Shown here: in pieces, positions 1-64,000 of the stretch
How positions within the stretch are numbered: the first letter of the stretch is position 1
Layout: the number at the start of each line of letters is the position of its first letter
Sequence record: NC_105825.1
Source: Escherichia phage ECOP18
Direction: 5' to 3' (one strand)
DNA length: 64,000 bases
Made by a program: the position numbers and the translations under genes
The notes under the pieces: model-generated
What the model was told of the DNA's origin: nothing
What the model saw: only the letters and a program-made list of their open reading frames with translations
Database searches by the model: none

Positions 1-57
1 GAAATGGTGAAAGGTATTGATATTTCTACTTTTACCACTAGCACCGAAATCGAGTAA
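1..57 (+). CDS. 3' end of an upstream ORF (partial)
   Basis: Open frame from the window edge to TAA at 55-57, followed by a GC hairpin gtgggga/tccccac at 66-88. Confidence 0.3.
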   Translation, partial: EMVKGIDISTFTTSTEIE

Positions 58-122
58 TAATATTTAGTGGGGATTATTTCCCCACTTTACTATTCCCTTG
101 TTAATTAATAGGAGGCTAACTA

Positions 123-617
123 ATGGCTGAGGAAAAATACGGCTTCTCGCTAGGAGAAGTGAGCACGGCTAAACATGATATGATCATTTTAGTCGATTGT
201 CATACTGGCTATTGCGGAGAAGGGAACACCGAAGAATACTTTGTTCCTGCTGGTACGGATCTGGACGCTTTCGCTCATGAAATGGCTATTGATAATGCTT
301 CTCGTTTTGGTAGCGATGGCTATGAAGACGAAGAAACTGGCGAATGGTATGAAAATGAAAACGTATATGCAAGCCTTTATCATTATCAGCTAAGTAAATC
401 CGGCACATATGTAAACGGCGGCGATCCTATTAATTCCGTCATGAAATTAATTATTAAATATGGTGGCGTCGAGATAATTGATAACAAAGCGGTAATATAC
501 GCAAACCGATTAAAACAGCTTGTTTATATTCCTGATAGTACCCGATGGGATGAATACGCTGTTTTGCATGACGAATTGAAACGATGTTTCAATATTGAAT
601 CCCTGCAAGTAGTCTAA
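123..617 (+). CDS. hypothetical protein (pre-early-like)
   Basis: ORF track 164 aa; RBS aggagg 8 nt upstream of ATG. Confidence 0.6.
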   Translation: MAEEKYGFSLGEVSTAKHDMIILVDCHTGYCGEGNTEEYFVPAGTDLDAFAHEMAIDNASRFGSDGYEDEETGEWYENENVYASLYHYQLSKSGTYVNGGDPINSVMKLIIKYGGVEIIDNKAVIYANRLKQLVYIPDSTRWDEYAVLHDELKRCFNIESLQVV

Positions 618-631
618 TGTAAAGTTTTGTA

Positions 632-660
632 AAGGTCGCCTTTTATGGTGGCCTTTTTTG
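632..660 (+). terminator. putative rho-independent terminator
   Basis: Hairpin aggtcgcc/ggtggcct with G-U pairs followed by tttttt. Confidence 0.4.
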
Positions 661-722
661 TTATAATGCTTTTACACCAAAACGGTGGATTGAAAATTTT
701 CCCAAAAATTTGGAGGCTTAAA

Positions 723-953
723 ATGGTTGCTTATTCTTCTGCTAGTCATCTGTTTACCGCGCAAGGCTGGGTATCTAATCGTGCTGTCATCTATGAAATG
801 GTGCAGGAGTTCGGCATTGCTAAAACTTATAATACCATTCAGGAACTATATAACGCCGATAAAATCGATCAGCAAACGGCTGGCTTTTTACTGGATACCC
901 TGAAAGCTGAACATTGCACTAAAAAACAAGCCGCTAAAATTGTTTTAATGTAA
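723..953 (+). CDS. hypothetical protein
   Basis: ORF track frame; start moved to the ATG preceded by RBS ggagg (MVAYSS...). Confidence 0.5.
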   Translation: MVAYSSASHLFTAQGWVSNRAVIYEMVQEFGIAKTYNTIQELYNADKIDQQTAGFLLDTLKAEHCTKKQAAKIVLM

Positions 954-1002
954 TTAATAACGGGGCGTTACTTTCGCCCCGATAACTAGGAGGCTATCAC
1001 AA

Positions 1003-1152
1003 ATGGTTATTTTTCGATCTATTTTAGCGGGTATCTTGGGCGCTATTTTATCGTTATTTGCGATAGCTTTCGGCGTTCACGCTGTTATTATTGGCGCTGG
1101 CATTGCTGCGTTTTCTTATCTGCTGGGCTGCATGACTAGTAAAGGAGAATAA
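1003..1152 (+). CDS. small hydrophobic membrane peptide (49 aa)
   Basis: Hand-translated; RBS aggagg upstream; one hydrophobic Gly/Ala/Ile-rich segment; below the ORF-track size cutoff. Confidence 0.35.
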   Translation: MVIFRSILAGILGAILSLFAIAFGVHAVIIGAGIAAFSYLLGCMTSKGE

Positions 1153-1154
1153 AA

Positions 1155-1367
1155 ATGATCCGCAACGTTTCCCTTGCACGTTCGAAAGGCTTTAAGCTGG
1201 TGGATGTTAACACGTTCGAGCGGGAAGATTGTAAAATCGAATATGTAGCACGTAACAAAAATGCCTTTCGTGTTACCGAGAAAAAATTTGATAAGCGCGG
1301 CAACGTGATAGCTGAAACAGTTAAACATTTTGCCACCTTTTACGCTGCTTTTCGTGGGGTATTATGA
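1155..1367 (+). CDS. hypothetical protein
   Basis: ORF track 70 aa; RBS aaggag upstream. Confidence 0.5.
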   Translation: MIRNVSLARSKGFKLVDVNTFEREDCKIEYVARNKNAFRVTEKKFDKRGNVIAETVKHFATFYAAFRGVL

Positions 1368-1467
1368 TTCAGCAAATTAAAACGGCTTTTCGTTTTTGGG
1401 GCGTCCTGCCTTCAATTGGTTTTATTCTGATAATTATTAGTCAGCTAATGATCATCGGCGGAACTAT

Positions 1468-1827
1468 TTGGGAGCTATGCAAATGATAATTTATGAAGGC
1501 AATCGCTTTGTTGCTAATTACCGTCCGGCATTATTAGCAAACTATTTAAACCAGCTTTCCCCAGCTTATAAGGGCGTTATTAATATTTATGAGGGAAAGG
1601 CGCATTATAAAATTAATGCGGTCGTTGCCCGTGAACTAGCATTTCAATTTTTGACCTTTGCATCTTGTGACGTTCAGGTTATGGGTGAGGCATTAATCGC
1701 GGAAAATGAAGAGGATTTTATTAATATTTTCCGTAAGGTATGCACTGAGCGCTTGATAATGAAAGGCGCGTATATTCAATCAACTGCGGAAAGTATTGAA
1801 ACAGCATTTCGAAAGGTGGCGCAATGA
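1468..1827 (+). CDS. hypothetical protein
   Basis: ORF track 119 aa; true start may be ATG at 1483. Confidence 0.5.
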   Translation: MGAMQMIIYEGNRFVANYRPALLANYLNQLSPAYKGVINIYEGKAHYKINAVVARELAFQFLTFASCDVQVMGEALIAENEEDFINIFRKVCTERLIMKGAYIQSTAESIETAFRKVAQ

Positions 1828-2050
1828 GATTATATATTTTCGTTGGTAATGTTAAGGCAGCTAATGATTCCGCTGGTGGCGACAACGTTCGCCACCATTG
1901 GCAAAAATATATTTACTAGGAGTTATTATGTCTGGTTTAATGTTTACCTTATTAGTAGTTTATAGCATAATTACGGCAGGAATAGTAACTTATGTTACTA
2001 GTAAAATTTGGCCGGGAATATATGGTAATTTTTAATAACGGAGCGTTATT

Positions 2051-2254
2051 ATGAGCAATAAAATTATTGTAACCAAAATCAGTACAATGGTTGATGTTTT
2101 TTACGTGCCAGATACGCCGGAGAATCGGCAAGCGGTCGAGCGGGGCGAATATGATAAAGTGATTTATGATCACGATGGTTATTATCAGTATTTGGTGGAT
2201 TCCTACGGGGAGGAGGAGAAGATCACGCATCGACTACCGGAGGAGGGTTTATGA
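2051..2254 (+). CDS. hypothetical protein
   Basis: ORF track 67 aa; RBS ggagcg upstream. Confidence 0.45.
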   Translation: MSNKIIVTKISTMVDVFYVPDTPENRQAVERGEYDKVIYDHDGYYQYLVDSYGEEEKITHRLPEEGL

Positions 2255-2404
2255 AACGATGGTTTAATCACTGGTACAAGCGGTTTTTAGTACGCCGTCG
2301 CAAGTCTAGGCATCAAGATGAGTGGCGGGAGTGGGCAAAGCGTAACGGTTGCCCGCTACTATAATAATCACGGGGCGCAACTATCGGGAAGTGCCCCCAA
2401 TTCT

Positions 2405-2427
2405 CAAATGAGAATGATTCTCATTTG
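2405..2427. repeat. perfect 23-bp palindrome caaatgagaatgattctcatttg
   Basis: Read directly; related aaatgagaatcattctcatt palindromes recur at 2790-2920. Confidence 0.7.
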
Positions 2428-2648
2428 ACCGCGCCCGCGATGGTTAGCCTGCTAATGATTAGGGTGTTACGTGTCGCCTTGTGTGATCGTTAGCGAGCTA
2501 ACTAATTTTCAAGCCTCCTCCAATTTTGCCCTTGTTTTAGTATCTCCACCAAAATTAAACGCGTTAGAATGCGATCTAGGACGTTTTAACGCTATATTAG
2601 AATTATTCACTGCGTAGGAATACTGTATATTTATACAGTAGGATAAGC

Positions 2649-2657
2649 TGTGGATAA
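2649..2657 (+). promoter_or_regulatory. DnaA-box-like 9-mer TGTGGATAA
   Basis: Reverse complement of the TTATCCACA consensus; lies next to a ctgttaataa motif. Confidence 0.45.
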
Positions 2658-2721
2658 GTCTGTTAATAACACCCCAAAATGGCTAGGATTCTGTCAAGTC
2701 AAATCGTGCTGTTAATAAGTC

Positions 2722-2730
2722 TGTGGATAA
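2722..2730 (+). promoter_or_regulatory. DnaA-box-like 9-mer TGTGGATAA (second copy)
   Basis: Same 9-mer, again next to ctgttaataa. Confidence 0.45.
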
Positions 2731-2789
2731 CTTAAATAATAGTGTTTCTCACTTCCGTTCTTAAATACGAATCACTATCATTTGCGTTC

Positions 2790-2958
2790 CACTTTCTAAA
2801 TGAGAATCATTCTGCTTTTTAAAGGAGAATCGTTTCACTTCCTGAATAATTCTCACTTCCATTCTTAAATGCGAATTATTATCATTCTCATTCCGCTTTT
2901 TAAATGAGAATCATTCTCATTATCATTCGCATTCAGGCGAGCAGGGCAATTGCCCTGC
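2790..2958. repeat. cluster of inverted repeats (aaatgagaatcattctcatt and gcagggcaattgccctgc)
   Basis: Read directly; non-coding. Confidence 0.6.
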
Positions 2959-2963
2959 GCTTT

Positions 2964-3633
2964 TGTGCAAATCCGACATTGCTCCACGGGTGTTACGTGC
3001 GGGCGTGTATGTGCGAATCCGACAATTTTTGGTAGTGTGCAAATCCGACCCGAAAAATTTTTATAGTGTGCAAATCCGACAATGAATTTTCCTAAAAACT
3101 CCAGCAATCACGAACTGCGTTCGAATCCTGTGGGGTATGTGCAAATCCGACACGGTTTTTCTAGGATTAAGATGTGCGAATCCGACAAGATTTTTGTGAC
3201 TTCGATTGGAGGGTGTGTGATTGTGTGAGTTTGGGGAGAAGTTGAGAGAGCGAGAAAAATTTGAGGGAACTGCGGGAGGGGCGCATGTTTGGTGCGGAGC
3301 ACCTGATTTGCGGGGATTTTGGGGAAGAGTTGAGAAGATTTGGGTTAATTTGAGATTAGTGCAGAAAAAGTAAAATTTTATTAGCTAAATGGAGCAAAAT
3401 AGCTTGACAAGTGAAAATTCTTGTGGCTCTAAAAACTCAGGCAATCATGGGCCTTCGGCCCGAAATAATGCTGCCATTTTCAGGAGATTATGTGTCCATG
3501 AAAACTCAGGCAATCATGGGCCTTCGGCCCGAAATAATGCTGCCATTTTCAGGAGATTATGTGTCCATGAAAACTTAGGCAATTGTGCAAATCCGACCAG
3601 TTTTTAAACTTATGTCAGTGTGCAAATCCGACA
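2964..3633 (+). repeat. iteron-like array, 8 direct copies of TGTGC(A/G)AATCCGAC(A/C)
   Basis: Copies start near 2964, 3010, 3036, 3067, 3138, 3173, 3584 and 3619, each followed by a T-rich spacer; no coding frame. Confidence 0.7.
3432..3587 (+). repeat. 69-bp tandem direct repeat, 2 full copies plus a degenerate third
   Basis: aaaactcaggcaatcatgggccttcggcccgaaataatgctgccattttcaggagattatgtgtccatg repeated exactly at 3432-3500 and 3501-3569; contains hairpin gggcc-ttcg-ggccc. Confidence 0.8.
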
Positions 3634-4077
3634 GTAATTTCTGGAAATGTGTTTTGGAAAAATGCCCTCTAGAAATAACCGCCCTCCCAATAACCGCCCT
3701 GTATTAAACCGCCTAGTATATGTTCCTAGAAACTTAGGAGAACCGCCCTAGAAAGAGGGAGTATTTCGTGAGAACTCTGGAGTTTCTAGGAAAGTGTTGT
3801 GCCATCCTAGCAGAAGAGCGGCAACCGGTGTATCATCTTGAACACAAATATTGCCTTTAAATATTTTTAGTTATTTAAAAGTAAATATACCCCCATTTCA
3901 TGTGAGATTCCTCGTGGGGCGCGTGAGTATTACGGAAGAACTCTAATATTGGCCCGCGCTAAGACTAGCCGCTATAGCACAGACGCAAATAGAGTTGTAA
4001 TAATCATCGCCCCTAGAGTTCACAATAAGAGTTATTGTTAATCTATGAGATTATTATAACATACATTTTTAATAACG

Positions 4078-4833
4078 TCAAGAAGATTTTACTAATGTTT
4101 TTGGATTCTTCTTGGCTTTGAGATATATCCCTTTAGATGCTAGATAGATATATGTTGCTAGAAATGAAGATTCTGATCCCGATTCCTCATAGGTTAACGT
4201 ACCTCTAGGGTATTTATTTGTTTTAGGAGCATAGTTAAGCACAGCCGCAGTTAATGACCCTAATCCTAGAACATCTGCAAGACGTCTAAAGGTATTCTCT
4301 TCATCATGGATAGCATAAAGAATGTTATCTTCAATATCCGTTAATGGAATTTTACGGGTATGAGATACTGCAATCCGTGCTATCATAGCTCCAATTGTTT
4401 TATTAATATCCTCGAAAGAAACACTCTCCATATATTTTAGAGGGGGAAGATGGTCATATTTACATTTCTTAGGTGGAATAAGAAGTTGTTCAGGATAAGC
4501 CTCTAGTGCCTGACGAACGTTTGCTTCTGGATATGTTGGTAAAGGTTCATCTATAATAACATGTAAGAAATTAGCTCTGTGCCCCTTAGCAGTTGGATCT
4601 AAAGACTTCAATATTTTGTTCATATCCACGTATGAATACGCTAGATCTGCTTGAGGAGCATTAATATCAAACTTAATCTTCTTACCTTCCCATTTAGCAG
4701 GGAACATCTCACAAACAAACATTACTGCATGTTTAACATCTGGCTCTAGCTCTGATAGACATTTGTGATCTGCTGTTACTGCTAAAGCGAGTATATTCTT
4801 AAATTTATTAGCTTCTTCAATCATATATCCCAT
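4078..4833 (-). CDS. hypothetical protein
   Basis: ORF track 251 aa; first gene of the minus-strand block. Confidence 0.55.
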   Translation of the reverse strand: MGYMIEEANKFKNILALAVTADHKCLSELEPDVKHAVMFVCEMFPAKWEGKKIKFDINAPQADLAYSYVDMNKILKSLDPTAKGHRANFLHVIIDEPLPTYPEANVRQALEAYPEQLLIPPKKCKYDHLPPLKYMESVSFEDINKTIGAMIARIAVSHTRKIPLTDIEDNILYAIHDEENTFRRLADVLGLGSLTAAVLNYAPKTNKYPRGTLTYEESGSESSFLATYIYLASKGIYLKAKKNPKTLVKSS

Positions 4834-5162
4834 GCCTGCTGACTATTATCACTAACTTGTGTCTTTTTCTTTCTTTGTGGTTTAAAAGCTCCTTTAGTAT
4901 TGCTTCTATTAGGCTCTAATTTATACCACAGCATTCCTAGCTGGTTAACCATATGAGCAACATTTCTAGGAGTCAATGGTGGTAGAAATTCGCAGTTTGA
5001 TATTTCCACTAATATATTAAGTAACTCTGTCTCTTTAGCTTTACTGTTTACTACCACCACGTATTCTAATGTTTCTACCTCGGAATCCTCGTCTTTATAG
5101 TAGAGGCTAAGAGTAATTAAATTGTCACCAGCAGGAGTTATTTTTGTTTTACCAAATATCAT
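4821..5162 (-). CDS. hypothetical protein
   Basis: ORF track 113 aa; tightly packed with neighbours. Confidence 0.5.
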   Translation of the reverse strand: MIFGKTKITPAGDNLITLSLYYKDEDSEVETLEYVVVVNSKAKETELLNILVEISNCEFLPPLTPRNVAHMVNQLGMLWYKLEPNRSNTKGAFKPQRKKKTQVSDNSQQAWDI

Positions 5163-5755
5163 TAATTACCTCTCTTATCTTCATTAATAGCAGCTCCCAA
5201 CGCCTCCATAATAGCATCCTCTAAACTTCCATGTTTACCAGGATTATTAAAATGAATAGTACAAACAGAACTCCTAGAAACTCCAGCATCCACAGGTGCT
5301 ACGCTTCGCATATCAGATTCAAAAGCTTCTTGAGTATGTTTCAACTGCACAGAAGGGCCGTAATCTTCACCAACTCGATAAGATTGATTAGACGACAGCG
5401 TACCACCGCATGGAACATTGTGTAAATCCGATGATTTATTTAACAGTGCAATACCGCCTTTTGACCACGGGTCACTAACAGTGGTACTGGGACGATTTAC
5501 CTCAGTCTTCACGAGTTTATAACCAGCGTCTATTAGTGCATTAATCAGGTTATCAGCTGGGATGCGAGCCGTGCCAAAAATCTTACGAGCATCTTCAAGC
5601 TTACCTTCAAAATCTTTACACGCTCTAAGGTCGGTGTGTGCAAATGTTAGCTTCATAGATTTGAATTGTACAGTAGCAGTTAAATCTTTAAAGCTATAAT
5701 CCCATGTGTTCAGTTCATGGTCTAGTACTAATTGAATAGGTTGTTGTGTAAACAT
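5162..5755 (-). CDS. hypothetical protein
   Basis: ORF track 197 aa. Confidence 0.55.
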   Translation of the reverse strand: MFTQQPIQLVLDHELNTWDYSFKDLTATVQFKSMKLTFAHTDLRACKDFEGKLEDARKIFGTARIPADNLINALIDAGYKLVKTEVNRPSTTVSDPWSKGGIALLNKSSDLHNVPCGGTLSSNQSYRVGEDYGPSVQLKHTQEAFESDMRSVAPVDAGVSRSSVCTIHFNNPGKHGSLEDAIMEALGAAINEDKRGN

Positions 5756-5940
5756 TATTTATTCTCCAGTTTGTCTAACAGTTTATGGGCTGCTAGATTA
5801 TATTGTTTGAGTTCACGATTAAGGATTTGGTTCTCACACTTTAGCTCTAGATTCTTGTTGTTAAGAATGTTGCAGATTAGTAGAAGTGCTAGTATTAGTA
5901 ACAGAGAACCTACGAGCATTAAAAGAAAAAGAGTTTCCAT
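5755..5940 (-). CDS. small membrane protein
   Basis: 61 aa, one hydrophobic helix followed by a coiled-coil-like tail. Confidence 0.45.
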   Translation of the reverse strand: METLFLLMLVGSLLLILALLLICNILNNKNLELKCENQILNRELKQYNLAAHKLLDKLENK

Positions 5941-6173
5941 TATTTAATTCCCATGTAACGTTTGAGATATATGATGAAGTCTTCTGCTGTATGCTCTACG
6001 CTACCTTGAGCTACGAATAGCTTGAGAGCTTCACGTTGTAACTTAAGAGCAGCCAACTCACCCCGTAATTTTACCAGATCTTCTGCTAGTTCTCTAGCTC
6101 TACGCATAATAGCAAAAGATACAAGTACTACGATGAATAACATAACTACTAAAATAATTGCTATGATTTCCAT
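5940..6173 (-). CDS. small membrane protein
   Basis: 77 aa, N-terminal hydrophobic helix. Confidence 0.45.
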   Translation of the reverse strand: MEIIAIILVVMLFIVVLVSFAIMRRARELAEDLVKLRGELAALKLQREALKLFVAQGSVEHTAEDFIIYLKRYMGIK

Positions 6174-6451
6174 ATTAACATCCAGCTTTTATCACACATT
6201 TGGGCATGATCTATCAGTTCATTCATTGATGTGTTGTTATCATAAATGCACTCTAGTATATACTTTCTGTCAAATTCGTCAACCAAATATTCTACATTAT
6301 TTATTACTACTTTATACAGATCTGGGACTAGAGAGCATGTATTTGGTACGGGGCGACTGCTTAAGTCTATTTCATTATAGCCCCATGTTGTTTTAAATAG
6401 TTTGTTACTAAGTGCTGCTAATGGATTTGACCATATAATATAGCTACTCAC
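6161..6451 (-). CDS. hypothetical protein
   Basis: ORF track 96 aa. Confidence 0.45.
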   Translation of the reverse strand: MSSYIIWSNPLAALSNKLFKTTWGYNEIDLSSRPVPNTCSLVPDLYKVVINNVEYLVDEFDRKYILECIYDNNTSMNELIDHAQMCDKSWMLIWKS

Positions 6452-6890
6452 TATTTATCTCCATTCTTAACTTTGAAAACTTATTATACCAAACTATATG
6501 ATTATCGTCAATTACAAATTTATGATAACATGCTGGTACGGTATAAGTTCCATAATCCGTGACACGCTGCACAACCTTGTGTGCACACAGTCGACAACCG
6601 TGCCCTTCTAAATGAGATCTAGCCGTTTGCCAGTAATAACCATCATGATCCGGACAATAGATCTCGACTTGCTGTTGCATTGTTTTATAATTTACACGCT
6701 CATACCCAAAGAAAGCTCCATGAGCTGCAACAGCTTTCTTGATAAATATAAGGTTTAGTGCTTCTTGCTGAAAGTCGGGATGTAGCTGCTTAATCTTATT
6801 TCTATTAATAGATCCATCAGATTTGATAAACCTATTTATTGGGAAGTTGTTAGCTTCCTCGATTAATAATTCATTTACTTTTTCTCTCAT
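6444..6890 (-). CDS. hypothetical Cys/His-rich protein
   Basis: ORF track frame; start moved to internal Met (MREKV) to avoid overlap with the upstream gene; CPDHDGYYW...HGCRLCAH segment. Confidence 0.4.
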   Translation of the reverse strand: MREKVNELLIEEANNFPINRFIKSDGSINRNKIKQLHPDFQQEALNLIFIKKAVAAHGAFFGYERVNYKTMQQQVEIYCPDHDGYYWQTARSHLEGHGCRLCAHKVVQRVTDYGTYTVPACYHKFVIDDNHIVWYNKFSKLRMEINSE

Positions 6891-6891
6891 A

Positions 6892-7116
6892 TTAGATATT
6901 CTCACAGCTAAGGTAGAAGCATTCGTAAGCATCACCAGTAAACTCTTTATCTTGTAGTATACACTTAGCCTGGTCTTGTGGTACTCCGGCATCTAATAAT
7001 TGTTGTTTACTTGGCTTTTCAGCGAATACTTTTACAAAATATTCGCCATCCTGATTATACTCATTTATATCTCTAGTAAGGACATATACTTGCATTTGAA
7101 GTTCCTTGAAACACAA
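6892..7116 (-). CDS. hypothetical protein
   Basis: ORF track 74 aa. Confidence 0.45.
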   Translation of the reverse strand: MCFKELQMQVYVLTRDINEYNQDGEYFVKVFAEKPSKQQLLDAGVPQDQAKCILQDKEFTGDAYECFYLSCENI

Positions 7117-7120
7117 AAGG

Positions 7121-7150
7121 CCAGAACAATTAAGTCCTGGCCTCTAGAAT
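7121..7150 (-). terminator. putative rho-independent terminator
   Basis: Hairpin ggccag/ctggcc followed by a U-rich run on the minus-strand transcript. Confidence 0.45.
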
Positions 7151-7521
7151 TAATGAAGTTGTTTACCACTTCTTAAAATAGTGGCCGTTTCCATAAGATT
7201 TAACGTTGTATCACGCTTTTTGATTTGTTTGTCCAGTTCATCGGTACGTTTGCCAATGTAAGCGTTAATAGCCATATTCATAGCTGAGGCAAGATCTTCT
7301 TTGGTTATCTCTTCATTATCTAAAGCTAATTTAGCTAAAGAATCGAAAGTACTAGAAAGGCCTATAAGATCTGAGGTTTCACTGGCCAAAATAGGGTTAA
7401 TATTATCTATTGTTACTTCTAACATAGAGTTAACAATATCTTCTCCGTCTACTAGACCAGATTCAATATTACTCTCCCATTCCTTCATCTGCTCCAGCAA
7501 GGGATTTTTCTTTTCTGTCAT
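7150..7521 (-). CDS. hypothetical protein
   Basis: ORF track frame; start uncertain (internal Met chosen). Confidence 0.4.
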   Translation of the reverse strand: MTEKKNPLLEQMKEWESNIESGLVDGEDIVNSMLEVTIDNINPILASETSDLIGLSSTFDSLAKLALDNEEITKEDLASAMNMAINAYIGKRTDELDKQIKKRDTTLNLMETATILRSGKQLH

Positions 7522-7930
7522 GGTAGAGATTTCCTGTGTCAGTTGGTAAGAAGGATGATTGCGTTTTAGGTGGATGTTGTTTAGCAATCCAGTTAAGAAT
7601 CAGCACACGACTAGGAACAATATCAGTGTTGTACCAGAAATCGTGAACCCATTGACGAGCATCCTCAAACTTACCAAATTTATACGCTTTCTTAAACAAT
7701 TCAAACCCAAAACAATCTGGTGTAAAGTCTACTTCACGATACTGAATTACTTTAGAACCAGTTAGGTCTTGGATCGCTGCATTAATTTCTGTATGCGAGA
7801 ATTTTGTTTCGTGAAACTTGTTAAAGAATCGGTAGTTGAAGCGTCCGTTCGTTTCGACAAACAACTGGATGAAGAGATCGTTAAATTGGTTATCAAACCA
7901 GTAATTCTGTAGTTGTTGTAGTGCTGTCAT
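7469..7930 (-). CDS. hypothetical protein
   Basis: ORF track 153 aa. Confidence 0.5.
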   Translation of the reverse strand: MTALQQLQNYWFDNQFNDLFIQLFVETNGRFNYRFFNKFHETKFSHTEINAAIQDLTGSKVIQYREVDFTPDCFGFELFKKAYKFGKFEDARQWVHDFWYNTDIVPSRVLILNWIAKQHPPKTQSSFLPTDTGNLYHDRKEKSLAGADEGMGE

Positions 7931-8127
7931 TTACGAACTCCGTTAATCGCCATAATGATGCCTTCGTACATAAAAGGAAGTAACCCAGAAGTATAGAATA
8001 TATTTTCCGTTATTCCTAAATGTCTAAAAAGTATATTAAATAATGCTGTTAGAAACACAACCTGAGGCAGTAGTACAAAATACTCAGTTACGATCTTTGG
8101 TGCCTGATAAACAAGACGTTTTATCAT
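7927..8127 (-). CDS. small membrane protein
   Basis: 66 aa, hydrophobic. Confidence 0.4.
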   Translation of the reverse strand: MIKRLVYQAPKIVTEYFVLLPQVVFLTALFNILFRHLGITENIFYTSGLLPFMYEGIIMAINGVRK

Positions 8128-8226
8128 TGTTTTTAAGTCTCCTTATTACTTTGGCCTGCTCCACAATAATGAAAACTGCGAGCACTAATAGTGCTATTAG
8201 CCCCGCAGTAACTGGTACTAAATCAA

Positions 8227-8553
8227 TCATGGGAGACGCCATACGTAATTAGCTGTCTGTAGGATCTTAGGTGTGTCATTATGATACATTACTACAGACT
8301 TTGGTGAGTAGCTATCAGCTAGTTCTTTACGAATCATTTCACACTCTTCACCAGTATCAATATTTTTAACTATCACTTTCATATTAAGTGGTGTTAATAC
8401 AGAAAGTGGTTTCCAAGAGTCCTCAATTTCAATTCCTACCTTTTTCTCAATTATCCTGATAACTTCTAATGTATCATCCGGAATACTTATATTATTATTC
8501 ACAAACTGTAATATCTCATGTAAGGTATTTAATTCATTAAAATTAAGCTTCAT
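8227..8553 (-). CDS. hypothetical protein
   Basis: ORF track 108 aa. Confidence 0.5.
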   Translation of the reverse strand: MKLNFNELNTLHEILQFVNNNISIPDDTLEVIRIIEKKVGIEIEDSWKPLSVLTPLNMKVIVKNIDTGEECEMIRKELADSYSPKSVVMYHNDTPKILQTANYVWRLP

Positions 8554-8788
8554 CTTTAAGAATGTCCTCTACCATATCACAAGACTGTTGCAATTCATCA
8601 GCAATACGTTTAATATCGGTTTTTGTTACTTTACCAACTAACATCACCAGTAGCATAGAAAAGATAATAAGTGGAACTGGAATAACAAATAAAGCTACCT
8701 TAACAACATTCTTTGGTGCCCATGTGTGGTACTTGGTAACCAGTACACCAACCACAATCAAATAAAACGCTAGAATAAACATTATCAT
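8543..8788 (-). CDS. membrane protein
   Basis: 81 aa, two hydrophobic helices. Confidence 0.45.
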   Translation of the reverse strand: MIMFILAFYLIVVGVLVTKYHTWAPKNVVKVALFVIPVPLIIFSMLLVMLVGKVTKTDIKRIADELQQSCDMVEDILKDEA

Positions 8789-9066
8789 TTTTTAATCTCC
8801 GTAATTATCTGAGCACGCATCACTTTATTAGGTAATTTTGTATTCCCAGCTATTGCTTCAATATTGTTTAGTTTTTCTTTTAGAATATCTGAGCGTCTCT
8901 GTGCTAGTTCAATATCTTGTTCTTGCTCTAGCAAACGGTGGTGTAGTCCATCATTAGTAATAAGCATACTTTCCATGTTTTTTCGTGCGTTTACAACGCC
9001 AATAATTCCACCAATCGCTACTAGCGTAGTAAGAACCAGTAACCCAATAAGAATTTCTGTAATCAT
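8785..9066 (-). CDS. membrane protein with coiled-coil tail
   Basis: 93 aa, N-terminal TM helix. Confidence 0.45.
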   Translation of the reverse strand: MITEILIGLLVLTTLVAIGGIIGVVNARKNMESMLITNDGLHHRLLEQEQDIELAQRRSDILKEKLNNIEAIAGNTKLPNKVMRAQIITEIKK

Positions 9067-9184
9067 TTATTTAATTCCTCTAAAGTAGGTAAGGGTTTTG
9101 TATGATCAAAAGTTTCTATAACAGCGTTAGACCCATGTAGTTCTAAACGTAGTTCATTAGCTCTTTGAACTGCCAACTCTAAAT

Positions 9185-9598
9185 CTAAATACCTAAAGTA
9201 GCCTCCGTGTATTGTAATACTTTCGGCGCTTCTGACCTGGACTCTCCATTGTTGTCGATCTTTTTCCAGGTAACTCCTAAGTACCCCGAATTAGATTGAG
9301 CGATTTTGCTGCGATTATTTTCTTGGGACGTACAATCTTTTAAATTACACCATCTATTATCGTTTCTTATATTATTTAAGTGGTGTACTAGATTTGGAAT
9401 ATATCCCTCCATGTACAAAAAGGCTAATCTATGGGCTGCATATCTTTTTCTACTTATCCCAATAAATATATAGCCATCCTTATCAGGACTACCGGCAATA
9501 CTACCTGCTTTACCCCGCCCTCTACTGACTTTCCTTATAAACACGCCCGTTTCCGGGTGGTATTCAAATAGCTCTTTTAATTTTTCTTGTGTTAGCAT
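9185..9598 (-). mobile_element. HNH homing endonuclease (free-standing)
   Basis: 137 aa; AHRLAF...HHLNNIRNDNRWCNL resembles the HNH His-Asn-His signature. Confidence 0.6.
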
Positions 9599-9870
9599 TT
9601 TTTCTTTAATTGCTTGACTTCACGCTCAAAGCTAGCTGCTCGGCGTTCTGCCACTGCTTGATGCTCCTTAGCAAAGCGTGCCTCTTGTTTTGCTAAGTTA
9701 AAGGCCATAGCGTTCTTGTTAAGAGAATCGTACATCTTCTTCATCGCCGGAATAGACATTTTCATCAGTTGCCCCTCAAATCCTTGCATGTCGAGAAGAA
9801 TTGCTAATACATTGGCCATTTCAGTCTTGGTAAGGTTAGAGGCGTCGAAGTCTTTAGTCATGTTTTCCAT
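9592..9870 (-). CDS. hypothetical protein
   Basis: ORF track frame; start moved to MENMTK downstream of the conserved promoter leader. Confidence 0.5.
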   Translation of the reverse strand: MENMTKDFDASNLTKTEMANVLAILLDMQGFEGQLMKMSIPAMKKMYDSLNKNAMAFNLAKQEARFAKEHQAVAERRAASFEREVKQLKKKC

Positions 9871-9902
9871 TAGAATTTCCTCTCTCATTAATTTATGAAC
9901 TT

Positions 9903-9931
9903 ATTATACAGAATTTTAAGGCTTAAAGCAA
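9903..9931 (-). promoter_or_regulatory. early sigma70-type promoter (TTGCTT-17-TATAAT)
   Basis: Minus-strand -35 TTGCTT and -10 TATAAT, 17-bp spacer, AT-rich upstream, conserved leader. Confidence 0.6.
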
Positions 9932-9948
9932 CTGAATTTTTTAATTAC

Positions 9949-10380
9949 TTACCAATCGTTAACAACGCCGGAGAACTCAGAAGCAAAAACTTTTTCAAAT
10001 TTCTCTGCAATTTCAGGATGATCTTTGCAGATCAGCTCAATACAGGCTTCTGGAGTCATTCCTTCATCTTCAGGATCACCGTAATACTTGTCCCAAAGAT
10101 CATCAGGGATGATGTGCTCTGCCAAATCTTGGAAAGAGATTAGCTGATAACGTTCTGCTTCCTCAGGGAGGAGGATTTCACAAAGATCTTTATCTATGTC
10201 ACTACGGTAATCAGCAATTAGCAGGGCATTGCAAGCATGACACTCCCAAACCATCAAGCGCTCAGAAATAGGATTAGACTTATCCTGAACGTAGGACTGA
10301 AACAGGGTTCGGAAAGTAGCTTTAACTTGTTCAAACTTATCTGCTGCTGCAAAAACTAGAGCTTTATCAACTTTGTTCAT
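9949..10380 (-). CDS. hypothetical protein
   Basis: ORF track 143 aa; RBS in the conserved leader. Confidence 0.55.
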   Translation of the reverse strand: MNKVDKALVFAAADKFEQVKATFRTLFQSYVQDKSNPISERLMVWECHACNALLIADYRSDIDKDLCEILLPEEAERYQLISFQDLAEHIIPDDLWDKYYGDPEDEGMTPEACIELICKDHPEIAEKFEKVFASEFSGVVNDW

Positions 10381-10410
10381 TTTTATTCCTTCTCATCAAT
10401 TTATAAAGTA

Positions 10411-10439
10411 ATTATACAGAAACTTAGGCATTTTAGCAA
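10411..10439 (-). promoter_or_regulatory. early sigma70-type promoter (TTGCTA-17-TATAAT)
   Basis: Same architecture as 9903-9931. Confidence 0.6.
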
Positions 10440-10539
10440 ATAAAACTTTTAATTAAAATGCCTAGTCCTGTGCCAATAGCAATACAAATGATTATAAGTA
10501 TTGCTACTGTTTGTATTACTCGTTTAATAATACCCATGA

Positions 10540-11061
10540 TTAGACATTTAACATCCAACTAGTTTTATCATGAGAAGTATATGTACCACTCATTATGTCT
10601 TCCAGCCGTACTGGTGATTTTGCATACTCAACGCAAACGTTAATATAACGAGGGTCTCCCATTAACTCAAAGTGAGTATGCCCGTGTAAGTTCTTCTTGC
10701 CCCTTAACTCTTCTGGATGTACTGGAGCATGGGAAAGCCAAAAGTTTTTATACTTAACTAGGGATTGTACATTATCTACTACTCCTACTAAGTCTTTGAA
10801 AGATAATCCTTCTCGCTCTAAGTCGTGGTTCCCCAAAACTAATGTAGTTCTAACATTGCTAAAGAGTTTTTCGAACTTCTCCAAACCATTTCTAGATACA
10901 AATGCATCTCCTAAAATATAAAATACTGTACGCTTATCTTTCATGGATGTAATAGTATCCATAATAAATTCATCATGCTCTTCCATAGTAGAGAAGATTG
11001 GTCTGAATTTAGTAATATTTGCATGTCCTAAGTGGAGATCACTCCAAAAGCAAACTTTCAT
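10540..11061 (-). CDS. calcineurin-like metallophosphoesterase
   Basis: 173 aa; motifs SDLHLGH, GD, GNHD, GHTH. Confidence 0.6.
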   Translation of the reverse strand: MKVCFWSDLHLGHANITKFRPIFSTMEEHDEFIMDTITSMKDKRTVFYILGDAFVSRNGLEKFEKLFSNVRTTLVLGNHDLEREGLSFKDLVGVVDNVQSLVKYKNFWLSHAPVHPEELRGKKNLHGHTHFELMGDPRYINVCVEYAKSPVRLEDIMSGTYTSHDKTSWMLNV

Positions 11062-11936
11062 TAAAGAATCCTCTGTATGCCACAGCTATCTTCTCGAAGC
11101 GTGGTAAATGTTGTGATTTTCCCCGTTTCATCATTAACTTGCGCAACTGTCAACTGCCCGTTGAAAACACCGCCAGTATCAAGATAAACACGATTCTGGT
11201 ATAAAATAGGGTAAGGTACTCCAGTATGCCCGTGAAACACAAAGTCTACCCCACTAACTGGAGGTACTTCTATCCTGTATTTTTCTTTAAATCCTGCATA
11301 ACGCTGGAAATACGAGTGTTCCTCACCCTTTTTGGACAAATGGAAGCCTATTTCTTGGATTACATCTCGATCCCATAAGTATGGTTCAACATGGTATCCA
11401 GGATGGTCGTGTGGGTCTTCCTTAGCTGCTTCTACTTGTGCAATAAGATTATCCCATACTGGGGTTTCTACTTCATTACCACATTCTTTGTACGTAAAAG
11501 GTACACCACCATGAACAACACCAAACTTCTTACCACGATGTCTAACAGTTAGGAATACTGGCATTTTTTCAGCCATATCTTCGGCAATATTTTTAATGGT
11601 ATCCTCGTCTAGCTCATTCATAGCCCACATACCGCCATTATACATCCAGTTAGCCCAATCTCCTACAATCATAAATTGGTCATGATTACCACGAACGCTA
11701 CAGAAACGTGGATTATATAGGAATTTGGCTAGAACTTGTAGGTTCTGCGTGCCCCGATCAATTAAATCCCCCACGCATACAACGCAATCTTTCTTGCCGT
11801 TATAGCCAGCTAACTGTAGTGCATCTTCTAGTAAATCGTTGCATCCATGAATATCACCAACAAAGAATAAGTTAACATCATCAGGTACTACTAGTGTTTT
11901 ATGCACATTAAATTCTTTTTTCATAATTATTCCCAA
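11061..11936 (-). CDS. Ser/Thr protein phosphatase (PPP family)
   Basis: 291 aa; GDIHG, GDLIDRG, GNHD motifs. Confidence 0.7.
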   Translation of the reverse strand: MGIIMKKEFNVHKTLVVPDDVNLFFVGDIHGCNDLLEDALQLAGYNGKKDCVVCVGDLIDRGTQNLQVLAKFLYNPRFCSVRGNHDQFMIVGDWANWMYNGGMWAMNELDEDTIKNIAEDMAEKMPVFLTVRHRGKKFGVVHGGVPFTYKECGNEVETPVWDNLIAQVEAAKEDPHDHPGYHVEPYLWDRDVIQEIGFHLSKKGEEHSYFQRYAGFKEKYRIEVPPVSGVDFVFHGHTGVPYPILYQNRVYLDTGGVFNGQLTVAQVNDETGKITTFTTLREDSCGIQRIL

Positions 11937-12172
11937 ATAACATTTAAAATAGTTGTACCATAATTATTTGATAGTTTTAGAGTATAACCATCTTTATAGA
12001 GGGCTTTTATAGCTTCATAACTAATTTCATCACGATTAAATTGTATAAAAGAACCCCCAGCCTCTACAGAAGCTAGAATCCGTCTTTTAACGTATCTATA
12101 CGGCTTCTTTCTGCTCTTGAGAAGAGCAGCTCTATTAACTCTAGCTAAACGTTTTGCTTGCTCTGCTAACAT
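11927..12172 (-). CDS. hypothetical protein
   Basis: ORF track 81 aa; RBS aggagg in the leader. Confidence 0.5.
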   Translation of the reverse strand: MLAEQAKRLARVNRAALLKSRKKPYRYVKRRILASVEAGGSFIQFNRDEISYEAIKALYKDGYTLKLSNNYGTTILNVIWE

Positions 12173-12199
12173 TTAATCCTCCTATCAATCTATATAAAT

Positions 12200-12228
12200 A
12201 TTATACCAAAATTTTTAGCAAAAAGCAA
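12200..12228 (-). promoter_or_regulatory. early sigma70-type promoter (TTGCTT-17-TATAAT)
   Basis: Same architecture. Confidence 0.55.
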
Positions 12229-12269
12229 GTAAAATAAAAGCCTGATCAGCTAAGATCATGCTTTGTTTA

Positions 12270-12560
12270 TTAGTCCTCTGGATTATCATCCAGGAAATTT
12301 TTAATAGCTTCGTGCATAGTTTCTTTACGAAGCTGACGTCCAATCAGAATATGATTAGCTTCTACTCGACCATTAGGTAAGCGATCCGCCAGAACTACTA
12401 CAGGAACTTGGCGTACTCCAAATTTCTGCATTAATTCTGTATTATCAGTCTCTTTATGGACTTCCAAATTATATTCATTGACTACTTTATCAAATACTGG
12501 CTCAAACATTTTGCAAGGATTGCAAGTAGAACCTTTCAATAGATATACTAATTTACTCAT
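12270..12560 (-). CDS. thioredoxin/glutaredoxin-like protein
   Basis: 96 aa; CNPC active-site-like CxxC near the N-terminus. Confidence 0.55.
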   Translation of the reverse strand: MSKLVYLLKGSTCNPCKMFEPVFDKVVNEYNLEVHKETDNTELMQKFGVRQVPVVVLADRLPNGRVEANHILIGRQLRKETMHEAIKNFLDDNPED

Positions 12561-12984
12561 AGTTATTAATGGCCTCTAAGAAGTTTTTCATAGTTTTTAC
12601 GGTTGCGGTGCTCAGATCAAGACTTACACCCAAACACTCGGTTAGTGCTTCCTGATAAGGAGCCTTTAATCTGCCTTCTGGGACTTCTACCTTCTTATAT
12701 TCTTTATTTTTGACCTTTTTAATCATAGTCTCTAGTACAAGAAGCGGTAATTTAGCACCTTCAATATCAGTACCCAAAAGTTCAGTTAAAATTTTATTAA
12801 GATCAAGACGAGTTAACTTTTTGCCCTTAGACATAGATGCACCTACCTTTGTATCAATAGATTTTTCCGCTTTCTTTTCGAGCTTTTTGTACTCAGGAGA
12901 GTCATGATTACGGAGTGCAATGTTTAGCTCGTAATGTGGTATACGAAAATGTTCCGCCATTTGAGTATAGAAACGATCAGACAT
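12553..12984 (-). CDS. hypothetical protein
   Basis: ORF track 143 aa. Confidence 0.5.
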   Translation of the reverse strand: MSDRFYTQMAEHFRIPHYELNIALRNHDSPEYKKLEKKAEKSIDTKVGASMSKGKKLTRLDLNKILTELLGTDIEGAKLPLLVLETMIKKVKNKEYKKVEVPEGRLKAPYQEALTECLGVSLDLSTATVKTMKNFLEAINNYE

Positions 12985-13059
12985 AATATATACCTCTCTT
13001 AACTAATTTATGTATATATTATATAATAACTAGGGCTAAAAGTCAACTACTTTTTTATC

Positions 13060-13476
13060 TTAATTTACTGCATGTATAAATCTTTTCCTAACTAGATACA
13101 TAGTTATTGGGTAAATTGAGTACATAAGTATCGGGGAGAAAAGGGTGAAATACGCTGTAACTCCCCCAGCTAACATCAAAGGTATTAATGCTAGAGTAAG
13201 GGCCATAAGAATCATACCGAATGAAACAGCCAAAGCTATGGATATAGGATTCTCTAGTTCCATCCATAACCAACAATATTTCGTATCTCTATGGCAATTG
13301 CATTTACAAACGCCGAATGAACCCATAATTATATACTCTAGTCCGTGAATAACCTTTATTAATAAGCTATTTCGGGTAGTTAATGCAATGATAGTAAAGA
13401 CTATCATTAAAACGAATACTACTAGACTTATTTTCCAGATACCTAGCAGCATCATAGTGAATAGTTCTGCAAACAT
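13060..13476 (-). CDS. multi-pass membrane protein
   Basis: 138 aa, at least 3 hydrophobic segments. Confidence 0.5.
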   Translation of the reverse strand: MFAELFTMMLLGIWKISLVVFVLMIVFTIIALTTRNSLLIKVIHGLEYIIMGSFGVCKCNCHRDTKYCWLWMELENPISIALAVSFGMILMALTLALIPLMLAGGVTAYFTLFSPILMYSIYPITMYLVRKRFIHAVN

Positions 13477-13553
13477 GGCTTTCTCCTATCTTCAAAAATT
13501 ATTAAAGCCCCCTTTGCCTAAAAAGGCGGGAATATTCCCGCCTCAGTTATTAA

Positions 13554-13967
13554 TTAAACTAGTTCGACATGACCGCCATCATAGGTACCACGTTTTATTT
13601 CATCGTGATAATCTCCTGAAGCATTCCAATCGGCACCAAAACGAAGTTTAATGCCTAGTTCTTTACCAGCTTGTTCAAAAGCCTTTTTAACTGCCCAAAA
13701 TGCTTCTAGGTCATTCCAATCAATCTTGCCATTAATGTATGGAGCAAAATCAAGAGCATCTCCAGTAATATGCTTGCTTTTACTAGGATCTTTTAAAAAT
13801 GAAGTACCATTAGCAATATTCTGGGCACTTTGTGCTACTGTACGAATACCCTGTACGATCGTGAAATCATATGGAGATAATTCTAAAGCTCTACGAGCTA
13901 CTTTTTGTAGCTCTGGCTTAACGGTAGCTAATTGTTTTTCGCTATTTTTACCAAATTTAAAACTCAT
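13554..13967 (-). CDS. lys: endolysin (L-alanyl-D-glutamate peptidase-like)
   Basis: 137 aa, the size I recall for T5 endolysin; sits immediately downstream of the putative holin; assignment from memory, not a search. Confidence 0.55.
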   Translation of the reverse strand: MSFKFGKNSEKQLATVKPELQKVARRALELSPYDFTIVQGIRTVAQSAQNIANGTSFLKDPSKSKHITGDALDFAPYINGKIDWNDLEAFWAVKKAFEQAGKELGIKLRFGADWNASGDYHDEIKRGTYDGGHVELV

Positions 13968-14620
13968 ATTGATCTACCTAAAGATCTCTGTTGTGGGGAA
14001 CAGAGCTTTGTTAAATACTCGTTAAATTTCTCAGAATCGGCTGCATCTACAGGATTATCTTTCCAAGCAATACCAATATATCCAGCATAGATATTGTTTA
14101 GATTGAAATACGGACAAGTGTATATGTAATTAAAAGTAACGTTCTTAAACGCAGGTATATTTAACCCCATGTATTTATTTACTTTTACACTTAAATCCGA
14201 CGCGTAGTTAAAGCCGTCTAAGTGACGTCTATATAGCTCAGACGTCTTATTTACCGCTTTATCGGCCAAGTCAGCCCTATCTAATTGCGCATTGCTTTCC
14301 CATGCAATAATGTTAGAATAATCATTAATGGCATCGGGTTTATACTTGACTACAAAAACAGCATCCGCACCCGTTTGGGAAAAAAGCACCATGCTCTTTT
14401 CTCTAGCTACGTTAGGAAAATTACTTATCCTTTGAGTTTGAACATCCTGTAGAACCGCAGACGTGGAGAAAGTCTTTAAGAATGACATCACCTCACTAGT
14501 ATTACTAACAAATAAGAAAATAATGACAGCAACTAAGATAGTTAGCAGACGTTTAAGAAGCGATGCTGGATCTTTCGCTTCTTGGAGCAGTACCGTTAAT
14601 AATTGTAAGAACTTTTCCAA
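13964..14620 (-). CDS. hol: putative holin
   Basis: 218 aa; N-terminal TM helix; TTG start with GGAGG RBS; 4-nt overlap with the endolysin gene. Confidence 0.45.
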   Translation of the reverse strand: MEKFLQLLTVLLQEAKDPASLLKRLLTILVAVIIFLFVSNTSEVMSFLKTFSTSAVLQDVQTQRISNFPNVAREKSMVLFSQTGADAVFVVKYKPDAINDYSNIIAWESNAQLDRADLADKAVNKTSELYRRHLDGFNYASDLSVKVNKYMGLNIPAFKNVTFNYIYTCPYFNLNNIYAGYIGIAWKDNPVDAADSEKFNEYLTKLCSPQQRSLGRSI

Positions 14621-14737
14621 TTGTAACCTCCTCTAACCAGTACCATTATACTAATTTTGGAGGAAAATTACAATGTGTTTTTAAAGATTTTCTTTGGAGC
14701 ACAAAATTTTGTCGTTGTCAAGAAGAATTTTAGATAA

Positions 14738-14770
14738 AAGAAAAGCCAGGGTCGTTAAACCCTGGCTTAA
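14738..14770 (-). terminator. rho-independent terminator
   Basis: Hairpin ccagggt/accctgg followed by a U-run on the minus transcript, just after the ClpP-like gene. Confidence 0.55.
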
Positions 14771-14776
14771 AACTAC

Positions 14777-15376
14777 TTACTCTTCTTTATGCTCCTCTGA
14801 TTGAGGTAACTGGGCTTTATTATACTGCTCAGATCGATATTTTGCCAAGATTTCAATACGCTTATGGATTTCTTTGCTATCTAGATAGATATTTTTGTTG
14901 TATTTTACCATCTCGTCGATTTCGTCTATTGAGAAGAACGGATAGTAGACATCTAGCATCATATCTTCTACTAACTTGTTGTAAGATTCATAGGCTTTCT
15001 TGATTTCTTGACCCTTCTCACAGAATCCGCCAGAGAACGTGTGTCCCATTAGCGTAGCATGTGGATGTACTACCCATCCATGACAGGATAGGAAAATTGT
15101 ACAGTAAGCAGAAGCACTAGGACCAACCAGATGCCCTATAACTGTTCCACGGCAATTAGCAATTAAGTTAGATAACTGTGCAGCAGTATCAACATAACCA
15201 CCTGGGCCATTAATCATCAGATTAATTTCGTCGTCCTCATTTGCCTGCATAAGTACCATTGATAAATCACGGTATTCATCCGGCGGGCCTAATTCTTCAT
15301 CAAAGAAAAAGGTATACTCATTAGATTGGCGAATGGAGTGAAACAGGTTAGTCTTTTCTTCTTTTTTATTAGTCAT
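14777..15376 (-). CDS. ClpP-like serine protease
   Basis: 199 aa; NGPGG and S14-like core residues. Confidence 0.5.
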   Translation of the reverse strand: MTNKKEEKTNLFHSIRQSNEYTFFFDEELGPPDEYRDLSMVLMQANEDDEINLMINGPGGYVDTAAQLSNLIANCRGTVIGHLVGPSASAYCTIFLSCHGWVVHPHATLMGHTFSGGFCEKGQEIKKAYESYNKLVEDMMLDVYYPFFSIDEIDEMVKYNKNIYLDSKEIHKRIEILAKYRSEQYNKAQLPQSEEHKEE

Positions 15377-15388
15377 AGCGATCCTTGA

Positions 15389-16141
15389 TTATCCAACTAG
15401 TGGTTCTAGCTCTAAGTCACAGAAGTTATAAACTTCTAGTTTAAGGTTATTGATACCATCGAATTTATTAACTAATTCGTGAGTAATATATTTTGCAGGA
15501 ATACCACTTTCAGATGGATGATCTGATTTAATAGTGAACTTCTGCTCAGCGGGTACTACATTTACTATCAAAGAATCCATATCTAAATGGTTTGTTTCTC
15601 TGAGTAACTCTCCTTCATTGGGGAATCTAACATCTGTTATTACGGCGACATCTGGGTCGTCTTTAAAGATGGATTGCTCCAGAATTATGAGCCAAATGCG
15701 TTCATGCACCAGCTGCCTTCCTAGCTCTGTCCCTACGAGCTGTAACATTTTTCTCGGAGAAATAAATAAACTATAAAGTCCGTCTTCTTTATTCTCTGAG
15801 ATAAGTTGTTGAGGATTAAGATATTTTTCCTCAAAAATAGGCCAAACGTACGAGAAGTCTTCAAACTTATCGATACCGTACTTAAACCACACATCTCTGG
15901 CTCGCTCCAATTGAGATTGTGTGACCGTAAACCATTGGTCAATCTCTTTTCCTCTGCGCTCTCCTAGAAACTCTGGAGTTACACCGAGGATTACGGATGC
16001 AAGTTCATAAACAGGCTTAGCAAAACTATAACGACGGGATAAACACGTTGGATACGTGTCATTACACCAATCGATAATTAATTTTGCAACGGTATCTTTT
16101 CCCGAACCAGCTTCACCATGTAAACCAACTAATACTGACAT
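15389..16141 (-). CDS. P-loop kinase (dNMP-kinase-like)
   Basis: 250 aa; Walker A GEAGSGKDT at the N-terminus. Confidence 0.55.
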   Translation of the reverse strand: MSVLVGLHGEAGSGKDTVAKLIIDWCNDTYPTCLSRRYSFAKPVYELASVILGVTPEFLGERRGKEIDQWFTVTQSQLERARDVWFKYGIDKFEDFSYVWPIFEEKYLNPQQLISENKEDGLYSLFISPRKMLQLVGTELGRQLVHERIWLIILEQSIFKDDPDVAVITDVRFPNEGELLRETNHLDMDSLIVNVVPAEQKFTIKSDHPSESGIPAKYITHELVNKFDGINNLKLEVYNFCDLELEPLVG

Positions 16142-16494
16142 TAATCTTTCCTATTGTTAATTGGTGGATAGTAAACTAAGCAACGTTTTTCTTGTAAATC
16201 TTGGCGATAGAAGCAAACCATACCAGTCAGTCGTGAGATATATGAATATTCTGCCTCGCGGCATTTTGCCAACATATTCCAATCTTTATATGGTACAACA
16301 ACTACTACGCCATCTTCGCCATTTGTAGCTAATTTCTTTTCGAATTTGAAATCAAAGCTACAAGGCTGAAGTCCTTTAGGCCAGTCTACATGAGCTTGCT
16401 TTAACTCATGAGATGACTCTGGTTTTATTTCTTCTGCACAGCCTGTGATTGTGATTGCGGCTGCGAGCAGTATTCCAAGTTTCCAGTTAAACAC
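16141..16494 (-). CDS. lipoprotein (possible o-spanin)
   Basis: 117 aa; lipobox LAAAITITGC; 70-nt out-of-frame overlap with the upstream TM/coiled-coil gene. Confidence 0.4.
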   Translation of the reverse strand: MFNWKLGILLAAAITITGCAEEIKPESSHELKQAHVDWPKGLQPCSFDFKFEKKLATNGEDGVVVVVPYKDWNMLAKCREAEYSYISRLTGMVCFYRQDLQEKRCLVYYPPINNRKD

Positions 16495-16874
16495 GCTAAT
16501 CTTTCCTCGAACTCTTTACTCTGCTTTTTAGCAATTAATGTTACCAATCCAGGCTTTGCAGCTATAATATCTTGGCGACTAAGAGCTTTATCTAACTGCT
16601 TAATCTTTTTGTCTAGATCTGCTTGCGAAATATTATTCATTGTGAAATACTGATTCATTCTAGTCTCACGAAGTTCACTTTCAGCTTTCACCTTATTAAG
16701 GGAAGCCTCTAGAGAAGAAATCTTTTTAGTAGCTACCGCAAGATCTCCCGCTAAAGTCTCCACTTTATCTACTAAGTGATAAGCACCGAATCCGATGCCT
16801 ATCGCTAGACCTGCTCCCAGGATATACCACTTACCGTGCCATATTCCTGAAAGAAGTTTTTGTATCAAATCCAT
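16425..16874 (-). CDS. TM plus coiled-coil protein (possible i-spanin)
   Basis: 149 aa; N-terminal TM helix then a long predicted coiled coil. Confidence 0.4.
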   Translation of the reverse strand: MDLIQKLLSGIWHGKWYILGAGLAIGIGFGAYHLVDKVETLAGDLAVATKKISSLEASLNKVKAESELRETRMNQYFTMNNISQADLDKKIKQLDKALSRQDIIAAKPGLVTLIAKKQSKEFEERLACLTGNLEYCSQPQSQSQAVQKK

Positions 16875-17529
16875 GCGCTGCTAACCTGTCTTTATCTGAT
16901 ACTTTAATCATATCAGGCTCACCAGTTCCTAGTACACCGAAGATATACTGTTCGAGAACTTGGTGTAAACGGTATAAGTTACTTTCAATTTCCTGCCACG
17001 GAATACCGGACTGATGGAAACGAATGTTAGTCTGAATTACGAAGTTACGAACATCATCGTTATCGTTCTTCTTAATACCTTTCACATATGCAATTGGTAC
17101 ACGCAGTTCGGATAAGATGCGTTCTGCTTTAGGTTTTGCTTCAGCGAGCAAATCACGCATTGTTTCACGAACATCTCCGAGACTCTTATCCATTAAGTAA
17201 GAGCGAGCATGTAATCCCATCTCTTCCATTTTATCGAACATAGAGTCGAGGTTGAACGTTTTGAAGCTAAATGCTGGATGCCAGCAGTATAGCTCGTGTA
17301 ACCAGTAAACTTCACCTGCAACAAATAGTGGGTTTACAAAATATTCGAAATCACCACGGAAAGATAGCGAACCATCACGAAATACCTGGCGACTATGCAC
17401 GATGTTCTTTTCTGCATCATCAGTTACTTTAACCAGTAACTCTTCAGTTTTACGCTCCCAAACACGATCTGGGTCGAACAAACTGTTCTGCAAATCATAC
17501 ACATCGGCGAACTTAGAAATAATCCTCAT
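16831..17529 (-). CDS. hypothetical protein
   Basis: ORF track 232 aa; RBS in the leader. Confidence 0.55.
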   Translation of the reverse strand: MRIISKFADVYDLQNSLFDPDRVWERKTEELLVKVTDDAEKNIVHSRQVFRDGSLSFRGDFEYFVNPLFVAGEVYWLHELYCWHPAFSFKTFNLDSMFDKMEEMGLHARSYLMDKSLGDVRETMRDLLAEAKPKAERILSELRVPIAYVKGIKKNDNDDVRNFVIQTNIRFHQSGIPWQEIESNLYRLHQVLEQYIFGVLGTGEPDMIKVSDKDRLAAHGFDTKTSFRNMAR

Positions 17530-17560
17530 ATTTAATCCTCTTGCCTCAATCTATAAACAT

Positions 17561-17589
17561 ATTATACAAAAGTTTGGGCATCTAAGCAA
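17561..17589 (-). promoter_or_regulatory. early sigma70-type promoter (TTGCTT-17-TATAAT)
   Basis: Same architecture. Confidence 0.6.
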
Positions 17590-17611
17590 CTAAAATTTTA
17601 TTATAAAAATA

Positions 17612-17645
17612 GCCCAGTCGCAAAAGTGCAGGCTGGGCTTTGTCA
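17612..17645 (-). terminator. rho-independent terminator (hairpin could act on both strands)
   Basis: agcccag...ctgggct hairpin with T/U runs on both sides. Confidence 0.5.
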
Positions 17646-17683
17646 TTATTTGCTTTTGCTAGTAAGCTGACTTAGTGTCAATC

Positions 17684-18064
17684 TTATGTAATATTAGTTT
17701 TTCTAGCTTTGTGCAGTACCCCTGCATTTCTCCATAACTTAATATCATCTACTGTTTCTTTATAAGGAGCTATGGTAAAACCTAGTGGGCCAGCACTAAA
17801 TAATCCTAAGAATCCTATTGCACGCATATAGAATAAGCATTCTTCGCCTGTCATTCCTTCAACTGCTTTTCTTTGTTTTTCGTTTTCAAACTCGTGCTCC
17901 TTGTTGTCTATACGAAGGTGTTTAATGAACCATTCAGCAGAATATTCATCTAAGTGTCTAAGTATAGCTACTGCATACCCAGCGCCGATTAAAAACCAAG
18001 TGGTAACAAGAATTAGTACTATAGTCATATAATCTCCAGTTAAGGTCAGCGACCAACTCACCAC
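17684..18064 (-). CDS. membrane protein
   Basis: 126 aa, two TM helices. Confidence 0.5.
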   Translation of the reverse strand: MVSWSLTLTGDYMTIVLILVTTWFLIGAGYAVAILRHLDEYSAEWFIKHLRIDNKEHEFENEKQRKAVEGMTGEECLFYMRAIGFLGLFSAGPLGFTIAPYKETVDDIKLWRNAGVLHKARKTNIT

Positions 18065-18138
18065 TTACCGCACTAAGGGGCACGACTCCCTTATCCGTAA
18101 CAGTTGCAGGTGACGCAACTCGGTCCTACGCGAGTTCT

Positions 18139-18423
18139 TTAGGTATTCTGCATTTCAGCTTTAAATTTTTTCATATTACGAGTCTTTCTATAAAAGAAAA
18201 ACACATATGTTGGGCCTAGAAGAATATCCACAATAAATATCATAGATCTAGCACATCTGAGTAATGTTTTATCATCAAGAGGAGGCAGATCTAACGGTCG
18301 AGTTTTATGTATAACGTATAATATTACATCTTTATTCTTAGAAATATACAGATCATCAACCAAGCTGTAAATAGCTACTATAGACCCAATGACGAACCAA
18401 AGAGCAAATGGAGAAATAATCAT
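18139..18423 (-). CDS. membrane protein
   Basis: 94 aa, hydrophobic. Confidence 0.45.
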   Translation of the reverse strand: MIISPFALWFVIGSIVAIYSLVDDLYISKNKDVILYVIHKTRPLDLPPLDDKTLLRCARSMIFIVDILLGPTYVFFFYRKTRNMKKFKAEMQNT

Positions 18424-18716
18424 TTCAGATCCTTTTCATTAATTAGAATATTAGTAAACAGTGGAGTAACCCCTAGACTCATAGTAGGTCCAAACGTATT
18501 CATGGCTACCCACAATTGCATAGTGATCATCCCATCTTTAATCTCCGGATCTTTATATTCTTCGATACGTTTTTTGGCAAAGGCAACTACATCTGGAATA
18601 CTACCGTTCTTTACAACATGATCATGCCAAAACTGAGCGTTTTCACTTCGTAGGAATGTTAAAACATCCTTAGTTGCTGGAATCTGCACTGTGCTATTGA
18701 TGTTTAGTCTTTTCAC
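18420..18716 (-). CDS. hypothetical protein
   Basis: ORF track 98 aa. Confidence 0.5.
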   Translation of the reverse strand: MKRLNINSTVQIPATKDVLTFLRSENAQFWHDHVVKNGSIPDVVAFAKKRIEEYKDPEIKDGMITMQLWVAMNTFGPTMSLGVTPLFTNILINEKDLK

Positions 18717-19113
18717 GTTCTTCTCTCCGACGTTTAGATTCTTTCATCATATGAGCTGCTACAACTTCGTGGTAGTAGTCATTAATGTTATCTTCTGGCA
18801 AGAAATGCTTAATAGTCTCTAGCTGACAAATAACTCGATGAAGATGGCTATTTGGTAGACATAATTTCATCCCCGCAACAAATCCAGAGAAGCCTGGAAC
18901 ACTGAACATAGGTTGGGCTTCTACTCTACCTTCAGAGTTGATATTAAGCTCAATTGAGATACCCATTTTCATGCTGTAAAGCTGGCAGTACTCCCCATTA
19001 CCAGACCTTGACCAAATAGTGAAGTCCTCATCAATTTGATCTTGGATTTCTGTAATTGCAAATTTAATTCTAGGGTCTAAATTATTCATCTTCACCTTCA
19101 AAGTCGCAATCAT
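18694..19113 (-). CDS. hypothetical protein
   Basis: ORF track 139 aa. Confidence 0.5.
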   Translation of the reverse strand: MIATLKVKMNNLDPRIKFAITEIQDQIDEDFTIWSRSGNGEYCQLYSMKMGISIELNINSEGRVEAQPMFSVPGFSGFVAGMKLCLPNSHLHRVICQLETIKHFLPEDNINDYYHEVVAAHMMKESKRRREEREKTKHQ

Positions 19114-19387
19114 AACGACAAGTAAAAGAATCAGAACTATTAGTACGTTGAGTGGTTATTTCACCGCGTTTGCTAATAGTAACGGCTGGAGTAGAGAAGT
19201 TTTTATTAGTATATATTTCTACTTTACCATTACGTTCCTTAACATCACGAACTTTACCATACTCGGTAATAATGCCGTTCTGTTGGACTTTAACATTACC
19301 ATTTTTCATAGAAACTTTGGTAGATGCCAGAGAACCGAAACTAACTGCGGAGATCATCAGTGCAATAATAAACTTATTCATCTTCAT
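19082..19387 (-). CDS. secreted protein (signal peptide)
   Basis: ORF track frame; start moved to MKMNKFIIALMISAVSFGSLAS. Confidence 0.4.
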   Translation of the reverse strand: MKMNKFIIALMISAVSFGSLASTKVSMKNGNVKVQQNGIITEYGKVRDVKERNGKVEIYTNKNFSTPAVTISKRGEITTQRTNSSDSFTCRYDCDFEGEDE

Positions 19388-19655
19388 CCTCCCCACTACA
19401 ATCACGACATACATCATAATCGTTGAAAGAACGTTCGTGAGCTTCACACCACCAAGAACAAGAATCGCAGAGAAACATTTCGGTTTTCTCCAGTGCTTGA
19501 CCTAAAAGATCATCAGCTTCCTCAGCAGTAATCTTCAATCCGCACACATCTGCCACACGTTCTTTAATTAAACGACCTGCTTCATGGTAGGACATACAGG
19601 TTCCCGCAACATCATGTTCAAGAACATGAATGGCACAGTCTAGGCGATTTTTCAT
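19374..19655 (-). CDS. Cys-rich acidic protein
   Basis: 93 aa; several CxxC-like pairs; RBS in the leader. Confidence 0.5.
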   Translation of the reverse strand: MKNRLDCAIHVLEHDVAGTCMSYHEAGRLIKERVADVCGLKITAEEADDLLGQALEKTEMFLCDSCSWWCEAHERSFNDYDVCRDCSGEDEDE

Positions 19656-19695
19656 TTCAAACCTCTCTCATCAATTTATAAACATATTATAGCAA

Positions 19696-19724
19696 GAAAA
19701 GAGAGGTTTAGCAAATGAATTATT
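19696..19724 (-). promoter_or_regulatory. early sigma70-type promoter (TTGCTA-17-TATAAT)
   Basis: Same architecture. Confidence 0.6.
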
Positions 19725-19731
19725 TCAGAAT

Positions 19732-20079
19732 TTAGTCATAGCACCACCATAACCCACGCTTACGCATGTCATGATCGCGATTATAATCATAATTTTCTGG
19801 ATCTTTCATCACGCGGTGGAGTTCTTGACGATTCCCTTGACGAACCATTTTATTAGAATGCCACTTAACATTCTTACTAATAGAATTCCAGTTATAACCA
19901 TCCTTTTTCTCATTACGAATGGTTGCTTCCTTCATTTCTTTCTTGATGTCGTCCCAGGATTTGGCATAAATAACACGAATCCAGTAGCCATTTTCTTTGA
20001 AGAAAGAATATTCTTGAGAAAAGTGTTCTTTAGACTTCCACCACTGATCACCAGATTGTTTACGATAAGTACGGCTCAT
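19732..20079 (-). CDS. hypothetical protein
   Basis: ORF track 115 aa. Confidence 0.5.
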   Translation of the reverse strand: MSRTYRKQSGDQWWKSKEHFSQEYSFFKENGYWIRVIYAKSWDDIKKEMKEATIRNEKKDGYNWNSISKNVKWHSNKMVRQGNRQELHRVMKDPENYDYNRDHDMRKRGLWWCYD

Positions 20080-20200
20080 ATTACCTCCATTAAGTCTTTT
20101 AAATTAACCTAATGTGGATGAATTTTATTATACATAGATTATTTACCTATATACAGAAAAACCCCAGACTACTTATTCAATAGCTGGGGTTTGTTATTAA

Positions 20201-20515
20201 TTACAGATCGGGGCGTTCATCTTCGAAACAGCCTGAGCTGATTCCTTCTCCGAATCCTACAAAGCCATCAAATTCATCATTTGAGATGCCCATAATCATC
20301 GCTTCCATTTTCCTGATCTCCGAGGTTTTCATGCCTGCTTTACTATTCTTATAGTACTTGCGAGGGTTCCCGCACATCCAACAAGAACAGATGCAAGGAG
20401 TAGTAGTGATAATACCTAACCGCTTAGGGCTTTCTTCATGTGGAAAGACTGTCCAGTACTTCTTGCGGTTGTTCTTCACACGTTGCCGGTGATGGCGTCT
20501 TAATGCTCGATCCAC
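20201..20515 (-). CDS. basic Cys-rich protein
   Basis: 104 aa; CICSCWMCGNP cluster. Confidence 0.45.
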   Translation of the reverse strand: MDRALRRHHRQRVKNNRKKYWTVFPHEESPKRLGIITTTPCICSCWMCGNPRKYYKNSKAGMKTSEIRKMEAMIMGISNDEFDGFVGFGEGISSGCFEDERPDL

Positions 20516-20596
20516 ACATTTCTCCTAAAACTTGGGAGATAAACGGAGTTTGCTCGACTACCTTACGTAGTTCGTAGAAACCGTACCCAAACCCCA

Positions 20597-20965
20597 TTAC
20601 ATCGCCTGAGTAAATGTACGACTAATAACATCGTTCTGCTGTTCACGCGTCAGTGCGTTAAAACGTACAGCATAGCCAGAGACACGGATGGTCAACTGAG
20701 GATATTTTTCAGGATGTTTCTGCGCATCCAAAAGCTGATCACAGCTTAACACATTGACATTTAGGTGCTGACCACCTTCGATTTGAGGGGCGACTTCCAC
20801 TTTGACTTCACGGAAGGCTTCGGGATCGAATTGTGGTGTGATACCTTCTAGATCTTCAACTAGAACTTTCTGTTTAAGTTCACCGTTGTCGGAGTATAGC
20901 TGAATAATCTGATTTTCATGAACAAGGTTAATTACGCCAGATTTAAGATTTTGATATGCTTTCAT
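20597..20965 (-). CDS. grcA: autonomous glycyl-radical cofactor (GrcA/YfiD-like)
   Basis: 122 aa; C-terminus [11 protein letters not shown]...[39 protein letters not shown] closely matches the GrcA / pyruvate formate-lyase C-terminal glycyl-radical domain, including RVSGY. Confidence 0.7.
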
Positions 20966-21007
20966 TAGATCTCCCCGATGTTAGAATTTGGCTCAGCTAT
21001 TTATTCT

Positions 21008-21202
21008 TTATACTTTTCCATAGTATACGGAAACTGTCTTACCAGTTTGGTTCATGACATATGCTACTTCATCTTCTTTTAAAAAGATGGCTTGGTCTAC
21101 TCCAACTATAGCCAATCTTTTATTTCTAGGATTAAAGCTTACACTTTTGCCTGTATGAATCTGTTCCCCATTCTTGGCTGACATTATTTTAATTGTTAAC
21201 AT
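21008..21202 (-). CDS. hypothetical protein
   Basis: ORF track 64 aa. Confidence 0.4.
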   Translation of the reverse strand: MLTIKIMSAKNGEQIHTGKSVSFNPRNKRLAIVGVDQAIFLKEDEVAYVMNQTGKTVSVYYGKV

Positions 21203-21239
21203 AGCTGCTCCTAAAGTTAGCTATCTCTAGCTCTTTTAA

Positions 21240-21316
21240 TGGTAGTTAGTAGTGGATTTGAACCACTGTAGTCGCTCCGTATGAAGGAGGTGCATAACCA
21301 CTCTGCCAACTAACTA
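21240..21316 (-). tRNA. tRNA with CAT anticodon (Met or Ile2)
   Basis: Cloverleaf read by eye: acceptor TAGTTAG/CTAACTA, T-loop TTCAAAT, anticodon loop TTCATAC, CCA encoded. Confidence 0.55.
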
Positions 21317-21482
21317 GTTAATTCTTTATAGGTTAGATCTAGAAGATCTTTCTTACTGATAAGTCCTTCTCTATATTGGTCAATAAACATATCTATTCTA
21401 GAGTTCTCTGAGACTTCTATATCAGAAAGTTCAGCAAATATTTTTGCAAGTTTATCAATATCTTCCATACATAACCTTAATT

Positions 21483-21559
21483 TGGTACTCCGGGAGGGAT
21501 TTAAACCCCCGATCTCTCGGTTATCAGCCGAGTGCTTTAGATCGCTAAGCTACCGAAGC
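21483..21559 (-). tRNA. tRNA-Ile (GAT)
   Basis: Acceptor GCTTCGG/CCGGAGT, D-stem GCTT/AAGC, anticodon stem CTCGG/CCGAG, loop CTGATAA, CCA encoded. Confidence 0.6.
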
Positions 21560-21560
21560 A

Positions 21561-21740
21561 TTAACATTTTACAGCAGAACGTTTGCCATTTCTAGGTGCA
21601 CCTGGAAGTCGTGCACGTTCTGCCATTCTTCTCTTAATCTTTGAGATATTTTCTAGTGTTTGTTCCTCCGGCTTAATACCTGAAACACTACACCACTGAT
21701 TACCATCCCATGCGGTAATGATCATAACACCATTACTCAT
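21561..21740 (-). CDS. hypothetical protein
   Basis: ORF track frame; start uncertain (internal Met). Confidence 0.3.
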   Translation of the reverse strand: MSNGVMIITAWDGNQWCSVSGIKPEEQTLENISKIKRRMAERARLPGAPRNGKRSAVKC

Positions 21741-21766
21741 GATCTTTTCTGTAAAAGTAATCCTCA

Positions 21767-22060
21767 TTATAGCAACTCGTCTAAGCAAGAGGTATATTTA
21801 AGTTTACCATCTTTATCTACTTTGATTTCGACTTCCGCTCGTGGTACTTGATGAACTACACCATGAATCATCTTATAGCGAATGCCTTTAGCTGGTTCAT
21901 GCTCTTTTGGAAATACTTGCTTAACCGTTACTACCTTAAAACCCTCACGCGGTGTTAACACTACTACTTGATCACCTTCTTTGATCTTCCAAGAGCCAGG
22001 AAATTCATAGGTATAGCGTTGACCACCAGTTTGGAACACAACAGAAAGATAACGTTTCAT
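21767..22060 (-). CDS. hypothetical protein
   Basis: ORF track 97 aa; RBS in the leader. Confidence 0.5.
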   Translation of the reverse strand: MKRYLSVVFQTGGQRYTYEFPGSWKIKEGDQVVVLTPREGFKVVTVKQVFPKEHEPAKGIRYKMIHGVVHQVPRAEVEIKVDKDGKLKYTSCLDELL

Positions 22061-22090
22061 TTGGCTTCCCTCTCATTAATTTATATAAAT

Positions 22091-22119
22091 ATTATAACAA
22101 TAAATAAGAGAGAAAGCAA
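22091..22119 (-). promoter_or_regulatory. early sigma70-type promoter (TTGCTT-17-TATAAT)
   Basis: Same architecture. Confidence 0.6.
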
Positions 22120-22127
22120 ATGAATTT

Positions 22128-22295
22128 TTAATAAAGTTTAGTCACTTCATAAACTATACTACGAGATTCTTTATTACGTTCTATTAAATTAGAATATGCT
22201 TTTTCAGCTTCATTTTTAGTATTAAAGTCTATAACGTGGGAGGTATTCGCTCTATTTGATTGACTATACCAGATAACTACTAATAATTTAAACAT
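22128..22295 (-). CDS. hypothetical protein
   Basis: ORF track frame; start moved so it does not overlap the tRNA at 22310. Confidence 0.35.
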   Translation of the reverse strand: MFKLLVVIWYSQSNRANTSHVIDFNTKNEAEKAYSNLIERNKESRSIVYEVTKLY

Positions 22296-22309
22296 AATAG
22301 TCCTTAAGT

Positions 22310-22396
22310 TGGTGCTGGGCACAGGATTCGAACCTGTAACGGGATTACTCCTCCTGATTACAAATCAGGTGCATTCAACCATTCTGCCGACCCAGC
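22310..22396 (-). tRNA. tRNA, 87 nt with long variable arm, isotype unresolved
   Basis: Acceptor GCTGGGT/GCCCAGC, T-arm ACAGG-TTCGAAT-CCTGT, CCA encoded; anticodon loop reads TTTGTAA (UGU), which does not fit a type II scaffold. Confidence 0.45.
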
Positions 22397-22561
22397 AGAA
22401 CCCGTTATTTCAACGGGATTTCTTTTTCAATAATAGGAGACTTATCAGTCATAACCGCCATTGCCATTTGTTGTAGAAATTCAAAGGTGAAGGCTACACG
22501 TTCTTCACCAATCTCTACTTCTACACGTTTCTTTTGTTTATCGATCTTGACTTTTAGGTTA

Positions 22562-22813
22562 TCAGCCATTAGAGAGTACAGTACTGGTAGTTGGCAATAC
22601 TACAGATGAAGCAACAGTGTTTAAATGCTTTCTCCAGTCTAGGTTAAATTGTTTTCGAAACTCTTCATAAGGTTCTTCTGGATAAAAGCTAAAACCTCCT
22701 TTCTCATCATTCAGGATAACAGAGCCGTCAGTTTGTTCGTATGCTCGGTATGTTTCTCCAATAACAATAACTCGTTTTTCGGTACTTTTATTACGAAACT
22801 CAAAAACGTGCAT
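22562..22813 (-). CDS. hypothetical protein
   Basis: ORF track 83 aa. Confidence 0.45.
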   Translation of the reverse strand: MHVFEFRNKSTEKRVIVIGETYRAYEQTDGSVILNDEKGGFSFYPEEPYEEFRKQFNLDWRKHLNTVASSVVLPTTSTVLSNG

Positions 22814-22829
22814 AATGTTTCCTTAAAGT

Positions 22830-22906
22830 TGGAGCGGCTAGAGGGAATCGAACCCTACTCAGCGAGGCTTGGAAGGCCTGCGGCACAACCCGTGTGCTTA
22901 ACCGCT
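22830..22906 (-). tRNA. tRNA-Gly (TCC), tentative
   Basis: T-loop TTCGATT, anticodon loop CTTCCAA; acceptor register ambiguous by 1 nt. Confidence 0.45.
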
Positions 22907-22913
22907 TATTGTT

Positions 22914-22989
22914 TGGCTGGAGAAGGAGGAATCGAACCTACCATTAACGGAGTCAAAGGCCGTTGTGCTAACCGTTACACTACTCTCCA
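22914..22989 (-). tRNA. tRNA-Gln (TTG)
   Basis: 76 nt, standard numbering fits: acceptor TGGAGAG/TTCTCCA, D-stem GTGT/GCAC, loop CTTTGAC, T-loop TTCGATT, CCA. Confidence 0.6.
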
Positions 22990-22995
22990 ATTATT

Positions 22996-23071
22996 TGGCT
23001 GGGATGCCACGGATCGAACGTGGAACCTTCGGAGTCAGAGGCCGACGATCTGCCAATTGATCTACATCCCA
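22996..23071 (-). tRNA. tRNA-Gln (CTG)
   Basis: 76 nt: acceptor TGGGATG/CATCCCA, D-stem GATC/GATC, loop CTCTGAC, T-stem CCACG/CGTGG, CCA. Confidence 0.6.
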
Positions 23072-23083
23072 ATAATTTTTATT

Positions 23084-23278
23084 CTACGGAAAAATTGTTG
23101 TTGGCTCAGATTCTTCCAAACGTTTGCCTTCATGATCAACACGAATAACGCCGCATCCTTCGCAAATCACAACTGCACCATAACCTTCTTTGACCTCAGC
23201 TTCTGTAATCAAACCAGAAAGATCACCAGTATCTTTACCCCACATATCAATGGAGCATTGTTTGCAGAAATCAGCCAT
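23084..23278 (-). CDS. small Cys-containing protein
   Basis: ORF track 64 aa; CxxC...CxxC. Confidence 0.4.
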   Translation of the reverse strand: MADFCKQCSIDMWGKDTGDLSGLITEAEVKEGYGAVVICEGCGVIRVDHEGKRLEESEPTTIFP

Positions 23279-23303
23279 ATTTTATTTCCTATTTAAGTTA
23301 ATT

Positions 23304-23380
23304 TGGGGTGGCTAGTGAAATTCGAATCCACATAGGCCTGATTCACAATCAGGATCATTAACCAATTATGATATAGCCAC
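23304..23380 (-). tRNA. tRNA-His (GTG)
   Basis: Acceptor GTGGCTA/TAGCCAC, anticodon stem CCTGA/TCAGG, loop TTGTGAA, T-loop TTCGAAT, discriminator C, CCA; no encoded G-1. Confidence 0.6.
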
Positions 23381-23611
23381 AATTGAAAACTCGCAGGGTT
23401 AGCGAAACCTTCCTCAATTAGCATGTTCTAGAATACTAATCAAGTTATCTCCTATTGCACGCAGCTCAAGACGAGTACGAATTTTCAATTGTGGCGGCTC
23501 TCAGAAACTCTTCTACTCTAGTCTTAGCAGCTTACTCCCGAACGCATGTCGGGGAAGTCTTACTAAGCGCATCAAATAGCACCGTTACACTTTGAGCCAT
23601 TGGTGTATTAA

Positions 23612-23700
23612 GAAGCAGAAGGACTTGAACCTTCACGAGATAGACCATTTATCTCAGCCGCTTTATGAGGTATGTTGCAGGGAGTGGATGTTCCCTATAA
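23612..23700 (-). ncRNA. tRNA-like element (T-arm GAAGG-TTCAAGT-CCTTC), no clean cloverleaf found
   Basis: Strong T-arm motif but I could not pair an acceptor stem by eye. Confidence 0.25.
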
Positions 23701-23746
23701 ACCTTTTAGGCAGCCCCGTCTACCGATTCCGGCATACTTCAGGATT

Positions 23747-23841
23747 TGGAGGTAGGTAAGGGGATCGAACCCTTACACCGTATCACTACGATCAACCGAT
23801 TTCAAGTCGGAGTCCAGCGCCAGCCATTGGATTGACCTACC
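23747..23841 (-). tRNA. tRNA-Ser (TGA), type II
   Basis: About 95 nt; acceptor GGTAGGT/ACCTACC, anticodon stem CCGA/TCGG, loop CTTGAAA, long variable arm, CCA. Confidence 0.5.
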
Positions 23842-23853
23842 ATATAAATTGTT

Positions 23854-23944
23854 TGGCGGAAGAGGAGAGATTTGAACTCTCAAGCCGTTTTACCAGTCAG
23901 CCACTTTCCAAGCGGTTTTCGTCACCAATTCGATTTGCTCTTCC
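23854..23944 (-). tRNA. tRNA-Ser (GGA), type II
   Basis: 91 nt; acceptor GGAAGAG/CTCTTCC perfect, T-arm GAGAG-TTCAAAT-CTCTC, anticodon loop TTGGAAA, CCA. Confidence 0.5.
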
Positions 23945-23964
23945 AATAACAAGATGATGCCTCT

Positions 23965-24045
23965 ATCACACCAGGCAGTTACGCCTCGCTGGGATTCGAA
24001 CCCATTAAAACAGCTCAACCGAGATAGTAGGTTTAATTTACTCTG
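23965..24045 (-). ncRNA. tRNA-like fragment (T-arm TGGG-TTCGAAT-CCCA) without a pairable acceptor
   Basis: T-arm motif only. Confidence 0.25.
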
Positions 24046-24056
24046 ACCATCAAATT

Positions 24057-24133
24057 TGGTGCGTGACAAGGGATTCGAACCCTCAAAACCCGACTTCTAA
24101 GGACGGTATGTATGCCAATTCCATCAATCACGC
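24057..24133 (-). tRNA. tRNA, type I length, anticodon loop reads CTTAGAA (UAG)
   Basis: Acceptor GCGTGAT/GTCACGC, T-arm GAGGG-TTCGAAT-CCCTT, CCA; D-arm weak; a Leu-type anticodon in a short-variable-arm scaffold. Confidence 0.45.
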
Positions 24134-24138
24134 GTATT

Positions 24139-24217
24139 TGGTGGAGAATAACGGAATCGAACCGTTCTGATGTCCTCGGTGCAAGCGAGGTGTCCACTCC
24201 ATGCAGACCCATTCCCC
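24139..24217 (-). tRNA. tRNA-Ala (TGC)
   Basis: Acceptor GGGGAAT/ATTCTCC with a G3-U70 wobble, anticodon stem CCTCG/CGAGG, loop CTTGCAC, CCA. Confidence 0.6.
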
Positions 24218-24455
24218 AAATTATTTAGTTTACTAAGGCTATTAGCTCGGCGTAACTACAGCACCTTCGCTTCGAGCGGAAGGAACCGCGTCATCTCGCA
24301 AACCCGATACACTATTCAGTTGCCACTGAATCTAGTGGACTAATCTAGAACTTCTCCCGAATCGTAGGGATCGTGCTTTTTGGCAGCCAGTCCTAGGTCG
24401 AACTAATACCTTAGTGAACTATGATGAGGATTTCTCCTCATCAATTTATATAAAT

Positions 24456-24484
24456 ATTATAACAAGAAATTAAGCATTAAGCAA
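24456..24484 (-). promoter_or_regulatory. early sigma70-type promoter (TTGCTT-17-TATAAT) driving a non-coding leader and tRNAs
   Basis: Same architecture; no CDS for about 240 nt downstream on the minus strand. Confidence 0.55.
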
Positions 24485-24502
24485 CTGCGTTTTTCTTGAA
24501 AT

Positions 24503-24581
24503 TGGTAGATCGCCTGGGACTCGAACCCAGAACCTTCCGATTAAAAGTCGGATGCTACTAAACCTATTGAGCTAGCGATCT
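24503..24581 (-). tRNA. tRNA-Lys (TTT)
   Basis: Acceptor AGATCGC/GCGATCT, anticodon stem TCCGA/TCGGA, loop CTTTTAA, T-arm CTGGG-TTCGAGT-CCCAG, CCA. Confidence 0.6.
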
Positions 24582-24586
24582 ATTAG

Positions 24587-24750
24587 TAACCATTATACAC
24601 TTCTTTAATAGAGTGGACTTTTAAGTAAGGGTGATTAGTACTAAACTCTACCATTACTTCATCCCAATTTTTACCATAATGAGCGAGTAAGGATTTTGAT
24701 GTATTCTTACCTAACCGTTTGTCACTTACTACTAATCGAAATACTTTCAT
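24587..24750 (-). CDS. small hypothetical protein (54 aa)
   Basis: Hand-translated MKVFRLVVSDKRLGK...; below the ORF-track cutoff. Confidence 0.3.
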
Positions 24751-24770
24751 TTCGAAATCCTCTATTAAAA

Positions 24771-24848
24771 TGGAAGCGGGTGCAGGAATCGAACCTACCT
24801 CTTTCTAGCTTATGAGACTAGCGATCTCTACCAGAGATCTAACCCGCA
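24771..24848 (-). tRNA. tRNA with CAT anticodon (Met/fMet/Ile2)
   Basis: D-stem GATC/GATC, anticodon stem CTAGT/GCTAG, loop CTCATAA, T-loop TTCGATT, CCA; U1-U72 unpaired. Confidence 0.55.
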
Positions 24849-24854
24849 ATTGTT

Positions 24855-24930
24855 TGGTCAGTGCGGCAGGACTCGAACCTGCGACCCGAAGCATCCAAGG
24901 CTCCCACGCTACCAACTGCGCTACGCACTG
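24855..24930 (-). tRNA. tRNA-Pro (TGG)
   Basis: Acceptor CAGTGCG/CGCACTG, D-stem GCGC, anticodon stem GGAGC/GCTTC, loop CTTGGAT, CCA. Confidence 0.6.
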
Positions 24931-24939
24931 TTAATTCTT

Positions 24940-25137
24940 TTATTGTGGAGGAATATTAATAATTCGTCCGTCTACACAATAAACGGTACTAGGAATTGTA
25001 CTATATATGTAGAAATTCTTTATATTACTCTCTCCGCCACAGAAATTTTTAGCAAATTCATACTCTTTATTAATGGTTGAGTCAAGTTTAAAACAACCAG
25101 TAAGTAGGAATACAGACAGCAGTAAAACTTTTTTCAT
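24940..25137 (-). CDS. small lipoprotein
   Basis: 65 aa; signal peptide with lipobox LLTGC; RBS in the leader. Confidence 0.5.
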   Translation of the reverse strand: MKKVLLLSVFLLTGCFKLDSTINKEYEFAKNFCGGESNIKNFYIYSTIPSTVYCVDGRIINIPPQ

Positions 25138-25169
25138 TTTGCTTTCCTTCTCAACACTTTATAAGGTAT

Positions 25170-25198
25170 ATTATACAGAGAATTAAGCATAATAGCAA
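25170..25198 (-). promoter_or_regulatory. early sigma70-type promoter (TTGCTA-17-TATAAT)
   Basis: Same architecture. Confidence 0.6.
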
Positions 25199-25337
25199 AT
25201 GAATTTTTAATAAATTTACTTATTGTGTAGGCCACCTGGAGGCTACCAACCCCACGGCTGACAAAGAAGTTTGCGAGACCTCTCTTAAGTGCCAGAATAG
25301 ACCCGCCGATCTATCGGAACCTACATAATAAGTAAAC

Positions 25338-25470
25338 TTTATAGTGTCATTCTAGACAGGACTCGAACCTGTTATCACTTGTGCGGACTTACGAGAACCA
25401 TTCTTTCACTCGAATCGAACGAGCTTCTGCCCTCGCCAAGCTGGTTTCCCCATCAACCACGCTAGAATGT
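25338..25470 (-). ncRNA. roughly 130-nt tRNA-like structured RNA, unresolved
   Basis: Ends ATTCTAG...CTAGAAT pair perfectly; two T-arm-like motifs (TTCGATT and TTCGAGT) inside; no CDS. Confidence 0.3.
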
Positions 25471-25632
25471 TTGATTGTTTTCAGTGCAAGAGTCCGAGTC
25501 TTGGACACGACCGCTTCGCAAGTACATAGGCAGCTTATCATGAGTCAGCACTTCCGAATTGCTAGCTCCGTGTTCTGCACTGAAATTTTATTAGTTTAAC
25601 CGTAAAGTATTATCTACTTCACCATTAATTGT

Positions 25633-25938
25633 TCAGCATTCTTCTGGGATTGCTGGTGTAGCCTTATATTCCCACCATTCAGAACCGTCGTATTCACCAC
25701 GTTCTAACCAAGTTCCATCAGTAAACCACACGTTACCATAAAGCAATTGCCCACCGAAACCAGAATCATATTTAAAGTCTAGATTATTTAGAAAATCTTC
25801 AATATCTTTTTCTGTATAACCTACGGGTAACACCCAAACTTCTTTGTCCCCATAATAACCGAATTCTATCTTAATACACTTAACTTCAGAATTAATATTC
25901 TTTAAGGCAAGTAACAATTCTTCTTTAGCATTAATCAT
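25633..25938 (-). CDS. hypothetical protein
   Basis: ORF track 101 aa. Confidence 0.5.
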   Translation of the reverse strand: MINAKEELLLALKNINSEVKCIKIEFGYYGDKEVWVLPVGYTEKDIEDFLNNLDFKYDSGFGGQLLYGNVWFTDGTWLERGEYDGSEWWEYKATPAIPEEC

Positions 25939-25963
25939 AGCATATTTCTCGTACTAGTTTAAT

Positions 25964-26040
25964 TTGGCGCGACCGATGGGATTTGAACCCACATTCTCTC
26001 CCGTGACAGGGGAGTACCATTACCAAGCCAGCCCCGGTCG
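25964..26040 (-). tRNA. tRNA-Asp (GTC)
   Basis: Acceptor GCGACCG/CGGTCGC, anticodon stem CTCCC/GGGAG, loop CTGTCAC, T-loop TTCAAAT, CCA. Confidence 0.6.
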
Positions 26041-26050
26041 CATAATTCAT

Positions 26051-26236
26051 TTACTCAGCTTTGAGTTTTTCAATAGCTGCATTAAGTTCTTTAAGAAACT
26101 TTTTTCGTACATTAAGACGGTTGAGACTTACTAGTATATCATGTTTAAGTTCTTCGATGTATTTCTTCTCAACTTCAATATTGTTGATAGTGCTATCACG
26201 ATGAACTTCTAGCTGTGCAATTACATTCTTGGACAT
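26051..26236 (-). CDS. hypothetical coiled-coil protein
   Basis: ORF track 61 aa. Confidence 0.4.
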   Translation of the reverse strand: MSKNVIAQLEVHRDSTINNIEVEKKYIEELKHDILVSLNRLNVRKKFLKELNAAIEKLKAE

Positions 26237-26338
26237 GCTTGTTTCCTCAGTTATTAATGAAAATGGTATCTGTGACTGAATTCGATGTCAGCAATGATAG
26301 CTGGTTGGCTACCGGTTTACTTAACTCTACACAGAATT

Positions 26339-26421
26339 TGGCGGGCCGTGTAGGATTCGAACCTACGTTGTCTTTCGACATGGATTAACAGTCCACCGCC
26401 AAACCGCTTGGCTAACGACCC
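26339..26421 (-). tRNA. tRNA, type-II-like (83 nt), anticodon loop CTGTTAA (GUU)
   Basis: Acceptor GGGTCGT/ACGGCCC, 3-bp D-stem, variable-arm hairpin GTC-GAAA-GAC, T-arm GTAGG-TTCGAAT-CCTAC, CCA; Tyr-like scaffold with an Asn anticodon. Confidence 0.45.
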
Positions 26422-26573
26422 TAAATTTATATTGCTGACTAGGATTTTCACCTAGACGGAGTTAGCACCGTAGCGTGTAGCGGCATACCTCTCCAAACCG
26501 TGCCTCATCTTTCAATTACGGAGACAGTGTTCCTACGCGTGCCTGAATTGATTTAACAACTCTTTCAGCAAAT

Positions 26574-26649
26574 TGGACGACCGCATGAGATTTGAACTCA
26601 CATAAAAAGGATTTGCAATCCTTCGCCTAAGCCATTCAGCCAACGGTCG
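26574..26649 (-). tRNA. tRNA-Cys (GCA)
   Basis: Acceptor CGACCGT/GCGGTCG, anticodon stem AAGGA/TCCTT, loop TTGCAAA, T-loop TTCAAAT, CCA. Confidence 0.6.
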
Positions 26650-26697
26650 ATTTATCTTGTTCTGTCATGTTGCTTCTCCAGTTCAATTTATGTAATT

Positions 26698-26726
26698 ATT
26701 ATACAGAACTTTTGGAAACTAAGCAA
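26698..26726 (-). promoter_or_regulatory. early sigma70-type promoter (TTGCTT-17-TATAAT)
   Basis: Same architecture; precedes tRNA-Cys on the minus strand. Confidence 0.55.
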
Positions 26727-27006
26727 CTACATTTTTTAAAAATTTGATGCCTTTCTTTTTCTTCTTATATTTCCACGTTAAGGGATTCTGTCGATTATGA
26801 ACGCTTGAGATCTTTGTCTCGTCAAAGTTCTTCAATATCATGTAATCACAGGATAATTGTTCTAATGGAATGTGATCACCGTCAAAAGCGTATACATAAG
26901 GCTGTTGACTAGCACGATAATGATAGACTTTGTTAATTCTACGTTTCAGCAACTTATCCGCGCAGTAAATAAAGAAGTTTTCAGGATGCATCAGCAGCTC
27001 CCTCAA
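26719..27006 (-). CDS. hypothetical protein
   Basis: ORF track 95 aa; its 3' end overlaps the promoter footprint, so boundaries are uncertain. Confidence 0.4.
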   Translation of the reverse strand: MRELLMHPENFFIYCADKLLKRRINKVYHYRASQQPYVYAFDGDHIPLEQLSCDYMILKNFDETKISSVHNRQNPLTWKYKKKKKGIKFLKNVVA

Positions 27007-27099
27007 TTTGGTGCACCCTGTTCGTATCGAACGAACCTCTCAAGCTCTTCAGGCAAGCGCTAATCCATCTCAGCTAAAGGTGCAAATTTTGGCAAACCT

Positions 27100-27170
27100 A
27101 CTAGGACTTGAACCTAGACCGTACGGTTTTGGAGACCGACATGCTGTCCAGTAACACTCTAGGAATGCAG
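27100..27170 (-). ncRNA. tRNA-like element (T-arm CTAGG-TTCAAGT-CCTAG), acceptor not pairable
   Basis: T-arm motif and an encoded CCA but no matching 5' acceptor strand. Confidence 0.25.
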
Positions 27171-27173
27171 GAT

Positions 27174-27250
27174 TGGCGTCCTGTGCGGGGATCGAACCCA
27201 CAAATCCTACCTTGAAAGGGTAGTGACTTTACCAGTTTGTCTAACAGGAC
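27174..27250 (-). tRNA. tRNA-Glu (TTC)
   Basis: Acceptor GTCCTGT/ACAGGAC, anticodon stem CTACC/GGTAG, loop CTTTCAA, T-loop TTCGATC, CCA. Confidence 0.6.
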
Positions 27251-27257
27251 TTAAATT

Positions 27258-27348
27258 TGGTGTTGGATGATGGAGTCGAACCACCCGAGACCCTTCCGAG
27301 TCGGCAGATTTACAGTCTGCTTCGCTACCTCTACGATACTAATCCAAC
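27258..27348 (-). tRNA. tRNA-Tyr (GTA), type II
   Basis: 91 nt; anticodon arm AGCAGACTGTAAATCTGC identical to the E. coli tRNA-Tyr arm as I recall it; acceptor GTTGGAT/ATCCAAC, CCA. Confidence 0.7.
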
Positions 27349-27476
27349 ATATTTAAAAGTATTCAAATACTAGTTTAAACACTTTTAGATATGTTTCCAA
27401 ATTAGATAACTATTATATCAAGTTTTATGGCACTGAGCAAGTCAAATTTTAAAGAACTTGCTCAGTGCTGTATTAG

Positions 27477-27752
27477 TTAGTCGAACTTAGGAGCGACAGT
27501 TAAGGAGAATGGAAGTTCGAAAACTTCTTCGCCCTCATCACTAACAGTAATTACACGACCTTTAAGTTCAGACATTGAAATATCAATATCAGCTTTTGCA
27601 TCTGGAGCCATGCCAGCTTCAATACATTTAGCTTTAACTTCCGGCAGAAGTTCTACATCGTAGAAATAAAGCCATTCAATCTCACCTTCCCAGCCTTCCC
27701 AGGATTTACAGATTGCACTTTCAATACCAGTTGCTATAACACGATTTTGCAT
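27477..27752 (-). CDS. hypothetical protein
   Basis: ORF track 91 aa; RBS aaggag in the leader. Confidence 0.5.
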   Translation of the reverse strand: MQNRVIATGIESAICKSWEGWEGEIEWLYFYDVELLPEVKAKCIEAGMAPDAKADIDISMSELKGRVITVSDEGEEVFELPFSLTVAPKFD

Positions 27753-27782
27753 TCGTTAACTCCTTCATCAATTTATATAACT

Positions 27783-27812
27783 ATTATACCAGAAATTTAA
27801 AGCAAAAGGCAA
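27783..27812 (-). promoter_or_regulatory. early sigma70-type promoter (TTGCCT-18-TATAAT)
   Basis: Variant -35 and 18-bp spacer. Confidence 0.5.
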
Positions 27813-27842
27813 GTACATTTTTAAAAATTCTGTTTGGAGGAG

Positions 27843-28049
27843 CTAAACTCCAGATTCTTCAGCTAAGTCTAGGCTAATAAGAGATATAGCCATAATTGCT
27901 GCTCCGTGTTCTCTTTCTCCTGTCTCTTTAGCTAGGGTTATAATATCAAGAAATTGCTTATGAAAGTCTGCAACCTCTTGAGTCATACCTGCCTCAGCAA
28001 TCATGCCTTTAAGCATGAAACGTTGTGCGGTAATTTCGGGATTAGCCAT
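27843..28049 (-). CDS. hypothetical protein
   Basis: ORF track 68 aa. Confidence 0.45.
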   Translation of the reverse strand: MANPEITAQRFMLKGMIAEAGMTQEVADFHKQFLDIITLAKETGEREHGAAIMAISLISLDLAEESGV

Positions 28050-28224
28050 GTTGTTTCTCCAGTTTCATGTTTAATAGTCTACAAATAAAATCAATGTCTT
28101 CATCTGTGCCTAGATCTCTATCTTCAAGAGTTGCCTTGAAGTTTTTCGTCAATTCCATGAGGATAACTTCTATAGAACGACGTGTTGGCGGAGGTGGATG
28201 TCTATACATCTTATTTCCTTAAGT

Positions 28225-28301
28225 TGGTAGGGGTGGTGGGATTCGAACCCACAAAACCTGAATTTTAAGTCCAGTACCTATGCCAATTCGATTACACCCC
28301 C
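28225..28301 (-). tRNA. tRNA, type I length, anticodon loop CTTAAAA (UAA)
   Basis: 77 nt; acceptor GGGGGTG/CACCCCT, anticodon stem CTGGA/TTCAG, T-arm GTGGG-TTCGAAT-CCCAC, CCA; Leu-type anticodon in a short-variable-arm scaffold. Confidence 0.45.
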
Positions 28302-28402
28302 ATGTAATCAGTTTATTAGTTGATACATATTATAGCCTAGTGAAAATCCTACTACTAGTCCCACAAACCAACCAATATAATAATCTTTTAGTTTCACAGG
28401 TA

Positions 28403-28588
28403 TTATCCTCGTTCAATATCTAGGGAAACACCGCAGTTAGGATTAATACCTGTACCGTTGCAATTTGAACAAATCCAGATATTGCAAAAAGTATCTCCTG
28501 CTTCTGCATCAGAACTTTCACCAATTCCCCTACACTCAGGGCAGGCACATTCTTCTAGCTCTTGCTTGAGTTCTTGAAACTTGGACAT
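28403..28588 (-). CDS. zinc-ribbon-like small protein
   Basis: 61 aa; CPECRG...CSNCNG. Confidence 0.45.
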   Translation of the reverse strand: MSKFQELKQELEECACPECRGIGESSDAEAGDTFCNIWICSNCNGTGINPNCGVSLDIERG

Positions 28589-28597
28589 ATAGTCTCC

Positions 28598-28786
28598 TTA
28601 GTCAATTACTTTTGAGGCTTCAAGGGAGTCGATATAGTATACGTTTTCTACCATAATCATATAATCTGCCACTTTATCCATAGCTTGGGCCTCAGAGGTA
28701 GCTCTGGCTAACCTATATCCTTTTTTATATTCATCCGGGTATTCTCTATCTTGAATAAATACAACATAAACTATGTATAATTCCAC
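28598..28786 (-). CDS. hypothetical protein
   Basis: ORF track frame truncated to a GTG start with RBS so it does not run into the tRNA at 28806. Confidence 0.35.
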   Translation of the reverse strand: MELYIVYVVFIQDREYPDEYKKGYRLARATSEAQAMDKVADYMIMVENVYYIDSLEASKVID

Positions 28787-28805
28787 TTGTAATCCCCTAA
28801 TTAAG

Positions 28806-28884
28806 TTGGTGGCTCCCCGAGGATTCGAACCTACGTACCTTCCGGTTATGAGCCGGGTGCTCATACCATATGAGCTTGAGAACC
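28806..28884 (-). tRNA. tRNA with CAT anticodon (third CAT tRNA)
   Basis: Acceptor GGTTCTC/GGGAGCC with G-U pairs, D-stem GCTC/GAGC, anticodon loop CTCATAA, T-loop TTCGAAT, CCA; T-stem weak. Confidence 0.45.
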
Positions 28885-28890
28885 AGAATT

Positions 28891-28979
28891 TGGCGGAAGA
28901 AGTGGGAATCGAACCCACAAGGCTATATTTCAAACCGACAGATTAGCAATCTGCTGCAATACCGTTATGCTATTCTTCC
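28891..28979 (-). tRNA. tRNA-Ser (GCT), type II
   Basis: 89 nt; acceptor GGAAGAA/TTCTTCC, anticodon stem GCAGA/TCTGT, loop TTGCTAA, CCA. Confidence 0.55.
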
Positions 28980-28994
28980 GAATTTATAAGATAT

Positions 28995-29023
28995 ATTATA
29001 TTAGAAATTTAGCTTCATAGCAA
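28995..29023 (-). promoter_or_regulatory. early sigma70-type promoter (TTGCTA-17-TATAAT) for a tRNA transcript
   Basis: Same architecture. Confidence 0.55.
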
Positions 29024-29522
29024 GAAAATTTTTCAAGTTTTCGGTAGACATCTCATCCACATCTACGGGAGAAACAAAGCCGTTTAATTTTCTAGCAAAT
29101 TTTTCACCCGCAGGATCGTTGTCTCCGACAGCTACCAATTTAAAAGGTAATAATTTCAGTTGCTTTAATAACGCTTTTCCTGGAGAAGAACCTAACATTG
29201 CCAGGGCTGGATAACCAGCGTTATGTAGCGCAACTGCCTTAAATACAGATTCAGCGATCAATACTACTTTTTCATCTCCATTGAGAGTTTCTAGTCCCCA
29301 TACACACTGGGTAGTAGAATAAGTAAAATATTTAGCTTCAAAGGGACACTTACTATGACCTTTTGGAGCAGAAGGATTATACGTCTGATAGCCTCGCAAC
29401 ATCCCGGAGAAGTCATACAACGGGACTGTTAGCCATCCTTCCGGACTTAACCAGCAATGATATTTATCTGTATCAAATCCTCTGGATAAGAGGTGCTGTG
29501 TTAGCTCATCAACATTCATATT
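29001..29522 (-). CDS. TOPRIM-domain-like protein
   Basis: ORF track frame; start moved to MNVDELTQ with RBS gagagg; LIAES...VGDNDPAG resembles the TOPRIM E...DxD motif. Confidence 0.4.
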   Translation of the reverse strand, partial: NMNVDELTQHLLSRGFDTDKYHCWLSPEGWLTVPLYDFSGMLRGYQTYNPSAPKGHSKCPFEAKYFTYSTTQCVWGLETLNGDEKVVLIAESVFKAVALHNAGYPALAMLGSSPGKALLKQLKLLPFKLVAVGDNDPAGEKFARKLNGFVSPVDVDEMSTENLKNFLAMKLNF

Positions 29523-29549
29523 TGGTTCCTCTCTCAAATTTATAGATAT

Positions 29550-29578
29550 ATTATACAGAGAATTTAGCATTCAAGCAA
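29550..29578 (-). promoter_or_regulatory. early sigma70-type promoter (TTGCTT-17-TATAAT)
   Basis: Same architecture. Confidence 0.6.
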
Positions 29579-29694
29579 TCAAATTTTTTAACTTTTTAGA
29601 GGAAAATCATAGGGCACTTAAGGGTAGCAGATAAGTGGGGAGGACCAAAATTTGTGACCCCACTAAAAATCCGGGGGCAATTTTTAAAGACCCC

Positions 29695-29723
29695 TTGACA
29701 TTTTCGCTGGGGTAGTGTAAAGT
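29695..29723 (+). promoter_or_regulatory. sigma70-like promoter TTGACA-17-TAAAGT (not the early-family type)
   Basis: Consensus -35, 17-bp spacer, weaker -10; about 60 nt upstream of the plus-strand island. Confidence 0.45.
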
Positions 29724-29785
29724 ATATGTTATGGATGAGTGATCAAAGAGACACACATTTTCTATATACTAGGAGGTGTCAAAAT

Positions 29786-30775
29786 ATGACAGAAGAAGTA
29801 GCTAAGAGTCCTGAGACCGTCGCTAGCGTTGCAGCAGAACTGCACCGTCACGAGGAATCAGATAAGAAAAAGTGGGAGAAGGTCAGAGTCTACGAAGAAA
29901 AACATCGTGAACACGATGATGAAGAAGAAGATGACGATGATGAACATTGTCATAAATATGGAAAACATAAAATGCAAGAACCAGTAAACGTATTCACTAG
30001 TGGCTTCCCTGGCCTACTGGGTGGTTACCCAGCAAACGCAGGTGCTTTCGGTGGTGAAGGTATGGGACTATTCGGAGCTATCCTAATCGGTGCTCTATTA
30101 ACCGGCGGATTCGGTGGTTTCGGTGGATTCGGTGGACGTGGTGTAGTTGGTGAAGGTACCGCAGTTGATGCAGTACTTCAGAACCAAGATACCGCTAGTA
30201 TTCTAGCAGCTATCAACACTACTCGTACAGAGGCTAACCAGGGTACTGGAGCTGTTTTAAGCGCAGTTAACAATGGTTTTAGCCAGACAACCCAAAACCA
30301 GAGCCGTGATACTCAGTCTGTACTAACTACGATCTACGGTACAGGTGCTAATCTGTCTAATCAGATCTGCCAGGAAACTCGCAACGTTATTCAGGGTCAG
30401 TTCGATCTTTCTCGCCAGATTGATCAATCTTTCGCAGCTAACCAGATAGCTCGTGCACAAGATAAGTTTGATTCTGCACAGATCGCTTTCCAGCAGACTT
30501 TACAAACTAATAACCAGTTTGCCGCTGTTCAGGCTCAGATGTGTGCTAACCAGAACTCTCTGGAACGTCAGATCGCTGAATGTTGCTGTGAACTTCAGAC
30601 TGCGATCGCTGGTGTAACTACTGCGCGTATCCAGGATGAGTTAGACGCATGTCGCCTACGTGAAGCAATCGCTGCGGGTAGCGGTGCTAACGGTCAGGTA
30701 ATTAATCAAATCGCTTTAAGTCTTGGTGCTATCACTCAGACTCTGGCTGGTCTGCAGGCTAAACTGCCGGCTTAA
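29786..30775 (+). CDS. low-complexity protein: acidic N-terminus, Gly-rich hydrophobic segment, Gln/Asn/Thr-rich C-terminal region
   Basis: ORF track frame; start at ATG preceded by RBS aggagg; GMGLFGAILIGALLTGGFGGFGGFGG glycine-zipper-like segment; no recognisable family. Confidence 0.55.
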   Translation: MTEEVAKSPETVASVAAELHRHEESDKKKWEKVRVYEEKHREHDDEEEDDDDEHCHKYGKHKMQEPVNVFTSGFPGLLGGYPANAGAFGGEGMGLFGAILIGALLTGGFGGFGGFGGRGVVGEGTAVDAVLQNQDTASILAAINTTRTEANQGTGAVLSAVNNGFSQTTQNQSRDTQSVLTTIYGTGANLSNQICQETRNVIQGQFDLSRQIDQSFAANQIARAQDKFDSAQIAFQQTLQTNNQFAAVQAQMCANQNSLERQIAECCCELQTAIAGVTTARIQDELDACRLREAIAAGSGANGQVINQIALSLGAITQTLAGLQAKLPA

Positions 30776-30796
30776 TATTAAGGGGAGGAGCCCCTT

Positions 30797-31213
30797 ATGA
30801 GTAAATATGGTTTTGTAAATAACGGACTTAATCAAAGTATGGGCTCCCAGCAGCCCATTCCGGGTCTGGATAACCCCTACTTACAACAGTTGCAACAGCG
30901 TTTAGCAGAAGCGCAACAGATGCAGCAACAACTCCAGCAAAACCCTGGAAGTGTGAGTCCTATGCAAATGATGCAGCAAATGAGCGGGCAGTCGCAAATG
31001 CCTCAACAAATGCAGCAACAGGTGCCTCAGCAGCAAGTTCAGCAACAAACCCAACAACCGCAGGTTTCTGCGGAAGGACAGGCAGTACTAGCCCTTTTCG
31101 AAGACTTCGCAAAGACAGAGGATGGGAAACAGCTTGTATCACTTATGGGTAAGTTTAATAGCTTCTGCCAAAGCCAAGTTGCAAAAGCTCAAAATGGGGG
31201 TAGTAACTCCTAA
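30797..31213 (+). CDS. Gln-rich low-complexity protein
   Basis: 138 aa; RBS ggggagg upstream; QQ tracts throughout. Confidence 0.5.
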   Translation: MSKYGFVNNGLNQSMGSQQPIPGLDNPYLQQLQQRLAEAQQMQQQLQQNPGSVSPMQMMQQMSGQSQMPQQMQQQVPQQQVQQQTQQPQVSAEGQAVLALFEDFAKTEDGKQLVSLMGKFNSFCQSQVAKAQNGGSNS

Positions 31214-31222
31214 GGAGGAAAT

Positions 31223-31417
31223 ATGTGTTGCAGAAAATCTGTTTCGTGCTGCCCAGTGCCTGTAGCACGTTGTTGCTCTCCAGCAATGTTTACGCAAATA
31301 CCGGCGTTCAATCCCTTTGCCTTTAAACCTACTCTTATCCTGCCCCCTAGAGTAGATTTTCAGTCAAGATTGGCCTCCCGTATGGGTGGTTGCTGTACAC
31401 CGAGAGTATGGTTCTAA
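31223..31417 (+). CDS. Cys-rich small protein with four CC doublets
   Basis: 64 aa; RBS aggagg; MCCRK...SCCPV...RCCSP...GCCTP. Confidence 0.45.
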   Translation: MCCRKSVSCCPVPVARCCSPAMFTQIPAFNPFAFKPTLILPPRVDFQSRLASRMGGCCTPRVWF

Positions 31418-31431
31418 ACCAAAAACAAAAG

Positions 31432-31466
31432 CCCCTGCCGAAAGGTAAGGGGCTTTTTCTTTTGCC
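31432..31466 (+). terminator. rho-independent terminator
   Basis: agcccct-gccgaaaggta-aggggct hairpin followed by ttttctttt. Confidence 0.65.
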
Positions 31467-31479
31467 TTAAATACAGAAA

Positions 31480-31510
31480 AGCCCGCGCTCTCGTAGGAAA
31501 CGCGGGCTTG
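31480..31510 (-). terminator. rho-independent terminator (convergent)
   Basis: cccgcg...cgcggg hairpin followed by a U-run on the minus transcript after the SPFH gene. Confidence 0.55.
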
Positions 31511-31532
31511 GTTCGAAGATTACGTGTAACTA

Positions 31533-32480
31533 TTACTTGTTACGCATATCCATGATCATTTGACCATCGTAGCCAGTACCTACCACAGTCTGAGGTACAC
31601 CACCTTGATACTTCTGAGCACGGATCATTTCAACTTCCAGTTGTTTCCAACGAATCATTTCAGGAGTAATGGTACGTTGCAATGCGGCGTTAGCTTCAGC
31701 TTCTTTCTTAGCTGCGTACAGTTTAGCATCTGCGTCACGTTCATTAGCAATAGCTTGGTTGTTACGAGCTTCACGATCTGCTTCTGCTTGTTTAACTTTT
31801 TGCTGTGCTTCCTGTTCAACGCGAGCAAGTTCAGCTTTCGCAGCATTAACTTGCTCTTCACGAACTTTGGTATTCTGTACCTGTTCCATGATTACTGGCG
31901 GCAAGGTAATATCCTGAAGGAATACCTGCTTAACTGTGTAACCATATGGGCGCGCATACTCTTCAACTTCCTGTTGAATTGCAGTTTGCAATTGAGCCTG
32001 AATTTTAGCATCAAATAAATCTTGTGCTTTAGGTACAGACTTACCAAACTCACGAATAGTAGACAGTAATTTTTCAGTTACATACTTGTCTAGTGCCTGA
32101 TCCTGAGTACCTGCGTTAATACGGTTAATCGGTGCTTTAGAACCATCAAACTGCAACATAACAGTCAGGTCAACAGTGGATTTAAACTTATCCTGGCTAG
32201 GAACCTGAAGTTTATCTAATTTTACAGCAATATCTTTTGTACTAAAAGTATCGAAAGATGCAAACGGGTTTACAAGATGGAAGCCCGGCAATACTGGATT
32301 AGGGTCTACTTTACCCAGGAATGTTTGGGTTTTAACCGTACCATCAGAAACAATAGTATATGAATTAAAAGCTAGGATTAAACCTGCTAAACCAACTACA
32401 GCACCAATACCCCAACGTTTAATAGTACGAATTACTTTCTGCTCAGAAGTCAGTTCTTTCATATTTTTAGTAGCAAACAT
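31533..32480 (-). CDS. SPFH/band-7 (stomatin/prohibitin/HflKC-like) membrane protein
   Basis: 315 aa; N-terminal TM helix, then an Ala/Gln/Glu-rich coiled-coil region typical of SPFH proteins; assigned by overall architecture. Confidence 0.5.
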   Translation of the reverse strand: MFATKNMKELTSEQKVIRTIKRWGIGAVVGLAGLILAFNSYTIVSDGTVKTQTFLGKVDPNPVLPGFHLVNPFASFDTFSTKDIAVKLDKLQVPSQDKFKSTVDLTVMLQFDGSKAPINRINAGTQDQALDKYVTEKLLSTIREFGKSVPKAQDLFDAKIQAQLQTAIQQEVEEYARPYGYTVKQVFLQDITLPPVIMEQVQNTKVREEQVNAAKAELARVEQEAQQKVKQAEADREARNNQAIANERDADAKLYAAKKEAEANAALQRTITPEMIRWKQLEVEMIRAQKYQGGVPQTVVGTGYDGQMIMDMRNK

Positions 32481-32513
32481 ATATTTCCTTTGTTTTAGTT
32501 ACAGTTAATAAAA

Positions 32514-32589
32514 TTGGCCGAGGTGACAGGATTCGAACCTGCATAAAGGAATTTAGAAGACTCCTGCCTCTCCCTTAGACTACACCCCG
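32514..32589 (-). tRNA. tRNA-Arg (TCT)
   Basis: 76 nt; acceptor CGGGGTG/CACCTCG, anticodon stem GGAGT/ATTCC, loop CTTCTAA, T-loop TTCGAAT, CCA. Confidence 0.5.
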
Positions 32590-33084
32590 TTTAAGTATTT
32601 TTAAGAACTCTCGTAAAAACTCTTAAAAATACAGACGATACCGGGAGAGTCATAAGTCTCACTCATTAAGTATTTCAAGACAAAATACAGTAACGTCTAT
32701 TATTTTCCAGTTTAAGTCAGGGTGACTTAGTGGTTATGTCCTGCGGTATATTGAGGACTCGGTTAGGCTTGGGGTCATGACTTCCCACCTTTTGCTGCTA
32801 CTCAACAGGAGTTATCGCGAATTACCTGTGCTATTGTGCACCATTAGTGACATCTCTCATGTCAGCATTTCCCACTTTGTGGATAGCTTGAAAAACTACT
32901 CCGATATGGAGAAAGAACTTCACTATCCTAGAATACCTTCTAAAGTTCTTCTTTAGCCTGGACATAGTTAAATCGTAATAAAACTATTCAGCAGACTGGT
33001 TGGTTAGTCTGGAACCAACTACCGCGTGGTTTAGGCAGTGCGCAACTAACCTCGGAAGCTTTTATGTTAAAAGCATCAGTTATC

Positions 33085-33170
33085 CAGTTCTTACCGACCG
33101 TAGGATTCGAACCTACATCTTCCACCAGTTACGGCTTGATAATACCAATTATACTAGGACGGCAGTGTTA
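33085..33170 (-). ncRNA. tRNA-like element (T-arm GTAGG-TTCGAAT-CCTAC), no clean cloverleaf
   Basis: T-arm motif inside an 830-bp ORF-free stretch that is transcribed from the promoter at 33387. Confidence 0.25.
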
Positions 33171-33386
33171 CTACATAAGTGATTTCCACACCCCACTATT
33201 TATAAATCAGAGAAGAGTTTAGGGGAGAGGTTTCAGACGCCTCATTTTACACGTTCTAGCCACTAACCGGGATTGCCGCCCCCTGTGTACTAGTTTTACA
33301 ACTAACCCACCGACTCTATTCAATGCGCTCCGGTTGGGATTCTGCACTCAGCGTAATCGGCTCGCTGTTCCCTAATTTATGAATAT

Positions 33387-33415
33387 ATTATACAGAATTT
33401 ATAAGCATTTAGCAA
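33387..33415 (-). promoter_or_regulatory. early sigma70-type promoter (TTGCTA-17-TATAAT) driving a non-coding region
   Basis: Same architecture; nothing coding downstream until tRNA-Arg. Confidence 0.55.
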
Positions 33416-33423
33416 ATGAATTT

Positions 33424-33858
33424 TTAGAAAAATTCACTAGCAATCAAAGCAGTTGTTTTACCGTCATAACGTCCGGGAAATTCTGCCTTAATAGTTTTCA
33501 TTAATAGAGCTTTGGTAATACCTGGGTTTAATTTAACCAGTTCTGCAAAATACTCACGAATCTGAACCTCAGTCAGTTGACTTGGCTGATACTCTTGCAG
33601 CATGGAATAAAGCAGTTGCTCATAGTCTACATCAGTAGGAACTTCCATACCAACTTTAATAGCGCGTTGTTTTGCATTTTCTAGAGCCTTAATCTGAGCT
33701 TTCAGATAGGCTACGAACTCGGTTCGAGTAACAATGTCTTTATCAATACGTTGCAGATCACCAATCATGGTCTGAAGATTAAGTGCCCGTTCCTTATCAC
33801 CGTGAGTACGTGCTAGACTAAGTAGTGCACGAAGGGTCATTAGAATATTTTCACCCAT
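33424..33858 (-). CDS. hypothetical protein
   Basis: ORF track 144 aa. Confidence 0.5.
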   Translation of the reverse strand: MGENILMTLRALLSLARTHGDKERALNLQTMIGDLQRIDKDIVTRTEFVAYLKAQIKALENAKQRAIKVGMEVPTDVDYEQLLYSMLQEYQPSQLTEVQIREYFAELVKLNPGITKALLMKTIKAEFPGRYDGKTTALIASEFF

Positions 33859-34029
33859 TATTTCATCCCCAATGCTTGGTTAAAAGATTGTTCTGTCATA
33901 ACTGCTGAGACTTTGGCGAAATCAAACTTTTTAGGGTTCGTAGTTATTTCAGCAACGTTAGAAGTTTTAACAGTTTTCGTAGTACGAATACCGCGAGTGT
34001 TAACACCAATAATTACAACTGATTTCATA
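33859..34029 (-). CDS. small hypothetical protein (56 aa)
   Basis: Hand-translated MKSVVIIGVNTRG...; RBS in the leader. Confidence 0.35.
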
Positions 34030-34060
34030 TTTCGCTTCCTCTCATTAATTTATGAAAGTA

Positions 34061-34090
34061 TTATACAGAAATTTAAGTAGCTAAGCAAGT
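34061..34090 (-). promoter_or_regulatory. early sigma70-type promoter (TTGCTT-18-TATAAT)
   Basis: Same family, 18-bp spacer. Confidence 0.5.
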
Positions 34091-34096
34091 AAATTT

Positions 34097-34564
34097 TTAA
34101 GTTTTAGTGACAACAGGTTTATAGAATGTATGTCCCTTAATCTTAGTTGTTTTCTTAAACTTCTTTGTCCAGTAAGGTTTATCTTTACCACTATGGAAGT
34201 ATAGTGCTCCATATGTAGGATCTTGTGGTAAATCAACGTAGTATATCACTCTAGCTAAATTCTTAGCGGTTTGCCAAGCCTCATCAGTTTTATCAACTTT
34301 TGGTCTCTTAGATACCCAAGAGAACTGGTTAGACTGATATACTACTTTACAGTAGGAATCTGGGAATTTACCGGAGTTTACACGGTTTTTAGTAACATGT
34401 GCAATCGCCGTCATTCCCTTTATGCCCTCACCACGACTTTCGAAATAGATATTTTTAGCAATGCAATCTATTTCTTTTGCATCGTGCGATGCCTGACTAC
34501 TAAAGCTGAAGGTAAGGGCAGCTACTAAAAGCAAAGCTGCCTTCATTCTTTTTACTCCTGCCAA
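34097..34564 (-). CDS. secreted cell-wall-hydrolase-like protein (SleB-like)
   Basis: 155 aa; signal peptide; NIYFESRGEG...HVTKNRV...YFHSG resembles the SleB-type hydrolase domain. Confidence 0.45.
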   Translation of the reverse strand: MAGVKRMKAALLLVAALTFSFSSQASHDAKEIDCIAKNIYFESRGEGIKGMTAIAHVTKNRVNSGKFPDSYCKVVYQSNQFSWVSKRPKVDKTDEAWQTAKNLARVIYYVDLPQDPTYGALYFHSGKDKPYWTKKFKKTTKIKGHTFYKPVVTKT

Positions 34565-34869
34565 TCATATTCAACACGATTGGGATTTTCTTTATACCCT
34601 AAGTCAAGCAAATCATTACGCATATTTTGCTTAGCTACTGGGTTCGAGGTTACTAGTACCACTTTCTTTGGTCTCTGCCCAAATTCTAAGAGTAAACGAA
34701 GAATTTGATAACCTTCCATACCATCTACAGCCAAGTCATTATCCATATAAACGAAATGGCCGGTGGTATCAGTTTTATTCAGAAACTCTACAGCGGCTTC
34801 TGGGGTTCGAATGATAATGTCCATTCCGTGAAGATTACGCACATCATCAATCAAAATATGAAAAGTCAT
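34552..34869 (-). CDS. hypothetical protein
   Basis: ORF track 105 aa. Confidence 0.5.
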   Translation of the reverse strand: MTFHILIDDVRNLHGMDIIIRTPEAAVEFLNKTDTTGHFVYMDNDLAVDGMEGYQILRLLLEFGQRPKKVVLVTSNPVAKQNMRNDLLDLGYKENPNRVEYDWQE

Positions 34870-34899
34870 AATAGCCTCGTTTCATCAATTTAAAAATGT

Positions 34900-34929
34900 A
34901 TTATACAGATAACTTAGTAAATTAGCAAA
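34900..34929 (-). promoter_or_regulatory. early sigma70-type promoter (TTGCTA-18-TATAAT)
   Basis: Same family. Confidence 0.5.
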
Positions 34930-35311
34930 TACATTTTTAAATTGTGAAACTAGTAAACCGATAAACAGCCTAGAGGCGCCACAGGCCATATCTTATGAGC
35001 CATGTACCTTTGATCTAGGGTTTGAATCATCAACGAATACTTTGCATCTTTTAGCTTTAGAAGTTTAGAAGTTTGAGTTCTTTAAACTTTTCAGCTTTCA
35101 TACTTAAATGTTGATCTTTGAAGTTGTGTCGGTAATATCAACGACGCTTTGTTCTTACGTGTCAGCTTAAAAGGCTGGTGTAATAAACATAATCTCCAAT
35201 AGATTATACTTTATAGTATGGTCAGCGGTCCTATTTAACCTCGTATTTCAACCGCTGCTGCGAGGTAAGATGCTTGGGCTTTCGTCTACCGATTTACTAG
35301 CTTTTAAATTA

Positions 35312-35950
35312 TTACTCTACTTCAATGAAGGTAGAGGCGTTAGACTCGGACAGAACAAAGTCAACATTTGTTGCAAAGTCCTGATATTCCTCGTCATGCT
35401 GCTTAATCAGCTTTTCCAGTTCCAGCGGATCAATCAAGAATGGAGTATTCTTGAGTTCCAGCAGGTTGAGCTGCATTTTAACTTCATCTTCGGAAGTTTT
35501 CTTATCGCGGGTAGCCATGCTATCCTGCAAACGCTCATATTTAGCATCAAACTGTGCTTTCTGCGTATTAAACTTAACCGTAGCGGCATGGAACTGCTTA
35601 CGCATGTTAGCCAGCAGTTGGGCTTTAAGTTCCATAGAACGCTTAGCTTCAATTGCTTCCGCAACAGTCATCTTACGAGAGCCAATCTCAACGATTGTTT
35701 CCGCATTGCTTTTAATCAGAGCAGCTTTGATACGATCACGCTGGGACATCATATCCAGCAGAGACTGGAAATCAGTCTTAATACGAGTAGACAGATCAGC
35801 TACTTCGATTGCAGCGCCAACTACAACTTGGTTTTTATCCTTACCTTCACCAACAGCGATCAGAAGCTGCTGTTCAGTAGCTTTACGGATTTTAGCTTCC
35901 AGAGATTTGATAGTTGCCAGAGCGCGAGTTTTAGAAATACGAGTAGTCAT
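35312..35950 (-). CDS. hypothetical coiled-coil protein
   Basis: ORF track 212 aa; on the strand of its neighbours; the two plus-strand ORFs here are antisense shadows. Confidence 0.5.
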   Translation of the reverse strand: MTTRISKTRALATIKSLEAKIRKATEQQLLIAVGEGKDKNQVVVGAAIEVADLSTRIKTDFQSLLDMMSQRDRIKAALIKSNAETIVEIGSRKMTVAEAIEAKRSMELKAQLLANMRKQFHAATVKFNTQKAQFDAKYERLQDSMATRDKKTSEDEVKMQLNLLELKNTPFLIDPLELEKLIKQHDEEYQDFATNVDFVLSESNASTFIEVE

Positions 35951-36003
35951 TATTTGCTTCCTTATATGAAGTTTGAGATTTGAATTTGTTTAAAGTTGGT
36001 CTA

Positions 36004-36186
36004 TTACAGACCAATTGCCAGCAGAGTGCGTAGAACAGTATCATTACTGTTATCAATTTTAGGATTAGCACGATTTAGCAGATCAAAGATTTTCTGGGTA
36101 CCTGATTGACGTTCAGCCATACGACGGATACCCAGATTACGAGTAGCTTTCTTACCATTTTTACGAACATTTTTAGATACTGGCAT
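36004..36186 (-). CDS. small basic protein
   Basis: ORF track 60 aa; Lys/Arg-rich. Confidence 0.45.
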   Translation of the reverse strand: MPVSKNVRKNGKKATRNLGIRRMAERQSGTQKIFDLLNRANPKIDNSNDTVLRTLLAIGL

Positions 36187-36226
36187 ATATGTTTTCCTTT
36201 TATTGTTTTCTCAAATTTATGAATAT

Positions 36227-36255
36227 ATTATACAGAATTTTGAGGCCGGAAGCAA
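36227..36255 (-). promoter_or_regulatory. early sigma70-type promoter (TTGCTT-17-TATAAT)
   Basis: Same architecture. Confidence 0.6.
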
Positions 36256-36256
36256 A

Positions 36257-36958
36257 TCAAATTTTCATTTTTTCGATCATAGCTGCAACACAATAGCTTT
36301 CAACTAAGGCATCAAATGCAGGATCATGCTTAACCGGATAGATCCCATAACGAATAGTGTCCATCTTCTCCATTTTAGCTATTGCCCAGCTAATACCTTC
36401 GGTCTCTAGAGCTTTATAACTGTATCCAGCTTGCATCCAGAGATTACGAAGAGATCGAACATTACCCAAATTCCAGAATTTCCACGGAACTACCTCTTCA
36501 TTAGTTCCAGAATGGAACGTGTTTGCAGAGTAGATAGTCATATCAAACTCTGGGCCATTGCCATAATACAAAGCATTTTCACCTAGAGCCAACTCCATAA
36601 TATTTTGAGCCATAGAGAAGGCAGCATAGTTTGAGCCTAATTTATTAGTGCAATGATGTTTACCATTTTGGAAGGCAATCAGTTTTGGATTACGTTCCTT
36701 CATGGCTTCCATAATGTGGATAGCAGACGGGCTATTTTTAGCTTGATCCATCCAGAATGCTAGAGTAGATGCTGTAACTTTGGCACCAGAATTAAGCTGA
36801 TCCTGCACATCCAAAGTAACAAATACTAGATCAGGGTCTTTATCAATTCCATGCATAGCCACAAAAGCGAAAGAAGGCATTGCGATATGAGTAGTACCAC
36901 AATCTCCTGGAGTTCCCAGAGATTCAATATCTAGCATACCAAATGGTTTTACTTTCAT
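36257..36958 (-). CDS. DEDD-type 3'-5' exonuclease-like protein
   Basis: 233 aa; N-terminal DIESLG resembles the Exo I motif of DnaQ-like exonucleases. Confidence 0.45.
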   Translation of the reverse strand: MKVKPFGMLDIESLGTPGDCGTTHIAMPSFAFVAMHGIDKDPDLVFVTLDVQDQLNSGAKVTASTLAFWMDQAKNSPSAIHIMEAMKERNPKLIAFQNGKHHCTNKLGSNYAAFSMAQNIMELALGENALYYGNGPEFDMTIYSANTFHSGTNEEVVPWKFWNLGNVRSLRNLWMQAGYSYKALETEGISWAIAKMEKMDTIRYGIYPVKHDPAFDALVESYCVAAMIEKMKI

Positions 36959-36986
36959 AACTTATCCTTTATTGTGTAGAAAACTA

Positions 36987-37223
36987 TTAAAGAGCTGTCT
37001 CTTTAATAGACTCCCACTTCTTGGGGTCTTTAAAACCAGGAAGCATATCCTCACCGACATCCCAGTTTTCTTCCATAGAAAAATCGGGCCATTCATCCCA
37101 GCTACCTTCCAATTCTTCGTAACAGGTATCCATTACCTCATGACTAGAAAGTCGTGTATAATCTCTAGCGGACTTATGAGTGCTAGCACGATTAAAGTCA
37201 TTCTTTGCTACAAAATTACGCAT
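36987..37223 (-). CDS. small acidic protein
   Basis: ORF track 78 aa. Confidence 0.4.
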   Translation of the reverse strand: MRNFVAKNDFNRASTHKSARDYTRLSSHEVMDTCYEELEGSWDEWPDFSMEENWDVGEDMLPGFKDPKKWESIKETAL

Positions 37224-37264
37224 AGTTTCTCCAAATAAGAGGGGCTTTCGCCCCCTGATTTAAA

Positions 37265-37480
37265 TTACTTGCCCAGCAGTTTAAGAATATTTTCCATAAT
37301 AGTTTGGGCAGACTTTTCACTCTTGTTGGTTTCAGCCAACTTTAAAGCGAGTTCTTCCTGCTGTTTCTGAATATCAGCAGCGATTTTTTGATCAGCCTCA
37401 ATACGAGCTTGAAGCTCATCAGTGATAGTGGTAAAGGAAGCAATGATTTCAGTAACGGAACGTGGTTTCTTAGAGAACAT
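37265..37480 (-). CDS. hypothetical coiled-coil protein
   Basis: ORF track 71 aa. Confidence 0.45.
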   Translation of the reverse strand: MFSKKPRSVTEIIASFTTITDELQARIEADQKIAADIQKQQEELALKLAETNKSEKSAQTIMENILKLLGK

Positions 37481-37543
37481 AAAAATATCCTTGATTAGTT
37501 AGAGAATCGGTAGATTGTAGGGGCAGAAGCCCCTACTTATCTA

Positions 37544-38059
37544 TTACTTCGCTTTACGCTTGCGAGCTGGTTTAGCAGATTTACGAGCGGAATCACCAGT
37601 GAACTTAATGCCTACACCGTAACACAGAGCGCGAACATTATCTTTACTATACTCTACGCCAAAGATATTTGGCTTAACAGAACCAAACTGTCCACGAGTA
37701 TCACGCAATACATCTGCTGTTGGTTTACGCTTCTGGTTAACTGCCTTCTCATAGTCTTTCATAGACATACCATTACGAGAGAACAATTCAGCCCCAGCGT
37801 TGAAGCTCAGGGAAACTGGGACAGATTTGTGGCCGTAATTTTCTACATACATAACCATTTTGTAAGATTTACGGGTGGTATTTTTAGCTTTAGGCTTTTG
37901 ACGAATCGGAGCCGGATTATTCAGTGCTTGCGCAGCCTGAGCATCGGTAGGATGCTTACGCAGGTGACGTTCCAGACGAGCTTTGCGATTAGCCTCGGTC
38001 TGTGGGAAAGTTTTAACTGCCGGAGCTGCTTGAGTTTTTGCGTTTTTCTGCTTAGCCAT
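37544..38059 (-). CDS. basic, probably nucleic-acid-binding protein
   Basis: 171 aa; Lys/Arg-rich at both termini. Confidence 0.45.
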   Translation of the reverse strand: MAKQKNAKTQAAPAVKTFPQTEANRKARLERHLRKHPTDAQAAQALNNPAPIRQKPKAKNTTRKSYKMVMYVENYGHKSVPVSLSFNAGAELFSRNGMSMKDYEKAVNQKRKPTADVLRDTRGQFGSVKPNIFGVEYSKDNVRALCYGVGIKFTGDSARKSAKPARKRKAK

Positions 38060-38097
38060 TATTTGTTTTCCTTTTTGTTTATCAATTTATGAAGTAT

Positions 38098-38126
38098 ATT
38101 ATACGAGAATTTGAAGCGTTTAGCAA
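38098..38126 (-). promoter_or_regulatory. early sigma70-type promoter (TTGCTA-17-TATAAT)
   Basis: Same architecture. Confidence 0.6.
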
Positions 38127-38142
38127 ATGAATTTTTTAAAAA

Positions 38143-38421
38143 TTATCTACCAACCATCTTAGCTTGTTCGGCATCTGAGACATATTGATACGCTCCTTTA
38201 TTATACGCTGGAGCAGTACACATTTTCTTACGCTCAATCTCTTCTTGAGCTTTTCTTTCGCGTTCAGCTAATTCTTCATCCAGATAAACTAAACGTTGCT
38301 CTGGAGGAGGTGGGAGACGTGTTTCTGGCTCACCAATATTAGCCTTTCTTATTTGACGAGGTGATTGTGCACGTTTTCTCAATGGCTTAAATCCTAATGA
38401 ATTTGAGTTATAAATCCGCAT
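38143..38421 (-). CDS. hypothetical protein
   Basis: ORF track 92 aa. Confidence 0.5.
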   Translation of the reverse strand: MRIYNSNSLGFKPLRKRAQSPRQIRKANIGEPETRLPPPPEQRLVYLDEELAERERKAQEEIERKKMCTAPAYNKGAYQYVSDAEQAKMVGR

Positions 38422-38448
38422 AAAGCCCTCCTCACTTTCAATACGAAT

Positions 38449-38477
38449 ATTATACTAAATTAGAGGGCTTTAAGCAA
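38449..38477 (-). promoter_or_regulatory. early sigma70-type promoter (TTGCTT-17-TATAAT)
   Basis: Same architecture. Confidence 0.55.
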
Positions 38478-38497
38478 GAAAATTTTTAATTTATTTA

Positions 38498-38974
38498 TTA
38501 CATCTCGGCAAGTTCTTGCTCGGTAATAACTGTGTTACACAATGCATCTACAGCCTCATTACCACTAATACCAGAATGCCCTTTAACCTTAATAAAGGTA
38601 GGATTAGTATTATGAAAGTTGATATACTGCTGTGTTAATCTAAATGCTTCCTGCCAAAGTTCTAGATTAAGAGGGACTTCACCATCTGCTTTCTTCCAAC
38701 CTTTCCTTTGCCAAGAAAACATCCAACTTTCCATACCATTTTTGCAATAAGCAGAGTCAGTATAGATAGCAATTGGTCTATTATCTTTTCTAACAGACCA
38801 ACGTAGAGCTTCTACAATAGCTGTGAGTTCCATCTCATTATTTGTAGTTTTAGGATTATAACCAGATTTAGAACCTAAACGATCGTCGTTATCATCATAG
38901 ACAATAAAACCCCAAGCACCTGGACCTGGATTAGACTTACAAGCACCATCTGTGTAAATGTGGAAAACCGACAT
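38498..38974 (-). CDS. rnh: ribonuclease H
   Basis: 158 aa; DGACKSNPGPGAWGF N-terminal motif and conserved acidic residues of RNase HI. Confidence 0.7.
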   Translation of the reverse strand: MSVFHIYTDGACKSNPGPGAWGFIVYDDNDDRLGSKSGYNPKTTNNEMELTAIVEALRWSVRKDNRPIAIYTDSAYCKNGMESWMFSWQRKGWKKADGEVPLNLELWQEAFRLTQQYINFHNTNPTFIKVKGHSGISGNEAVDALCNTVITEQELAEM

Positions 38975-39237
38975 TATTTTTCACCTTCTGTTACAACTCT
39001 AGTTTTTGGCGGAGTAGGAGGCATTGGTGGAACTCTTTGGTACTCTCTTTGTGGACCATTTGATGCTAAACACGGCTCAGGAGGCTTAGGTTTTATAACC
39101 TCTAATTCCCTATCCAAGAATTCCTCTATTGCTCTATCTACAAAGTAGTCATAAGGTAAATGATAGTATTCTGATAGAGTAAGAAGTTTATGTTCTTGCC
39201 TTTCTGTTAAATAAATTTTCTTTCTAAAGAGTCCCAT
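38974..39237 (-). CDS. hypothetical protein
   Basis: ORF track 87 aa. Confidence 0.5.
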   Translation of the reverse strand: MGLFRKKIYLTERQEHKLLTLSEYYHLPYDYFVDRAIEEFLDRELEVIKPKPPEPCLASNGPQREYQRVPPMPPTPPKTRVVTEGEK

Positions 39238-39263
39238 ATGTGTACCTCCAATTTATAAAATAT

Positions 39264-39293
39264 ATTATATTTAAATTTCACTAAATAAGCAAA
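39264..39293 (-). promoter_or_regulatory. early sigma70-type promoter (TTGCTT-18-TATAAT)
   Basis: Same family. Confidence 0.5.
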
Positions 39294-39331
39294 TGAAATT
39301 TAAATATAATAGCCCCGAAGGGCTATTTAAA

Positions 39332-40171
39332 TTAAGAAGACATTTTAGCTTTAAGAGCTGGATGCGGATCATATCCTTCAAGCTGGAAGGACCAAGCCGC
39401 AGTATTATTCTCTAATAAATCATAAAGGTCTACAAATTCTGGCATTACTAGAGTTGGCAGAGGACGTGGTTTACGTTTCAGTTGCTCCTCTACTTGCTCT
39501 ATATGATCACTGTAAATGTGTGTATCTCCACCACTAAAGATGAGATAACGAGGTTTTAGCCCAGTCAGTTTTGCCAGGATATGTGTTAATAAAGCATAAC
39601 TAGCAATATTGAAAGGTAGGCCTAGAAAACAGTCTACAGAACGTTGTGTCCATTTAAGATCTAAGTATCCATCATTACTTACGTAACACTGGAAACCATA
39701 GTGACATGGTGGTAGTGCCATCTTATCTAGTTCGGCAACGTTCCATGCAGATACTAGGTGTCTACGACCATGTGGATTATTCTTGAGACCCTCAATGAGT
39801 TCTGTGATCTGATCTCGTCCACCAAAGTTGCGCCATTGTTTACCATATACTGGTCCCAGATTACCTCTGTCATAACCCATGCTTATGGCTTGGTCTTCAT
39901 AATTTGGAGTCCAGATAGTCCACTGTCCTTCGTCACGCCCAAATGTGGATACTCGCAAATCATGGAGATTTGTAGATCCAGATAAAAACCATAAGAGTTC
40001 TCCAACTACCGATTTCCAAGCTAGACGTTTAGTGGTTACGGCAGGGAACCCCTCACGTAGGTCGAACTTAGCATAGGAATCAAAAATTGAAACTGTGCCT
40101 GTTCCTGTACGATCGTTACGTGGTTCGCCTAGTAGAATTACATCTGTTAGAATTTTTAAATATTGTTGCAT
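39332..40171 (-). CDS. thyA: thymidylate synthase
   Basis: 279 aa; GEPRNDRTGTGT, LAWKSVVGELLWFLSG, PPCH motifs. Confidence 0.85.
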   Translation of the reverse strand: MQQYLKILTDVILLGEPRNDRTGTGTVSIFDSYAKFDLREGFPAVTTKRLAWKSVVGELLWFLSGSTNLHDLRVSTFGRDEGQWTIWTPNYEDQAISMGYDRGNLGPVYGKQWRNFGGRDQITELIEGLKNNPHGRRHLVSAWNVAELDKMALPPCHYGFQCYVSNDGYLDLKWTQRSVDCFLGLPFNIASYALLTHILAKLTGLKPRYLIFSGGDTHIYSDHIEQVEEQLKRKPRPLPTLVMPEFVDLYDLLENNTAAWSFQLEGYDPHPALKAKMSS

Positions 40172-40704
40172 TAATAAGTAACCAATTCCTGTACAAATCG
40201 CAGGCTGTTATCACTGTTTGCGCCAGTTGCGTAAACTAAACGAGTAGATTCATAGTTGTAATCTAGAATCGTATTATCCAGATGTACATCTGCCTCTAGT
40301 TTTTGATCACTAAAGATTGTGGATACGAAAGCACTTTCAATATGACCGTGAATATACATTTCGTACAGTAATGTTGCGCCACCTAAAACCACTGTCTGTT
40401 GATCTTTTAAGAACGTAGGCAATGTATCCCCAATCTTAGAAATTGGGGTGTAAATATCATGTGTAATATCGTCTGGCAGTGGACGATCAGCACGAATAAA
40501 TAGATCAGAAGCTCCAATCATACGTTCCCTAACGGCGTATGGAAGAGCTAAATAAGTACCAGCACCAATGATGATGTTATCTGGATTCAACACGTCCAGT
40601 TGAGAATAGAAAGCATCTAGTTCTTCTTTGAAGGAAGCCCACGGAAGTTTACCGCGGAGGCCGAACTCCCCATTCGGCCCAACTGCATACATTGCTGTAA
40701 TCAT
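40171..40704 (-). CDS. dihydrofolate reductase
   Basis: 177 aa; DHFR-like N-terminus (MITAMYAVGPNGEFGLRGKLPW); adjacent to thyA. Confidence 0.65.
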   Translation of the reverse strand: MITAMYAVGPNGEFGLRGKLPWASFKEELDAFYSQLDVLNPDNIIIGAGTYLALPYAVRERMIGASDLFIRADRPLPDDITHDIYTPISKIGDTLPTFLKDQQTVVLGGATLLYEMYIHGHIESAFVSTIFSDQKLEADVHLDNTILDYNYESTRLVYATGANSDNSLRFVQELVTY

Positions 40705-41846
40705 AAGAAATCTCCAAATTCATTACCCAGATCTTTCAGAGTATCAGTAGAGGTTTCGGTGACTTGACCTACACGATATGCTGCACCAATCTGGATTTCT
40801 TGTGGAGCAGGCTGTAAAGAAGTGGTATCCAGCCAGTTCATGATCCACGGAATGGGGTTCTTGGTGATTACTGGTAAATGACTAGGCCATTCTACACCAA
40901 TGTGCATAAATGCATTACGCCCCACAAAGTACAGATATTCTTCTAGAAGTTCTGCATTCAAGCCAATCAGACTACGACCTTTGAAAATGAAATGACCCCA
41001 TTCAATTTCAGTTTTCAAAGTTTTCAGGAGCTGTGCTGGTGCTTTAGCCACTGCTTCATCTACCAGATCTTTGTCAAACTGCTGGAACATAATCTGGATG
41101 ATTGCTTTGGACATCTGAGTGTGCAGAGCTTCATCTTTAGCGATTAATTGCAGATTTTTAGCAATACCTTGCAGAATATCGTTCTCTGCTAATGCAAAGG
41201 TACATGCAAAGGATGCGTAAAACTGCATTGCTTCCAGACCATAGATCGCAAAGTAAGCGTCTAATAGTTTAGCCTGAGTTTCACGTTTAACTTCAGGGAA
41301 CTCAGTTTCTGGATATGTATTGTCGCCACGATGATCGCGTACTGCGATGAAATACTGACCTAACTGATATAGCTCATCAAATAGCTCAACAGAATCAGCG
41401 ATTCGTGCGAATGCTTCCTGGTTTTTGGTTACAGAATCAATAAATTCTGCTGGGTCAGTCAGCACATTACGAATAATATTACTATAAGCACGACTATGCA
41501 GATCTTCGAAGTAGCTCCACTGCTTGAGCATACCTTCCAATTCTGGACGGCTTACAAGCGGCATAATAGCTGCTTCAGGGGCACGACTGATAAAGGAGTC
41601 GGTTTGGGTTTGCCATGCTAAGTTCAGGAGTGTAATTTCCTGAATTTCACGTGGGAGATTAGGCCATTGTTTCTTATCTGCTTCCAGACTGATTTCAGTT
41701 TCAGTCCAAAATTGAGAGCGTTGCAGTAGTGCCAGACGTTCTAGTTCTGAATGTGCTACACGTACATAATCTGCGATACCGAGAGAATCTCCCAGGAAAA
41801 GGTCAGCGTTAGTATGATCCCAATTCAGGTTTAGTAAAGTAGTCAT
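40701..41846 (-). CDS. nrdB: ribonucleotide reductase class Ia beta subunit
   Basis: 381 aa ferritin-like protein with conserved E/H iron ligands; directly downstream of nrdA. Confidence 0.75.
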   Translation of the reverse strand: MTTLLNLNWDHTNADLFLGDSLGIADYVRVAHSELERLALLQRSQFWTETEISLEADKKQWPNLPREIQEITLLNLAWQTQTDSFISRAPEAAIMPLVSRPELEGMLKQWSYFEDLHSRAYSNIIRNVLTDPAEFIDSVTKNQEAFARIADSVELFDELYQLGQYFIAVRDHRGDNTYPETEFPEVKRETQAKLLDAYFAIYGLEAMQFYASFACTFALAENDILQGIAKNLQLIAKDEALHTQMSKAIIQIMFQQFDKDLVDEAVAKAPAQLLKTLKTEIEWGHFIFKGRSLIGLNAELLEEYLYFVGRNAFMHIGVEWPSHLPVITKNPIPWIMNWLDTTSLQPAPQEIQIGAAYRVGQVTETSTDTLKDLGNEFGDFL

Positions 41847-41877
41847 TGATTTTCCTCTTTCTCACTATTTCAGGAAT

Positions 41878-41906
41878 ATTATAGCAAATCTGGTAGCGAT
41901 TAGCAA
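41878..41906 (-). promoter_or_regulatory. early sigma70-type promoter (TTGCTA-17-TATAAT) upstream of nrdB
   Basis: Same architecture. Confidence 0.55.
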
Positions 41907-41952
41907 GTAAAATTTCAAAGAAAAAGGAGACCCGAAGATCTCCTTGTTTTTA

Positions 41953-44283
41953 TTAAATAGTACAACCACCGGATGCACAACCTGCTGCTTCTTCTCCAGC
42001 ACCTCCACCATTTGCGGTATTGAAGTTAGCATAATACCAAGTTTTCCACCCATACTTAACAGCAGTCATGAAATCACGAACTACTACTGGGCCAGGAATA
42101 ATTTCATTCTCAAACTTGGTGTAGTCATAGTACATATTCGTACTGATAGACTGACTGAAGAATTTCTGCATAGTTGCTACCCATTTGATCCACTCGATAC
42201 GATCTACATCATAAGCCAGTTTATAGCTCATTAACGTTTCCCAATCGGTTGCACCCGGGGCAATTGCAATTACTTTATTCACTGCACTACCTTTGATAGA
42301 TACAATCTTACGAGGCGGTTCAATAGAGTTAGTAACACCTAACAGAACAGAAGAACTTTCTCCCGGCATCTGAGCAGTCAGAACAGAGTTACGCATACCG
42401 TATTTCAGAATATCTGCACGTAGAGACTCCCAATCCATTTCTAGACCTACGGATACCAGTTCATCAACAGTTTTCTTATACGTGTCGATTACTAGAATTC
42501 CTTTAGATGGTTTAGTACGATCAAACCACTCACATGCACCCTGTTCTTTAGCCAGGCGTACAGAGGCTTTATGCAGGAAGTAAGACAGTTTTTCAGCCTC
42601 ACGGTGAATCCAGTTACGGGCTTCAATACCTTCGTAAGCCAGACCTTCTGCTGCCATTGCACCCGCTGCATTCATCAGGCCAATACCAACATTACGACGT
42701 TTCTTAGCCGTATATTCCATAGTTGGGAACGGATAATCCTGAATTTCAATAATTGTATCAACGAATTTCAGAAGGATGTAGCAAGTTTTTTCCCACTCAG
42801 CCAGAGATTCCATGCGTCCAAGTACAACACCACCTAAGTTACACAGGGATACTTCACCAATATCCTCCGGCTTCATTTGATCAAGCTGCTCTTTTGTCTT
42901 ATACAGCTCTGTAATATGATGGAACGGGCGTGTAGGCTGAGTAATTTCAACACAAAGGTTTGTCATGCGGATCGGATCAAGGAAGTTACCGTGACGATTG
43001 GATTCCCCAATGTGGTGAGCATACATACGTCCTGTTTCCATTCGGATACGTAGCCAAGTATCTAGGATTTCTTTTGCAGAGACCTTAGGAGCTGCTGGAA
43101 CTGTCTTTCCTTCGTGGTCGATCTTTGTAAGAGATGCCACACGTTTCTCCGCTGCCACATAGATTTCTTCAAATTTAGCCTCGTCATCACTATAAAACGC
43201 CTCATGAACTTCTGGAGCATAGAAGTATGACATTAGCGTAATATCTTCGTTTTTCAGATAACGTTTTAACAAAAGATTGTTGAAGCTCAGAGAATAATCC
43301 ATCTTATCGATTTTATTCTCATCTGTAGCACGTTGTTGCTTAACCTGCATCAATTGAATGATTTCAGGATCGAAATATGGATAAGACACTGTAGCAGAAC
43401 CACCACGAGTTTGCTGAGTATTGGCCTTTACTGAGCGGTCAATGTGTCGATAATATGGCAGTTTTCCGGAATGCGGGAATGCCCCATTTCGCACCGGATC
43501 AGCAATTGATCGGCTTTCAAGATGATACCCGATTCCCGCTCTGGCTGCGACCATTTTGAAGACGATGTGCTCGGCGGTGTCGATTGAATCCAACGTGTCA
43601 GTGGAATCCACGAGACAGCAACTAGCAAATCCACGGTCACTAGAGCGCAAGCCAACCAATGGCGGCGTAGGAATGTTGATTTTGTGTAGCGACATTGCGT
43701 TGTAGAGGTCGATTGCATCTAGAATTGTCCAATTAGGTTGAGATAACATCGCCATTGCCATACCCATATAGGCAAATTGCGGAGTTTCGTAAATTTCGCC
43801 AGTTGCGATATTACGACGGGAATACTTATCAAAGAATTGTTTCAATCCTCCGCTAGTGAAAAGACGGTCACGATCATGGTCAATAACCTGATTCAAAGCC
43901 TCAAACTGCTCATCGGTAATCCATGCACTCATGTCTTCCCATGCACCTACACTAACCATATGATCGTGGAAGAAGCGTAGAGAAGGTGGTTCGAAGGAAT
44001 CATAAAGGCGTTTACGCATCTGCGCAAGACGTAATTCCTTTGCTGGCACGTCGTATGCTGGGTTATCTTTAATAAGACTTTCAGCAGCCTTAATTAAAGC
44101 ATCCATCAGAGTGTCGGAATCCACAACCCCTTTAGGCAGAGTTTTTTGGGCAGCCATAGTAATGGCAGACCAACTTACATCAACTGTTTTACAACCATAC
44201 TCTGCCCAACCATTGAGTTTTTCAGGAGCAAAGTCTTCTACAGTACCGTCACGTTTAATTACTTTTTCAATGCGATGGCTCAT
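41953..44283 (-). CDS. nrdA: ribonucleotide reductase class Ia alpha subunit
   Basis: ORF track frame, start moved to MSHRIEKVIKRDG (ATP-cone-like N-terminus) with RBS; C-terminal Cys-containing tail; about 776 aa. Confidence 0.8.
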   Translation of the reverse strand: MSHRIEKVIKRDGTVEDFAPEKLNGWAEYGCKTVDVSWSAITMAAQKTLPKGVVDSDTLMDALIKAAESLIKDNPAYDVPAKELRLAQMRKRLYDSFEPPSLRFFHDHMVSVGAWEDMSAWITDEQFEALNQVIDHDRDRLFTSGGLKQFFDKYSRRNIATGEIYETPQFAYMGMAMAMLSQPNWTILDAIDLYNAMSLHKINIPTPPLVGLRSSDRGFASCCLVDSTDTLDSIDTAEHIVFKMVAARAGIGYHLESRSIADPVRNGAFPHSGKLPYYRHIDRSVKANTQQTRGGSATVSYPYFDPEIIQLMQVKQQRATDENKIDKMDYSLSFNNLLLKRYLKNEDITLMSYFYAPEVHEAFYSDDEAKFEEIYVAAEKRVASLTKIDHEGKTVPAAPKVSAKEILDTWLRIRMETGRMYAHHIGESNRHGNFLDPIRMTNLCVEITQPTRPFHHITELYKTKEQLDQMKPEDIGEVSLCNLGGVVLGRMESLAEWEKTCYILLKFVDTIIEIQDYPFPTMEYTAKKRRNVGIGLMNAAGAMAAEGLAYEGIEARNWIHREAEKLSYFLHKASVRLAKEQGACEWFDRTKPSKGILVIDTYKKTVDELVSVGLEMDWESLRADILKYGMRNSVLTAQMPGESSSVLLGVTNSIEPPRKIVSIKGSAVNKVIAIAPGATDWETLMSYKLAYDVDRIEWIKWVATMQKFFSQSISTNMYYDYTKFENEIIPGPVVVRDFMTAVKYGWKTWYYANFNTANGGGAGEEAAGCASGGCTI

Positions 44284-44626
44284 TTGGTTTTCCTTTTTAT
44301 AGTTATCAGGATTTAGGAAATAGTTTACTTTATTCTCAGTCATTTGGCAAATAAAATTTTCTGATAGAAAAGGCCCGAGTATTTTCATACCCAGGCCTTC
44401 TGTGTTGTCAGTCTAGTTTTTGGCCACTTAAGTTCTCAGCAGAATATCTATCGAGGTACTTAGTTCATTATAATTGAAGGGCCGATTTGGATTTGAGGTT
44501 ACAATTTTCCACGCTAGGGTAGTCTTAGGACTTTCTTCCCCTTCCTTACGTGTAATCATATTAGCAGCACTCAGTGAAGTACGATGTATTTTAGTTTTAC
44601 GGTGTAGATGTACAACGTCTCCCATA

Positions 44627-45388
44627 TTACACCTTCCCCATGTCTTTAAAAATATCGTAGAATGCTTTAGACTCAGCAGAACGAACGTTATCAATCAATT
44701 CGATCATTGAGAATGGGGCATTTTCGTATTTCTCATAGACTTCCATAAGTAGTGCTAGACCTGAGTCACATTTAATGTCTTTCTGAGCTATATCTCCGCA
44801 GATAATTAAACGGCAGTCTTGTCCTACACGAGTTAGGAGACAAATCATTGCCTCAACGGAAATATTCTGAGCTTCATCGACAATTACATAGGAGTTGTTG
44901 AAAGTTCTGCCACGAGCATGTTCTACAGCCAAAAATTTAATTTTCTGACGTTCGACATATCCCTTATAGGCATGATCACCGATGGCCCATTTCATACCAT
45001 CAGCTATTGGCTCTAACCAAGGCTCTAGCTTTTCCGCTAGATCACCAGGAAGCATACCAAGAGACTTACCTAGAGGTTCATTAGGACGTACGAGGATCAC
45101 TTGCTCAATATCTGAGTGAATGTCTACGAGTTCCTGAGCTGCAAGAACAGACGGGATAAAGGTTTTACCAGTACCTGGCTCACCGATACCCACAGTCACT
45201 GTGTTGTTCTTGATCATATTGATATATGATTTTTGCTCGCGGTTTTTACCTACTAGGGATTTAGCAACTGGGTTAGCGTAATCATTAGAAAAATCAGCCT
45301 GAATTACGTTATTCTCATATTTGTTGCCACGCTTTCTTGAACCATTGCGGTTCTCTCTTTTTTGACGTGCTTTTCCCATAAATAACAC
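44627..45388 (-). CDS. phoH: PhoH-like ATPase
   Basis: 253 aa; Walker A GEPGTGKT and PhoH-like Walker B region. Confidence 0.75.
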   Translation of the reverse strand: MLFMGKARQKRENRNGSRKRGNKYENNVIQADFSNDYANPVAKSLVGKNREQKSYINMIKNNTVTVGIGEPGTGKTFIPSVLAAQELVDIHSDIEQVILVRPNEPLGKSLGMLPGDLAEKLEPWLEPIADGMKWAIGDHAYKGYVERQKIKFLAVEHARGRTFNNSYVIVDEAQNISVEAMICLLTRVGQDCRLIICGDIAQKDIKCDSGLALLMEVYEKYENAPFSMIELIDNVRSAESKAFYDIFKDMGKV

Positions 45389-45452
45389 TCCTATAGTGTA
45401 CTTCGCTAACAGAGGATCAACAAAAAGATCTTGTTTATCAACTTACAAATAT

Positions 45453-45481
45453 ATTATACCAATATATACAGTAAAAAGCAA
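45453..45481 (-). promoter_or_regulatory. early sigma70-type promoter (TTGCTT-17-TATAAT) for phoH
   Basis: Same architecture. Confidence 0.6.
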
Positions 45482-45673
45482 CTACAATTTTAAATAAGCC
45501 TATGATATTGCATTTAAATAAAAAATTTGCTTGCTTTTAACGTGAGATGTGTGATACTAGATAATCATTTTATATCGCGTGCACGAGTGCGTGATTATAC
45601 AATTTTTAATAGAGATTGGCAAATAAAATTTTTTGACTCAGATCATGTTACAGAACTTTATAGTAAAATATTG

Positions 45674-45702
45674 TTGACATCCGCCCTCGAATGAGTTATA
45701 AT
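45674..45702 (+). promoter_or_regulatory. sigma70 promoter TTGACA-17-TATAAT for nrdD
   Basis: Perfect consensus hexamers, 17-bp spacer, about 30 nt upstream of the nrdD ATG. Confidence 0.65.
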
Positions 45703-45731
45703 AGTAGTCTTAGTTAGAGAAGGAGAGTATA

Positions 45732-47606
45732 ATGAATCGCAATGAAGAACTAAAGTATAAAGAAATGCAGGCGTTAATTAGAAACTGCAAAGAGATTATC
45801 GAAGGGTCAGCAGATGAAGAGCTGCTGTTTAATAATGCCAATAAACCCTCAGAACGTTTCCCTACACAAAGGGATATGCTTGCAGGTGAATTGAGTAAGT
45901 ATCTGATTCTAGAAGAAATGCCCATTCAGATTCGAAATGCTCATATGATTGGAGATATTCATTTCCATGATGCTGACTATGCTGCATTAGGTATGACTAA
46001 CTGTTGTCTGGTAGCTCTGGAAGATATGTTGAAGAATGGTATGAAGGTTGGTAATGCTGAAATTAGCACTCCAAACTCTATCACTACTGCGGCAGCTATT
46101 ACAGCTCAGATTATCACTCAGGTTAGCTCCCATCAGTATGGTGGTACTTCTGTAGATCGCCTTGATGAAGTATTAGCCCCTTATGTTCGTAAATCCTATG
46201 ACAAAAATCATGCGTTTGCAAAACGTTGGACTAAGGATGAAGCCAAAGCATCCGTAATGGCTACGGAGATGACTGAAAAAGAAGTCTATGATGCTTGTCA
46301 GGGTCTAGAGTATGAAATCAATACGATGTTCAACTCTAATGGTCAGAGTCCATTTATTACCTTTGGTTTTGGTCTAGGGACTTCTTGGGAAGCACGTCTA
46401 GTACAGAAAGCAATACTGAAAGTACGTATGGATGGCTTAGGCATCAATAAACGTACAGCTATCTTTCCGAAACTGGTGTTTGTTCTGCGTGATGGCGTAA
46501 ATATGAAGCCAGGAGATGTTAATTATGACGTCAAGAAGTTAGCTATGAAATGTACTGCTGAACGTATGTATCCAGATTATATCAGCTATGATAAGGTTGT
46601 AGAAGTTACTGGGGACTATAAAGTTTCTATGGGCTGCCGTTCATTCCTAGCTGCTACAGAAGATGGTGAAACTGCCGGTCGTAATAACTTAGGTGTTGTT
46701 TCTGTAAACTTGCCTAGAATTGCTATCGAAGCTGAAGGAAATATTGACCTATTCTTTGATTTGCTTGAGCTACGTGTAGATACAGCATTAAAAGCGTTGG
46801 AGTGGAGAGTTGATCGCTTAAAATACATTCAAGCTAAAGCTGCACCCATCCTCTATATGTCAGGAGCCTTTGGGTTACGTTTGGGGCCTGATGAATATGT
46901 ATTCGATCATTTCTATAACCGTGCTTCTGTATCTCTAGGGTATATTGGTTGCCATGAAATGCTACAGTTCATGTTTGGCAAAGATGTAGACACAATGTCC
47001 GAGACCTGCATCAAGTTTGTTCAGCGTGTATTGCAGTACATGCGGGATAGAGTCGATCAGAAGAAGGAAGAAACTAAGTTAGGTTATAGCCTGTATGCTA
47101 CACCATCAGAATCCCTATGTGACCGTTTTTGTCGTCTAGACCGTGAATACTTCCCGGAGCATGAAGATATTCTGTCCAAAGGATACTACACTAACTCTCA
47201 CCACCTTGATGTAGAACGTAAAGTTGCTCCCAATGTGAAATTTGATTATGAATCTAACTTTACGCCGATTGCTTCTGGTGGATGTATTTCCTATGTAGAA
47301 CTACCGGATATGAAACGATTCCCAGATGCACTGGAATGGGTTATTAATTATGCTGCTAGTAAGGTTCATTACTTCGGTATTAATACTCCAGTGGATTCTT
47401 GTGGTAAATGTGGATTCTTAGGTGAAACAATAGCATCCGAAGATGGGTTTAAGTGCCCTATCTGTGGTAATCATGACCCTGAAACTCTTGAAGTAACTCG
47501 TCGAGTTTGTGGGTATCTTGGAAATCCGGGTGCTCGTCCATTTAACCCCGGCAAACAGCACGAGGTTATGGGCAGAGTGAAACATCAGGATATTCGAGCT
47601 AAATAA
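45732..47606 (+). CDS. nrdD: anaerobic ribonucleotide reductase (class III)
   Basis: 624 aa; C-terminal Zn-ribbon cysteines (CGKCGF...CPICG) and glycyl-radical motif RRVCGYLG. Confidence 0.8.
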   Translation: MNRNEELKYKEMQALIRNCKEIIEGSADEELLFNNANKPSERFPTQRDMLAGELSKYLILEEMPIQIRNAHMIGDIHFHDADYAALGMTNCCLVALEDMLKNGMKVGNAEISTPNSITTAAAITAQIITQVSSHQYGGTSVDRLDEVLAPYVRKSYDKNHAFAKRWTKDEAKASVMATEMTEKEVYDACQGLEYEINTMFNSNGQSPFITFGFGLGTSWEARLVQKAILKVRMDGLGINKRTAIFPKLVFVLRDGVNMKPGDVNYDVKKLAMKCTAERMYPDYISYDKVVEVTGDYKVSMGCRSFLAATEDGETAGRNNLGVVSVNLPRIAIEAEGNIDLFFDLLELRVDTALKALEWRVDRLKYIQAKAAPILYMSGAFGLRLGPDEYVFDHFYNRASVSLGYIGCHEMLQFMFGKDVDTMSETCIKFVQRVLQYMRDRVDQKKEETKLGYSLYATPSESLCDRFCRLDREYFPEHEDILSKGYYTNSHHLDVERKVAPNVKFDYESNFTPIASGGCISYVELPDMKRFPDALEWVINYAASKVHYFGINTPVDSCGKCGFLGETIASEDGFKCPICGNHDPETLEVTRRVCGYLGNPGARPFNPGKQHEVMGRVKHQDIRAK

Positions 47607-47614
47607 GCTAATCA

Positions 47615-47647
47615 GCCGGGTTGCTAGTCGACCTGGCTTTTATTTTA
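47615..47647 (+). terminator. putative terminator after nrdD
   Basis: agccgggt...acctggct imperfect hairpin followed by ttttatttt. Confidence 0.4.
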
Positions 47648-47648
47648 T

Positions 47649-47677
47649 TTGCTTTCAGCCAAAAATTTATATATAAT
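47649..47677 (+). promoter_or_regulatory. early-family promoter (TTGCTT-17-TATAAT), plus strand
   Basis: Same hexamers and conserved leader ATAGATTTATAAATTTGAGAGGAG. Confidence 0.6.
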
Positions 47678-47705
47678 AGATTTATAAATTTGAGAGGAGA
47701 AAGCT

Positions 47706-47987
47706 ATGAGCGAGTTGCTTCCTAAAGTAGATGTCTCCCATCTTGGAGAGCCTAGTGAAGAACGTAAGGCTCTAGATTGGTTGGGTGGATTTGATTATCG
47801 TCGTGTTGTTGCAACATGGAATGATAAGAAAGTTAAGAAGTTTCGGGTACATTATGTAGGTAAAGACAAGTGGCTCTGGATTGATTATGAAGAATCGAAG
47901 GGATCTACTAAGGCTGTGAAAATTTATCGTATGTATGGGTATTATTATGCCCACTGTGATAAGAATGAATTTACAGTACAGAACTAA
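47706..47987 (+). CDS. hypothetical protein
   Basis: ORF track 93 aa. Confidence 0.55.
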   Translation: MSELLPKVDVSHLGEPSEERKALDWLGGFDYRRVVATWNDKKVKKFRVHYVGKDKWLWIDYEESKGSTKAVKIYRMYGYYYAHCDKNEFTVQN

Positions 47988-47996
47988 GGAACAAGA

Positions 47997-48200
47997 ATGA
48001 AAAACGTAAAACATCTTAAATATCGCTTAATTTACAACGGACGTATGGAAACAGAAGACCTGGCCCAGTTAGCTATTAATTCTAATGAGGTTACAGTGCG
48101 TGCGCTGGCAATTGAAAAGTTGCGTGCCTCTTATGAAAATCGTGTTATGGAATTGGAGGAGAAACTTTATGGCATTCTCGAAGCCGATGCTACCAGATAA
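47997..48200 (+). CDS. hypothetical protein
   Basis: ORF track 67 aa. Confidence 0.45.
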   Translation: MKNVKHLKYRLIYNGRMETEDLAQLAINSNEVTVRALAIEKLRASYENRVMELEEKLYGILEADATR

Positions 48201-48390
48201 GGGTTTAAACGCCGCTTTGGAAAACGCATTAATGCAGCACTGGGAAACTGGTTATAAGGATGGTGTTGAATCCTGCGCTACTATGTTAGAAGTTATTGCT
48301 AATACCTTAATGGAGAAAGGCAATAAAGAATTAGCTGAGCTATTAGACAGTATTGGGCAAAACTTCAGAGAACAGGTGAAAAATGCGTAG
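48169..48390 (+). CDS. hypothetical protein
   Basis: ORF track frame; start moved to MAFSKP with RBS ggaggag. Confidence 0.4.
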   Translation: MAFSKPMLPDKGLNAALENALMQHWETGYKDGVESCATMLEVIANTLMEKGNKELAELLDSIGQNFREQVKNA

Positions 48391-49210
48391 ATTAATTATT
48401 ATTAGCGGTGCAGGTTTGAGTGTTGAAAGTGGTGTACGAGCTTTTCGTACTGATACTGCTAGTGGTAAAGCACTGTGGGATGATTATGATCTAGAAGAAG
48501 TATGTAATATTCATGCCTTTCGTGGTAATTTTTATCATAAAACCCATATGTTTTACAACAAGCGTCGTGAAGAGCTAAAAACTGTTGAACCCAATCTTGC
48601 ACATTTGCGTATTGGTGAATGGTATAAACAATATCCAGGTCAAGTAGTAAACTTGACTACCAATGTTGATGACCTTATTGAACGTGCAGGCGTTCCACAT
48701 AGCGACATTCTGCACATTCACGGATATTTAAAAGAGGTTGTTGTAGCTGACAGCTACAATAGTAGTAATAAACGAATTATTGATGTTGGGTATAACTCTA
48801 TTGACCCAGATGATTATAAATGGGTTAAACCTAATGTAATCTTCTTTGGTGAGCATGCTCCAGCATATACAGAAATGTACAATGTTTTTGATGGTATTAC
48901 CAGTCAAGATATGATCATTGTGGTTGGTTGCTCTAACCAAGTAATTAACTTCTACTGGGAATTATTTCCTGTTCTTAATTTGACTGCTGCCAAATTAATG
49001 GTAGTTAACTACTATGATAGTGCCCTAGCGACAGAGCCAGGCTATCAAGGTATGACTCGTAGTGAGATGTACCAGTTGGAAGAACGCGGTGTCCCTTACT
49101 GGAGTAAAGGTGCGGTAGATGCTTTCAGTGATCCTGATTTTATTGCTCGTGTGGAAGCTCATTTAGAGGGTAGACCTTATATGCTGGGGAACAGACATGT
49201 CCATAGTTAA
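48383..49210 (+). CDS. Sir2-family (NAD-dependent) protein
   Basis: 275 aa; N-terminal IIISGAGLSVESGVRAFR matches the Sir2 GAG(I/L)S.ESG(I/V).(T/A)FR NAD-binding motif. Confidence 0.6.
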   Translation: MRRLIIISGAGLSVESGVRAFRTDTASGKALWDDYDLEEVCNIHAFRGNFYHKTHMFYNKRREELKTVEPNLAHLRIGEWYKQYPGQVVNLTTNVDDLIERAGVPHSDILHIHGYLKEVVVADSYNSSNKRIIDVGYNSIDPDDYKWVKPNVIFFGEHAPAYTEMYNVFDGITSQDMIIVVGCSNQVINFYWELFPVLNLTAAKLMVVNYYDSALATEPGYQGMTRSEMYQLEERGVPYWSKGAVDAFSDPDFIARVEAHLEGRPYMLGNRHVHS

Positions 49211-49379
49211 ATCTGTGTATACACATCCTGATGATATATTTGTATGGGCGGACGGTAGTTGGTGCTATCGCTGTGAGCTGTGGGAAATGGACTATAAATC
49301 CGATGACTATGGTGTTATATATGTTGATACGGTTGAGTATGATACGTTCTTAGAAAGGAACAAAGATGGAAATAAGTAA
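49197..49379 (+). CDS. hypothetical protein
   Basis: ORF track 60 aa. Confidence 0.4.
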   Translation: MSIVKSVYTHPDDIFVWADGSWCYRCELWEMDYKSDDYGVIYVDTVEYDTFLERNKDGNK

Positions 49380-49872
49380 TACTCCAATTATTTTTCTAGA
49401 CATTGATGGGGTGCTCAATTCGAGCATCTCCCACCATCATGCACCTGATGATGAAAAGATTTTCTTTGGAAGTGATTGGGTTTTCAAACCGCTTCTCAAG
49501 GCTTTTCAAGACTTTATTCGTTCTTCTCCAATAATGATTGTTGGGGTATCTTCATGGTTCTCTGTCAGGAATGAGATGGAGAACGTTCAGATTATGACCG
49601 GATTAGATCTTATCAATCGTTTTATTGGTACAACGGATTTTACTGGTGGTGGGCTATCTAGGGGTAATTCTGTTCTTCGCTTCGTTGAAAAGCATAAGCT
49701 CAAACATTGGTGTGTGCTGGATGATGCTGGTGCTATGATGTATCAGTACCCAACGGTTATAGTCAATGGTAGAACTGGAATAAACCTTCAAGATTTAAGA
49801 GCTGTTAGCTATATGTTAGAATTTAGTCCAGATCTTGAAATGTGTAAAGCTCTACAACAACTTAAGGTGTAA
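49366..49872 (+). CDS. HAD-superfamily phosphatase-like protein
   Basis: 168 aa; N-terminal FLDIDGVLN (DxDGV motif I). Confidence 0.5.
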   Translation: MEISNTPIIFLDIDGVLNSSISHHHAPDDEKIFFGSDWVFKPLLKAFQDFIRSSPIMIVGVSSWFSVRNEMENVQIMTGLDLINRFIGTTDFTGGGLSRGNSVLRFVEKHKLKHWCVLDDAGAMMYQYPTVIVNGRTGINLQDLRAVSYMLEFSPDLEMCKALQQLKV

Positions 49873-49874
49873 AT

Positions 49875-50300
49875 ATGTTCAATAATGTATTTTCTAAAGC
49901 TAACCCAATTTTGGTTAATTTTTGGCGTACTCTTCCAGCCAACCTGTATAATGAGGCTATTAACTCTTTGAAAATATGGTGTGAGAATAACGAAATCTCC
50001 TTTGCTTTTAAAGATGATATTGATGAGGCCCCTTGTATTGGTTTAATTGTTCAGGTAGAGGAGGGTCTTGAAGAGATTGTGGGCTGGAAAGAGTTAGACG
50101 AAATGGGCTTAGTTTTTGCGTTAAATTATAAGCTGTTTATGCCTGCTAAGCATCGCCTTGTTGTTAACTATAAAACTAGTGAATCTCCTGGTTTTCAGGT
50201 TAATGAACGTTATGGTTGGTCTTACTCACCGGAAGAAGTAAATGAGGGGATTCAGAAACTTCGACGTTTCGGGTATATGATCCCAGGTTTAACTGCTTAA
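49875..50300 (+). CDS. hypothetical protein, paralog A
   Basis: 141 aa; shares P/CIG, MGL(I/V)xALN(F/Y) and (I/M)PGL(N/T) segments with the next ORF. Confidence 0.55.
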   Translation: MFNNVFSKANPILVNFWRTLPANLYNEAINSLKIWCENNEISFAFKDDIDEAPCIGLIVQVEEGLEEIVGWKELDEMGLVFALNYKLFMPAKHRLVVNYKTSESPGFQVNERYGWSYSPEEVNEGIQKLRRFGYMIPGLTA

Positions 50301-50309
50301 GGAGGCAGA

Positions 50310-50702
50310 ATGGAACAAGTATATTGGCGTCAGATTGATCCTAGTTTGGTGAAGCGTGCGGAGAAGCTGCTACAACGTTGGTTGGGGGTAAGACAAGCCT
50401 CCTTCACTTTTCCGGAGCAGCAAATAGACGATCCCTGTATTGGTGTTTTCCTATCAGGCTACGCTAGGGAATGGGAATTGGATTGGAATGAGTTGTCTGC
50501 TATGGGTTTAATTGTTGCCCTAAATTTCTCTTTGTTACACCCACGTGGTTTGGCTATATGTCGTGTGCCCGATGATGGTTGTTCGCCCCATCTTTTACAG
50601 GTGGAAGATGATATTTTGGAGTACACTCCAGATATTCTCAAAGAAGCTAAAGAACAATTAAACCGTGTTGGGATCTATGTTCCAGGCCTGAATGATGAAT
50701 GA
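50310..50702 (+). CDS. hypothetical protein, paralog B
   Basis: 130 aa; tandem paralog of 49875-50300. Confidence 0.55.
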   Translation: MEQVYWRQIDPSLVKRAEKLLQRWLGVRQASFTFPEQQIDDPCIGVFLSGYAREWELDWNELSAMGLIVALNFSLLHPRGLAICRVPDDGCSPHLLQVEDDILEYTPDILKEAKEQLNRVGIYVPGLNDE

Positions 50703-50793
50703 TTTTTATTAGCTGAACTTTGTAATCCGGGCTATTAGTGCTCGGATTATTACATAATCTTTTCAGTCGATTGACAGTCAAAATAAATTGTCG

Positions 50794-50822
50794 TTGACAA
50801 TTTGGATGGATTATGTAATAAT
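50794..50822 (+). promoter_or_regulatory. sigma70-like promoter (TTGACA with an AT-rich -10 region)
   Basis: TTGACA at 50794 and also at 50771; -10 register ambiguous (TGTAATAAT). Confidence 0.4.
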
Positions 50823-50841
50823 ATATGTATTGGAGGTGAGG

Positions 50842-51294
50842 ATGTCATTCACACAGCAAGAACTTTTAGATAACTTCCGATATGAAGATGGTAAGTTATT
50901 TAGAACTACAGGAAGAAATGCAGGGAAAGAATGTTGTGTTTCTACGGGTAACGGATATTACCGTATATCTCTAGGGAATAGGACTATGCTTCGGCATAGA
51001 GCAATATTTTTAATGCACCATGGATACTTACCTGATTTAGTAGATCATGTGAACACTATAAAAGGTGATGATCGTATTGAAAATCTTAGAGAGCAGACGG
51101 TATCCGGTAATCTAAGAAATATCAAATACAAGAAAGGAATGCATGTTTACCCTTCTGGTAGTAAGAACTGGCAAGTAGTATTTACTATTAACCGTAAACG
51201 GATAGTTAAAGGAACATATGACAACTATGAGGTTGCATGTTCTATGGCCAAGATGTTTAGAGGTCAATTATACGGTAGGGAATCAATCCAGTAA
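50842..51294 (+). mobile_element. HNH homing endonuclease (free-standing)
   Basis: ORF track frame, start moved to MSFTQQ with RBS ggaggtgagg; HRAIFLMHHGYLPDLVDHVNTIKGDDRIENL is the same motif family as 9185-9598. Confidence 0.6.
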
Positions 51295-51299
51295 AATTT

Positions 51300-51828
51300 C
51301 ATTTGCAAGGGAGTATTATTTTATAGTATAATATTCCCATAAATGAGAGACATTAGTAAAAATTGATTTTGCTAATTTTTCTTGTTTACAATCCGCGATA
51401 CGGAACAGTTAGGCTGCCCCATTAAGGGTTGTTTTAACTGTTACGTGTTAGTTTTTAAACAAATAATTAATAGAATACTTAGCGATCTACATCCCGTAGG
51501 AACCCTGGTAAGGCCTCGAAGCAACCTAGTGTGAGGTGGTTGTGAAGTGAGACGGGAAGAGTGAAAAACTCTGAGAAGTGATGACGTAAGGTATACTGCA
51601 TCTAGTATGAGCTAGTACATGAAGCATTAGGTGAGCAAATCTGGCTTAGCGGCCATCCTCAAGGATTTGTGCGGTATAGTGAAGCGGCAGTGTAGCGTGA
51701 AAGGGGAAGTTGCCACCCCCCTTCAGTATTTGCGATTAATTGTTGAGAAATTGACAGTAACAGTTGTTCTATTCTTTCTGAATAGTCCTAAAGAAAACTT
51801 ATTTCATATCCAACACAGGAGTATTGTT
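51300..51828. other. 530-bp ORF-poor region, GC-richer than its surroundings
   Basis: No RBS-preceded ORF; several GC hairpins; sits between the HNH gene and the large helicase gene. Confidence 0.4.
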
Positions 51829-54618
51829 GTGTTCTCAATCCTACAAGGTCATGCAGGATTTCATCGTGATTTAGCCACAGGCAATTGGCGAGAAGTTAAA
51901 GCAGAAGACTATCTTTTTGCTAAAAGATTTTCCTCAAAGCATCCTGAAGGTAAACCAGCTTCAATGCCCTTCAAGTTTGATGTAATTGATGAAGTTGATC
52001 CTCAAACCCTAGTAGAAATGCTTCCTCTTATGAGACGTTTAACGTCTGACCCTCATATCGTTGCGGTACGAGGTCGATGTCTTGCACCTAAAAATAATGT
52101 GCGACGTAAGAAGGGCAACTTTAATGTATCTAACCCAAGTCATATAATCGCAATGGATGTGGATGGTATTGTAGATACAGGTGGTTGTAACAAGTTTGAT
52201 CTTGTTGGCATGGCTCGACATATTATTAGAATGTTAAATAGTATTAGTGAGGATATGTTCCCTCTTGATGCAGGGTTTATCGCTCATGCATCGTCTTCGG
52301 CTGGGCTAAAACCAGGTATCCGAATGCACTTAATACTAGAATCTAATGTTAAAGTAACTCAGGGTCAAATCAAATTCTTATTTACATCTATCAACGAAAG
52401 TAGTAGACAAAAGTATGGCTTTGATATTGCCGACTTAGCTTATTACTCTTCCGTACAGCTTCATTATTTTGCAGATCCGTTATTTATCGATGGTATAGTA
52501 GATCCGTTTAAAGCGGAGGGTGCTTCACGTCTGGTATTTGTTAAGGGTTCTAAAGTAAATTTACCCAATAATCTGGTTGACTATGAAACAACTAGAGGAG
52601 AGTTTAAAGAGGAGTTCTACTCCTTACTCGATCAAATTAAAGGTAAAAAGGCTGCCTCTGATAAAGTAGAAGAAACCATCAGCGAGTTAGAAGAAGCCGA
52701 GGATGGAGTGTATCTACGTATTATTCCTAAACTCTATCACAGAGCTTTAGAGGATGGTGTTGATTTTGCATGGCTAGAAAAAGAAATCCGCCCAGCCTTA
52801 TCAGAATATATTGCAACTAAAGATAATAGTCGTAATATTCAAGACTACTTTAATAACGGTCGTAAACAGGCTCTGAAAGCGTTTGTTAATAATTCTAAAC
52901 GCGATATACCTGATGTTTTAAAAGGTATTCCACTTAAAAAGCTAGAAACTAATTCTCTAGAAACTGATAACTTCTTGAAATTAAACACTGTACCACCAGA
53001 AGGTTATATGACTTTTGTAAAAGCAAGTCTAGGTACAGGTAAAACTACGGCGGTTGTGCGTTGGTTGGATTCAGGAGTTATTAAAGGTAATTTCTTAGCA
53101 ATTACCAATACTCGAGCACTGGTATCTTCAAATGCTAAGAAATTTAGTGCAGGACAATATGATAAGTCTGTAGATATGCTTAATTTTAAGCGTGGTGCTA
53201 TTGACCGTATGTCCACAACTATTCACTCTTTGCATAAATTCAAGAGTTTTATTGGTCAAATTGACGCAATCTTTATCGATGAATGTGATGCAGTAATGAA
53301 TGACCTATTATTCGCCCCGGTTGTTAAGCAACGTCGCGAGTGTATTCAGGTTCTTAGGGATATTCTTGCAACTGCAAAAATCATTATATTATCCGATGGT
53401 GATATTAGTGCGGAAACAATTGAAGCATATGGTTCTTTGATTGAGTTCGATAAACCAGTTGCATTCTATAATCATCACCGTAAGATGCTGTCAAAAGCTC
53501 ATGCTTATGAGTTCCCTGATGAATCCAGTATTTGGGTTGCACTTCAGACTTCTCTAGAGATGGGTGAGAAATCTATTCTAGTATCTGATTGTGGTCCTGA
53601 TGAGCTGAATGAGAAGGGTATGGCACTACGTCGTAATACTGGTGCGTTAGTTAAGGAAATCCATTCAAACTCCACCTCAGATGTGGATATTCGACGTATT
53701 CTGGATTATACAACTAATGAGCTAATTGATCAACAAATTGATTGCTTATTATGTAGTCCATCCGTAACGAGTGGCGTTGACTTCAACTATTTCGATAATG
53801 TATTTGTTATTACTAGAACCAGTAATCAAGCGCCAAACATGCGTTTTCAAGCAATCAGGCGCGACCGTGGTGCTCAGAACATCTATTATTTTATTGATAA
53901 ATCCACAAGTGGATTCTCCGCAGGTTCTGAACAATATAACATTGATGAGGGTTGGCTGGAGTTAGCACAGCAATTATACGCACGTCGTAGGGAGCTGGAA
54001 TCTAGGAACTATACTAGTACTTTACGTTATTACTTGCTTGATCAGGGTGCAACTATTGATATTTTCAGCGAAAGCTGGGGAACTATTGAAGGTGCTGGTA
54101 AAGAGTACACAGAAGAGCGAATCAAAGCTATTCTGCACTCAACTCCTGATTATTGTGCTCCACGTCATGCGGATGCGTATGAGGCTAAACTACTTCTTGT
54201 TCGCTATTATCATCTTGGGTCTATTAAAGATGTAACAGTTGAGCATGTTGAACAATATATCAAAGATAAACCGAATGATCGAGCTGCATTCTTCCATAAG
54301 ATGCACGAGATGTTCTGGGAAGATATTAAGAAGTGTTCAAATGTTACTATCAAACCATTCATAGAAGCTCTGAAAGGTAAGAAGAAAGATTTCTTCCTTA
54401 AAACAGGTCAGAGTGCTAACCCAAAATATGCTAGAATGTATCTTGGTATGATGGGTATTGGTAAGGATATGAACACTGAAAATATTGTAGACTGGTACAG
54501 AACCTATTGTAAAATCGAGTGTATGCCAATTCCTTATAAGTTCATGACTGACGAGGAAAAACATATGCATGATGAAGCAATGTCAGAGCTAGGTGCTAGA
54601 AATGACAGTGAAGAATAA
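51829..54618 (+). CDS. SF2-type helicase / putative replication-origin-binding protein
   Basis: ORF track frame, start moved to GTG after RBS aggag; Walker A SLGTGKTT and DECD box (IFIDECDAV); about 929 aa. Confidence 0.6.
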   Translation: MFSILQGHAGFHRDLATGNWREVKAEDYLFAKRFSSKHPEGKPASMPFKFDVIDEVDPQTLVEMLPLMRRLTSDPHIVAVRGRCLAPKNNVRRKKGNFNVSNPSHIIAMDVDGIVDTGGCNKFDLVGMARHIIRMLNSISEDMFPLDAGFIAHASSSAGLKPGIRMHLILESNVKVTQGQIKFLFTSINESSRQKYGFDIADLAYYSSVQLHYFADPLFIDGIVDPFKAEGASRLVFVKGSKVNLPNNLVDYETTRGEFKEEFYSLLDQIKGKKAASDKVEETISELEEAEDGVYLRIIPKLYHRALEDGVDFAWLEKEIRPALSEYIATKDNSRNIQDYFNNGRKQALKAFVNNSKRDIPDVLKGIPLKKLETNSLETDNFLKLNTVPPEGYMTFVKASLGTGKTTAVVRWLDSGVIKGNFLAITNTRALVSSNAKKFSAGQYDKSVDMLNFKRGAIDRMSTTIHSLHKFKSFIGQIDAIFIDECDAVMNDLLFAPVVKQRRECIQVLRDILATAKIIILSDGDISAETIEAYGSLIEFDKPVAFYNHHRKMLSKAHAYEFPDESSIWVALQTSLEMGEKSILVSDCGPDELNEKGMALRRNTGALVKEIHSNSTSDVDIRRILDYTTNELIDQQIDCLLCSPSVTSGVDFNYFDNVFVITRTSNQAPNMRFQAIRRDRGAQNIYYFIDKSTSGFSAGSEQYNIDEGWLELAQQLYARRRELESRNYTSTLRYYLLDQGATIDIFSESWGTIEGAGKEYTEERIKAILHSTPDYCAPRHADAYEAKLLLVRYYHLGSIKDVTVEHVEQYIKDKPNDRAAFFHKMHEMFWEDIKKCSNVTIKPFIEALKGKKKDFFLKTGQSANPKYARMYLGMMGIGKDMNTENIVDWYRTYCKIECMPIPYKFMTDEEKHMHDEAMSELGARNDSEE

Positions 54619-54621
54619 AAA

Positions 54622-54835
54622 ATGGGAAACAAGGAAGTTTCCAGTAAAAGAACGTAAAGTTCCTATTTATGATACTTCGGAAAAGCTATGTAGGGTGGTA
54701 CCGCACAGATTAGCTGGCATCCCTAACATATCCGAATGGTTACTTAAACAACGGAGGACTAACGTATCCCTTCGCATAGGGTTTGAGTTAGATAAAGTAT
54801 ACGCTGAACTTTCTTCTTTGCTCAAAGAATCATAA
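54622..54835 (+). CDS. hypothetical protein
   Basis: ORF track frame, start moved to MGNKEV. Confidence 0.35.
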
Positions 54836-54844
54836 AAAATTTAT

Positions 54845-54873
54845 TTGCTTTCAGGAAAATTTTTCTGTATAAT
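54845..54873 (+). promoter_or_regulatory. early-family promoter (TTGCTT-17-TATAAT), plus strand
   Basis: Consensus hexamers and conserved leader. Confidence 0.6.
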
Positions 54874-54904
54874 AGATTCATAAATTTGAGAGAGGAGTTT
54901 AAAT

Positions 54905-55609
54905 ATGGCTGGTTCTCGCAGGAAGAAACATATCCATGAAATCCCGGATGAAGTCTTTAAAAAAGTTATAGAGCATCTGGAGAACGGTGGTACTAAGAAA
55001 GCAGCATGTGAAATGCTCGGCGTATCCTCCAATCCGACTATGGAAAGGATGATAGAAGAGTGGCAAGATCGCCAAATTCAAGTTGCCGAGATGAAGAAAA
55101 AGAAACGTGGTACACTCATTGAAGGTATTGAGTTGGCCAACGTTATTGAACAGTATCTATCTGGTGATTCCTTTGAGGAGATTGCCGATCGTAATTATCG
55201 TTCTGTAGCAATGGTTAAATCTGTTCTGGAACGCTATGGTGCTCTGCTTCGTTTGAATGATATTGTAGACCCATTGAATCCGCCAATTATTCCTGATGAT
55301 GCTGTAGCAGAAGAATTTGAGATAGGCGAGCTTGTTTGGGTTCCTGGATACCAGTGTATTGGTGAAATCAAAAAAGCAATGGATAACCCCGTTGGTTGCT
55401 ACCGTGTATGGCTTCTATCGGAAGGCAAACAACAGAATGTTCATTATATGAATTATGAATTAGCTTCTGTAAAGCATTTGGAAAAGCTGGGGGTAGATGT
55501 AAAATCTCTGGGATATAAATGGACTCGGGAAGAAGTCATTACATTGATTAACGAAGCTGTTAAGGCTGCCCTGAAACTTGATAAAGAAAAAGGAAAACGC
55601 CGTGAGTAA
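54905..55609 (+). CDS. putative HTH DNA-binding protein
   Basis: 234 aa; GGTKKAACEMLGVSSNPTMERM resembles a helix-turn-helix. Confidence 0.45.
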   Translation: MAGSRRKKHIHEIPDEVFKKVIEHLENGGTKKAACEMLGVSSNPTMERMIEEWQDRQIQVAEMKKKKRGTLIEGIELANVIEQYLSGDSFEEIADRNYRSVAMVKSVLERYGALLRLNDIVDPLNPPIIPDDAVAEEFEIGELVWVPGYQCIGEIKKAMDNPVGCYRVWLLSEGKQQNVHYMNYELASVKHLEKLGVDVKSLGYKWTREEVITLINEAVKAALKLDKEKGKRRE

Positions 55610-55838
55610 ACTAACTGATTTACTTAAAGATGGAGATGTAAAATATCTCCAGCGGGATAGCTGGGAAAATAGTAAAGAATATACTGTACTATTGAAATTT
55701 GACGTAGACAGCAATACTGTACGCCAATACGTGTGGATGCCTTCAGACACTACGCTGCTGCCTAGTGATGAAGAGGTTGAATTAACACTAGACGAAGCTC
55801 TAGCGGATGATTGGGAGATTGTTGAGCTAGATGTGTAG
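55578..55838 (+). CDS. hypothetical acidic protein
   Basis: ORF track 86 aa. Confidence 0.45.
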   Translation: MIKKKENAVSKLTDLLKDGDVKYLQRDSWENSKEYTVLLKFDVDSNTVRQYVWMPSDTTLLPSDEEVELTLDEALADDWEIVELDV

Positions 55839-55858
55839 CAATTACCGAAAAATTTCAG

Positions 55859-55887
55859 TTGCTTAATCCTACAATTCTTGATATAAT
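55859..55887 (+). promoter_or_regulatory. early-family promoter (TTGCTT-17-TATAAT), plus strand
   Basis: Consensus hexamers. Confidence 0.6.
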
Positions 55888-55944
55888 ATTCTCATAGTTT
55901 GAAAGAACTATTCTGTTTAATTCTTAATTAAGGAAATATAAAAT

Positions 55945-56355
55945 ATGACTACTCCAACTCAGTGGACTGATGAACTGTTTGAAAAAATGTCTTCCGAATA
56001 CGTTGCTCGTATGGAGCAATTCCCAGAGGATGAACGTCCGGGTGTTAGCATGGAAATTGTTAGCGAAATCGCCCAGGAAAATGGTGTAACTCCGAACGGT
56101 TTTCGTATGAAGCTGACTAAAGCAGGTTTGTATATCAAGAAAGCTGCTGGCTCTGCTTCTAAATCTAGCGCATCTACTGGAGAAAAAGCTTCCGGTGGTT
56201 CTCGTACCTCCAAAGCCCAAGCTCATGCTGATCTTCGTTCAGCATTCTCTGATGCTGGCTTAGCACCAGATTTTCTGGATGATGCAATTATCGACAAACT
56301 GACCGGTAAAGCGGCTGCTCATATGGCAGAAGCAATCCGAGCTATCACTAAGTAA
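55945..56355 (+). CDS. hypothetical protein
   Basis: ORF track 136 aa; RBS aaggaaa. Confidence 0.55.
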   Translation: MTTPTQWTDELFEKMSSEYVARMEQFPEDERPGVSMEIVSEIAQENGVTPNGFRMKLTKAGLYIKKAAGSASKSSASTGEKASGGSRTSKAQAHADLRSAFSDAGLAPDFLDDAIIDKLTGKAAAHMAEAIRAITK

Positions 56356-56391
56356 TTTTTAGATAAATCCACCAACAAAAGGAACACAGTT

Positions 56392-56688
56392 ATGACCAAA
56401 GCTGAAATTATTGCACAATGTGAAAAATTTGGTGAGTTTTATCTTCATTACGAGAAACTTCGTCAGAAAGGAACCACGTACCTTCAGGGTACGATGGAAT
56501 TTGATCCAGCCCAGGATAAATATCTGGCTGAGCGTATTAAACGTGAACGTATTCGTAAAGCGAAAGATGATGAGATCCTTGTCTTCTCTCGTACTAATGA
56601 TAGCTTCCGTTTTATTCCTGTCGAGAAAGTCCGTCGTGTGACTAGCCTCCAGTCAGAGTTAGATCGTGCTTCTCCAGTAGGCCGATAA
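56392..56688 (+). CDS. hypothetical protein
   Basis: ORF track 98 aa; RBS aaaggaa. Confidence 0.55.
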   Translation: MTKAEIIAQCEKFGEFYLHYEKLRQKGTTYLQGTMEFDPAQDKYLAERIKRERIRKAKDDEILVFSRTNDSFRFIPVEKVRRVTSLQSELDRASPVGR

Positions 56689-56703
56689 GAAACCAATTAG
56701 CCC

Positions 56704-56731
56704 CTATATGGGGCTTTTTGTGTATTTGGGA
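56704..56731 (+). terminator. rho-independent terminator
   Basis: agcccctatatggggct hairpin followed by ttttgtgtattt. Confidence 0.6.
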
Positions 56732-56738
56732 TATGTAA

Positions 56739-57044
56739 ATGAGCGAACAGGTAAATCAAAACTATGATGGACACGTTGATGACCAGTCCATCATACTTTG
56801 GGAGAAGGAGGGAGAACAAGTAAGATTAACAGTATCTGAATTTCGTGGGAATCTATACATGGGTATTCGTTACTGGCTTCTTGATATTAATGATGAATGG
56901 TTTCCAACGAAATCTGGCTTCTCTTTTCCTTACACCCTAGAAACAACATCACAGCTTTTCTATGCGTTTACACAGATTCTTAGCGAATCTGAGGTTTTAC
57001 ATGAAGTACAGAAACGAGCTGAAGAACTCAAAGCCAAGAACTAG
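56739..57044 (+). CDS. hypothetical protein
   Basis: ORF track 101 aa. Confidence 0.5.
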   Translation: MSEQVNQNYDGHVDDQSIILWEKEGEQVRLTVSEFRGNLYMGIRYWLLDINDEWFPTKSGFSFPYTLETTSQLFYAFTQILSESEVLHEVQKRAEELKAKN

Positions 57045-57074
57045 GCATTCTTGGCTTTTTCTTTATAAATGTAT

Positions 57075-57103
57075 TTGCTTTCAACTCAGTTTTGTTATAT
57101 AAT
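57075..57103 (+). promoter_or_regulatory. early-family promoter (TTGCTT-17-TATAAT), plus strand
   Basis: Consensus hexamers and leader ATTTATATAAATTAATGAGAGGA. Confidence 0.6.
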
Positions 57104-57117
57104 ATTTATATAAATTA

Positions 57118-57333
57118 ATGAGAGGATTAATCATGGCAATGACAGTAACACTTCCCAAGATTCAAGCAAAACTTAATCTACTTTCCACAGCACGCATTAA
57201 TTATCAGGATAACATAGGCACAGTAAATCAAAAGGTGTACAAAGATGCGTTTCTGAAAGAATCTGCTGATTTGATGGATATGGTTACACAATATAATAAA
57301 GAACTCAAGATGGAAATCGCCGATGATGAATAA
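57118..57333 (+). CDS. hypothetical protein
   Basis: ORF track 71 aa. Confidence 0.5.
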   Translation: MRGLIMAMTVTLPKIQAKLNLLSTARINYQDNIGTVNQKVYKDAFLKESADLMDMVTQYNKELKMEIADDE

Positions 57334-58297
57334 TGTAAAAGACTTTATTAAGCGTTGTCAAGAAGCATATTATCAAGGCATGTCTTTAATCTCTGACGAA
57401 GAATATGATCGTCTGATTAAAAGATTTCCACTAGAAGAAGAGATCGGGCCTAAGGGTGATATTCCACACCTGTATCGTATGTATTCTTTACAGAAAGTTT
57501 ATTATAATCGTGGAGATAAACCTCCGTTTAACCCATTAGGTCAGGTGGAAACTGATAAGTTAGATGGTTGTGCGATTTCTCTGCTATATATTAATGGCGA
57601 TTTTGTTCAAGCACTAACTCGTGGTAACGGTATTTTAGGAAATGATGTCACAAGCAACGTAAGATTGCTGAACATCCCCAAAAAGATTTCCCAAAAAGTA
57701 CCTACTCAAATCACTGGTGAAGTTCTAATTACAAAAGAAGTAGAAAATAAACGTAACTTTGCCTCTGGTGCTATTAACCTCAAAGATAGCGATGATTTCG
57801 TACAACGTATCGGGGAAGGTGGTTTAATCTTCGTTGCATATGGTATCCAGTGTTCTGCTGAATCTGTAGGTATTACAGAAGCATATTTAAAAGATATGCT
57901 TTGGCTAGAGAATGAGAACTTCTTAACAGTTGTTAATGTGCGTTCCTTCTTTAAATGGATTCCGACGGACGGTAAAGTTGTCCGTATTAATGATAACAAC
58001 AAATTCTTCCGAGAAGGCTGGACTAATAAATTCCCTCGTGGAGCATTCGCTATTAAAGAGGATGAAGAAGGCGAGATTACAACCCTTACTAAAGTTGAAT
58101 GGCAGGTAGGGGCTTCTGGTAAAGTAACTCCAGTTGGTTATTTCGAACCGGTAATTATTGATGATGCTACAATTGTTAAAGCGACTCTTAATAACGTTGA
58201 TTATATTAACTCTCTTGATTTAGAGATCGGTTGCCAGATTCGAGTGATTCGTGCTGGTGGTGTAATCCCGTGCATAGTAGAGCGAGTATACGATTAA
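57323..58297 (+). CDS. NAD-dependent DNA ligase, N-terminal adenylation part
   Basis: 324 aa; KLDG lysine-adenylation motif in LigA-like context (ETDKLDGCAISLLY). Confidence 0.65.
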   Translation: MMNNVKDFIKRCQEAYYQGMSLISDEEYDRLIKRFPLEEEIGPKGDIPHLYRMYSLQKVYYNRGDKPPFNPLGQVETDKLDGCAISLLYINGDFVQALTRGNGILGNDVTSNVRLLNIPKKISQKVPTQITGEVLITKEVENKRNFASGAINLKDSDDFVQRIGEGGLIFVAYGIQCSAESVGITEAYLKDMLWLENENFLTVVNVRSFFKWIPTDGKVVRINDNNKFFREGWTNKFPRGAFAIKEDEEGEITTLTKVEWQVGASGKVTPVGYFEPVIIDDATIVKATLNNVDYINSLDLEIGCQIRVIRAGGVIPCIVERVYD

Positions 58298-58440
58298 TAC
58301 ATAACCCTTTGCTACCCATCTACCATATCGGAATTATAAAGTGGTTATTGACATTTTCGCCGCTTAGGTATATACTATTATCATTCAGTTGAGGGATAGA
58401 AAGTTATGGCGAGGGTAAGCAAAGTTAGTTAAAATTGTAG

Positions 58441-58469
58441 TTGCTAAATGCTTAAATACTTGCTATAAT
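58441..58469 (+). promoter_or_regulatory. early-family promoter (TTGCTA-17-TATAAT) between the two ligase ORFs
   Basis: Consensus hexamers. Confidence 0.6.
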
Positions 58470-58496
58470 ATTTATATAAATTGATAAGGAAGAAAT

Positions 58497-59270
58497 TTGA
58501 TGAAAATCGAAATTCCAACACAATGTCCCTCTTGTGGTTCTAAGCTAGATCTTGTCAACGGACAATTATTCTGTCGGAATAAGTCCAACTGTCCAGCGCA
58601 ATCAAGTAAGTTAATTGAGAACTTCTGTTCAAAAATGAAGTTAAAGGGCTTTGGCCCGAAAACTATTGAGAAGCTGGAGCTGACGAAGATTTCAGAACTC
58701 TTTTACCTAACCGAAGAAGATTTGGTTAGAGCCGTGGGTAGTAAGGTTGCCGCTAAGTTAATTAGCGAATTAAATACTAAAGTTCGCGGAGACATTGACT
58801 TTGGTTCAGTTCTCGGTTCTTTAGGAATCCCTCTAATTGGAGAGGTTGCAGCAAAGAAATTATCCCAAAATTGCACTAGCTTCCATGATGTGAAGGCTGA
58901 CGGCAAGGCTGGAGAAAATTATAAAGCCTGGCTAAATTCCCCACAAGGCAAGGATGTTATCGAATTACCGTGGAAATTCTCAACTGGTGCTAAAGCTAAA
59001 ACCGTCGTTACTGATGATTTAGTTGCCCAGCCAAATGGAATCGCGGTATGTATTACCGGATCTTTGCAAGATTTTGCAAATCGAACGGATGCAACAAACT
59101 ACTTAGAAGGTCTAGGATACACGGTTAAGAAATCCGTTACCAAAGACGTCAAATACCTAATCTGTGAGGATGAATCAAAACGTTCTTCCTCATCTTATAA
59201 GAAAGCCGAAACGAATGGGATAGAAATCCTGTCGATTAAAGAACTATTGGAGAAAAATAATAATGTCTAA
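58497..59270 (+). CDS. NAD-dependent DNA ligase, C-terminal part (Zn-finger/HhH/BRCT-like)
   Basis: 257 aa; Cys4 cluster CPSCGSKLDLVNGQLFCRNKSNCPAQ, then HhH-like and BRCT-like segments. Confidence 0.6.
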   Translation: MMKIEIPTQCPSCGSKLDLVNGQLFCRNKSNCPAQSSKLIENFCSKMKLKGFGPKTIEKLELTKISELFYLTEEDLVRAVGSKVAAKLISELNTKVRGDIDFGSVLGSLGIPLIGEVAAKKLSQNCTSFHDVKADGKAGENYKAWLNSPQGKDVIELPWKFSTGAKAKTVVTDDLVAQPNGIAVCITGSLQDFANRTDATNYLEGLGYTVKKSVTKDVKYLICEDESKRSSSSYKKAETNGIEILSIKELLEKNNNV

Positions 59271-60030
59271 ACTGAACTGGAACGTAGAAGGTGTAACCGA
59301 GTCTCTGAAAGCAAAAGCCACTGCTCTGGGTGTTGCTGTAATCTCTCAAGAACAAGTAGCTGCTATCGCTGCTGAACTGGCCGCTGAAACTGGCAAAGAT
59401 GTTACCGCTCGCTCTGTTGGCTCTAAACTGCGTAAAGAAGGTTTTGAAGTACAGAAAGCTAACGAAGTACAGAAATCCCCGTGGACTCCTGAGCAGGAAG
59501 CTGAACTGGTTGATTTCCTGAACGCTCATGCTGGTCAGTATACCTATGCTGAAATCGCTGCTGCTGTGGCTGGTGGTCAGTTCGGTGCTAAGCAGGTACA
59601 GGGTAAGATTCTGAGTCTGGAAATGACCGCTTCTGTTAAGCCAACCGAAAAAGCTGCTGCTGTTCGTTCCTTCACTCCAGATGAAGAAACTGATTTTGTT
59701 AATCAGGTTGTTGCTGGTGCTACTATTGAAGCTATCGCTGCTCACTTCGGTCGTAATATTAAGCAGATCCGCGGTAAAGCTCTGAGCCTGCTTCGTGAAG
59801 GTCGTATCGCTGCTATGCCGGTACAGGAAACCTCAAGTGCTAAAACTAGTGAAGATCTGTTAGAAGGTCTGGATCTGGTTAACATGACTGTTGCTGAGAT
59901 CGCTGAGAAAACTGGTAAGTCTGAGCGCGGTGTTAAATCTATGCTGTCTCGTCGTGGTCTGGTTGCTAAGGACTATGATGGTGCCGCTAAGCGTGCTAAA
60001 CTGGATGCAAAAGCTGCGGCTGCTGAATAA
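59263..60030 (+). CDS. protein with four internal HTH-like repeats (possible DNA-binding protein)
   Basis: 255 aa; repeated about 33-aa units (AAIAAELAAETGKDVTARSVGSKLRKEGFEV; AEIAAAVAGGQFGAKQVQGKILSLE; EAIAAHFGRNIKQIRGKALSLLREG; AEIAEKTGKSERGVKSMLSRRG). Confidence 0.5.
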   Translation: MSKLNWNVEGVTESLKAKATALGVAVISQEQVAAIAAELAAETGKDVTARSVGSKLRKEGFEVQKANEVQKSPWTPEQEAELVDFLNAHAGQYTYAEIAAAVAGGQFGAKQVQGKILSLEMTASVKPTEKAAAVRSFTPDEETDFVNQVVAGATIEAIAAHFGRNIKQIRGKALSLLREGRIAAMPVQETSSAKTSEDLLEGLDLVNMTVAEIAEKTGKSERGVKSMLSRRGLVAKDYDGAAKRAKLDAKAAAAE

Positions 60031-60042
60031 TCTGGTAAATTA

Positions 60043-60076
60043 AACCTAAGGGGAGGGGGCTATGCTCCTTCCCCTT
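60043..60076 (+). terminator. rho-independent terminator / attenuator
   Basis: ggggaggg...ccttcccc hairpin followed by ttttt. Confidence 0.5.
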
Positions 60077-60112
60077 TTTGCATTTAGAAGGCACGAAAGC
60101 GTGCAAAGGAGA

Positions 60113-61585
60113 ATGACCTTGTTTAACGTGCAAGCTGTAGTGTTGAAGATGCTTCTAGCTTCCGAACAGAAGCAAATAGCATTGGAAACATTCTCAAAAC
60201 TGCATAAAGATCATTTTAATGACGCTTTCTCCTCAATTTACCAAGCCGTCCAGAATTATTATAAAAAATATAACACAATGCCGTCCATTGACGCACTTAT
60301 GCTTGAAGCTAATAGGAACGCCCGCCTTTCTCAAGCTCTAGTCGTCTTAGCTAACACTCAAATTCCAGAAGTGAGCATGGAACAGGCACTTGAAGTCCTA
60401 GAGGCTGAATATACACAGGATTTATTCCTGAAGCTTCTAGAAACAGACGTGCTTCAAGATTTAACAATGCTGGATCAGGGAGAAATTCTCAACCGAGTTG
60501 CCTCCCTTCACTTAAAATTAGAAGAGAAAGTAACGAATACTGGAAAAGTATTCAACGCAGATAACATGCGTATTTTCCAGAGAGAAGAAGATACCAAACT
60601 GAACTTAATCGCTCTTGGTATTTGTAATGAGTTCGACGCTCAAATTGGTTTAGCTCGCACAGAAACGTTACTGCTTGGTGGTTGGCGTGGTACTGGTAAA
60701 TCCATTATCTGTTCAAACATACAGGTTCAGCAATATTTGAATGGAGATATTGCTCCATACTTCTCAATTGAGATGAAAGAACATGAAGTATTTAGACGTA
60801 ATCTAGCCATGTTAGCCGGGGTATCAGCACTAGCAATGCGTAATAATACTCTAGAAGGTGCAGCTCTATTGAGATTAGCCAGAACTAGAGCTAGAATGTT
60901 CAACGGTGGTGAAGAGCTTTTCGATAACTTCGTTAAACAGTATACAATGGCTAAGATGAGTGATTTCTACGATATGGAGAGTAAGCTAATAGAAGGGTAT
61001 GAACTACATACTCCTATGATTATCGTTTATGACCCTGAACTGTCCATTACAACAGTTGACGTAGAATTAAATAAATTAGTTGCTAGATATGGTGATAAAG
61101 TTACAGTAGCTTTACTGGACTATATTAACCAAACCCGACTTCCAGATTCTAAAACCATTGATATGTATGACTGGAAAGAACAGATGGTTGTTAGCTCGTC
61201 TTTCAAATCCATCTGCCAGAAACATAACGTGGCTGGCGTAGCTCCTTACCAGATCGATCAAGATGGTAGAACACGTATGTCAAAGGGGATTCTTGATTCC
61301 GCAGACATGGCTGCTAATCTTAATGCTGCAAAAGCTGATAATGGTCAAGGTGCTATTATGTTTGACTTCGTTAAGACTCGTTCTTCTGATAGCGTGAAGT
61401 TTATGCCTAAAATGAACTGGGAAACCCTGCGGATGGATAACACTACCAATCTAGCAATGGAAGATATATCTCAAATGGAAGCTGAGTTCGTTATCCCTAT
61501 TGAGAAGGATAAGCCGGCTCAACCTAAACGTGCTAAGAAAGACAAAACTGAAAATTCAACAGGTGAACAGGCCAGCGATATATGA
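60113..61585 (+). CDS. DnaB-like replicative helicase
   Basis: ORF track frame, start moved to MTLFNV with RBS aaggag; Walker A GGWRGTGKS; about 490 aa. Confidence 0.6.
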   Translation: MTLFNVQAVVLKMLLASEQKQIALETFSKLHKDHFNDAFSSIYQAVQNYYKKYNTMPSIDALMLEANRNARLSQALVVLANTQIPEVSMEQALEVLEAEYTQDLFLKLLETDVLQDLTMLDQGEILNRVASLHLKLEEKVTNTGKVFNADNMRIFQREEDTKLNLIALGICNEFDAQIGLARTETLLLGGWRGTGKSIICSNIQVQQYLNGDIAPYFSIEMKEHEVFRRNLAMLAGVSALAMRNNTLEGAALLRLARTRARMFNGGEELFDNFVKQYTMAKMSDFYDMESKLIEGYELHTPMIIVYDPELSITTVDVELNKLVARYGDKVTVALLDYINQTRLPDSKTIDMYDWKEQMVVSSSFKSICQKHNVAGVAPYQIDQDGRTRMSKGILDSADMAANLNAAKADNGQGAIMFDFVKTRSSDSVKFMPKMNWETLRMDNTTNLAMEDISQMEAEFVIPIEKDKPAQPKRAKKDKTENSTGEQASDI

Positions 61586-62472
61586 GTAGAATAACAGAAC
61601 TACTTGATCTGAAAGGCATTGAATATAAAGACACAGGTGGGGACATCCTCATCTGTTGTCTCAATCCAGATCATGACGATAAACACCCAAGTTTGCGTAT
61701 TGATCCTGAAACAGGTATTATGCACTGCTTGAGTTGTGGCTTCGGTAAAGGTATACCGAGCATTTACCATTATTTTAATGAGACTCAGTACCGACAGTCT
61801 CCAAGACTATCGCAGGTACGTAAAAAGATTTCAGAGATTAGGAATGGATCTACAAATCTTGCAATTCCTGAATCTGCTTACCTTTTCGAAGGTGATTTCC
61901 GAGGTATAAGTTCTAAGACCTTGAAGAAATATTTTGCTTTCCAACACCAAGCAGACTGGGAAGGCAGAATTGTATTCCCAATCACAGATGCTGTTGGACG
62001 CAATATCCTATTTTTGGGTCGTTCTATAAACAGTTCTGCCCCTCCTAAATACTTAGTAAAACCAAAACAAGTTTCACCACCGATTTTCCCTGTACGATAT
62101 AATACTCCAGTTCTTATTCTAGTTGAAGGTATCTTTGATATGCTGAACCTAGAGGATAATGGTATAGACTATGCTTCTTGTTGCTTTGGTACACATCAGT
62201 TTACCTCGGATAATATTGCAGATAAGTTCAGCCCTTATATTATTGCTGGTGTAAAAGTTGTTGTTATCTTACTAGATAATGATGCTTCTGGTAATAAGGC
62301 TGCACAAGCATTGGCCAAGTTAATTCGTACAAAAACGCGTTTAACACCTGTAGTTGCTAACTTTCTTCTACCCGAAGGTAAAGACCCCGGTGACTTAAAT
62401 AAAGAAGAAATTGATATGTTAGCAAAACGTATTGAAATTTTAGTTGCTGAATCGCTTAAAGATTTGGTATAA
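61582..62472 (+). CDS. DNA primase (zinc-finger plus TOPRIM)
   Basis: 296 aa; CHC2-type zinc finger (CCLNPDHDDKHPS...HCLSCG), TOPRIM E (LVEGIFD) and DxD (LLDNDASG). Confidence 0.7.
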   Translation: MSRITELLDLKGIEYKDTGGDILICCLNPDHDDKHPSLRIDPETGIMHCLSCGFGKGIPSIYHYFNETQYRQSPRLSQVRKKISEIRNGSTNLAIPESAYLFEGDFRGISSKTLKKYFAFQHQADWEGRIVFPITDAVGRNILFLGRSINSSAPPKYLVKPKQVSPPIFPVRYNTPVLILVEGIFDMLNLEDNGIDYASCCFGTHQFTSDNIADKFSPYIIAGVKVVVILLDNDASGNKAAQALAKLIRTKTRLTPVVANFLLPEGKDPGDLNKEEIDMLAKRIEILVAESLKDLV

Positions 62473-62477
62473 TATAT

Positions 62478-62520
62478 TGGTAAGTTAGAGAAGAAACACT
62501 GAAGTTATACTTACTTACCA
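62478..62520 (+). promoter_or_regulatory. inverted repeat tggtaagt...acttacca in the polymerase leader
   Basis: 8-bp arms about 27 nt apart, immediately 5' of the polymerase RBS. Confidence 0.3.
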
Positions 62521-62534
62521 AGAGGAGATTAAAT

Positions 62535-64000
62535 TTGAAAATCGCAGTAGTTGATAAAGCCCTAAACAACACTCGTTACGATAAACATTTCCAGCTATAC
62601 GGCGAGGAAGTTGATGTATTCCATATGTGTAATGAGAAGTTATCTGGTCGTTTGCTTAAAAAGCACATTACTATTGGAACACCAGAAAACCCATTTGATC
62701 CGAATGATTACGATTTTGTTATACTAGTAGGTGCTGAACCTTTCCTGTATTTCGCAGGTAAGAAAGGCATTGGTGACTATACTGGTAAACGTGTAGAGTA
62801 TAATGGATATGCTAACTGGATTGCGAGTATCAGCCCAGCCCAGTTACACTTTAAACCTGAAATGAAACCAGTTTTCGATGCAACAGTAGAAAATATCCAC
62901 GATATTATCAATGGTCGTGAGAAGGTTGCAAAAGCTGGTGATTACCGTCCTATTACTGACCCTGACGAGGCGGAAGAATATATCAAGATGGTGTATAATA
63001 TGGTTATCGGACCTGTCGCATTCGACTCCGAAACCTCAGCACTATACTGTCGAGATGGTTATCTGCTTGGTGTTTCTATGTCTCACCAAGAGTATCAGGG
63101 TGTATATATCGATTCTGATTGTCTCACAGAGGTTGCAGTATATTATCTCCAGAAAATTCTGGATAGTGAAAACCACACTATTGTTTTTCACAACCTGAAG
63201 TTTGATATGCACTTTTATAAGTACCATCTGGGACTTACTTTTGATAAAGCGCATAAAGAACGCAGGCTCCATGATACTATGTTGCAGCATTATGTTCTAG
63301 ATGAACGTCGTGGTACTCATGGCTTGAAATCTCTAGCAATGAAGTATACCGATATGGGTGACTATGACTTCGAACTAGATAAGTTCAAAGAGGATTACTG
63401 CAAAGCACATAAAATCAAGAAAGAAGATTTCACCTATGATTTAATTCCGTTTGATATTATGTGGCCTTACGCTGCGAAAGATACCGATGCTACCATACGT
63501 TTGCACAACTTCTTCTTACCAAAAATTGAGAAGAATGAAAAACTTTGTAGTCTGTATTATGATGTCCTAATGCCTGGTTGTGTATTTCTCCAGCGTGTTG
63601 AGGATCGTGGTGTACCTATTTCTATTGATCGTTTAAAAGAAGCTCAGTACCAGTTAACCCATAATCTGAATAAAGCTCGTGAAAAACTGTATACTTATCC
63701 AGAAGTCGTTCAGCTAGAGAAAGATCATAACGAAGCGTTTAACCCAAACTCTGTTAAACAACTCCGTGTTCTTCTGTTTGATTATGTTGGCTTAACTCCA
63801 ACAGGTAAATTGACGGATACTGGAGCAGATTCTACAGATGCAGAAGCTCTGAACGAATTGTCTACGCAGCATCCAATTGCTAAGACTCTACTAGAGATTC
63901 GTAAGCTAACTAAGCTGATCTCTACTTATGTTGAGAAGATTCTTCTGAGTATTGATGCAGATGGTTGCATTCGTACTGGTTTCCACGAACATATGACTAC
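62535..64000 (+). CDS. DNA polymerase, family A (5' part; runs past the window end)
   Basis: Hand-translated from TTG start after RBS agaggag (LKIAVVDKALNN...); 3'-5' exonuclease-like FDSETSALY motif; frame stays open to 64000. Confidence 0.7.
   Translation, partial: MKIAVVDKALNNTRYDKHFQLYGEEVDVFHMCNEKLSGRLLKKHITIGTPENPFDPNDYDFVILVGAEPFLYFAGKKGIGDYTGKRVEYNGYANWIASISPAQLHFKPEMKPVFDATVENIHDIINGREKVAKAGDYRPITDPDEAEEYIKMVYNMVIGPVAFDSETSALYCRDGYLLGVSMSHQEYQGVYIDSDCLTEVAVYYLQKILDSENHTIVFHNLKFDMHFYKYHLGLTFDKAHKERRLHDTMLQHYVLDERRGTHGLKSLAMKYTDMGDYDFELDKFKEDYCKAHKIKKEDFTYDLIPFDIMWPYAAKDTDATIRLHNFFLPKIEKNEKLCSLYYDVLMPGCVFLQRVEDRGVPISIDRLKEAQYQLTHNLNKAREKLYTYPEVVQLEKDHNEAFNPNSVKQLRVLLFDYVGLTPTGKLTDTGADSTDAEALNELSTQHPIAKTLLEIRKLTKLISTYVEKILLSIDADGCIRTGFHEHMT

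What the first reader, a model, noticed from the sequence alone, without database searches (positions are those of the whole stretch)
2365..3700. Non-coding control region with DnaA-box-like sites and nested palindromes
A 1.3-kb stretch with no credible ORF separates the plus-strand small genes from the minus-strand early block. It holds two TGTGGATAA sites (DnaA-box reverse complements) each next to ctgttaataa, a perfect 23-bp palindrome, and several aaatgagaatcattctcatt inverted repeats. This matches what I recall of the T5 first-step-transfer injection-stop region at the end of the left terminal repeat.
Basis: partly seen in the sequence, partly recalled or inferred. Interest (0 to 1): 0.55.

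Follow-up and report, generated by a model that had tools for sequence, protein, structure and literature searches.

The report
T5-like phage injection-stop region
This is the well-known non-coding "injection stop signal" and terminal-repeat end of a T5-like phage, the stretch where the phage pauses while delivering its DNA; it is nearly identical to a phage already in the databases, so it is ordinary.

Summary
Window 2365-3700 lies in a 1.7-kb non-coding stretch (2365-4077). It is collinear with, and about 88% identical to, the region GenBank annotates in phage T5 as "injection stop signal". It is 99.9% identical to Escherichia phage vB_EcoS_MM-1.

By homology the region holds:
- a conserved 20-bp palindrome
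- two pairs of DnaA-type 9-mers
- AT-rich palindrome repeats
- an 18-bp palindrome with the T5 7.9% nick consensus (2960/2961)
- eight GTGCRAATCCGAC repeats
- a G-rich tract
- the left-terminal-repeat end at 3429|3430

The same element order holds in Tequintavirus, Epseptimavirus, Sugarlandvirus, Erwinia phage KEY and, less completely, Serratia phage Kamaji. All of this, DnaA boxes included, is published (Heusterspreute 1987, cited and not read here; T5 GenBank annotation; Davison 2020). Why DNA transfer stops there is still unknown.

Additions from this work:
- The most conserved element is a 19/20 match to the LexA SOS-box consensus. No held paper links LexA to T5.
- The AT-rich repeats resemble Fur boxes.
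- The 13-mer repeats always flank the repeat end.
- A 69-bp tandem duplication was seen only in this phage.
- A conserved leftward promoter lies at 4081-4053.

Novelty: already known. Interest: low.

The parts
2365..4077 (.). Whole non-coding stretch between the last plus-strand pre-early ORF (2251-2364) and the first minus-strand early gene (4078-4833). It corresponds to the 1662-bp non-coding region of T5.
   Evidence: ORF list. Stops in relatives. Alignment to T5, MM-1 and SPC35. Davison describes the T5 region as 9194-10856 with 97 stop codons.
2376..2491 (.). 116-bp segment absent from T5 but present in MM-1 and SPC35. It holds the perfect 25-bp palindrome at 2404-2428, an extra copy of the AAATGAGAAT-N-ATTCTCATTT palindrome family.
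   Evidence: Alignment gap in T5. Palindrome I9 and its 100% complementarity to 2902-2921. The RNA/DNA hairpin folds with z = -3.7.
2621..2640 (.). Palindrome TACTGTATATTTATACAGTA, at the left edge of Davison's IRD'. It matches the E. coli LexA SOS-box consensus at 19 of 20 positions.
   Evidence: One mismatch to TACTGTATATATATACAGTA, with 0 hits in shuffles. Identity of 0.92-0.95 in all lineages, against 0.39-0.63 in flanks for the distant genera.
2649..2669 (-). Left pair of DnaA-type 9-mers: TGTGGATAA (= TTATCCACA) at 2649-2657, then GTC, then TGTTAATAA (variant 'DnaA*') at 2661-2669.
   Evidence: (D11). Davison 2020 describes the pairs as separated by 3 bp.
2710..2730 (-). Right pair: TGTTAATAA (variant) at 2710-2718, then GTC, then TGTGGATAA (consensus) at 2722-2730. 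The consensus box is nearly invariant in relatives.
   Evidence: Box 4 identity is 0.98 over all 22 relatives and 0.93 in the distant genera.
2746..2917 (.). Two 68-nt direct repeats (2746-2813 and 2850-2917, 87% identical; T5 'DRE1/DRE2'). They are AT-rich and contain the AAATGAGAAT-N-ATTCTCATT palindromes, which resemble Fur boxes. The T5 shear point of first-step-transfer DNA maps to about 2908.
   Evidence: (D5, D3, I1-I6), (best Fur-consensus match 16/19 at 2906-2924). The shear point lies 521 bp left of the LTR end in T5.
2941..2964 (+). Perfect 18-bp palindrome GCAGGGCAATTGCCCTGC followed by GCTTTT. It is terminator-like for rightward pre-early transcripts.
   Evidence: The only terminator-like site in 2000-4300. 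The hairpin folds at -22.4 kcal/mol, z = -3.0. Conserved in relatives.
2953..2961 (-). Predicted site of the T5 '7.9%' single-strand nick, between 2961 and 2960 on the minus strand (5'-pGCGC). It lies 11 bp before the first 13-mer repeat.
   Evidence: The T5 feature at 9748/9749 maps here. Three T5 nick sites share CC(C)TGCGC|T. YTGCGC lies 9-11 bp before the first repeat in five lineages. Placement is by homology only.
2965..3186 (+). Six direct copies of GTGCRAATCCGAC (T5 'DRD'), each followed by a short T-run.
   Evidence: 8 in the window against 0.05 expected, all on the + strand. (D1, D2).
3196..3374 (+). G-rich, C-poor tract (71 G and 13 C in 179 nt) with three GAGTTTGGGGAGAAGTTGAGA-type repeats.
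   Evidence: GC skew of +0.58 to +0.69. Base counts. Repeat family D8.
3422..3431 (.). Left-terminal-repeat end, TGTGGCTC|TA, with the boundary between 3429 and 3430. It corresponds to the right physical end of the genome in the right-hand repeat copy.
   Evidence: The annotated LTR ends of T5 (10219), MM-1 (10407) and SPC35 (9573) all align to this base. The motif is also present between 13-mer groups in the Klebsiella and Erwinia relatives. Placement is by homology only.
3432..3583 (.). 69-bp tandem repeat, 2.2 copies, each with a GGGCCTTCGGCCC hairpin. It lies just outside the terminal repeat. Relatives have one hairpin copy.
   Evidence: TRF score 297, 98% matches. One copy at most in 36 other loci. 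The duplication junction is absent from IMG/VR.
3585..3632 (+). Two more GTGCAAATCCGAC copies, on the unique-sequence side of the repeat end.
3677..3750 (+). Four copies of AACCGCC(C)T, starting at 3677, 3692, 3707 and 3741.
   Evidence: 4 of only 7 occurrences in the 64 kb, counting both strands.
4053..4081 (-). Conserved leftward sigma-70 promoter, TTGACG-N17-TATAAT with an extended -10 (TGTTATAAT). It fires into the non-coding region, toward the repeat end.
   Evidence: 11/12 consensus match with TG. The hexamers are conserved while the spacer varies in 17 of 22 relatives, including T5, EPS7 and Klebsiella JIPh_Kp127.

Best explanation
WHAT IT IS (shown). This is the right-hand, non-coding end of the left terminal repeat of a Tequintavirus (T5-like phage), plus the first few hundred bases of unique DNA. 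It is the homologue of T5 'Repeat Region 3', which holds the injection stop signal (iss). From left to right it contains:
- a deeply conserved 20-bp palindrome (2621-2640)
- two pairs of DnaA-type 9-mers (2649-2730)
- AT-rich palindromic repeats (2746-2934)
- an 18-bp palindrome that is terminator-like for pre-early transcripts and carries the 7.9% nick consensus (2941-2961)
- six 13-mer repeats, then a G-rich tract
- the terminal-repeat end (3429|3430)
- a 69-bp tandem repeat and two more 13-mers

HOW IT WORKS (inferred; the published T5 model plus my reading).
- The phage injects its left end first. Transfer halts when about 8% of the genome is inside, with the halt point mapping to about window 2900. 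Pre-early genes to the left are then expressed, and the A1 and A2 proteins restart transfer.
- The halt most likely needs sequence-specific proteins that assemble on the conserved core at 2621-2730 and on the palindrome array just after it enters the cell. Host DnaA at the 9-mers is the published proposal. LexA at the SOS-like palindrome is my addition.
- I put about 0.35 on a host-protein roadblock or anchor of this kind.
- The right half (13-mer array and TGTGGCTC|TA) more likely serves formation of the genome end during packaging (about 0.4) than the stop itself.

The confidence given below is for the identity claim only.
For: Identity:
- 99.9% identical to MM-1, inside its annotated LTR.
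- 88% identical and collinear with the annotated T5 iss, nick and LTR end. T5 and S114 iss labels lie under the match.
- 545 phage records match. There is no match in 5,426 E. coli genomes or 72,556 plasmids.

Functional constraint:
- The element order is the same in T5, EPS7, Klebsiella JIPh_Kp127 and Erwinia KEY. Serratia Kamaji keeps the core but shows no TR-end motif or DRC palindrome.
- The palindrome and DnaA box 4 are conservation peaks, at 0.92-0.93 in the distant genera against 0.39-0.63 in flanks.
- In the left pair, the perfect TGTGGATAA sits in box 1 in some phages and box 2 in others. This points to selection for having a consensus site rather than for a fixed sequence.

Non-coding.

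Literature:
- The iss is described as a cis-acting site in the non-coding LTR end, and DnaA boxes in pairs 3 bp apart are described in 25 phages.
- A1 and A2 are essential for second-step transfer.
Against: - No experiment has ever shown which sub-element stops transfer, or that DnaA, LexA or any protein binds here. As of 2026 the mechanism is called 'poorly understood'.
- The count of two consensus DnaA boxes is not significant by itself.
- Proteins binding DNA already inside the cell would be expected to favour entry rather than block it, unless they are anchored.
- In vitro, T5 ejects its whole genome with only the FhuA receptor, and the pauses seen there correlate with nick positions. That favours a DNA-structure explanation.
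- The nick position and the repeat end in this window are placed by homology only.
Confidence: 0.9

Rival explanations
1. The stop is mechanical and intrinsic to the DNA. The nick at 2960/2961, next to the 18-bp palindrome and the dense palindromes (hairpins or cruciforms, locally flexible DNA), jams in the tail or portal channel. No host DNA-binding protein is needed.
For: - The nick consensus and palindrome are conserved, and YTGCGC sits 9-11 bp before the first 13-mer in five lineages.
- The halt point (about 2908) lies about 50 bp from the nick.
- In vitro ejection of T5 is stepwise, with pauses that correspond to nick positions (review PMC2771126).
- The palindromes fold strongly.
Against: - In vitro pauses are transient, many particles eject without halting, and complete ejection occurs with FhuA alone. 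In vivo the halt lasts until A1 and A2 are made.
- Other nick sites (homologues at window ~15,960 and ~31,490) do not cause a stable stop.
- From my own knowledge, not checked here: nick-less T5 mutants are viable.
- This model does not explain the conservation peak at the 20-bp palindrome and the 9-mers.
Confidence: 0.25
2. The right half of the region (13-mer array 2965-3632, G-rich tract, TGTGGCTC|TA) is mainly a genome-end formation and packaging signal. It would be recognised by terminase or an accessory protein to cut the right end of the terminal repeat. Its function is separate from the stop signal. This does not exclude the main explanation.
For: - The annotated repeat ends of three phages fall at the same base.
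- The TGTGGCTCTA motif is also present in the Klebsiella and Erwinia relatives, and it always lies between two groups of 13-mers.
- The 13-mers are absent from the genome's left end and from the DNA before the right repeat, so they mark only this end.
- From my own knowledge: arrays of short repeats flank the T7 terminal repeat.
Against: - No experimental link exists between these repeats and T5 terminase.
- The poul149 record annotates its repeat end about 200 bp upstream of the motif.
- Two relatives (EPS7 and Kamaji) lack an exact TGTGGCTCTA.
Confidence: 0.4
3. It is a DnaA-dependent replication origin: a DnaA-box cluster next to an AT-rich repeat region, with a nick.
For: Four DnaA-type 9-mers lie next to a stretch of 31-34% GC with repeats.
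Against: - T5 origins were mapped near the middle of the genome, and the replication genes are not present during first-step transfer (Davison 2020).
- No oriC-like 13-mer unwinding element was seen.
- T5 encodes its own replication machinery (PMC3632103 abstract).
Confidence: 0.03
4. The stretch encodes several very small proteins, as annotated in the MM-1 record (eight 'hypothetical proteins' under the match).
For: - MM-1 annotation.
- ORF 3221-3373 matches phrog_32079.
- ORF 2509-2610(-) has no stop in 10 relatives.
Against: - Most ORFs acquire stops or drop to 35-60% protein identity where the DNA stays about 80% identical.
- Nine of ten have no PHROG family.
- The PHROG-matching ORF has stops in T5 and three others, and no match in the three sampled relatives confirmed as Epseptimavirus (L032-L034).
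- The curated T5 and SPC35 records have no genes there.
- The ORFs are built out of the DNA repeats themselves.
Confidence: 0.03

Closest known systems
Bacteriophage T5 injection stop signal / 'Repeat Region 3' of the left terminal repeat (GenBank AY543070 features; Davison 2020, bioRxiv 10.1101/866236; Heusterspreute et al. 1987 as cited there, not read here)
   Same: - Same position: between the plus-strand pre-early genes and the minus-strand early genes.
- 88% identity with no indels from 2538 to 3132.
- Same order of elements: palindrome, two DnaA-box pairs separated by GTC, DRE repeats, 18-bp palindrome with nick consensus, DRD 13-mers, G-rich repeats and LTR end.
   Different: - The window has a 116-bp extra segment (2376-2491) with a 25-bp palindrome where T5 has its annotated terminator.
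- Both outer 9-mers are perfect consensus (T5 has TGGGGATAA at the first).
- There are 8 DRD copies rather than 9.
- The centre of the 20-bp palindrome is inverted (TTT against AAA).
- There is an extra 69-bp tandem copy just outside the repeat.
Escherichia phage vB_EcoS_MM-1 (PV577657), LTR 1..10407
   Same: 99.9% identical over 2365-3700. Window base 1 corresponds to about MM-1 base 6979. The LTR end falls at the homologous base.
   Different: MM-1 has one copy of the 69-bp unit, and the centre base of the 25-bp palindrome differs. MM-1 annotates eight small ORFs under the match, which I regard as spurious.
DnaA-box clusters of E. coli (oriC and similar sites), consensus TTATCCACA / TTWTNCACA
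   Same: Two perfect TTATCCACA and two one-off variants, closely spaced in one orientation.
   Different: Not a replication origin. The spacing is 12 bp centre to centre. No DnaA binding has been shown. The cluster is a phage-only sequence with no E. coli homologue.
LexA operators (SOS boxes), consensus TACTGTATATATATACAGTA (my own knowledge of the consensus)
   Same: 19 of 20 positions match, and the CTGT-N8-ACAG core is intact. CTG is kept in all 22 relatives and CAG in 21 of 22. A second CTGT-N8-ACAG lies in the partner inverted repeat of MM-1 at 5741-5760.
   Different: The site overlaps no convincing promoter and no gene lies downstream. The phage is virulent. LexA binding is untested. 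No held paper links LexA to T5.
Short-repeat arrays flanking the terminal repeat of phage T7 (my own knowledge)
   Same: Arrays of a short direct repeat bracket the end of a direct terminal repeat.
   Different: The sequences are unrelated, the repeat is much longer (about 10 kb) and the packaging system is different. No function has been shown in T5.

Membership tests
T5-type injection-stop region (LTR 'Repeat Region 3') | Non-coding stretch at the right end of the left terminal repeat, between the plus-strand pre-early genes and the minus-strand early genes | tested here: met
   ORF map. Relatives' annotation. ORF decay in relatives.
T5-type injection-stop region (LTR 'Repeat Region 3') | Sequence homology and collinearity with the annotated T5 iss (AY543070 9140..10149) | tested here: met
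   88% identity over 995 bp. Alignment. Annotated iss under the match in AY692264 and S114.
T5-type injection-stop region (LTR 'Repeat Region 3') | IRD'-spacer-IRC' with two pairs of DnaA-type boxes, each pair 3 bp apart, at T5 spacing | tested here: met
   Boxes at 2649, 2661, 2710 and 2722 with GTC spacers. No indels relative to T5 across this part. Definition.
T5-type injection-stop region (LTR 'Repeat Region 3') | Partner inverted repeat IRC-spacer-IRD further left in the LTR | not testable with these tools
   The partner would lie upstream of window base 1. In the 99.9% relative MM-1 it is present at 5651-5760, with DnaA boxes on the opposite strand and a CTGT-N8-ACAG.
T5-type injection-stop region (LTR 'Repeat Region 3') | Two DRE repeats (about 66 bp) and a series of DRD repeats | tested here: met
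   DRE at 2746-2813 and 2850-2917, 87% identical (D5). Eight DRD copies.
T5-type injection-stop region (LTR 'Repeat Region 3') | Major single-strand nick with consensus Pu|pGCGC on the minus strand | tested here: inconclusive
   The sequence consensus CCCTGCGC|T is present at the homologous base. The nick itself cannot be seen in sequence.
T5-type injection-stop region (LTR 'Repeat Region 3') | Lies in a direct terminal repeat (a second copy at the right genome end; coverage doubling) | not testable with these tools
   The window holds one copy and there are no reads. The boundary is placed at 3429|3430 by homology to three annotated records.
T5-type injection-stop region (LTR 'Repeat Region 3') | DNA transfer halts here until A1 and A2 are made | not testable with these tools
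   This is an experimental property. A1 and A2 homologues ('DNA transfer protein' and 'DNA binding protein') are annotated in the MM-1 LTR.
DnaA box | 9-mer matching TTATCCACA / TTWTNCACA | tested here: met
   Two perfect matches. The two TGTTAATAA sites miss the relaxed consensus by one base.
DnaA box | Bound by DnaA | not testable with these tools
   No binding data exist for T5.
LexA operator (SOS box) | CTGT-N8-ACAG palindrome close to TACTGTATATATATACAGTA | tested here: met
   19/20 match, with 0 expected by chance. Conserved across lineages.
LexA operator (SOS box) | Overlaps a promoter that it represses | tested here: not met
   Only a 9/12 promoter-like match (2629->2602, minus strand) overlaps it. 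No gene lies downstream on either strand.
LexA operator (SOS box) | Bound by LexA | not testable with these tools
   Needs EMSA or ChIP.
Chromosomal-type replication origin | DnaA boxes plus an AT-rich unwinding element that supports initiation | tested here: inconclusive
   Boxes and an AT-rich neighbour are present, but no oriC-type 13-mers were seen. T5 origins map elsewhere.

The most novel reading that the evidence does not exclude
The most conserved element of the stop region is a working LexA operator, and the neighbouring AT-rich hexamer arrays are Fur-type sites. The DNA-transfer halt, or the pre-early programme, would then depend on abundant host global repressors docking on the first-entered DNA, alongside or instead of DnaA. 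No paper in the held library links LexA to T5. The 1987 and 2005 primary papers could not be read.
Probability: 0.12. Interest if true: 0.55.

Novelty: already known. Interest (0 to 1): 0.17.

Why it matters
Two-step DNA delivery by T5 has been known since the 1960s, but why the DNA stops at 8% is still unexplained. This window adds no new kind of element. It is one more copy of a region compared across 25 phages in 2020.

Its value is as a map. It shows which sub-elements are held constant across five lineages: the SOS-like palindrome, one consensus DnaA box, the nick consensus followed by the first 13-mer, and the repeat-end motif bracketed by 13-mers (absent as an exact match in EPS7 and Kamaji). 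Those are the sites to mutate or footprint first.

Practically, correct placement of the repeat end and removal of the spurious small ORFs would improve annotation of T5-like therapeutic phages.

Tried and rejected
- Rfam scan of 1500-5000 at E<=1: no RNA family.
- PHROG scan of ten small ORFs: nine with nothing, one family of unknown function that is itself interrupted in relatives.
- Similarity to E. coli genomes and to plasmids: none, so the region was not borrowed from a host locus.
- IHF consensus WATCAANNNNTTR: no site in 2365-3700.
- 13-mer repeats or a LexA-like box at the genome's left end or before the right repeat of MM-1: none. The 13-mers are therefore not a general 'both ends' signal.
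- A promoter that the LexA-like box could control: none convincing.
- An intrinsic terminator right after the last ORF: the hairpins at 2371-2437 and 2490-2503 lack a good T-run or fold weakly. Only 2941-2964 looks terminator-like.
- The 69-bp duplication elsewhere: not in 36 loci or IMG/VR.
- A 'LexA cleavage releases the stop' idea: rejected on my own knowledge that T5 grows on recA cloning strains, and because A2 mutants degrade host DNA yet do not resume transfer.
- The Davison 2015 review (PMC4743489) is not held.
Full report
**1. The observation**

The stretch was read directly.
- TGTGGATAA, the reverse complement of the DnaA box TTATCCACA, occurs only twice in the 64-kb window, at 2649-2657 and 2722-2730.
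- Two hits are not significant by count alone: 17 of 100 shuffles reach two.
- The arrangement is clearly non-random, however. Each site is separated by GTC from TGTTAATAA (2661-2669; 2710-2718). The two pairs form a 24-nt direct repeat in which the two 9-mers are swapped (D11).
- The aaatgagaatcattctcatt motif occurs exactly once (2902-2921), with close and degenerate variants. The family gives 5 hits against 0.07 expected.
- Only 30-80-aa ORFs are present. Most pick up stop codons or lose protein identity faster than DNA identity in relatives. Nine of ten have no PHROG family.
- The non-coding stretch runs to 4077, so it is 1.7 kb long, not 1.3 kb.

**2. What it is**

- Megablast finds 455 phage records, and the more sensitive blastn finds 545. 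Most are named for Salmonella, Escherichia or Klebsiella hosts, and every record whose taxonomy I opened is in Demerecviridae.
- The best match is Escherichia phage vB_EcoS_MM-1, at 99.9% over 100% of the query, inside its annotated left terminal repeat (LTR). Window base 1 corresponds to about MM-1 base 6979.
- GenBank AY543070 (T5) annotates four relevant features: 'injection stop signal (iss)' at 9140..10149, a terminator at 9275..9296, a 'major DNA single-chain interruption' at 9748/9749 on the minus strand, and the LTR as 1..10219.
- Window 2529-3511 aligns to T5 9317-10301 at 88% identity. A four-way alignment maps the T5 iss to window 2237-3359 and the nick to 2960/2961.
- The LTR ends of T5 (10219), MM-1 (10407) and SPC35 (9573) all map to the same base, window 3429|3430 (…TGTGGCTC|TAAAAACT…).
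- Other records carry the labels 'injection stop signal' (AY692264) or 'similar to DNA injection stop signal' (S114) under the match.
- There is no similarity to E. coli genomes or to plasmids and no Rfam family.

**3. Anatomy in window coordinates**

- 2376-2491: a 116-bp segment absent from T5, holding the 25-bp palindrome.
- 2621-2640: the palindrome TACTGTATATTTATACAGTA.
- 2649-2730: the two 9-mer pairs.
- 2746-2813 and 2850-2917: two 68-nt direct repeats, 87% identical, full of AAATGAGAAT-N-ATTCTCATT palindromes.
- 2941-2958: the perfect palindrome GCAGGGCAATTGCCCTGC followed by GCTTTT. This is the only terminator-like site in the region (-22.4 kcal/mol).
- 2953-2960: CCCTGCGC. This is the extended consensus shared by the three T5 nick sites I compared and it is unique in the window.
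- 2965-3186: six copies of GTGCRAATCCGAC. Two more lie at 3585-3632. That is 8 copies against 0.05 expected, all on the plus strand.
- 3196-3374: a G-rich, C-poor tract with GC skew up to +0.69.
- 3429|3430: the repeat end.
- 3432-3583: a 69-bp tandem repeat, 2.2 copies.
- 3677-3750: four copies of AACCGCC.

Anchoring Davison's T5 coordinates on the LTR end gives two further placements. His IRD'-spacer-IRC' falls at about 2622-2752, so the 20-bp palindrome is the left edge of IRD'. The calculated shear point of first-step-transfer DNA falls at about 2908.

**4. Conservation**

I aligned the core from 22 relatives: 19 Tequintavirus/Epseptimavirus-type sequences, plus Klebsiella phage JIPh_Kp127 (Sugarlandvirus), Erwinia phage KEY and Serratia phage Kamaji.
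- The 20-bp palindrome and the right-most DnaA box are the conservation peaks. In the three distant genera their identity to the window is 0.92 and 0.93, against 0.39-0.63 in the flanks.
- In the left pair, the perfect TGTGGATAA sits in box 1 in some phages and box 2 in others. That is what selection for the presence of a consensus site would produce.
- The element order is the same in T5, EPS7, JIPh_Kp127 and KEY: palindrome, 9-mers, palindromic repeats, YTGCGC 9-11 bp before the first 13-mer, 13-mer array, TGTGGCTCTA between two groups of 13-mers. Kamaji keeps the core of it. EPS7 and Kamaji show no exact TGTGGCTCTA, and neither gave a hit to the DRC palindrome pattern.
- The 13-mers do not occur at the genome's left end or before the right repeat of MM-1.
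- The partner inverted repeat (IRC-spacer-IRD) lies outside the window. In MM-1 it is at 5651-5760, with DnaA boxes on the other strand and a second CTGT-N8-ACAG.

**5. How it works**

*What is established (literature).*
- T5 injects its left end first and stops after about 8%.
- It expresses the pre-early genes and needs A1 and A2 to resume.
- The iss is described as a cis-acting site in this non-coding region.
- Complete ejection occurs in vitro with FhuA alone.
- In vitro ejection is stepwise, with pauses that correlate with nick positions.
- The stop mechanism is still described as poorly understood in 2026.

*What is proposed.* Davison suggests that membrane-associated DnaA binds the boxes and holds the DNA, and that A1/A2 cut the DNA to release it.

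*My reading.*
- The conservation pattern favours sequence-specific protein binding to the core at 2621-2730. I give this about 0.35 as the cause of the halt.
- A purely mechanical jam at the nick and palindromes is the main rival, at about 0.25.
- The 13-mer array and TGTGGCTC|TA more probably serve genome-end formation, at about 0.4. This is compatible with either stop model.
- A replication-origin reading is disfavoured because T5 origins map mid-genome.

None of these steps can be shown by sequence analysis.

**6. Small additions beyond the literature I could read**

- The 20-bp palindrome matches the LexA SOS-box consensus at 19 of 20 positions, with 0 hits in shuffles. It keeps CTG in all 22 relatives and CAG in 21 of 22.
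- LexA and SOS are not mentioned in Davison 2020. No held paper links LexA to T5.
- The palindrome overlaps no convincing promoter, so the operator feature of the SOS-box definition is not met.
- The AT-rich repeats resemble Fur boxes. The best Fur-consensus match in the whole window (16/19) is at 2906-2924, and 12 of the window's 63 hits at 13/19 or better fall in 2365-3700.
- Both points are leads, not findings.

**7. Verdict**

This is a known element in a phage nearly identical to a deposited one. Novelty is 'already known' and interest is low (0.17). The most novel reading not excluded is that host LexA (and Fur) dock here functionally, with probability about 0.12.

Noticed in passing
window 2621-2640: The palindrome TACTGTATATTTATACAGTA matches the LexA SOS-box consensus at 19 of 20 positions. 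It is the best-conserved element of the region across five Demerecviridae lineages. I found no paper in the held library linking LexA to T5. Relatives carry either TTT or AAA at the centre, which makes the two forms exact reverse complements of each other.
   Followed up: partly
window 2796-2934 and 2404-2428: The AAATGAGAAT-N-ATTCTCATT palindromes and the TCATTC hexamer run resemble Fur boxes (GATAATGATAATCATTATC). The best match in the whole 64 kb (16/19) is at 2906-2924 on the minus strand. Nine hits at 13/19 or better lie in 2740-2940, against 0.14 in shuffles.
   Followed up: partly
window 2965-3186 and 3585-3632: Eight same-strand copies of GTGCRAATCCGAC bracket the terminal-repeat end. 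The same bracketing is seen in T5 and in the Klebsiella and Erwinia relatives. The motif is absent from the genome's left end. A role in genome-end formation is possible.
   Followed up: partly
window 3432-3583: A 69-bp tandem duplication, each unit with a GGGCCTTCGGCCC hairpin, starts 2 bp after the terminal-repeat end. All 36 related loci examined have at most one copy, and the duplication junction is absent from IMG/VR.
   Followed up: yes
window 4053-4081, minus strand: A strong leftward sigma-70 promoter (TTGACG-N17-TGTTATAAT) lies just past the stop codon of the last early gene. Its hexamers are conserved in 17 of 22 relatives while the spacer varies. It is not annotated in T5. It fires into the non-coding DNA toward the repeat end, where there is no minus-strand ORF of 30 aa or more. 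The downstream RNA (4080->3935) folds with z = -3.3. It may produce a small or antisense RNA.
   Followed up: partly
window 3196-3374: This tract is strongly G-rich and C-poor (71 G against 13 C; GC skew up to +0.69) with GGGG runs, including GCGGGGATTTTGGGG, just inside the terminal-repeat end.
   Followed up: no
window 3677-3750: Four copies of AACCGCC(C)T lie within 75 bp. Only three other occurrences exist in the 64 kb on either strand.
   Followed up: no
window ~15954-15962 and ~31490: These are homologues of the two other T5 nick sites annotated at 22336/7 and 39746/7. They keep …GCGC|TCTC… but not the full CCCTGCGC seen at the iss nick.
   Followed up: partly
L001 (MM-1, PV577657) 9449-10660: The MM-1 record annotates a string of 31-50-aa 'hypothetical proteins' across the non-coding repeat region. 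These are probably gene-caller artefacts.
   Followed up: yes
L033 (poul149, MF431738) 2195 vs 2397: The annotated left-terminal-repeat end of poul149 lies about 200 bp upstream of the conserved TGTGGCTCTA motif that marks the repeat end in T5, MM-1 and SPC35. Either the annotation is imprecise or the end truly differs.
   Followed up: no

What the first reader, a model, noticed from the sequence alone, without database searches (positions are those of the whole stretch)
2964..3633. Eight-copy 15-bp iteron-like array
TGTGC(A/G)AATCCGAC(A/C) recurs eight times in direct orientation, each followed by a T-rich spacer, at irregular spacing of about 25 to 430 bp. This looks like an array of binding sites for a sequence-specific protein (origin iterons, partition sites or a packaging/injection-control site) rather than coding sequence.
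Basis: seen in the sequence. Interest (0 to 1): 0.5.

Follow-up and report, generated by a model that had tools for sequence, protein, structure and literature searches.

The report
T5 injection-stop region DRD repeat array
The eight-copy motif is real, but it is the already described "DRD" direct-repeat array at the inner end of the terminal repeat of T5-like phages (the annotated injection stop signal region); it is conserved as far as Vibrio phages, and nobody has yet tested what it does.

Summary
There are eight exact, same-strand copies of TGTGCRAATCCGACM at 2964-3633 and nowhere else in the 64-kb window. The window is a T5-like phage (Tequintavirus, closest to Escherichia phage vB_EcoS_MM-1). 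[quoted passage not shown] Its function has never been tested.

My analysis adds the following:
- The core GTGCAAATCCGA persists in phages of Klebsiella, Pectobacterium and Vibrio, while spacers and flanking genes diverge.
- Repeat columns are 94% conserved, against 72% for spacers.
- All copies are co-oriented.
- In most lineages examined the first copy abuts the CCYGCGC context of the T5 7.9% nick.
- The two clusters flank the right boundary of the terminal repeat, which is the physical genome end, in every lineage with documented ends.
- No such arrays occur in host chromosomes.
- Of two candidate readers, the pre-early protein A2 keeps an invariant helix-turn-helix, while the small terminase's helix-turn-helix-like segment varies.

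The best reading is a phage-protein binding array that controls two-step DNA transfer, probably by docking A2/A1 (about 0.4). The main rival is terminase recognition of the genome end (about 0.25). An origin-iteron or partition role is poorly supported.

The parts
2964..2978 (+). DRD copy 1 (TGTGCAAATCCGACA); starts 4 nt after the GCGC of the nick context
   Evidence: homologous to T5 9752
3010..3024 (+). DRD copy 2 (TGTGCGAATCCGACA)
3036..3050 (+). DRD copy 3 (TGTGCAAATCCGACC)
3067..3081 (+). DRD copy 4
3138..3152 (+). DRD copy 5. Its position differs by 10 bp among relatives (spacings 71+35 or 81+25, with a constant sum of 106).
3173..3187 (+). DRD copy 6, the last copy inside the terminal repeat
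3584..3598 (+). DRD copy 7, the first copy outside the terminal repeat (cluster 2)
3619..3633 (+). DRD copy 8 (cluster 2). The ninth, degenerate copy seen in T5 and some relatives is absent here.
2953..2996 (-). Context of the T5 7.9% major nick: CCCTGCGC (2953-2960; nick predicted between 2960 and 2961 on the minus strand), with GTTAC at 2992-2996. DRD copy 1 lies between the two halves.
   Evidence: T5 annotation; shared context CCYGCGC|N~30|RTTAC at the four distinct annotated T5 major nick sites
3190..3400 (+). G-rich, C-poor spacer between the two clusters (GC skew +0.6 to +0.7). The same character is seen in the Vibrio phages.
3404..3429 (+). Terminus element TTGACAAGTGAAAATTCTTGTGGCTC. 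The terminal repeat, and so the physical right genome end, ends at 3429|3430.
   Evidence: Six genome records end at this sequence, 243-245 bp after copy 6. A TTGACAA element lies 20-28 nt before the end in T5, My1 and VF16.
5419..5432 (+). Degenerate isolated copy (TGTGTAAATCCGAT) inside a minus-strand gene. It is exact in T5 (12153) and many relatives. It encodes SDLH, so coding constraint may explain it.

Best explanation
The array is the 'DRD' direct-repeat family of the T5-type injection stop signal region (Repeat Region 3), at the junction between the left terminal repeat and the early genes. That identification is shown.

The rest is inferred. Each copy is a binding site (core GTGCAAATCCGA, with a downstream T-tract in enterobacterial lineages) for one conserved, phage-encoded, sequence-specific protein. 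The co-oriented sites assemble a polar nucleoprotein complex on the stretch of DNA that sits at the cell envelope when first-step transfer (about 8% of the genome) pauses. In that case the array is where the A1/A2 machinery docks, in a defined orientation, to hold and then resume DNA entry (second-step transfer). The neighbouring host-type boxes (DnaA, LexA-like, Fur-like) would be separate elements of the same module.

My confidence by level:
- It is the known DRD/iss array: about 0.97.
- It is a protein-binding array: about 0.8.
- It acts in two-step transfer: about 0.4.
For: Identity:
- The window is 95-99.9% identical to a Tequintavirus and 87% identical to T5 over the array.
- T5 has the same motif at 9752-10477, inside or next to the feature annotated 'injection stop signal (iss) 9140..10149'.
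- Davison lists 'nine DRD repeats' in Repeat Region 3.

Binding-site character:
- Repeat columns are 94% conserved, against 72% for spacers.
- The same 12-mer persists in Klebsiella phages, Pectobacterium My1, and Vibrio phages Skimmer, VF16 and phi 3 (T5 A1 matches the sampled Vibrio phage records at 31-35% identity), with different spacing and copy number.
- Copy 5 shifts by exactly 10 bp between variants.
- All 12 exact copies in T5 are on one strand.

Link to transfer:
- Copies 1-6 lie at 8.0-8.2% of T5, which is the first-step transfer end. Copy 1 starts 3-4 nt from the 7.9% nick.
- The CCTGCGC-then-first-copy arrangement recurs in Klebsiella and Vibrio phages.

Phage rather than host reader:
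- A paired-motif scan of 185,579 species genomes found no array in Enterobacterales or Vibrionales chromosomes.
- Resemblance to a DnaA box (8/9) is lost in lineages where TGTG becomes GGTG or AGTG, while the AATCCGA half stays invariant.

A2 as reader:
- A2 is reported to be a DNA-binding dimer that binds A1 and is needed for second-step transfer.
- Its helix-turn-helix-like block (…IA..VGA.S…VRSKL…) is invariant from T5 to a Vibrio phage.
- That block models as a confident helix-turn-helix (pLDDT >90).
- The small terminase's N-terminal helix-turn-helix-like segment has no invariant residue across a similarly broad set of homologues, again including the Vibrio phage.
Against: - No experiment addresses these repeats. 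A 2023 paper states that functional studies of the region are lacking, and a 2026 preprint still describes the iss only as repeat-rich.
- Davison's own model places the stop signal in the DnaA-box inverted repeats to the left and assigns the DRD copies no role.
- Two or three copies lie beyond the terminal repeat and beyond the annotated iss. The two clusters flank the genome terminus in every lineage with documented ends, which fits a packaging role equally well.
- A2's sequence specificity is unknown. The structure search gave no significant match, only weak partial hits to small helix-turn-helix domains.
- Only two candidate readers were compared.
- An invariant helix could be conserved for reasons other than reading this motif.
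- Homing-endonuclease insertions of 600-700 bp inside cluster 1 are tolerated, so no rigid higher-order geometry is required.
Confidence: 0.4

Rival explanations
1. The array is a terminase recognition (pac-like) site. The small terminase, or another packaging protein, binds the co-oriented copies on both sides of the cut that creates the right end of the terminal repeat. Because the left end is ejected first, that right end is presumably the first DNA packaged. The arrangement would be comparable to the repeated elements that flank the cut in P1 pac or SPP1 pacL/pacR.
For: - The physical right end falls between cluster 1 and cluster 2. It lies 243-245 bp after copy 6 in six independent records, and at the equivalent place in Pectobacterium My1 and in Vibrio VF16, where PhageTerm defined it.
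- In each case the end lies 20-28 nt after a TTGACAA element.
- The only stretch of this region that BLAST still detects in the most distant Klebsiella-phage hits is this terminus element.
- The T-tracts beside the copies suggest DNA bending.
- T5 encodes a TerS homologue.
Against: - There are no copies at the other terminal-repeat boundary, which terminase must also cut.
- The terS gene is not adjacent to the array.
- The TerS N-terminal helix-turn-helix-like segment has no invariant residue across lineages that share an invariant DNA motif.
- The distance from the copies to the cut varies (86-245 bp in T5, and different in the Vibrio phages).
- Extra copies lie at 10% and 65% of the T5 genome.
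- In the Skimmer record all copies lie outside the repeat, but that boundary assignment is doubtful.
Confidence: 0.25
2. The copies are sites for a conserved host DNA-binding protein, either weak DnaA boxes or an unidentified factor. That protein would tether or titrate on the entering DNA, as Davison proposes for the nearby DnaA boxes.
For: - The reverse complement of most copies, ATTTGCACA, matches TTWTNCACA at 8 of 9 positions.
- The module also carries consensus DnaA boxes, a 19/20 LexA-type box and Fur-like palindromes.
- First-step arrest happens before any phage protein is made.
Against: - The DnaA-like half degrades to 7/9 in the G variants and in the My1 and Vibrio lineages, whereas the non-DnaA half AATCCGA is the invariant part.
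- No paired copies occur in host chromosomes.
- I could not match the motif to any host regulator site that I know of. That is recollection, not a test.
Confidence: 0.1
3. The copies are replication-origin iterons, bound by a phage initiator next to DnaA boxes and AT-rich repeats.
For: - Direct repeats lie beside DnaA boxes and AT-rich repeats, which is a plasmid-origin-like layout.
- The nick next to copy 1 could offer a 3'-OH for strand-displacement synthesis (the T5 polymerase annotation is).
- T5 encodes a protein annotated as 'origin binding protein'.
Against: - No initiator gene is adjacent, and the neighbouring genes have no recognisable domains.
- The 'origin binding protein' matches only the helicase core of the herpesvirus family (profile positions 51-197 of 820).
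- T5 origins were mapped near the genome centre, according to Davison.
- Spacing is irregular (13-90 bp) and variable across lineages.
Confidence: 0.08
4. The copies are targeting signals for the T5 nicking enzyme.
For: Copy 1 starts 3-4 nt from the 7.9% nick, and a tandem pair lies about 360 bp to the right of the 64.8% nick.
Against: The annotated major nick sites share CCYGCGC|N~30|RTTAC, but those at 18.5%, 32.6% and 64.8% have unrelated sequence where the 7.9% site has copy 1. Only one of the eight or nine array copies is next to a nick.
Confidence: 0.03

Closest known systems
DRD direct repeats of phage T5 Repeat Region 3 / injection stop signal (Heusterspreute 1987 and Wang 2005 as cited by Davison; Davison 2015; Davison 2020, bioRxiv 10.1101/866236; GenBank AY543070 feature 'iss')
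   Same: It has the same motif, order, spacing and strand. It has the same neighbours: DnaA-box inverted repeats, DRE/DRC repeats, the 7.9% nick and the end of the terminal repeat. The DNA is 87% identical to T5 over the array.
   Different: This window has 8 copies rather than 9, because the degenerate ninth is missing. Copy 5 sits 10 bp from its T5 position. A private 69-bp tandem duplication widens the gap between the two clusters.
Terminase recognition arrays (lambda cosB R sites, P1 pac hexamer repeats, SPP1 pacL/pacR)
   Same: Short repeated elements, with bent or AT-rich DNA, flank or adjoin the site where the genome end is cut.
   Different: No binding by TerS has been shown. The TerS helix-turn-helix-like segment is not conserved although the motif is. 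The array is absent from the other repeat boundary and is not next to the terminase genes. This comparison rests on my recollection of those systems.
Plasmid and phage origin iterons (for example P1 oriR, or the lambda O-binding repeats)
   Same: Multiple direct repeats lie near DnaA boxes and AT-rich DNA.
   Different: There is no adjacent initiator gene. The repeat is shorter (12-15 bp) and irregularly spaced. The reported T5 origins are elsewhere.
Conjugative oriT regions (a nic site plus accessory-protein repeats)
   Same: A strand-specific nick sits immediately beside an oriented array of repeats, at a position where DNA transfer is controlled.
   Different: T5 DNA enters as a duplex from a virion. 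No relaxase is known. The nick motif occurs elsewhere in the genome without the repeats. This is an analogy only.

Membership tests
T5 DRD repeats / iss region (Repeat Region 3) | It lies in the large untranslated region at the inner end of the left terminal repeat of a T5-like phage. | tested here: met
   The window aligns to Tequintavirus genomes at about 9.4-11.2 kb. The LTR annotation of MM-1 and the LTR and iss annotations of T5 overlap the array.
T5 DRD repeats / iss region (Repeat Region 3) | The repeat sequence and order are the same as in T5. | tested here: met
   T5 carries TGTGCRAATCCGAC at 9752, 9798, 9824, 9855, 9936, 9961, 10305 and 10340, plus 10477 with 1 mismatch. Spacings match apart from the 10-bp shift of copy 5 and the 69-bp duplication.
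T5 DRD repeats / iss region (Repeat Region 3) | It is syntenic with the DnaA-box inverted repeats (IRD'spacerIRC') and the DRE repeats to its left. | tested here: met
   DnaA and DnaA* box pairs lie at 2649/2661 and 2710/2722. The 68-104-bp DRE-type repeats lie at 2746-2917.
T5 DRD repeats / iss region (Repeat Region 3) | It acts in cis to stop first-step DNA transfer. | not testable with these tools
   The papers I read report no experimental test of these repeats.
Terminase pac/cos recognition site | It lies next to the terminase cut that makes a genome end. | tested here: met
   The terminal-repeat end falls between copies 6 and 7 in T5-like records, and between the two clusters in My1 and VF16. 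The array is absent from the other boundary.
Terminase pac/cos recognition site | It is bound by the small terminase, whose DNA-reading element should co-vary or co-conserve with the site. | tested here: not met
   TerS residues 29-50 (helix-turn-helix-like) have no invariant position across lineages that share the invariant motif. Binding itself cannot be tested here.
Origin iterons | There is an adjacent gene for an initiator that binds the repeats. | tested here: not met
   The flanking ORFs have no Pfam domains and belong only to PHROG families of unknown function.
Origin iterons | DnaA boxes and AT-rich DNA lie beside the repeats. | tested here: met
   Consensus DnaA boxes lie 230-320 bp to the left, and the repeats at 2740-2935 are AT-rich (33% GC).
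Origin iterons | Replication starts there. | not testable with these tools
   Davison cites mapping of T5 origins near the genome centre.
Partition site (parS / centromere) | There are adjacent parA/parB-type genes. | tested here: not met
   No such domains were found in the neighbouring ORFs.
DnaA boxes | The sequence matches TTWTNCACA, and that match is the part kept by selection. | tested here: not met
   The A variants match at 8/9. The G variants and the My1 and Vibrio copies match at 7/9. The invariant half (AATCCGA) lies outside the DnaA box.

The most novel reading that the evidence does not exclude
The DRD array is the missing cis-acting handle of T5's two-step injection. It would be a polar docking site, conserved from Escherichia to Vibrio phages, on which the pre-early helix-turn-helix protein A2 (with A1) assembles to grip the paused DNA and drive or license second-step transfer. 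The same array may double as the landmark for the genome terminus. That would explain why the end of first-step transfer and the end of the terminal repeat coincide across the family.
Probability: 0.25. Interest if true: 0.65.

Novelty: already known. Interest (0 to 1): 0.33.

Why it matters
How T5 stops DNA entry at 8% of the genome and then restarts it has been unexplained since the 1960s. The repeat-rich 'iss' region is the only candidate signal, and none of its elements has been tested. This analysis shows that one element is under strong selection across the whole phage family: a 12-bp motif that is co-oriented, sits beside the nick and flanks the genome terminus. It also shows that A2, but not TerS, keeps an unchanged putative recognition helix. 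That narrows the problem to a simple binding experiment and a small set of point mutants. The array itself, however, is a textbook-level known feature of T5, so the finding as reported is not a discovery.

Tried and rejected
- Coding sequence. The MM-1 record annotates a dozen 31-50-aa ORFs across the region, but curated T5 annotates none. The pattern of conserved cores with variable spacers, a 10-bp shift, a 69-bp duplication and homing-endonuclease insertions is not that of a gene.
- RNA element. Rfam gave no hit at E<=1 over 2300-4300. The scan found no promoter-like site that reads rightward through the array.
- Nickase signal. Rejected because the other major nick sites lack the motif.
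- 'Floating' repeat boundary. I first took Vibrio phage Skimmer, where all copies lie outside the repeat, as evidence against a packaging role. I withdrew this after VF16 (boundary set by PhageTerm) and phi 3 showed the T5-like arrangement, and after Skimmer's boundaries proved to differ from the VF16-homologous positions at both ends.
- Host regulon. The paired-motif scan of bacterial genomes gave 8 hits. One is a T5-like fragment binned into a MAG. Of the other seven, none is from an enterobacterial or Vibrio host; those whose context I read look like unrelated tandem repeats, and L252, which I followed up, is an intergenic 18-bp duplication upstream of ffh.
- Origin-binding protein as reader. 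Only the helicase core matches the herpesvirus family.
- Shared sequence between the two terminal-repeat boundaries. Nothing meaningful was found.
- Structure search of the A2 model. No significant match; a PDB sequence-profile search found nothing.
- Papers. The Davison 2015 paper is not held in the library. A search for T5 terminase or pac-site studies found nothing relevant.

Full report
**1.

- The pattern TGTGCRAATCCGACM occurs eight times without mismatch, all on the + strand, starting at 2964, 3010, 3036, 3067, 3138, 3173, 3584 and 3619.
- Allowing two mismatches adds only one hit elsewhere in 64 kb (38959). Shuffled sequence gives 0.34 hits on average, and none of 100 shuffles reached nine.
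- Start-to-start spacings are 46, 26, 31, 71, 35, 411 and 35.
- The T-rich stretch after each copy is real. Over 114 distinct copies from close relatives, the T fraction is 0.6-0.8 at +7 to +9 after the 12-nt core.

**2. Where the window comes from**

- The region matches 545 phage records. The best is Escherichia phage vB_EcoS_MM-1 (Demerecviridae, Tequintavirus), at 95% identity over 1.9 kb and 99.9% over the array. Phage T5 itself is 87% identical.
- Window position 1 corresponds to about 7 kb from the left genome end.
- In the curated T5 record AY543070 the homologous stretch carries three features:
  - the end of the left terminal repeat (1..10219);
  - a feature 'injection stop signal (iss)' at 9140..10149;
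  - a 'major DNA single-chain interruption' at 9748/9749 on the minus strand.
- T5 has the same motif at 9752, 9798, 9824, 9855, 9936, 9961, 10305 and 10340, and a one-mismatch ninth copy at 10477.
- Davison's preprint on T5 two-step injection lists 'nine copies of direct repeat DRD' among the elements of 'Repeat Region 3' and says these were characterised previously.

**3. What the literature says about function**

- T5 injects about 8% of its genome, pauses, makes the pre-early proteins, and needs A1 and A2 to bring in the rest. Why it stops and how it restarts are unknown.
- Davison proposes that the paired DnaA boxes left of the array bind membrane-associated DnaA, and that A1/A2 cut to the right of the block. 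He assigns no role to the DRD copies and says the model is 'too simplistic' for that reason.
[quoted passage not shown] **4. Distribution in a complete genome**

- In T5, every exact or one-mismatch copy is on the + strand.
- Six copies lie in the left terminal repeat, and so occur again in the right one. Three lie just beyond it.
- One exact copy lies at 12153 inside gene T5.019. A tandem pair lies at 78935/78950 inside D13.
- Outside the array there are two exact 12-mer cores, against 0.03 expected.
- The 12153 copy encodes SDLH. In this window it is degenerate through a synonymous and a neighbouring change (5419), so coding constraint may explain it.
- The D13 pair encodes VQILQVQIRQ and is conserved in at least nine other T5-like genomes. 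I could not decide whether these isolated copies are functional.

**5. Conservation**

- Thirty-five loci from the viral contig collection carry the array with the architecture 46, 26, 31, then 71+35 or 81+25, about 343, 35, sometimes a ninth copy at +137, and the isolated copy about 1.8 kb on.
- The 71+35 versus 81+25 alternative moves copy 5 by 10 bp, one helical turn.
- In an alignment of 15 distinct arrays, repeat columns are 94% identical to the window, against 72% for the spacers within the array.
- The 69-bp tandem duplication at 3422-3559 is private to this window.
- Some relatives carry 600-700-bp insertions inside cluster 1, at places where homing endonucleases are annotated.
- The protein encoded just right of the array falls to 24-46% identity across phages that keep the motif unchanged.

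**6. Depth in the family**

- Klebsiella T5-like phages (SEL21, Roth39) keep the whole module in order:
  - DnaA-type box pairs;
  - 35-bp AATCATTCTCATTCGCATT repeats;
  - CCTGCGC followed by the first copy;
  - two clusters of ATGTGCAWWWCCGAY;
  - AACCGCCCT repeats.
- Pectobacterium phage My1 (A1 66% identical) has AGTGCAAATCCGAY copies.
- Vibrio phages Skimmer, VF16 and phi 3 have (A/T)GGTGCAAATCCGA or GGTGCAAAACCGA copies (T5 A1 matches the sampled Vibrio phage records at only 31-35% identity, and Skimmer at 31%). These again follow a CCTGCGC-type context, again have a G-rich spacer, and are preceded by DnaA boxes and a CTGTATAWATATACAG palindrome.
- The invariant core across all lineages is GTGCA-W3-CCGA.

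**7. Relation to the nick**

- The four distinct annotated T5 major nick sites share CCYGCGC|N~30|RTTAC.
- Only the 7.9% site has a DRD copy between the two halves.
- The array is therefore next to a nick site, but it is not the nick signal.

**8. Relation to the genome terminus**

- Six independent records end at …TTGACAAGTGAAAATTTCTGTGGCTC, 243-245 bp after copy 6. This places the terminal-repeat boundary at window 3429|3430, between the two clusters.
- The same layout holds in My1 and in VF16, whose repeat was defined with PhageTerm. The layout is: cluster 1, G-rich spacer, a TTGACAA element 20-28 nt before the end, then cluster 2.
- phi 3's annotated boundary falls at the end of its cluster, inside a duplicated block.
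- In the Skimmer record all copies lie outside the repeat. However, its boundaries differ from the VF16-homologous positions at both ends, and it retains the homologous terminus element further in. I therefore treat that record as unreliable and draw nothing from it.
- No copy lies near the other repeat boundary, and the two boundaries share no meaningful sequence.

**9. Host or phage reader?**

- The reverse complement of the A-variant copies matches the relaxed DnaA box at 8/9. That match decays to 7/9 in the G variants and in My1 and the Vibrio phages, whereas the half irrelevant to DnaA is invariant.
- A scan of one genome from each of 185,579 bacterial and archaeal species for two copies 5-35 nt apart found eight places. 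One is a T5-like fragment in a MAG. The other seven come from unrelated organisms; those whose context I read look like unrelated tandem repeats, and the one I followed up (L252) is an intergenic 18-bp duplication upstream of ffh. None is in an enterobacterial or Vibrio chromosome.
- This favours a phage-encoded reader. It cannot exclude a host protein whose own sites are single or degenerate.

**10. Which phage protein?**

- Neighbouring ORFs have no recognisable domains.
- The two obvious candidates are the small terminase (T5.156, PHROG 'terminase small subunit') and A2 (PHROG 'DNA binding protein').
- A2 is reported to be a DNA-binding dimer that associates with A1 and the membrane and is required for second-step transfer.
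- Between T5 and Skimmer, both proteins are about 42-43% identical overall.
- In a 12-sequence alignment spanning the family, A2 has an invariant block …L-x2-I-x5-A-x-S-x3-V(RS)KL-x5-Y-x-K-x-D… followed by a basic PRKVGG…RK.HYVR segment.
- An AlphaFold model (mean pLDDT 84.6) places residues 41-50 and 55-64 as a helix-turn-helix, with VRSKL in the second helix.
- TerS has no invariant residue between D28 and E51, the N-terminal helix-turn-helix-like segment. Its conservation is central and C-terminal.
- If a reader must keep its recognition element while the site stays unchanged, A2 fits and the TerS N-terminus does not.
- This is an inference from two candidates only. The fold search gave no significant match (best partial hits were small helix-turn-helix domains with E>=1).

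**11. Verdict on mechanism**

*Shown:*
- The array is the DRD family of the T5 iss region.
- It is under stronger constraint than its surroundings.
- It is co-oriented.
- It abuts the nick context.
- It flanks the terminal-repeat end.
- It is family-wide.

*Inferred:*
- It is a protein-binding array (about 0.8).
- It acts in the pause or restart of DNA transfer (about 0.4).

The strongest rival is a packaging/terminus role (about 0.25). Location alone cannot separate these two, because the first-step end and the repeat end coincide throughout the family. One array could serve both roles. Origin iterons, host-factor sites and nickase targeting are less likely, for the reasons given above.

**12. 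Novelty and interest**

The feature is already known and named, and the window is nearly identical to a deposited genome. The comparative points are, as far as the papers I could read show, not in the literature:
- the reach into Vibrio phages;
- the shared strand polarity;
- the bipartite nick context;
- the terminus lying between the clusters across lineages;
- the contrast between A2 and TerS.

These points make an old question directly testable. They are modest additions to a known element, so I score interest at about 0.33.

Noticed in passing
window 2621-2640: TACTGTATATTTATACAGTA matches the E. coli LexA (SOS) box consensus at 19 of 20 positions and is the only such hit in 64 kb. The same CTGTATAWATATACAG palindrome sits beside DnaA boxes in Vibrio phages Skimmer, VF16 and phi 3. 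Davison's preprint names palindromes here but contains no mention of LexA or SOS.
   Followed up: partly
window 2799-2935 (e.g. 2903-2921) and 2407-2425: Perfect 9-1-9 palindromes AATGAGAATCATTCTCATT resemble Fur boxes, with up to 16/19 matches to GATAATGATAATCATTATC at 2906 on the minus strand. Six hits with 5 or fewer mismatches fall in 2871-2924, against 17 in the whole window and 5.8 in shuffles. This is notable for a phage family whose type member uses the iron-regulated receptor FhuA.
   Followed up: partly
L003/L004 (T5) 9748, 22336, 39746, 78573; window 2953-2996: The annotated T5 major nick sites share a bipartite context, CCYGCGC|N~30|RTTAC, which is longer than the 5'-NPu|GCGCN-3' consensus quoted in the GenBank notes. 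The same context precedes the array in a Vibrio phage.
   Followed up: partly
window 3190-3400: The spacer between the two clusters is extremely G-rich and C-poor (GC skew +0.6 to +0.7), and this character is conserved in Vibrio relatives. A leftward transcript from the early genes would be C-rich and G-poor here, like a Rho utilisation site. G-quadruplex potential was not tested.
   Followed up: no
window 3422-3559: A 69-bp tandem duplication (94% identical copies) begins at the terminal-repeat boundary. Each unit carries a GGGCCTTCGGCCC hairpin. T5 and MM-1 have a single unit, and only about 7% of aligned relatives share the extra unit.
   Followed up: partly
window 4081-4053 (minus strand): A strong promoter-like site (TTGACG, 17 nt, TG-TATAAT; 11/12 matches) at the 3' end of the first early gene points leftward into the non-coding region. 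T5 has TTGACA/TATCAT at the homologous place, and the -10 region is better conserved than its flanks. No ORF of 40 aa or more was listed in the first 340 bp downstream of it.
   Followed up: no
L004 (T5) 78935-78964; about nine IMG/VR loci (L160, L168, L172, L174, L209, L215, L231, L234, L246): A tandem pair of the motif (TGTGCAAATCCTAC, one intervening base, then GGTGCAAATCCGAC) lies inside the SbcC-like gene D13, on the same strand as the array and about 360 bp to the right of the 64.8% major nick. It is conserved in many T5-like genomes and encodes VQILQVQIRQ.
   Followed up: partly
window 3677-3749: Four AACCGCC(C)T copies (3677, 3692, 3706, 3741) follow cluster 2. The same short repeat follows the array in T5 and in Klebsiella phages.
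   Followed up: no
L128/L129 (Vibrio phage Skimmer PQ768831) versus L259/L260 (VF16 LC811684): Skimmer's terminal-repeat boundaries, as recorded, lie +47 nt (left) and about -400 nt (right) from the positions homologous to VF16's PhageTerm-defined ends. The Skimmer record's repeat may therefore be mis-assigned.
   Followed up: partly
L250 (SABI01000336.1, 'Spirochaetia bacterium' MAG contig, 2589 bp): This contig carries cluster 2 of the array plus the AACCGCCCT repeats. It is evidently a T5-like phage fragment binned into a MAG.
   Followed up: no

Follow-up and report, generated by a model that had tools for sequence, protein, structure and literature searches.

Promoters of one kind recur on both strands of this phage DNA, each followed by a conserved leader, and the question they raise is whether that leader acts as a shared element of post-transcriptional control, as a first-pass annotation had suggested, or belongs to the promoter itself. 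The window, i.e., the whole 64,000-nt stretch that was analysed, is 92-98% identical to Tequintavirus genomes and comes from a T5-like phage (Tequintavirus).

A promoter family on both strands

The motif TTGCTW-N{17,18}-TATAAT has 25 exact matches in the window between 9903 and 58469, of which the minus strand carries 20 and the plus strand 5, against a chance level of 0.14 +/- 0.35 (maximum 1) in dinucleotide shuffles, which establishes the repeated motif as real. The spacer measures 17 bp in all 25 matches and 18 bp in none; of the 17/18 bp originally given, the longer value occurs in a variant at 27783. A position weight matrix scan of the window, the kind of check that the annotation had proposed for the whole genome, covered the core from -42 to +1 (numbered from the end of the -10), with shuffled sequence never scoring above 7.4. 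It confirmed the family and added variants with -10 ends at 13018 (TTGACT), 27412 (TTGCTC), 27783 (TTGCCT, 18-bp spacer) and 45594 (TTGCCA), and looser relatives turn up at 51332, 45702 and 4053. Exact matches, variants and looser relatives from relaxed scans of the window together amount to about 29-33 members on both strands, so the earlier figure of at least 28 is right.

These are sigma-70-type promoters that precede most early transcription units, in line with the annotation, which placed them before most transcription units, and the AT-rich sequence noticed upstream takes the form of a block, AAAAWTTYAT, directly 5' of the -35; downstream the consensus reads A t. T t t A TAAATT g a t G A g A g g. 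The description "near-identical" is accurate for the hexamers but not elsewhere, mean pairwise identity between paralogues being 0.42 in the spacer and 0.68 at +1..+7, vs about 0.28 in the flanks.

The family has long been known as the very strong "early" promoters of T5 and related phages, being annotated in T5 (AY543070) and published for phage AKFV33 (PMC3326045). Among 34 promoters compared, 33 align to T5 with 81-100% identity over 78-151 nt, the exception being 4053, which has no match, and all 33 coincide with annotated "promoter" features of the T5 record AY543070, including P-N25, P-N26, P-H207, P-K28a, P-D/E33, P-F30, P11, P13a/b, P14a/b, P15a-c and P16-17. The members are as follows, with T5 orthologues in brackets.

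9850..9945, minus strand: early promoter (TTGCTT-17-TATAAT, -10 end 9903), leader ATAAATTAATGAGAGAGG (unnamed T5 promoter 16245-16319)
10380..10453, minus strand: early promoter (P-F30)
12172..12242, minus strand: early promoter immediately behind a terminator hairpin (T5 promoter 18550-18624)
12985..13060, minus strand: variant member TTGACT-17-TATAAT, leader ATAAATTAG..GAGAGG
17530..17603, minus strand: early promoter (T5 promoter 24443-24517)
19655..19728, minus strand: early promoter (T5 promoter 26722-26796)
22060..22133, minus strand: early promoter (P11)
24405..24498, minus strand: early promoter without a following gene (P13b); strong 5' hairpin in the leader (GAUGAGGAGAAAUCCUCAUC, z -4.8), then an RNA2H-like stable RNA, tRNA-Ala and tRNA-Leu
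25138..25212, minus strand: early promoter (P13a)
26650..26740, minus strand: early promoter, then a 10-codon mini-ORF, then tRNA-Cys 48 nt past the -10 (P14b)
27385..27454, minus strand: variant member TTGCTC, reading into tRNA-Tyr/Glu/Trp/Phe (P14a)
27753..27826, minus strand: variant member TTGCCT, 18-bp spacer (P15c)
28980..29037, minus strand: early promoter (P15b); leader ATAAATTC merges into tRNA-Ser(GCU), which starts 15 nt past the -10, about +9
29520..29592, minus strand: early promoter (P15a)
33365..33429, minus strand: early promoter reading into an RNAX-like non-coding region and tRNA-Arg (P16-17)
34029..34102, minus strand: early promoter (P-D/E33)
34870..34942, minus strand: early promoter (T5 promoter 43067-43141)
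36187..36269, minus strand: early promoter with a longer leader, ATAAATTTGAGA retained, working Shine-Dalgarno further 3'
38060..38140, minus strand: early promoter, identical to T5 across -50..+30 (P-H207)
38422..38491, minus strand: early promoter whose start region diverges (TGAAAGTGAGGAGG)
39238..39306, minus strand: early promoter immediately behind a terminator hairpin
41847..41920, minus strand: early promoter behind a terminator hairpin; T5 homology ends 2-7 nt past the -10, where T5 has the HNH endonuclease gene hegH
45380..45636, minus strand: two promoters in tandem, one a family member with a long leader (-10 end 45453), the other TTGCCA with a GC-rich palindrome replacing ATAAATT (-10 end 45594)
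47635..47708, plus strand: early promoter behind a terminator hairpin (T5 promoter 55708-55782)
54831..54907, plus strand: early promoter before the D2 gene, 2 differences from T5 across -50..+30 (P-N25)
55845..55947, plus strand: early promoter before D3, with a longer leader (ATAGTTTGAAAG...) (P-N26)
57061..57135, plus strand: early promoter before ligA, behind a terminator hairpin
58427..58500, plus strand: early promoter before ligB, identical to T5 over 150 nt (P-K28a)

The transcribed start region

The start region is conserved as had been noted, usually with a Shine-Dalgarno sequence, and it divides into two parts. The first, ATAAATT, begins exactly 6 nt past TATAAT in 22 of 28 promoters (as the exact heptamer in 19 of 28), and the heptamer occurs 42 times in the window, 19 times at 6-7 nt past a TATAAT. 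The second, a GAGAGG-type Shine-Dalgarno, is found only where a start codon comes at +20..+27 (26-33 nt past the -10), and this flavour occurs in 9/21 promoter-proximal vs 1/73 internal genes, a bias that fits a constraint from initiation and not from ribosome binding alone. The purine fraction of +1..+20 is 0.71, vs a background of 0.53. The promoters at 24456, 26698, 28995 and 33387 do lead, as the annotation stated, into stable RNA or tRNA with no gene following, and so do their T5 counterparts (P13b into RNA2H, P14b into tRNA-Cys, P15b into tRNA-Ser, and P16-17 into RNAX and then tRNA-Arg). ATAAATT is kept in all classes, including five tRNA- or ncRNA-driving and four long-leader promoters, with purine fractions at +1..+20 of 0.67 in the non-coding class and 0.65 in the long-leader class.

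No fold is shared among 28 leaders (mean z of folding energy vs shuffles -0.25), Rfam matches in the window are to tRNAs and none to the leader, and no antisense copy of the leader was found within the window. The proposal of a shared post-transcriptional element is therefore unsupported: the leader consists of the start region that belongs to the promoter itself plus an ordinary ribosome-binding site, and at N25 the segment +1..+20 acts at the level of DNA and initiation, where experiments show it to accelerate escape about 10-fold. Replacing +3..+20 of N25 ("antiDSR") is described as reducing full-length RNA to one tenth because escape from the promoter is impaired (PMC12464699, citing Kammerer et al. 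1986), and the native AT- and purine-rich start of N25 is held to have evolved for fast escape, with an UP element at about -49 (PMC12464699). The sequence of N25 from -12 to +2 is given as TATAATAGATTCAT, which places +1 at the A of ATAAATT, and ATATT in the discriminator is common to all known T5 early promoters (PMC7472727).

The family most probably (at about 0.9) represents the early-class promoters of a T5-like phage, each a composite initiation signal. They would be strong promoters used by unmodified host sigma-70 RNA polymerase after second-step-transfer DNA entry, in which the A-tract block AAAAWTTYAT, at about -46..-37, may play an UP-element-like role, followed by the -35 TTGCTW, the 17-bp spacer, a perfect -10 TATAAT then A, and an AT-rich 6-nt discriminator, ATATTY, with transcription probably starting at the A of ATAAATT. 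The "leader" would then be two overlapping known things: an initial transcribed sequence, AT-rich at +1..+7 and nearly all purine at +8..+18 on the non-template strand, which, working through DNA and RNA polymerase, would speed promoter escape, and a Shine-Dalgarno lying within the purine run where a gene follows 20-27 nt from the start, probably making a compact promoter-plus-ribosome-binding-site cassette. The AU-rich 5' end and strong Shine-Dalgarno could also aid translation. Motif, statistics, two-part split, T5 orthology, early-class restriction and presence in distant T5-like phages were computed here; the literature supplies where transcription starts, that it depends on sigma-70, and how the transcribed region affects escape at N25. 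Experiments back N25, a few further T5 promoters and the orthologues of these; the functional data on the initial transcribed sequence are those of N25 alone, and we infer that the other ~28 members behave likewise.

Early-class specificity and competing explanations

Within T5 this set of motifs is confined to early promoters: the late promoters P-G25, P-J5 and P-K28b and the pre-early promoter P-H22 have TTGACA or TTGATA and lack ATAAATT. The same architecture recurs in Pectobacterium phage My1 and Vibrio phage D21, where AAA occurs at +2..+6 in 62-75% of family promoters vs 9-23% of other TATAAT sites.

This restriction and retention would both suit a reading, possible though rather unlikely, in which the early-specific positions (TTGCTW, ATATT discriminator, ATAAATT) are a class label for a phage factor, e.g., the RNA-polymerase-binding gpT5.026 or the DNA-binding D5, that would damp early transcription when late transcription starts; the label would work at the DNA or open-complex level, on top of basic promoter function. 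All T5-related phages encode gpT5.026 homologues, early transcripts are up in a gpT5.026 mutant, the protein cuts RNA polymerase binding to the N25 -5/+2 segment ~8-10-fold, and the authors of that work put forward the ATATT discriminator as the discriminating feature while calling the class-switch mechanism unknown (PMC7472727). However, effects of gpT5.026 on transcription in vitro are at most two-fold and the mutant still switches classes (PMC7472727), the conserved block shows no binding site or operator symmetry, and an AT-rich discriminator and start are expected anyway from fast opening and escape. Fast escape alone accounts neither for the specific ATAAATT over any AT- or purine-rich start nor for TTGCTW over the consensus TTGACA at the -35, and these positions may have a class-specific regulatory role.

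Breakpoints in the homology with T5 are concentrated at early promoters, often right where the conserved core ends: 14 of 72 lie within 50 nt of a promoter, vs 3.9 expected by a calculation that ignores the general excess in intergenic DNA. This clustering at promoters, the terminator hairpin directly preceding 6 of about 30 promoters, and the PeSL precedent in T4-type phages, for which promoter-terminator cassettes are described (PMC2839356, PMC4122927), would favour an origin of the family mainly by spread rather than by selection at each site, as a mobile or recombinogenic promoter cassette, often with a terminator, copied or exchanged along with gene modules. We find this improbable: paralogues are alike at functional positions only, and their low spacer identity, compared with ~0.96 between orthologues, gives no hint of copies made recently or of gene conversion; homing endonuclease genes, besides, may merely favour landing behind promoters.

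More doubtful still is that the conserved 5' end AUAAAUUGAUGAGAGGA acts on RNA, whether by enhancing translation (through an AU-rich tract for S1 binding together with a strong Shine-Dalgarno) or as a shared target of an RNase or RNA-binding protein that might control early messages much as T4 RegB cuts GGAG in early Shine-Dalgarno sequences. T5 is not known to have a RegB-like function. The uniformly short (20-27 nt), unstructured 5' untranslated regions, the GAGAGG bias and the conservation across genera are compatible with such a role, but ATAAATT is as conserved before tRNA-Ser, the RNAX region and tRNA-Cys, the purine run also occurs at promoters without a following gene, no common structure, Rfam family or antisense partner emerged in the window, and a DNA-level effect of the same region is experimentally established at N25 (PMC12464699).

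Relation to known promoter systems

The PeSL cassettes and the window family are alike in having a repeated early-promoter motif, sometimes with a terminator hairpin, at the borders of variable modules; they differ in that few window promoters have the hairpin, the sequences are unrelated, and neither circular intermediates nor cassette mobility is known for the window family. In T5-like AKFV33, 32 promoters were described with TTGCTw, 17-18 bp, TATAATA, an AT-rich AAAAATT around -43 and TAAATT at +1 (Niu et al. 2012; PMC3326045), a description identical to the window family, although start-region motif and Shine-Dalgarno were not told apart there and tRNA-driving promoters were not considered. 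With the T5 early promoters themselves (Gentz & Bujard 1985; Wang et al. 2005, annotation AY543070) 33 of the 34 window promoters compared show one-to-one orthology, sharing a TTGCTW -35, a TATAATA set off by a 17-bp spacer, the A-tract at -43 and a start at ATAAATT as well as the genes, tRNAs and stable RNAs behind them. Differences are at strain level (0-10 substitutions per 80 nt in most pairs), with downstream cargo swapped at 33387, 41878, 47677 and 57103 and T5.070, behind P14b in T5, cut down to a 10-codon remnant. Finally, the N25 initial transcribed sequence ATAAATTTGAGAGAGGAG ("DSR", +1..+20; Kammerer et al. 1986; Hsu laboratory, PMC12464699) is carried by the window promoter at 54873, and a composition that is first AT-rich and then purine-rich is common to the other members as well.

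A T5-type early promoter family

The motif TTGCTW-N17/18-TATAAT has 25 matches in the window (20 on the minus and five on the plus strand), the outermost at 9903 and 58469, versus 0.14 in shuffled sequence. A whole-window weight-matrix scan of the core, which the first-pass annotation had proposed, sets the family fully apart from shuffled sequence and adds four one-mismatch variants (13018, 27412, 27783 and 45594; promoters are named by the window coordinate of their -10 end). More loosely related sites are found at 51332, 45702 and 4053, and four to eight single-mismatch variants accompany the exact matches. The family is highly non-random, and the earlier count of at least 28 promoters is borne out.

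The spacer measures 17 bp in all 25 exact members, so that of the two lengths initially allowed (17 and 18 bp) only the first is used by them, and an A directly follows the -10 hexamer in 24 of 25. The column profile recovers the AT-rich upstream sequence that had been noted as a block AAAAWTTYAT abutting the -35 (A in 21–24 of 25 promoters at the columns 7–10 nt 5' of the -35, then WTTYAT), and gives AtaTttATAAATTgatGAgAgg as the consensus downstream of the -10. In 22 of 28 promoters ATAAATT begins 6 nt past the -10, and 19 of the 28 have it as an exact match. The description of the copies as near-identical does not hold: motif positions are common, but between paralogues identity reaches only 0.42 in the spacer and 0.68 at +1 to +7, with ~0.28 in the flanks. 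Apart from spacer length and this point, the earlier description is accurate. The sequence hallmarks of the T5 early class are found, i.e., TTGCTW, 17 bp and TATAATA, an AT-rich block at -43 and an AT-rich +1 region.

The window (G+C ~39%) falls by megablast among the T5-like phages (Demerecviridae, Tequintavirus), with 95–97% identity to DaisyDussoix and VEc33 across 54–58 kb and ~98% to T5_ev212 and EC148 across 9–33 kb. It has 21 tRNA genes clustered on the minus strand at 21–33 kb and a strand switch of transcription near 45.6 kb. T5 (AY543070) is collinear with the window between its own positions ~7.4 and 72.6 kb, which identifies the first ~3.8 kb as terminal repeat (first-step-transfer DNA) and the remainder as early region. 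When 34 window promoters were compared with T5 by blastn, 33 aligned at 81–100% identity, the exception being 4053, and all 33 sites fall on T5 GenBank features annotated 'promoter' with the same downstream genes. The promoter interpretation is correct.

Window promoters and their named T5 counterparts
54873: P-N25, upstream of D2
55887: P-N26, upstream of D3
38098: P-H207
58469: P-K28a, upstream of ligB
34060: P-D/E33
10411: P-F30
22091: P11
25170: P13a
24456: P13b
27412: P14a
26698: P14b
29550: P15a
28995: P15b
27783: P15c
33387: P16-17

The remaining aligned promoters correspond to unnamed annotated T5 promoters. T5 early promoters belong to the strongest and most intensively studied promoters of sigma-70, and N25, the standard model of promoter escape, gave rise to the 'T5 promoter' of expression vectors. 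The family is this classical, annotated and published set, already known, and since N25-type promoters are so well studied, their rediscovery here adds nothing new. A matching set of 32 promoters was described in the T5-like phage AKFV33, with TTGCTw, a 17–18 bp spacer, TATAATA, AT-rich AAAAATT at -43 and TAAATT at +1 (Niu et al., PMC3326045), and ATATT in the discriminator is common to all known T5 early promoters (Klimuk et al., PMC7472727).

Composition and role of the leader

Positions -12 to +2 of N25 read TATAATAGATTCAT (Klimuk et al., PMC7472727), which places the transcription start at the A of ATAAATT. Sigma-70 recognition, this start and early timing are established for N25 and a few others (PMC7472727, PMC12464699); by their likeness to N25, the window promoters are probably also used by sigma-70 and started at the same A.

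The 28 clear members were aligned on ATAAATT and grouped by downstream content. Nineteen have a start codon 26–33 nt past the -10, i.e., a 5' untranslated region of 20–27 nt with the consensus ATAAATTgatGAgAgg from +1. Four have longer leaders, keeping ATAAATT and placing the working Shine-Dalgarno further downstream, and five drive tRNA or stable RNA, keeping ATAAATT and lacking the GAGAGG block. This comparison indicates a composite leader, in which +1 to +7(9) travels with the promoter and a ribosome-binding site is present only when needed. The leader had been described as conserved and carrying the Shine-Dalgarno sequence; its start region is indeed conserved in all classes, and in most members it does carry that sequence.

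The four promoters singled out as lacking a gene (24456, 26698, 28995 and 33387) are indeed counterparts of T5 RNA units. P13b leads into stable RNA2H and then tRNA-Ala and tRNA-Leu, P14b into a small ORF and tRNA-Cys, P15b into tRNA-Ser, beginning ~9 nt past the transcription start, and P16-17 into stable RNAX and tRNA-Arg. Three further elements were observed:

26651-26697, minus strand: after the P14b-type promoter, a 10-codon remnant of the ORF T5.070 (42 codons in T5), shrunk by a ~110-nt deletion so that the promoter runs almost straight into tRNA-Cys
28810-28884, minus strand: tRNA-like by the Rfam tRNA model (40.3 bits), not called by ARAGORN, in the position of T5 tRNA-Ile2
33092-33163, minus strand: likewise tRNA-like (35.5 bits) and not called by ARAGORN, within the RNAX-like non-coding region

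The non-template strand is 71% purine at +1 to +20 (67% in the non-coding and 65% in the long-leader class), versus 53% in the sense-strand background, and mostly ~90% or more at +8 to +18. The all-purine GAGAGG serves as Shine-Dalgarno in 9 of 21 promoter-proximal genes, versus 1 of 73 internal genes with a recognisable Shine-Dalgarno. Purine run and GAGAGG usage tie the second half of the leader to initiation as well. Changing +3 to +20 of N25 to 'antiDSR' leaves about one tenth of the full-length RNA and increases abortive synthesis (PMC12464699, citing Kammerer et al. 1986 along with earlier work of the Hsu laboratory). The same study finds escape fastest with the native AT-rich, purine-rich initial transcribed sequence of N25, backtracking and abortive release favoured by pyrimidine-rich initial sequence, and an UP element near -49 (PMC12464699). 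The composition of the family is that favourable in these experiments, within a shared build of A-tract, near-consensus -35, 17-bp spacer, perfect -10, AT-rich discriminator and start, and purine run. On this match, the conserved leader is most likely part of the promoter and acts on RNA polymerase, with the Shine-Dalgarno written into the purine run, which keeps the unit compact; the N25 mechanism would then extend to the other members.

The first-pass annotation had instead proposed a shared post-transcriptional control element, and this proposal finds no support. Folding of the 28 leaders against shuffles revealed no common fold (mean z -0.25), the Rfam scan of the whole window returned tRNAs only and no known leader RNA family, and a search of the window for antisense leader sequence (up to three mismatches) gave 11 hits, all of them leaders themselves. 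The retention of ATAAATT ahead of tRNAs further argues against a translational role of that part. An AU-rich 5' end together with a strong Shine-Dalgarno may bring an extra benefit for translation, which is not needed to explain the data. A structured cis-regulatory RNA leader (riboswitch, attenuator or protein-binding hairpin) was rejected, shared secondary structure being absent from the 28 leaders.

Only three leaders stand out in folding, 24456 (z -4.8), the one strong structure, and, less so, 27412 and 58469 (both about -2.4). In the P13b-type transcript (24405-24455, minus strand), the family leader lies inside a strong 5' hairpin, AUAAAUUGAUGAGGAGAAAUCCUCAUCAUAG, of -16 kcal/mol, which hides a Shine-Dalgarno-like GAGGAG and forms the 5' end of the T5 stable RNA2H orthologue.

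Early-class specificity and phylogenetic reach

The T5 late promoters P-G25, P-J5 and P-K28b and the pre-early P-H22 have TTGACA or TTGATA hexamers, other start regions and no ATAAATT, and the T5 early lpp promoter at the right genome end carries the full early signature. Window 1-3800, the part aligning to the T5 terminal repeat, contains no member of the family. The family is found in second-step-transfer DNA ahead of early genes, and pre-early and late units are devoid of it. A generic sigma-70 scan of 1-10000 gave 43 sites versus 32 in shuffles, none of them a family member, with only 6483 and 4053 standing out. Besides the TTGCTW family, three strong-looking sigma-70 promoters were seen:

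4053-4081, minus strand: TTGACG-17-TATAAT, with TG before the -10 flagged by the consensus scan
6483-6511, minus strand: same hexamers, spacing and flagged TG; heads the cluster containing the orthologue of T5.026, whose product binds polymerase
14645-14673, minus strand: TTGTAA-17-TATAAT, ahead of the holin and lysis genes

The same architecture is present in Pectobacterium phage My1 (D2 protein 71% identical) and Vibrio phage D21 (D2 protein 38% identical; example TATAAT AGATTCATAAAGTCGAGAAAGGAAAG). Across these genomes, AAA occurs at +2 to +6 in 61–75% of TTGC-type promoters versus 7–23% of other TATAAT sites; Spivey, Stubb and AG74 entered the comparison through one pattern count only.

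Conservation as deep as this and the unexplained use of TTGCTW over TTGACA leave room for a class-label role in temporal control. T5 switches temporal class with one unmodified sigma factor, and the early discriminator and start motif, kept as far as Vibrio phages, are a reasonable handle for this, a use already raised in the literature: Klimuk et al. put forward the class-label idea for the discriminator and gpT5.026, with small effects in vitro (PMC7472727). It appears unlikely, at perhaps one chance in five, that the early signature (TTGCTW, ATATT discriminator and ATAAATT) goes beyond optimal strength and is an address label for early shut-off, or else that promoter cores are crossover points at which T5-like phages exchange early gene modules; if true, either would mean a new role for a motif known for long. 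Polymerase-bound gpT5.026 or D5 could recognise a shut-off label at the open complex, or recognition could take place on the RNA 5' end.

A divergent promoter hub was observed at the strand switch:

45380-45740: the hub as a whole
45594 and 45453, minus strand: -10 ends of tandem promoters
45702, plus strand: end of a TTGACA-17-TATAAT promoter

Promoter 45594 has a GC-rich palindromic stretch, CACGCACTCGTGCACGCG, in place of ATAAATT, and an analogous promoter of D21 (~27.39 kb, beside phoH) has CCCGCGCATCATGCGCGCG in the same position. This element could represent a conserved operator, a 5' hairpin or a site related to an origin.

Promoters at possible module boundaries

Compared with T5, the -10 hexamers of orthologous promoters are all unchanged, a single -35 change is seen, and A-tract, spacer, discriminator and +1 to +7 carry 4–8% substitutions. 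A recent origin of promoter cassettes by duplication or gene conversion was rejected, paralogue spacers being 42% identical versus ~96% between orthologues.

Homology to T5 ends abruptly just past the start region at 33387, 39264, 41878 (where T5 has an HNH endonuclease gene directly behind the promoter), 47677 and 57103, and just 5' of the A-tract at 22091 and 24456. Altogether, of the 72 ends of alignment blocks, 14 are no more than 50 nt from a promoter -10 versus 3.9 expected, an expectation that ignores the general intergenic excess of breakpoints, and they often coincide with the border of the conserved core (block ends at 22131, 24499-24503, 25133, 26651-26655, 27384, 33369, 39256, 41871-41876, 47694, 51327 and 57124). 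Directly 5' of ~6 of 30 promoters there is a terminator-like hairpin with a T-run, the T-run doubling as the promoter's upstream A/T block at six compact junctions (12229-12260, 17590-17640, 39293-39330, 41907-41945, 47600-47648 and 57030-57074). Judged by analogy, promoters may be crossover or insertion points for gene modules. With their breakpoints and terminators, the window promoters recall the PeSL cassettes of T4-type phages (PMC2839356, PMC4122927); the terminator stem-loop expected at each early promoter of a PeSL-like set is there at only about 6 of 30 in the window.
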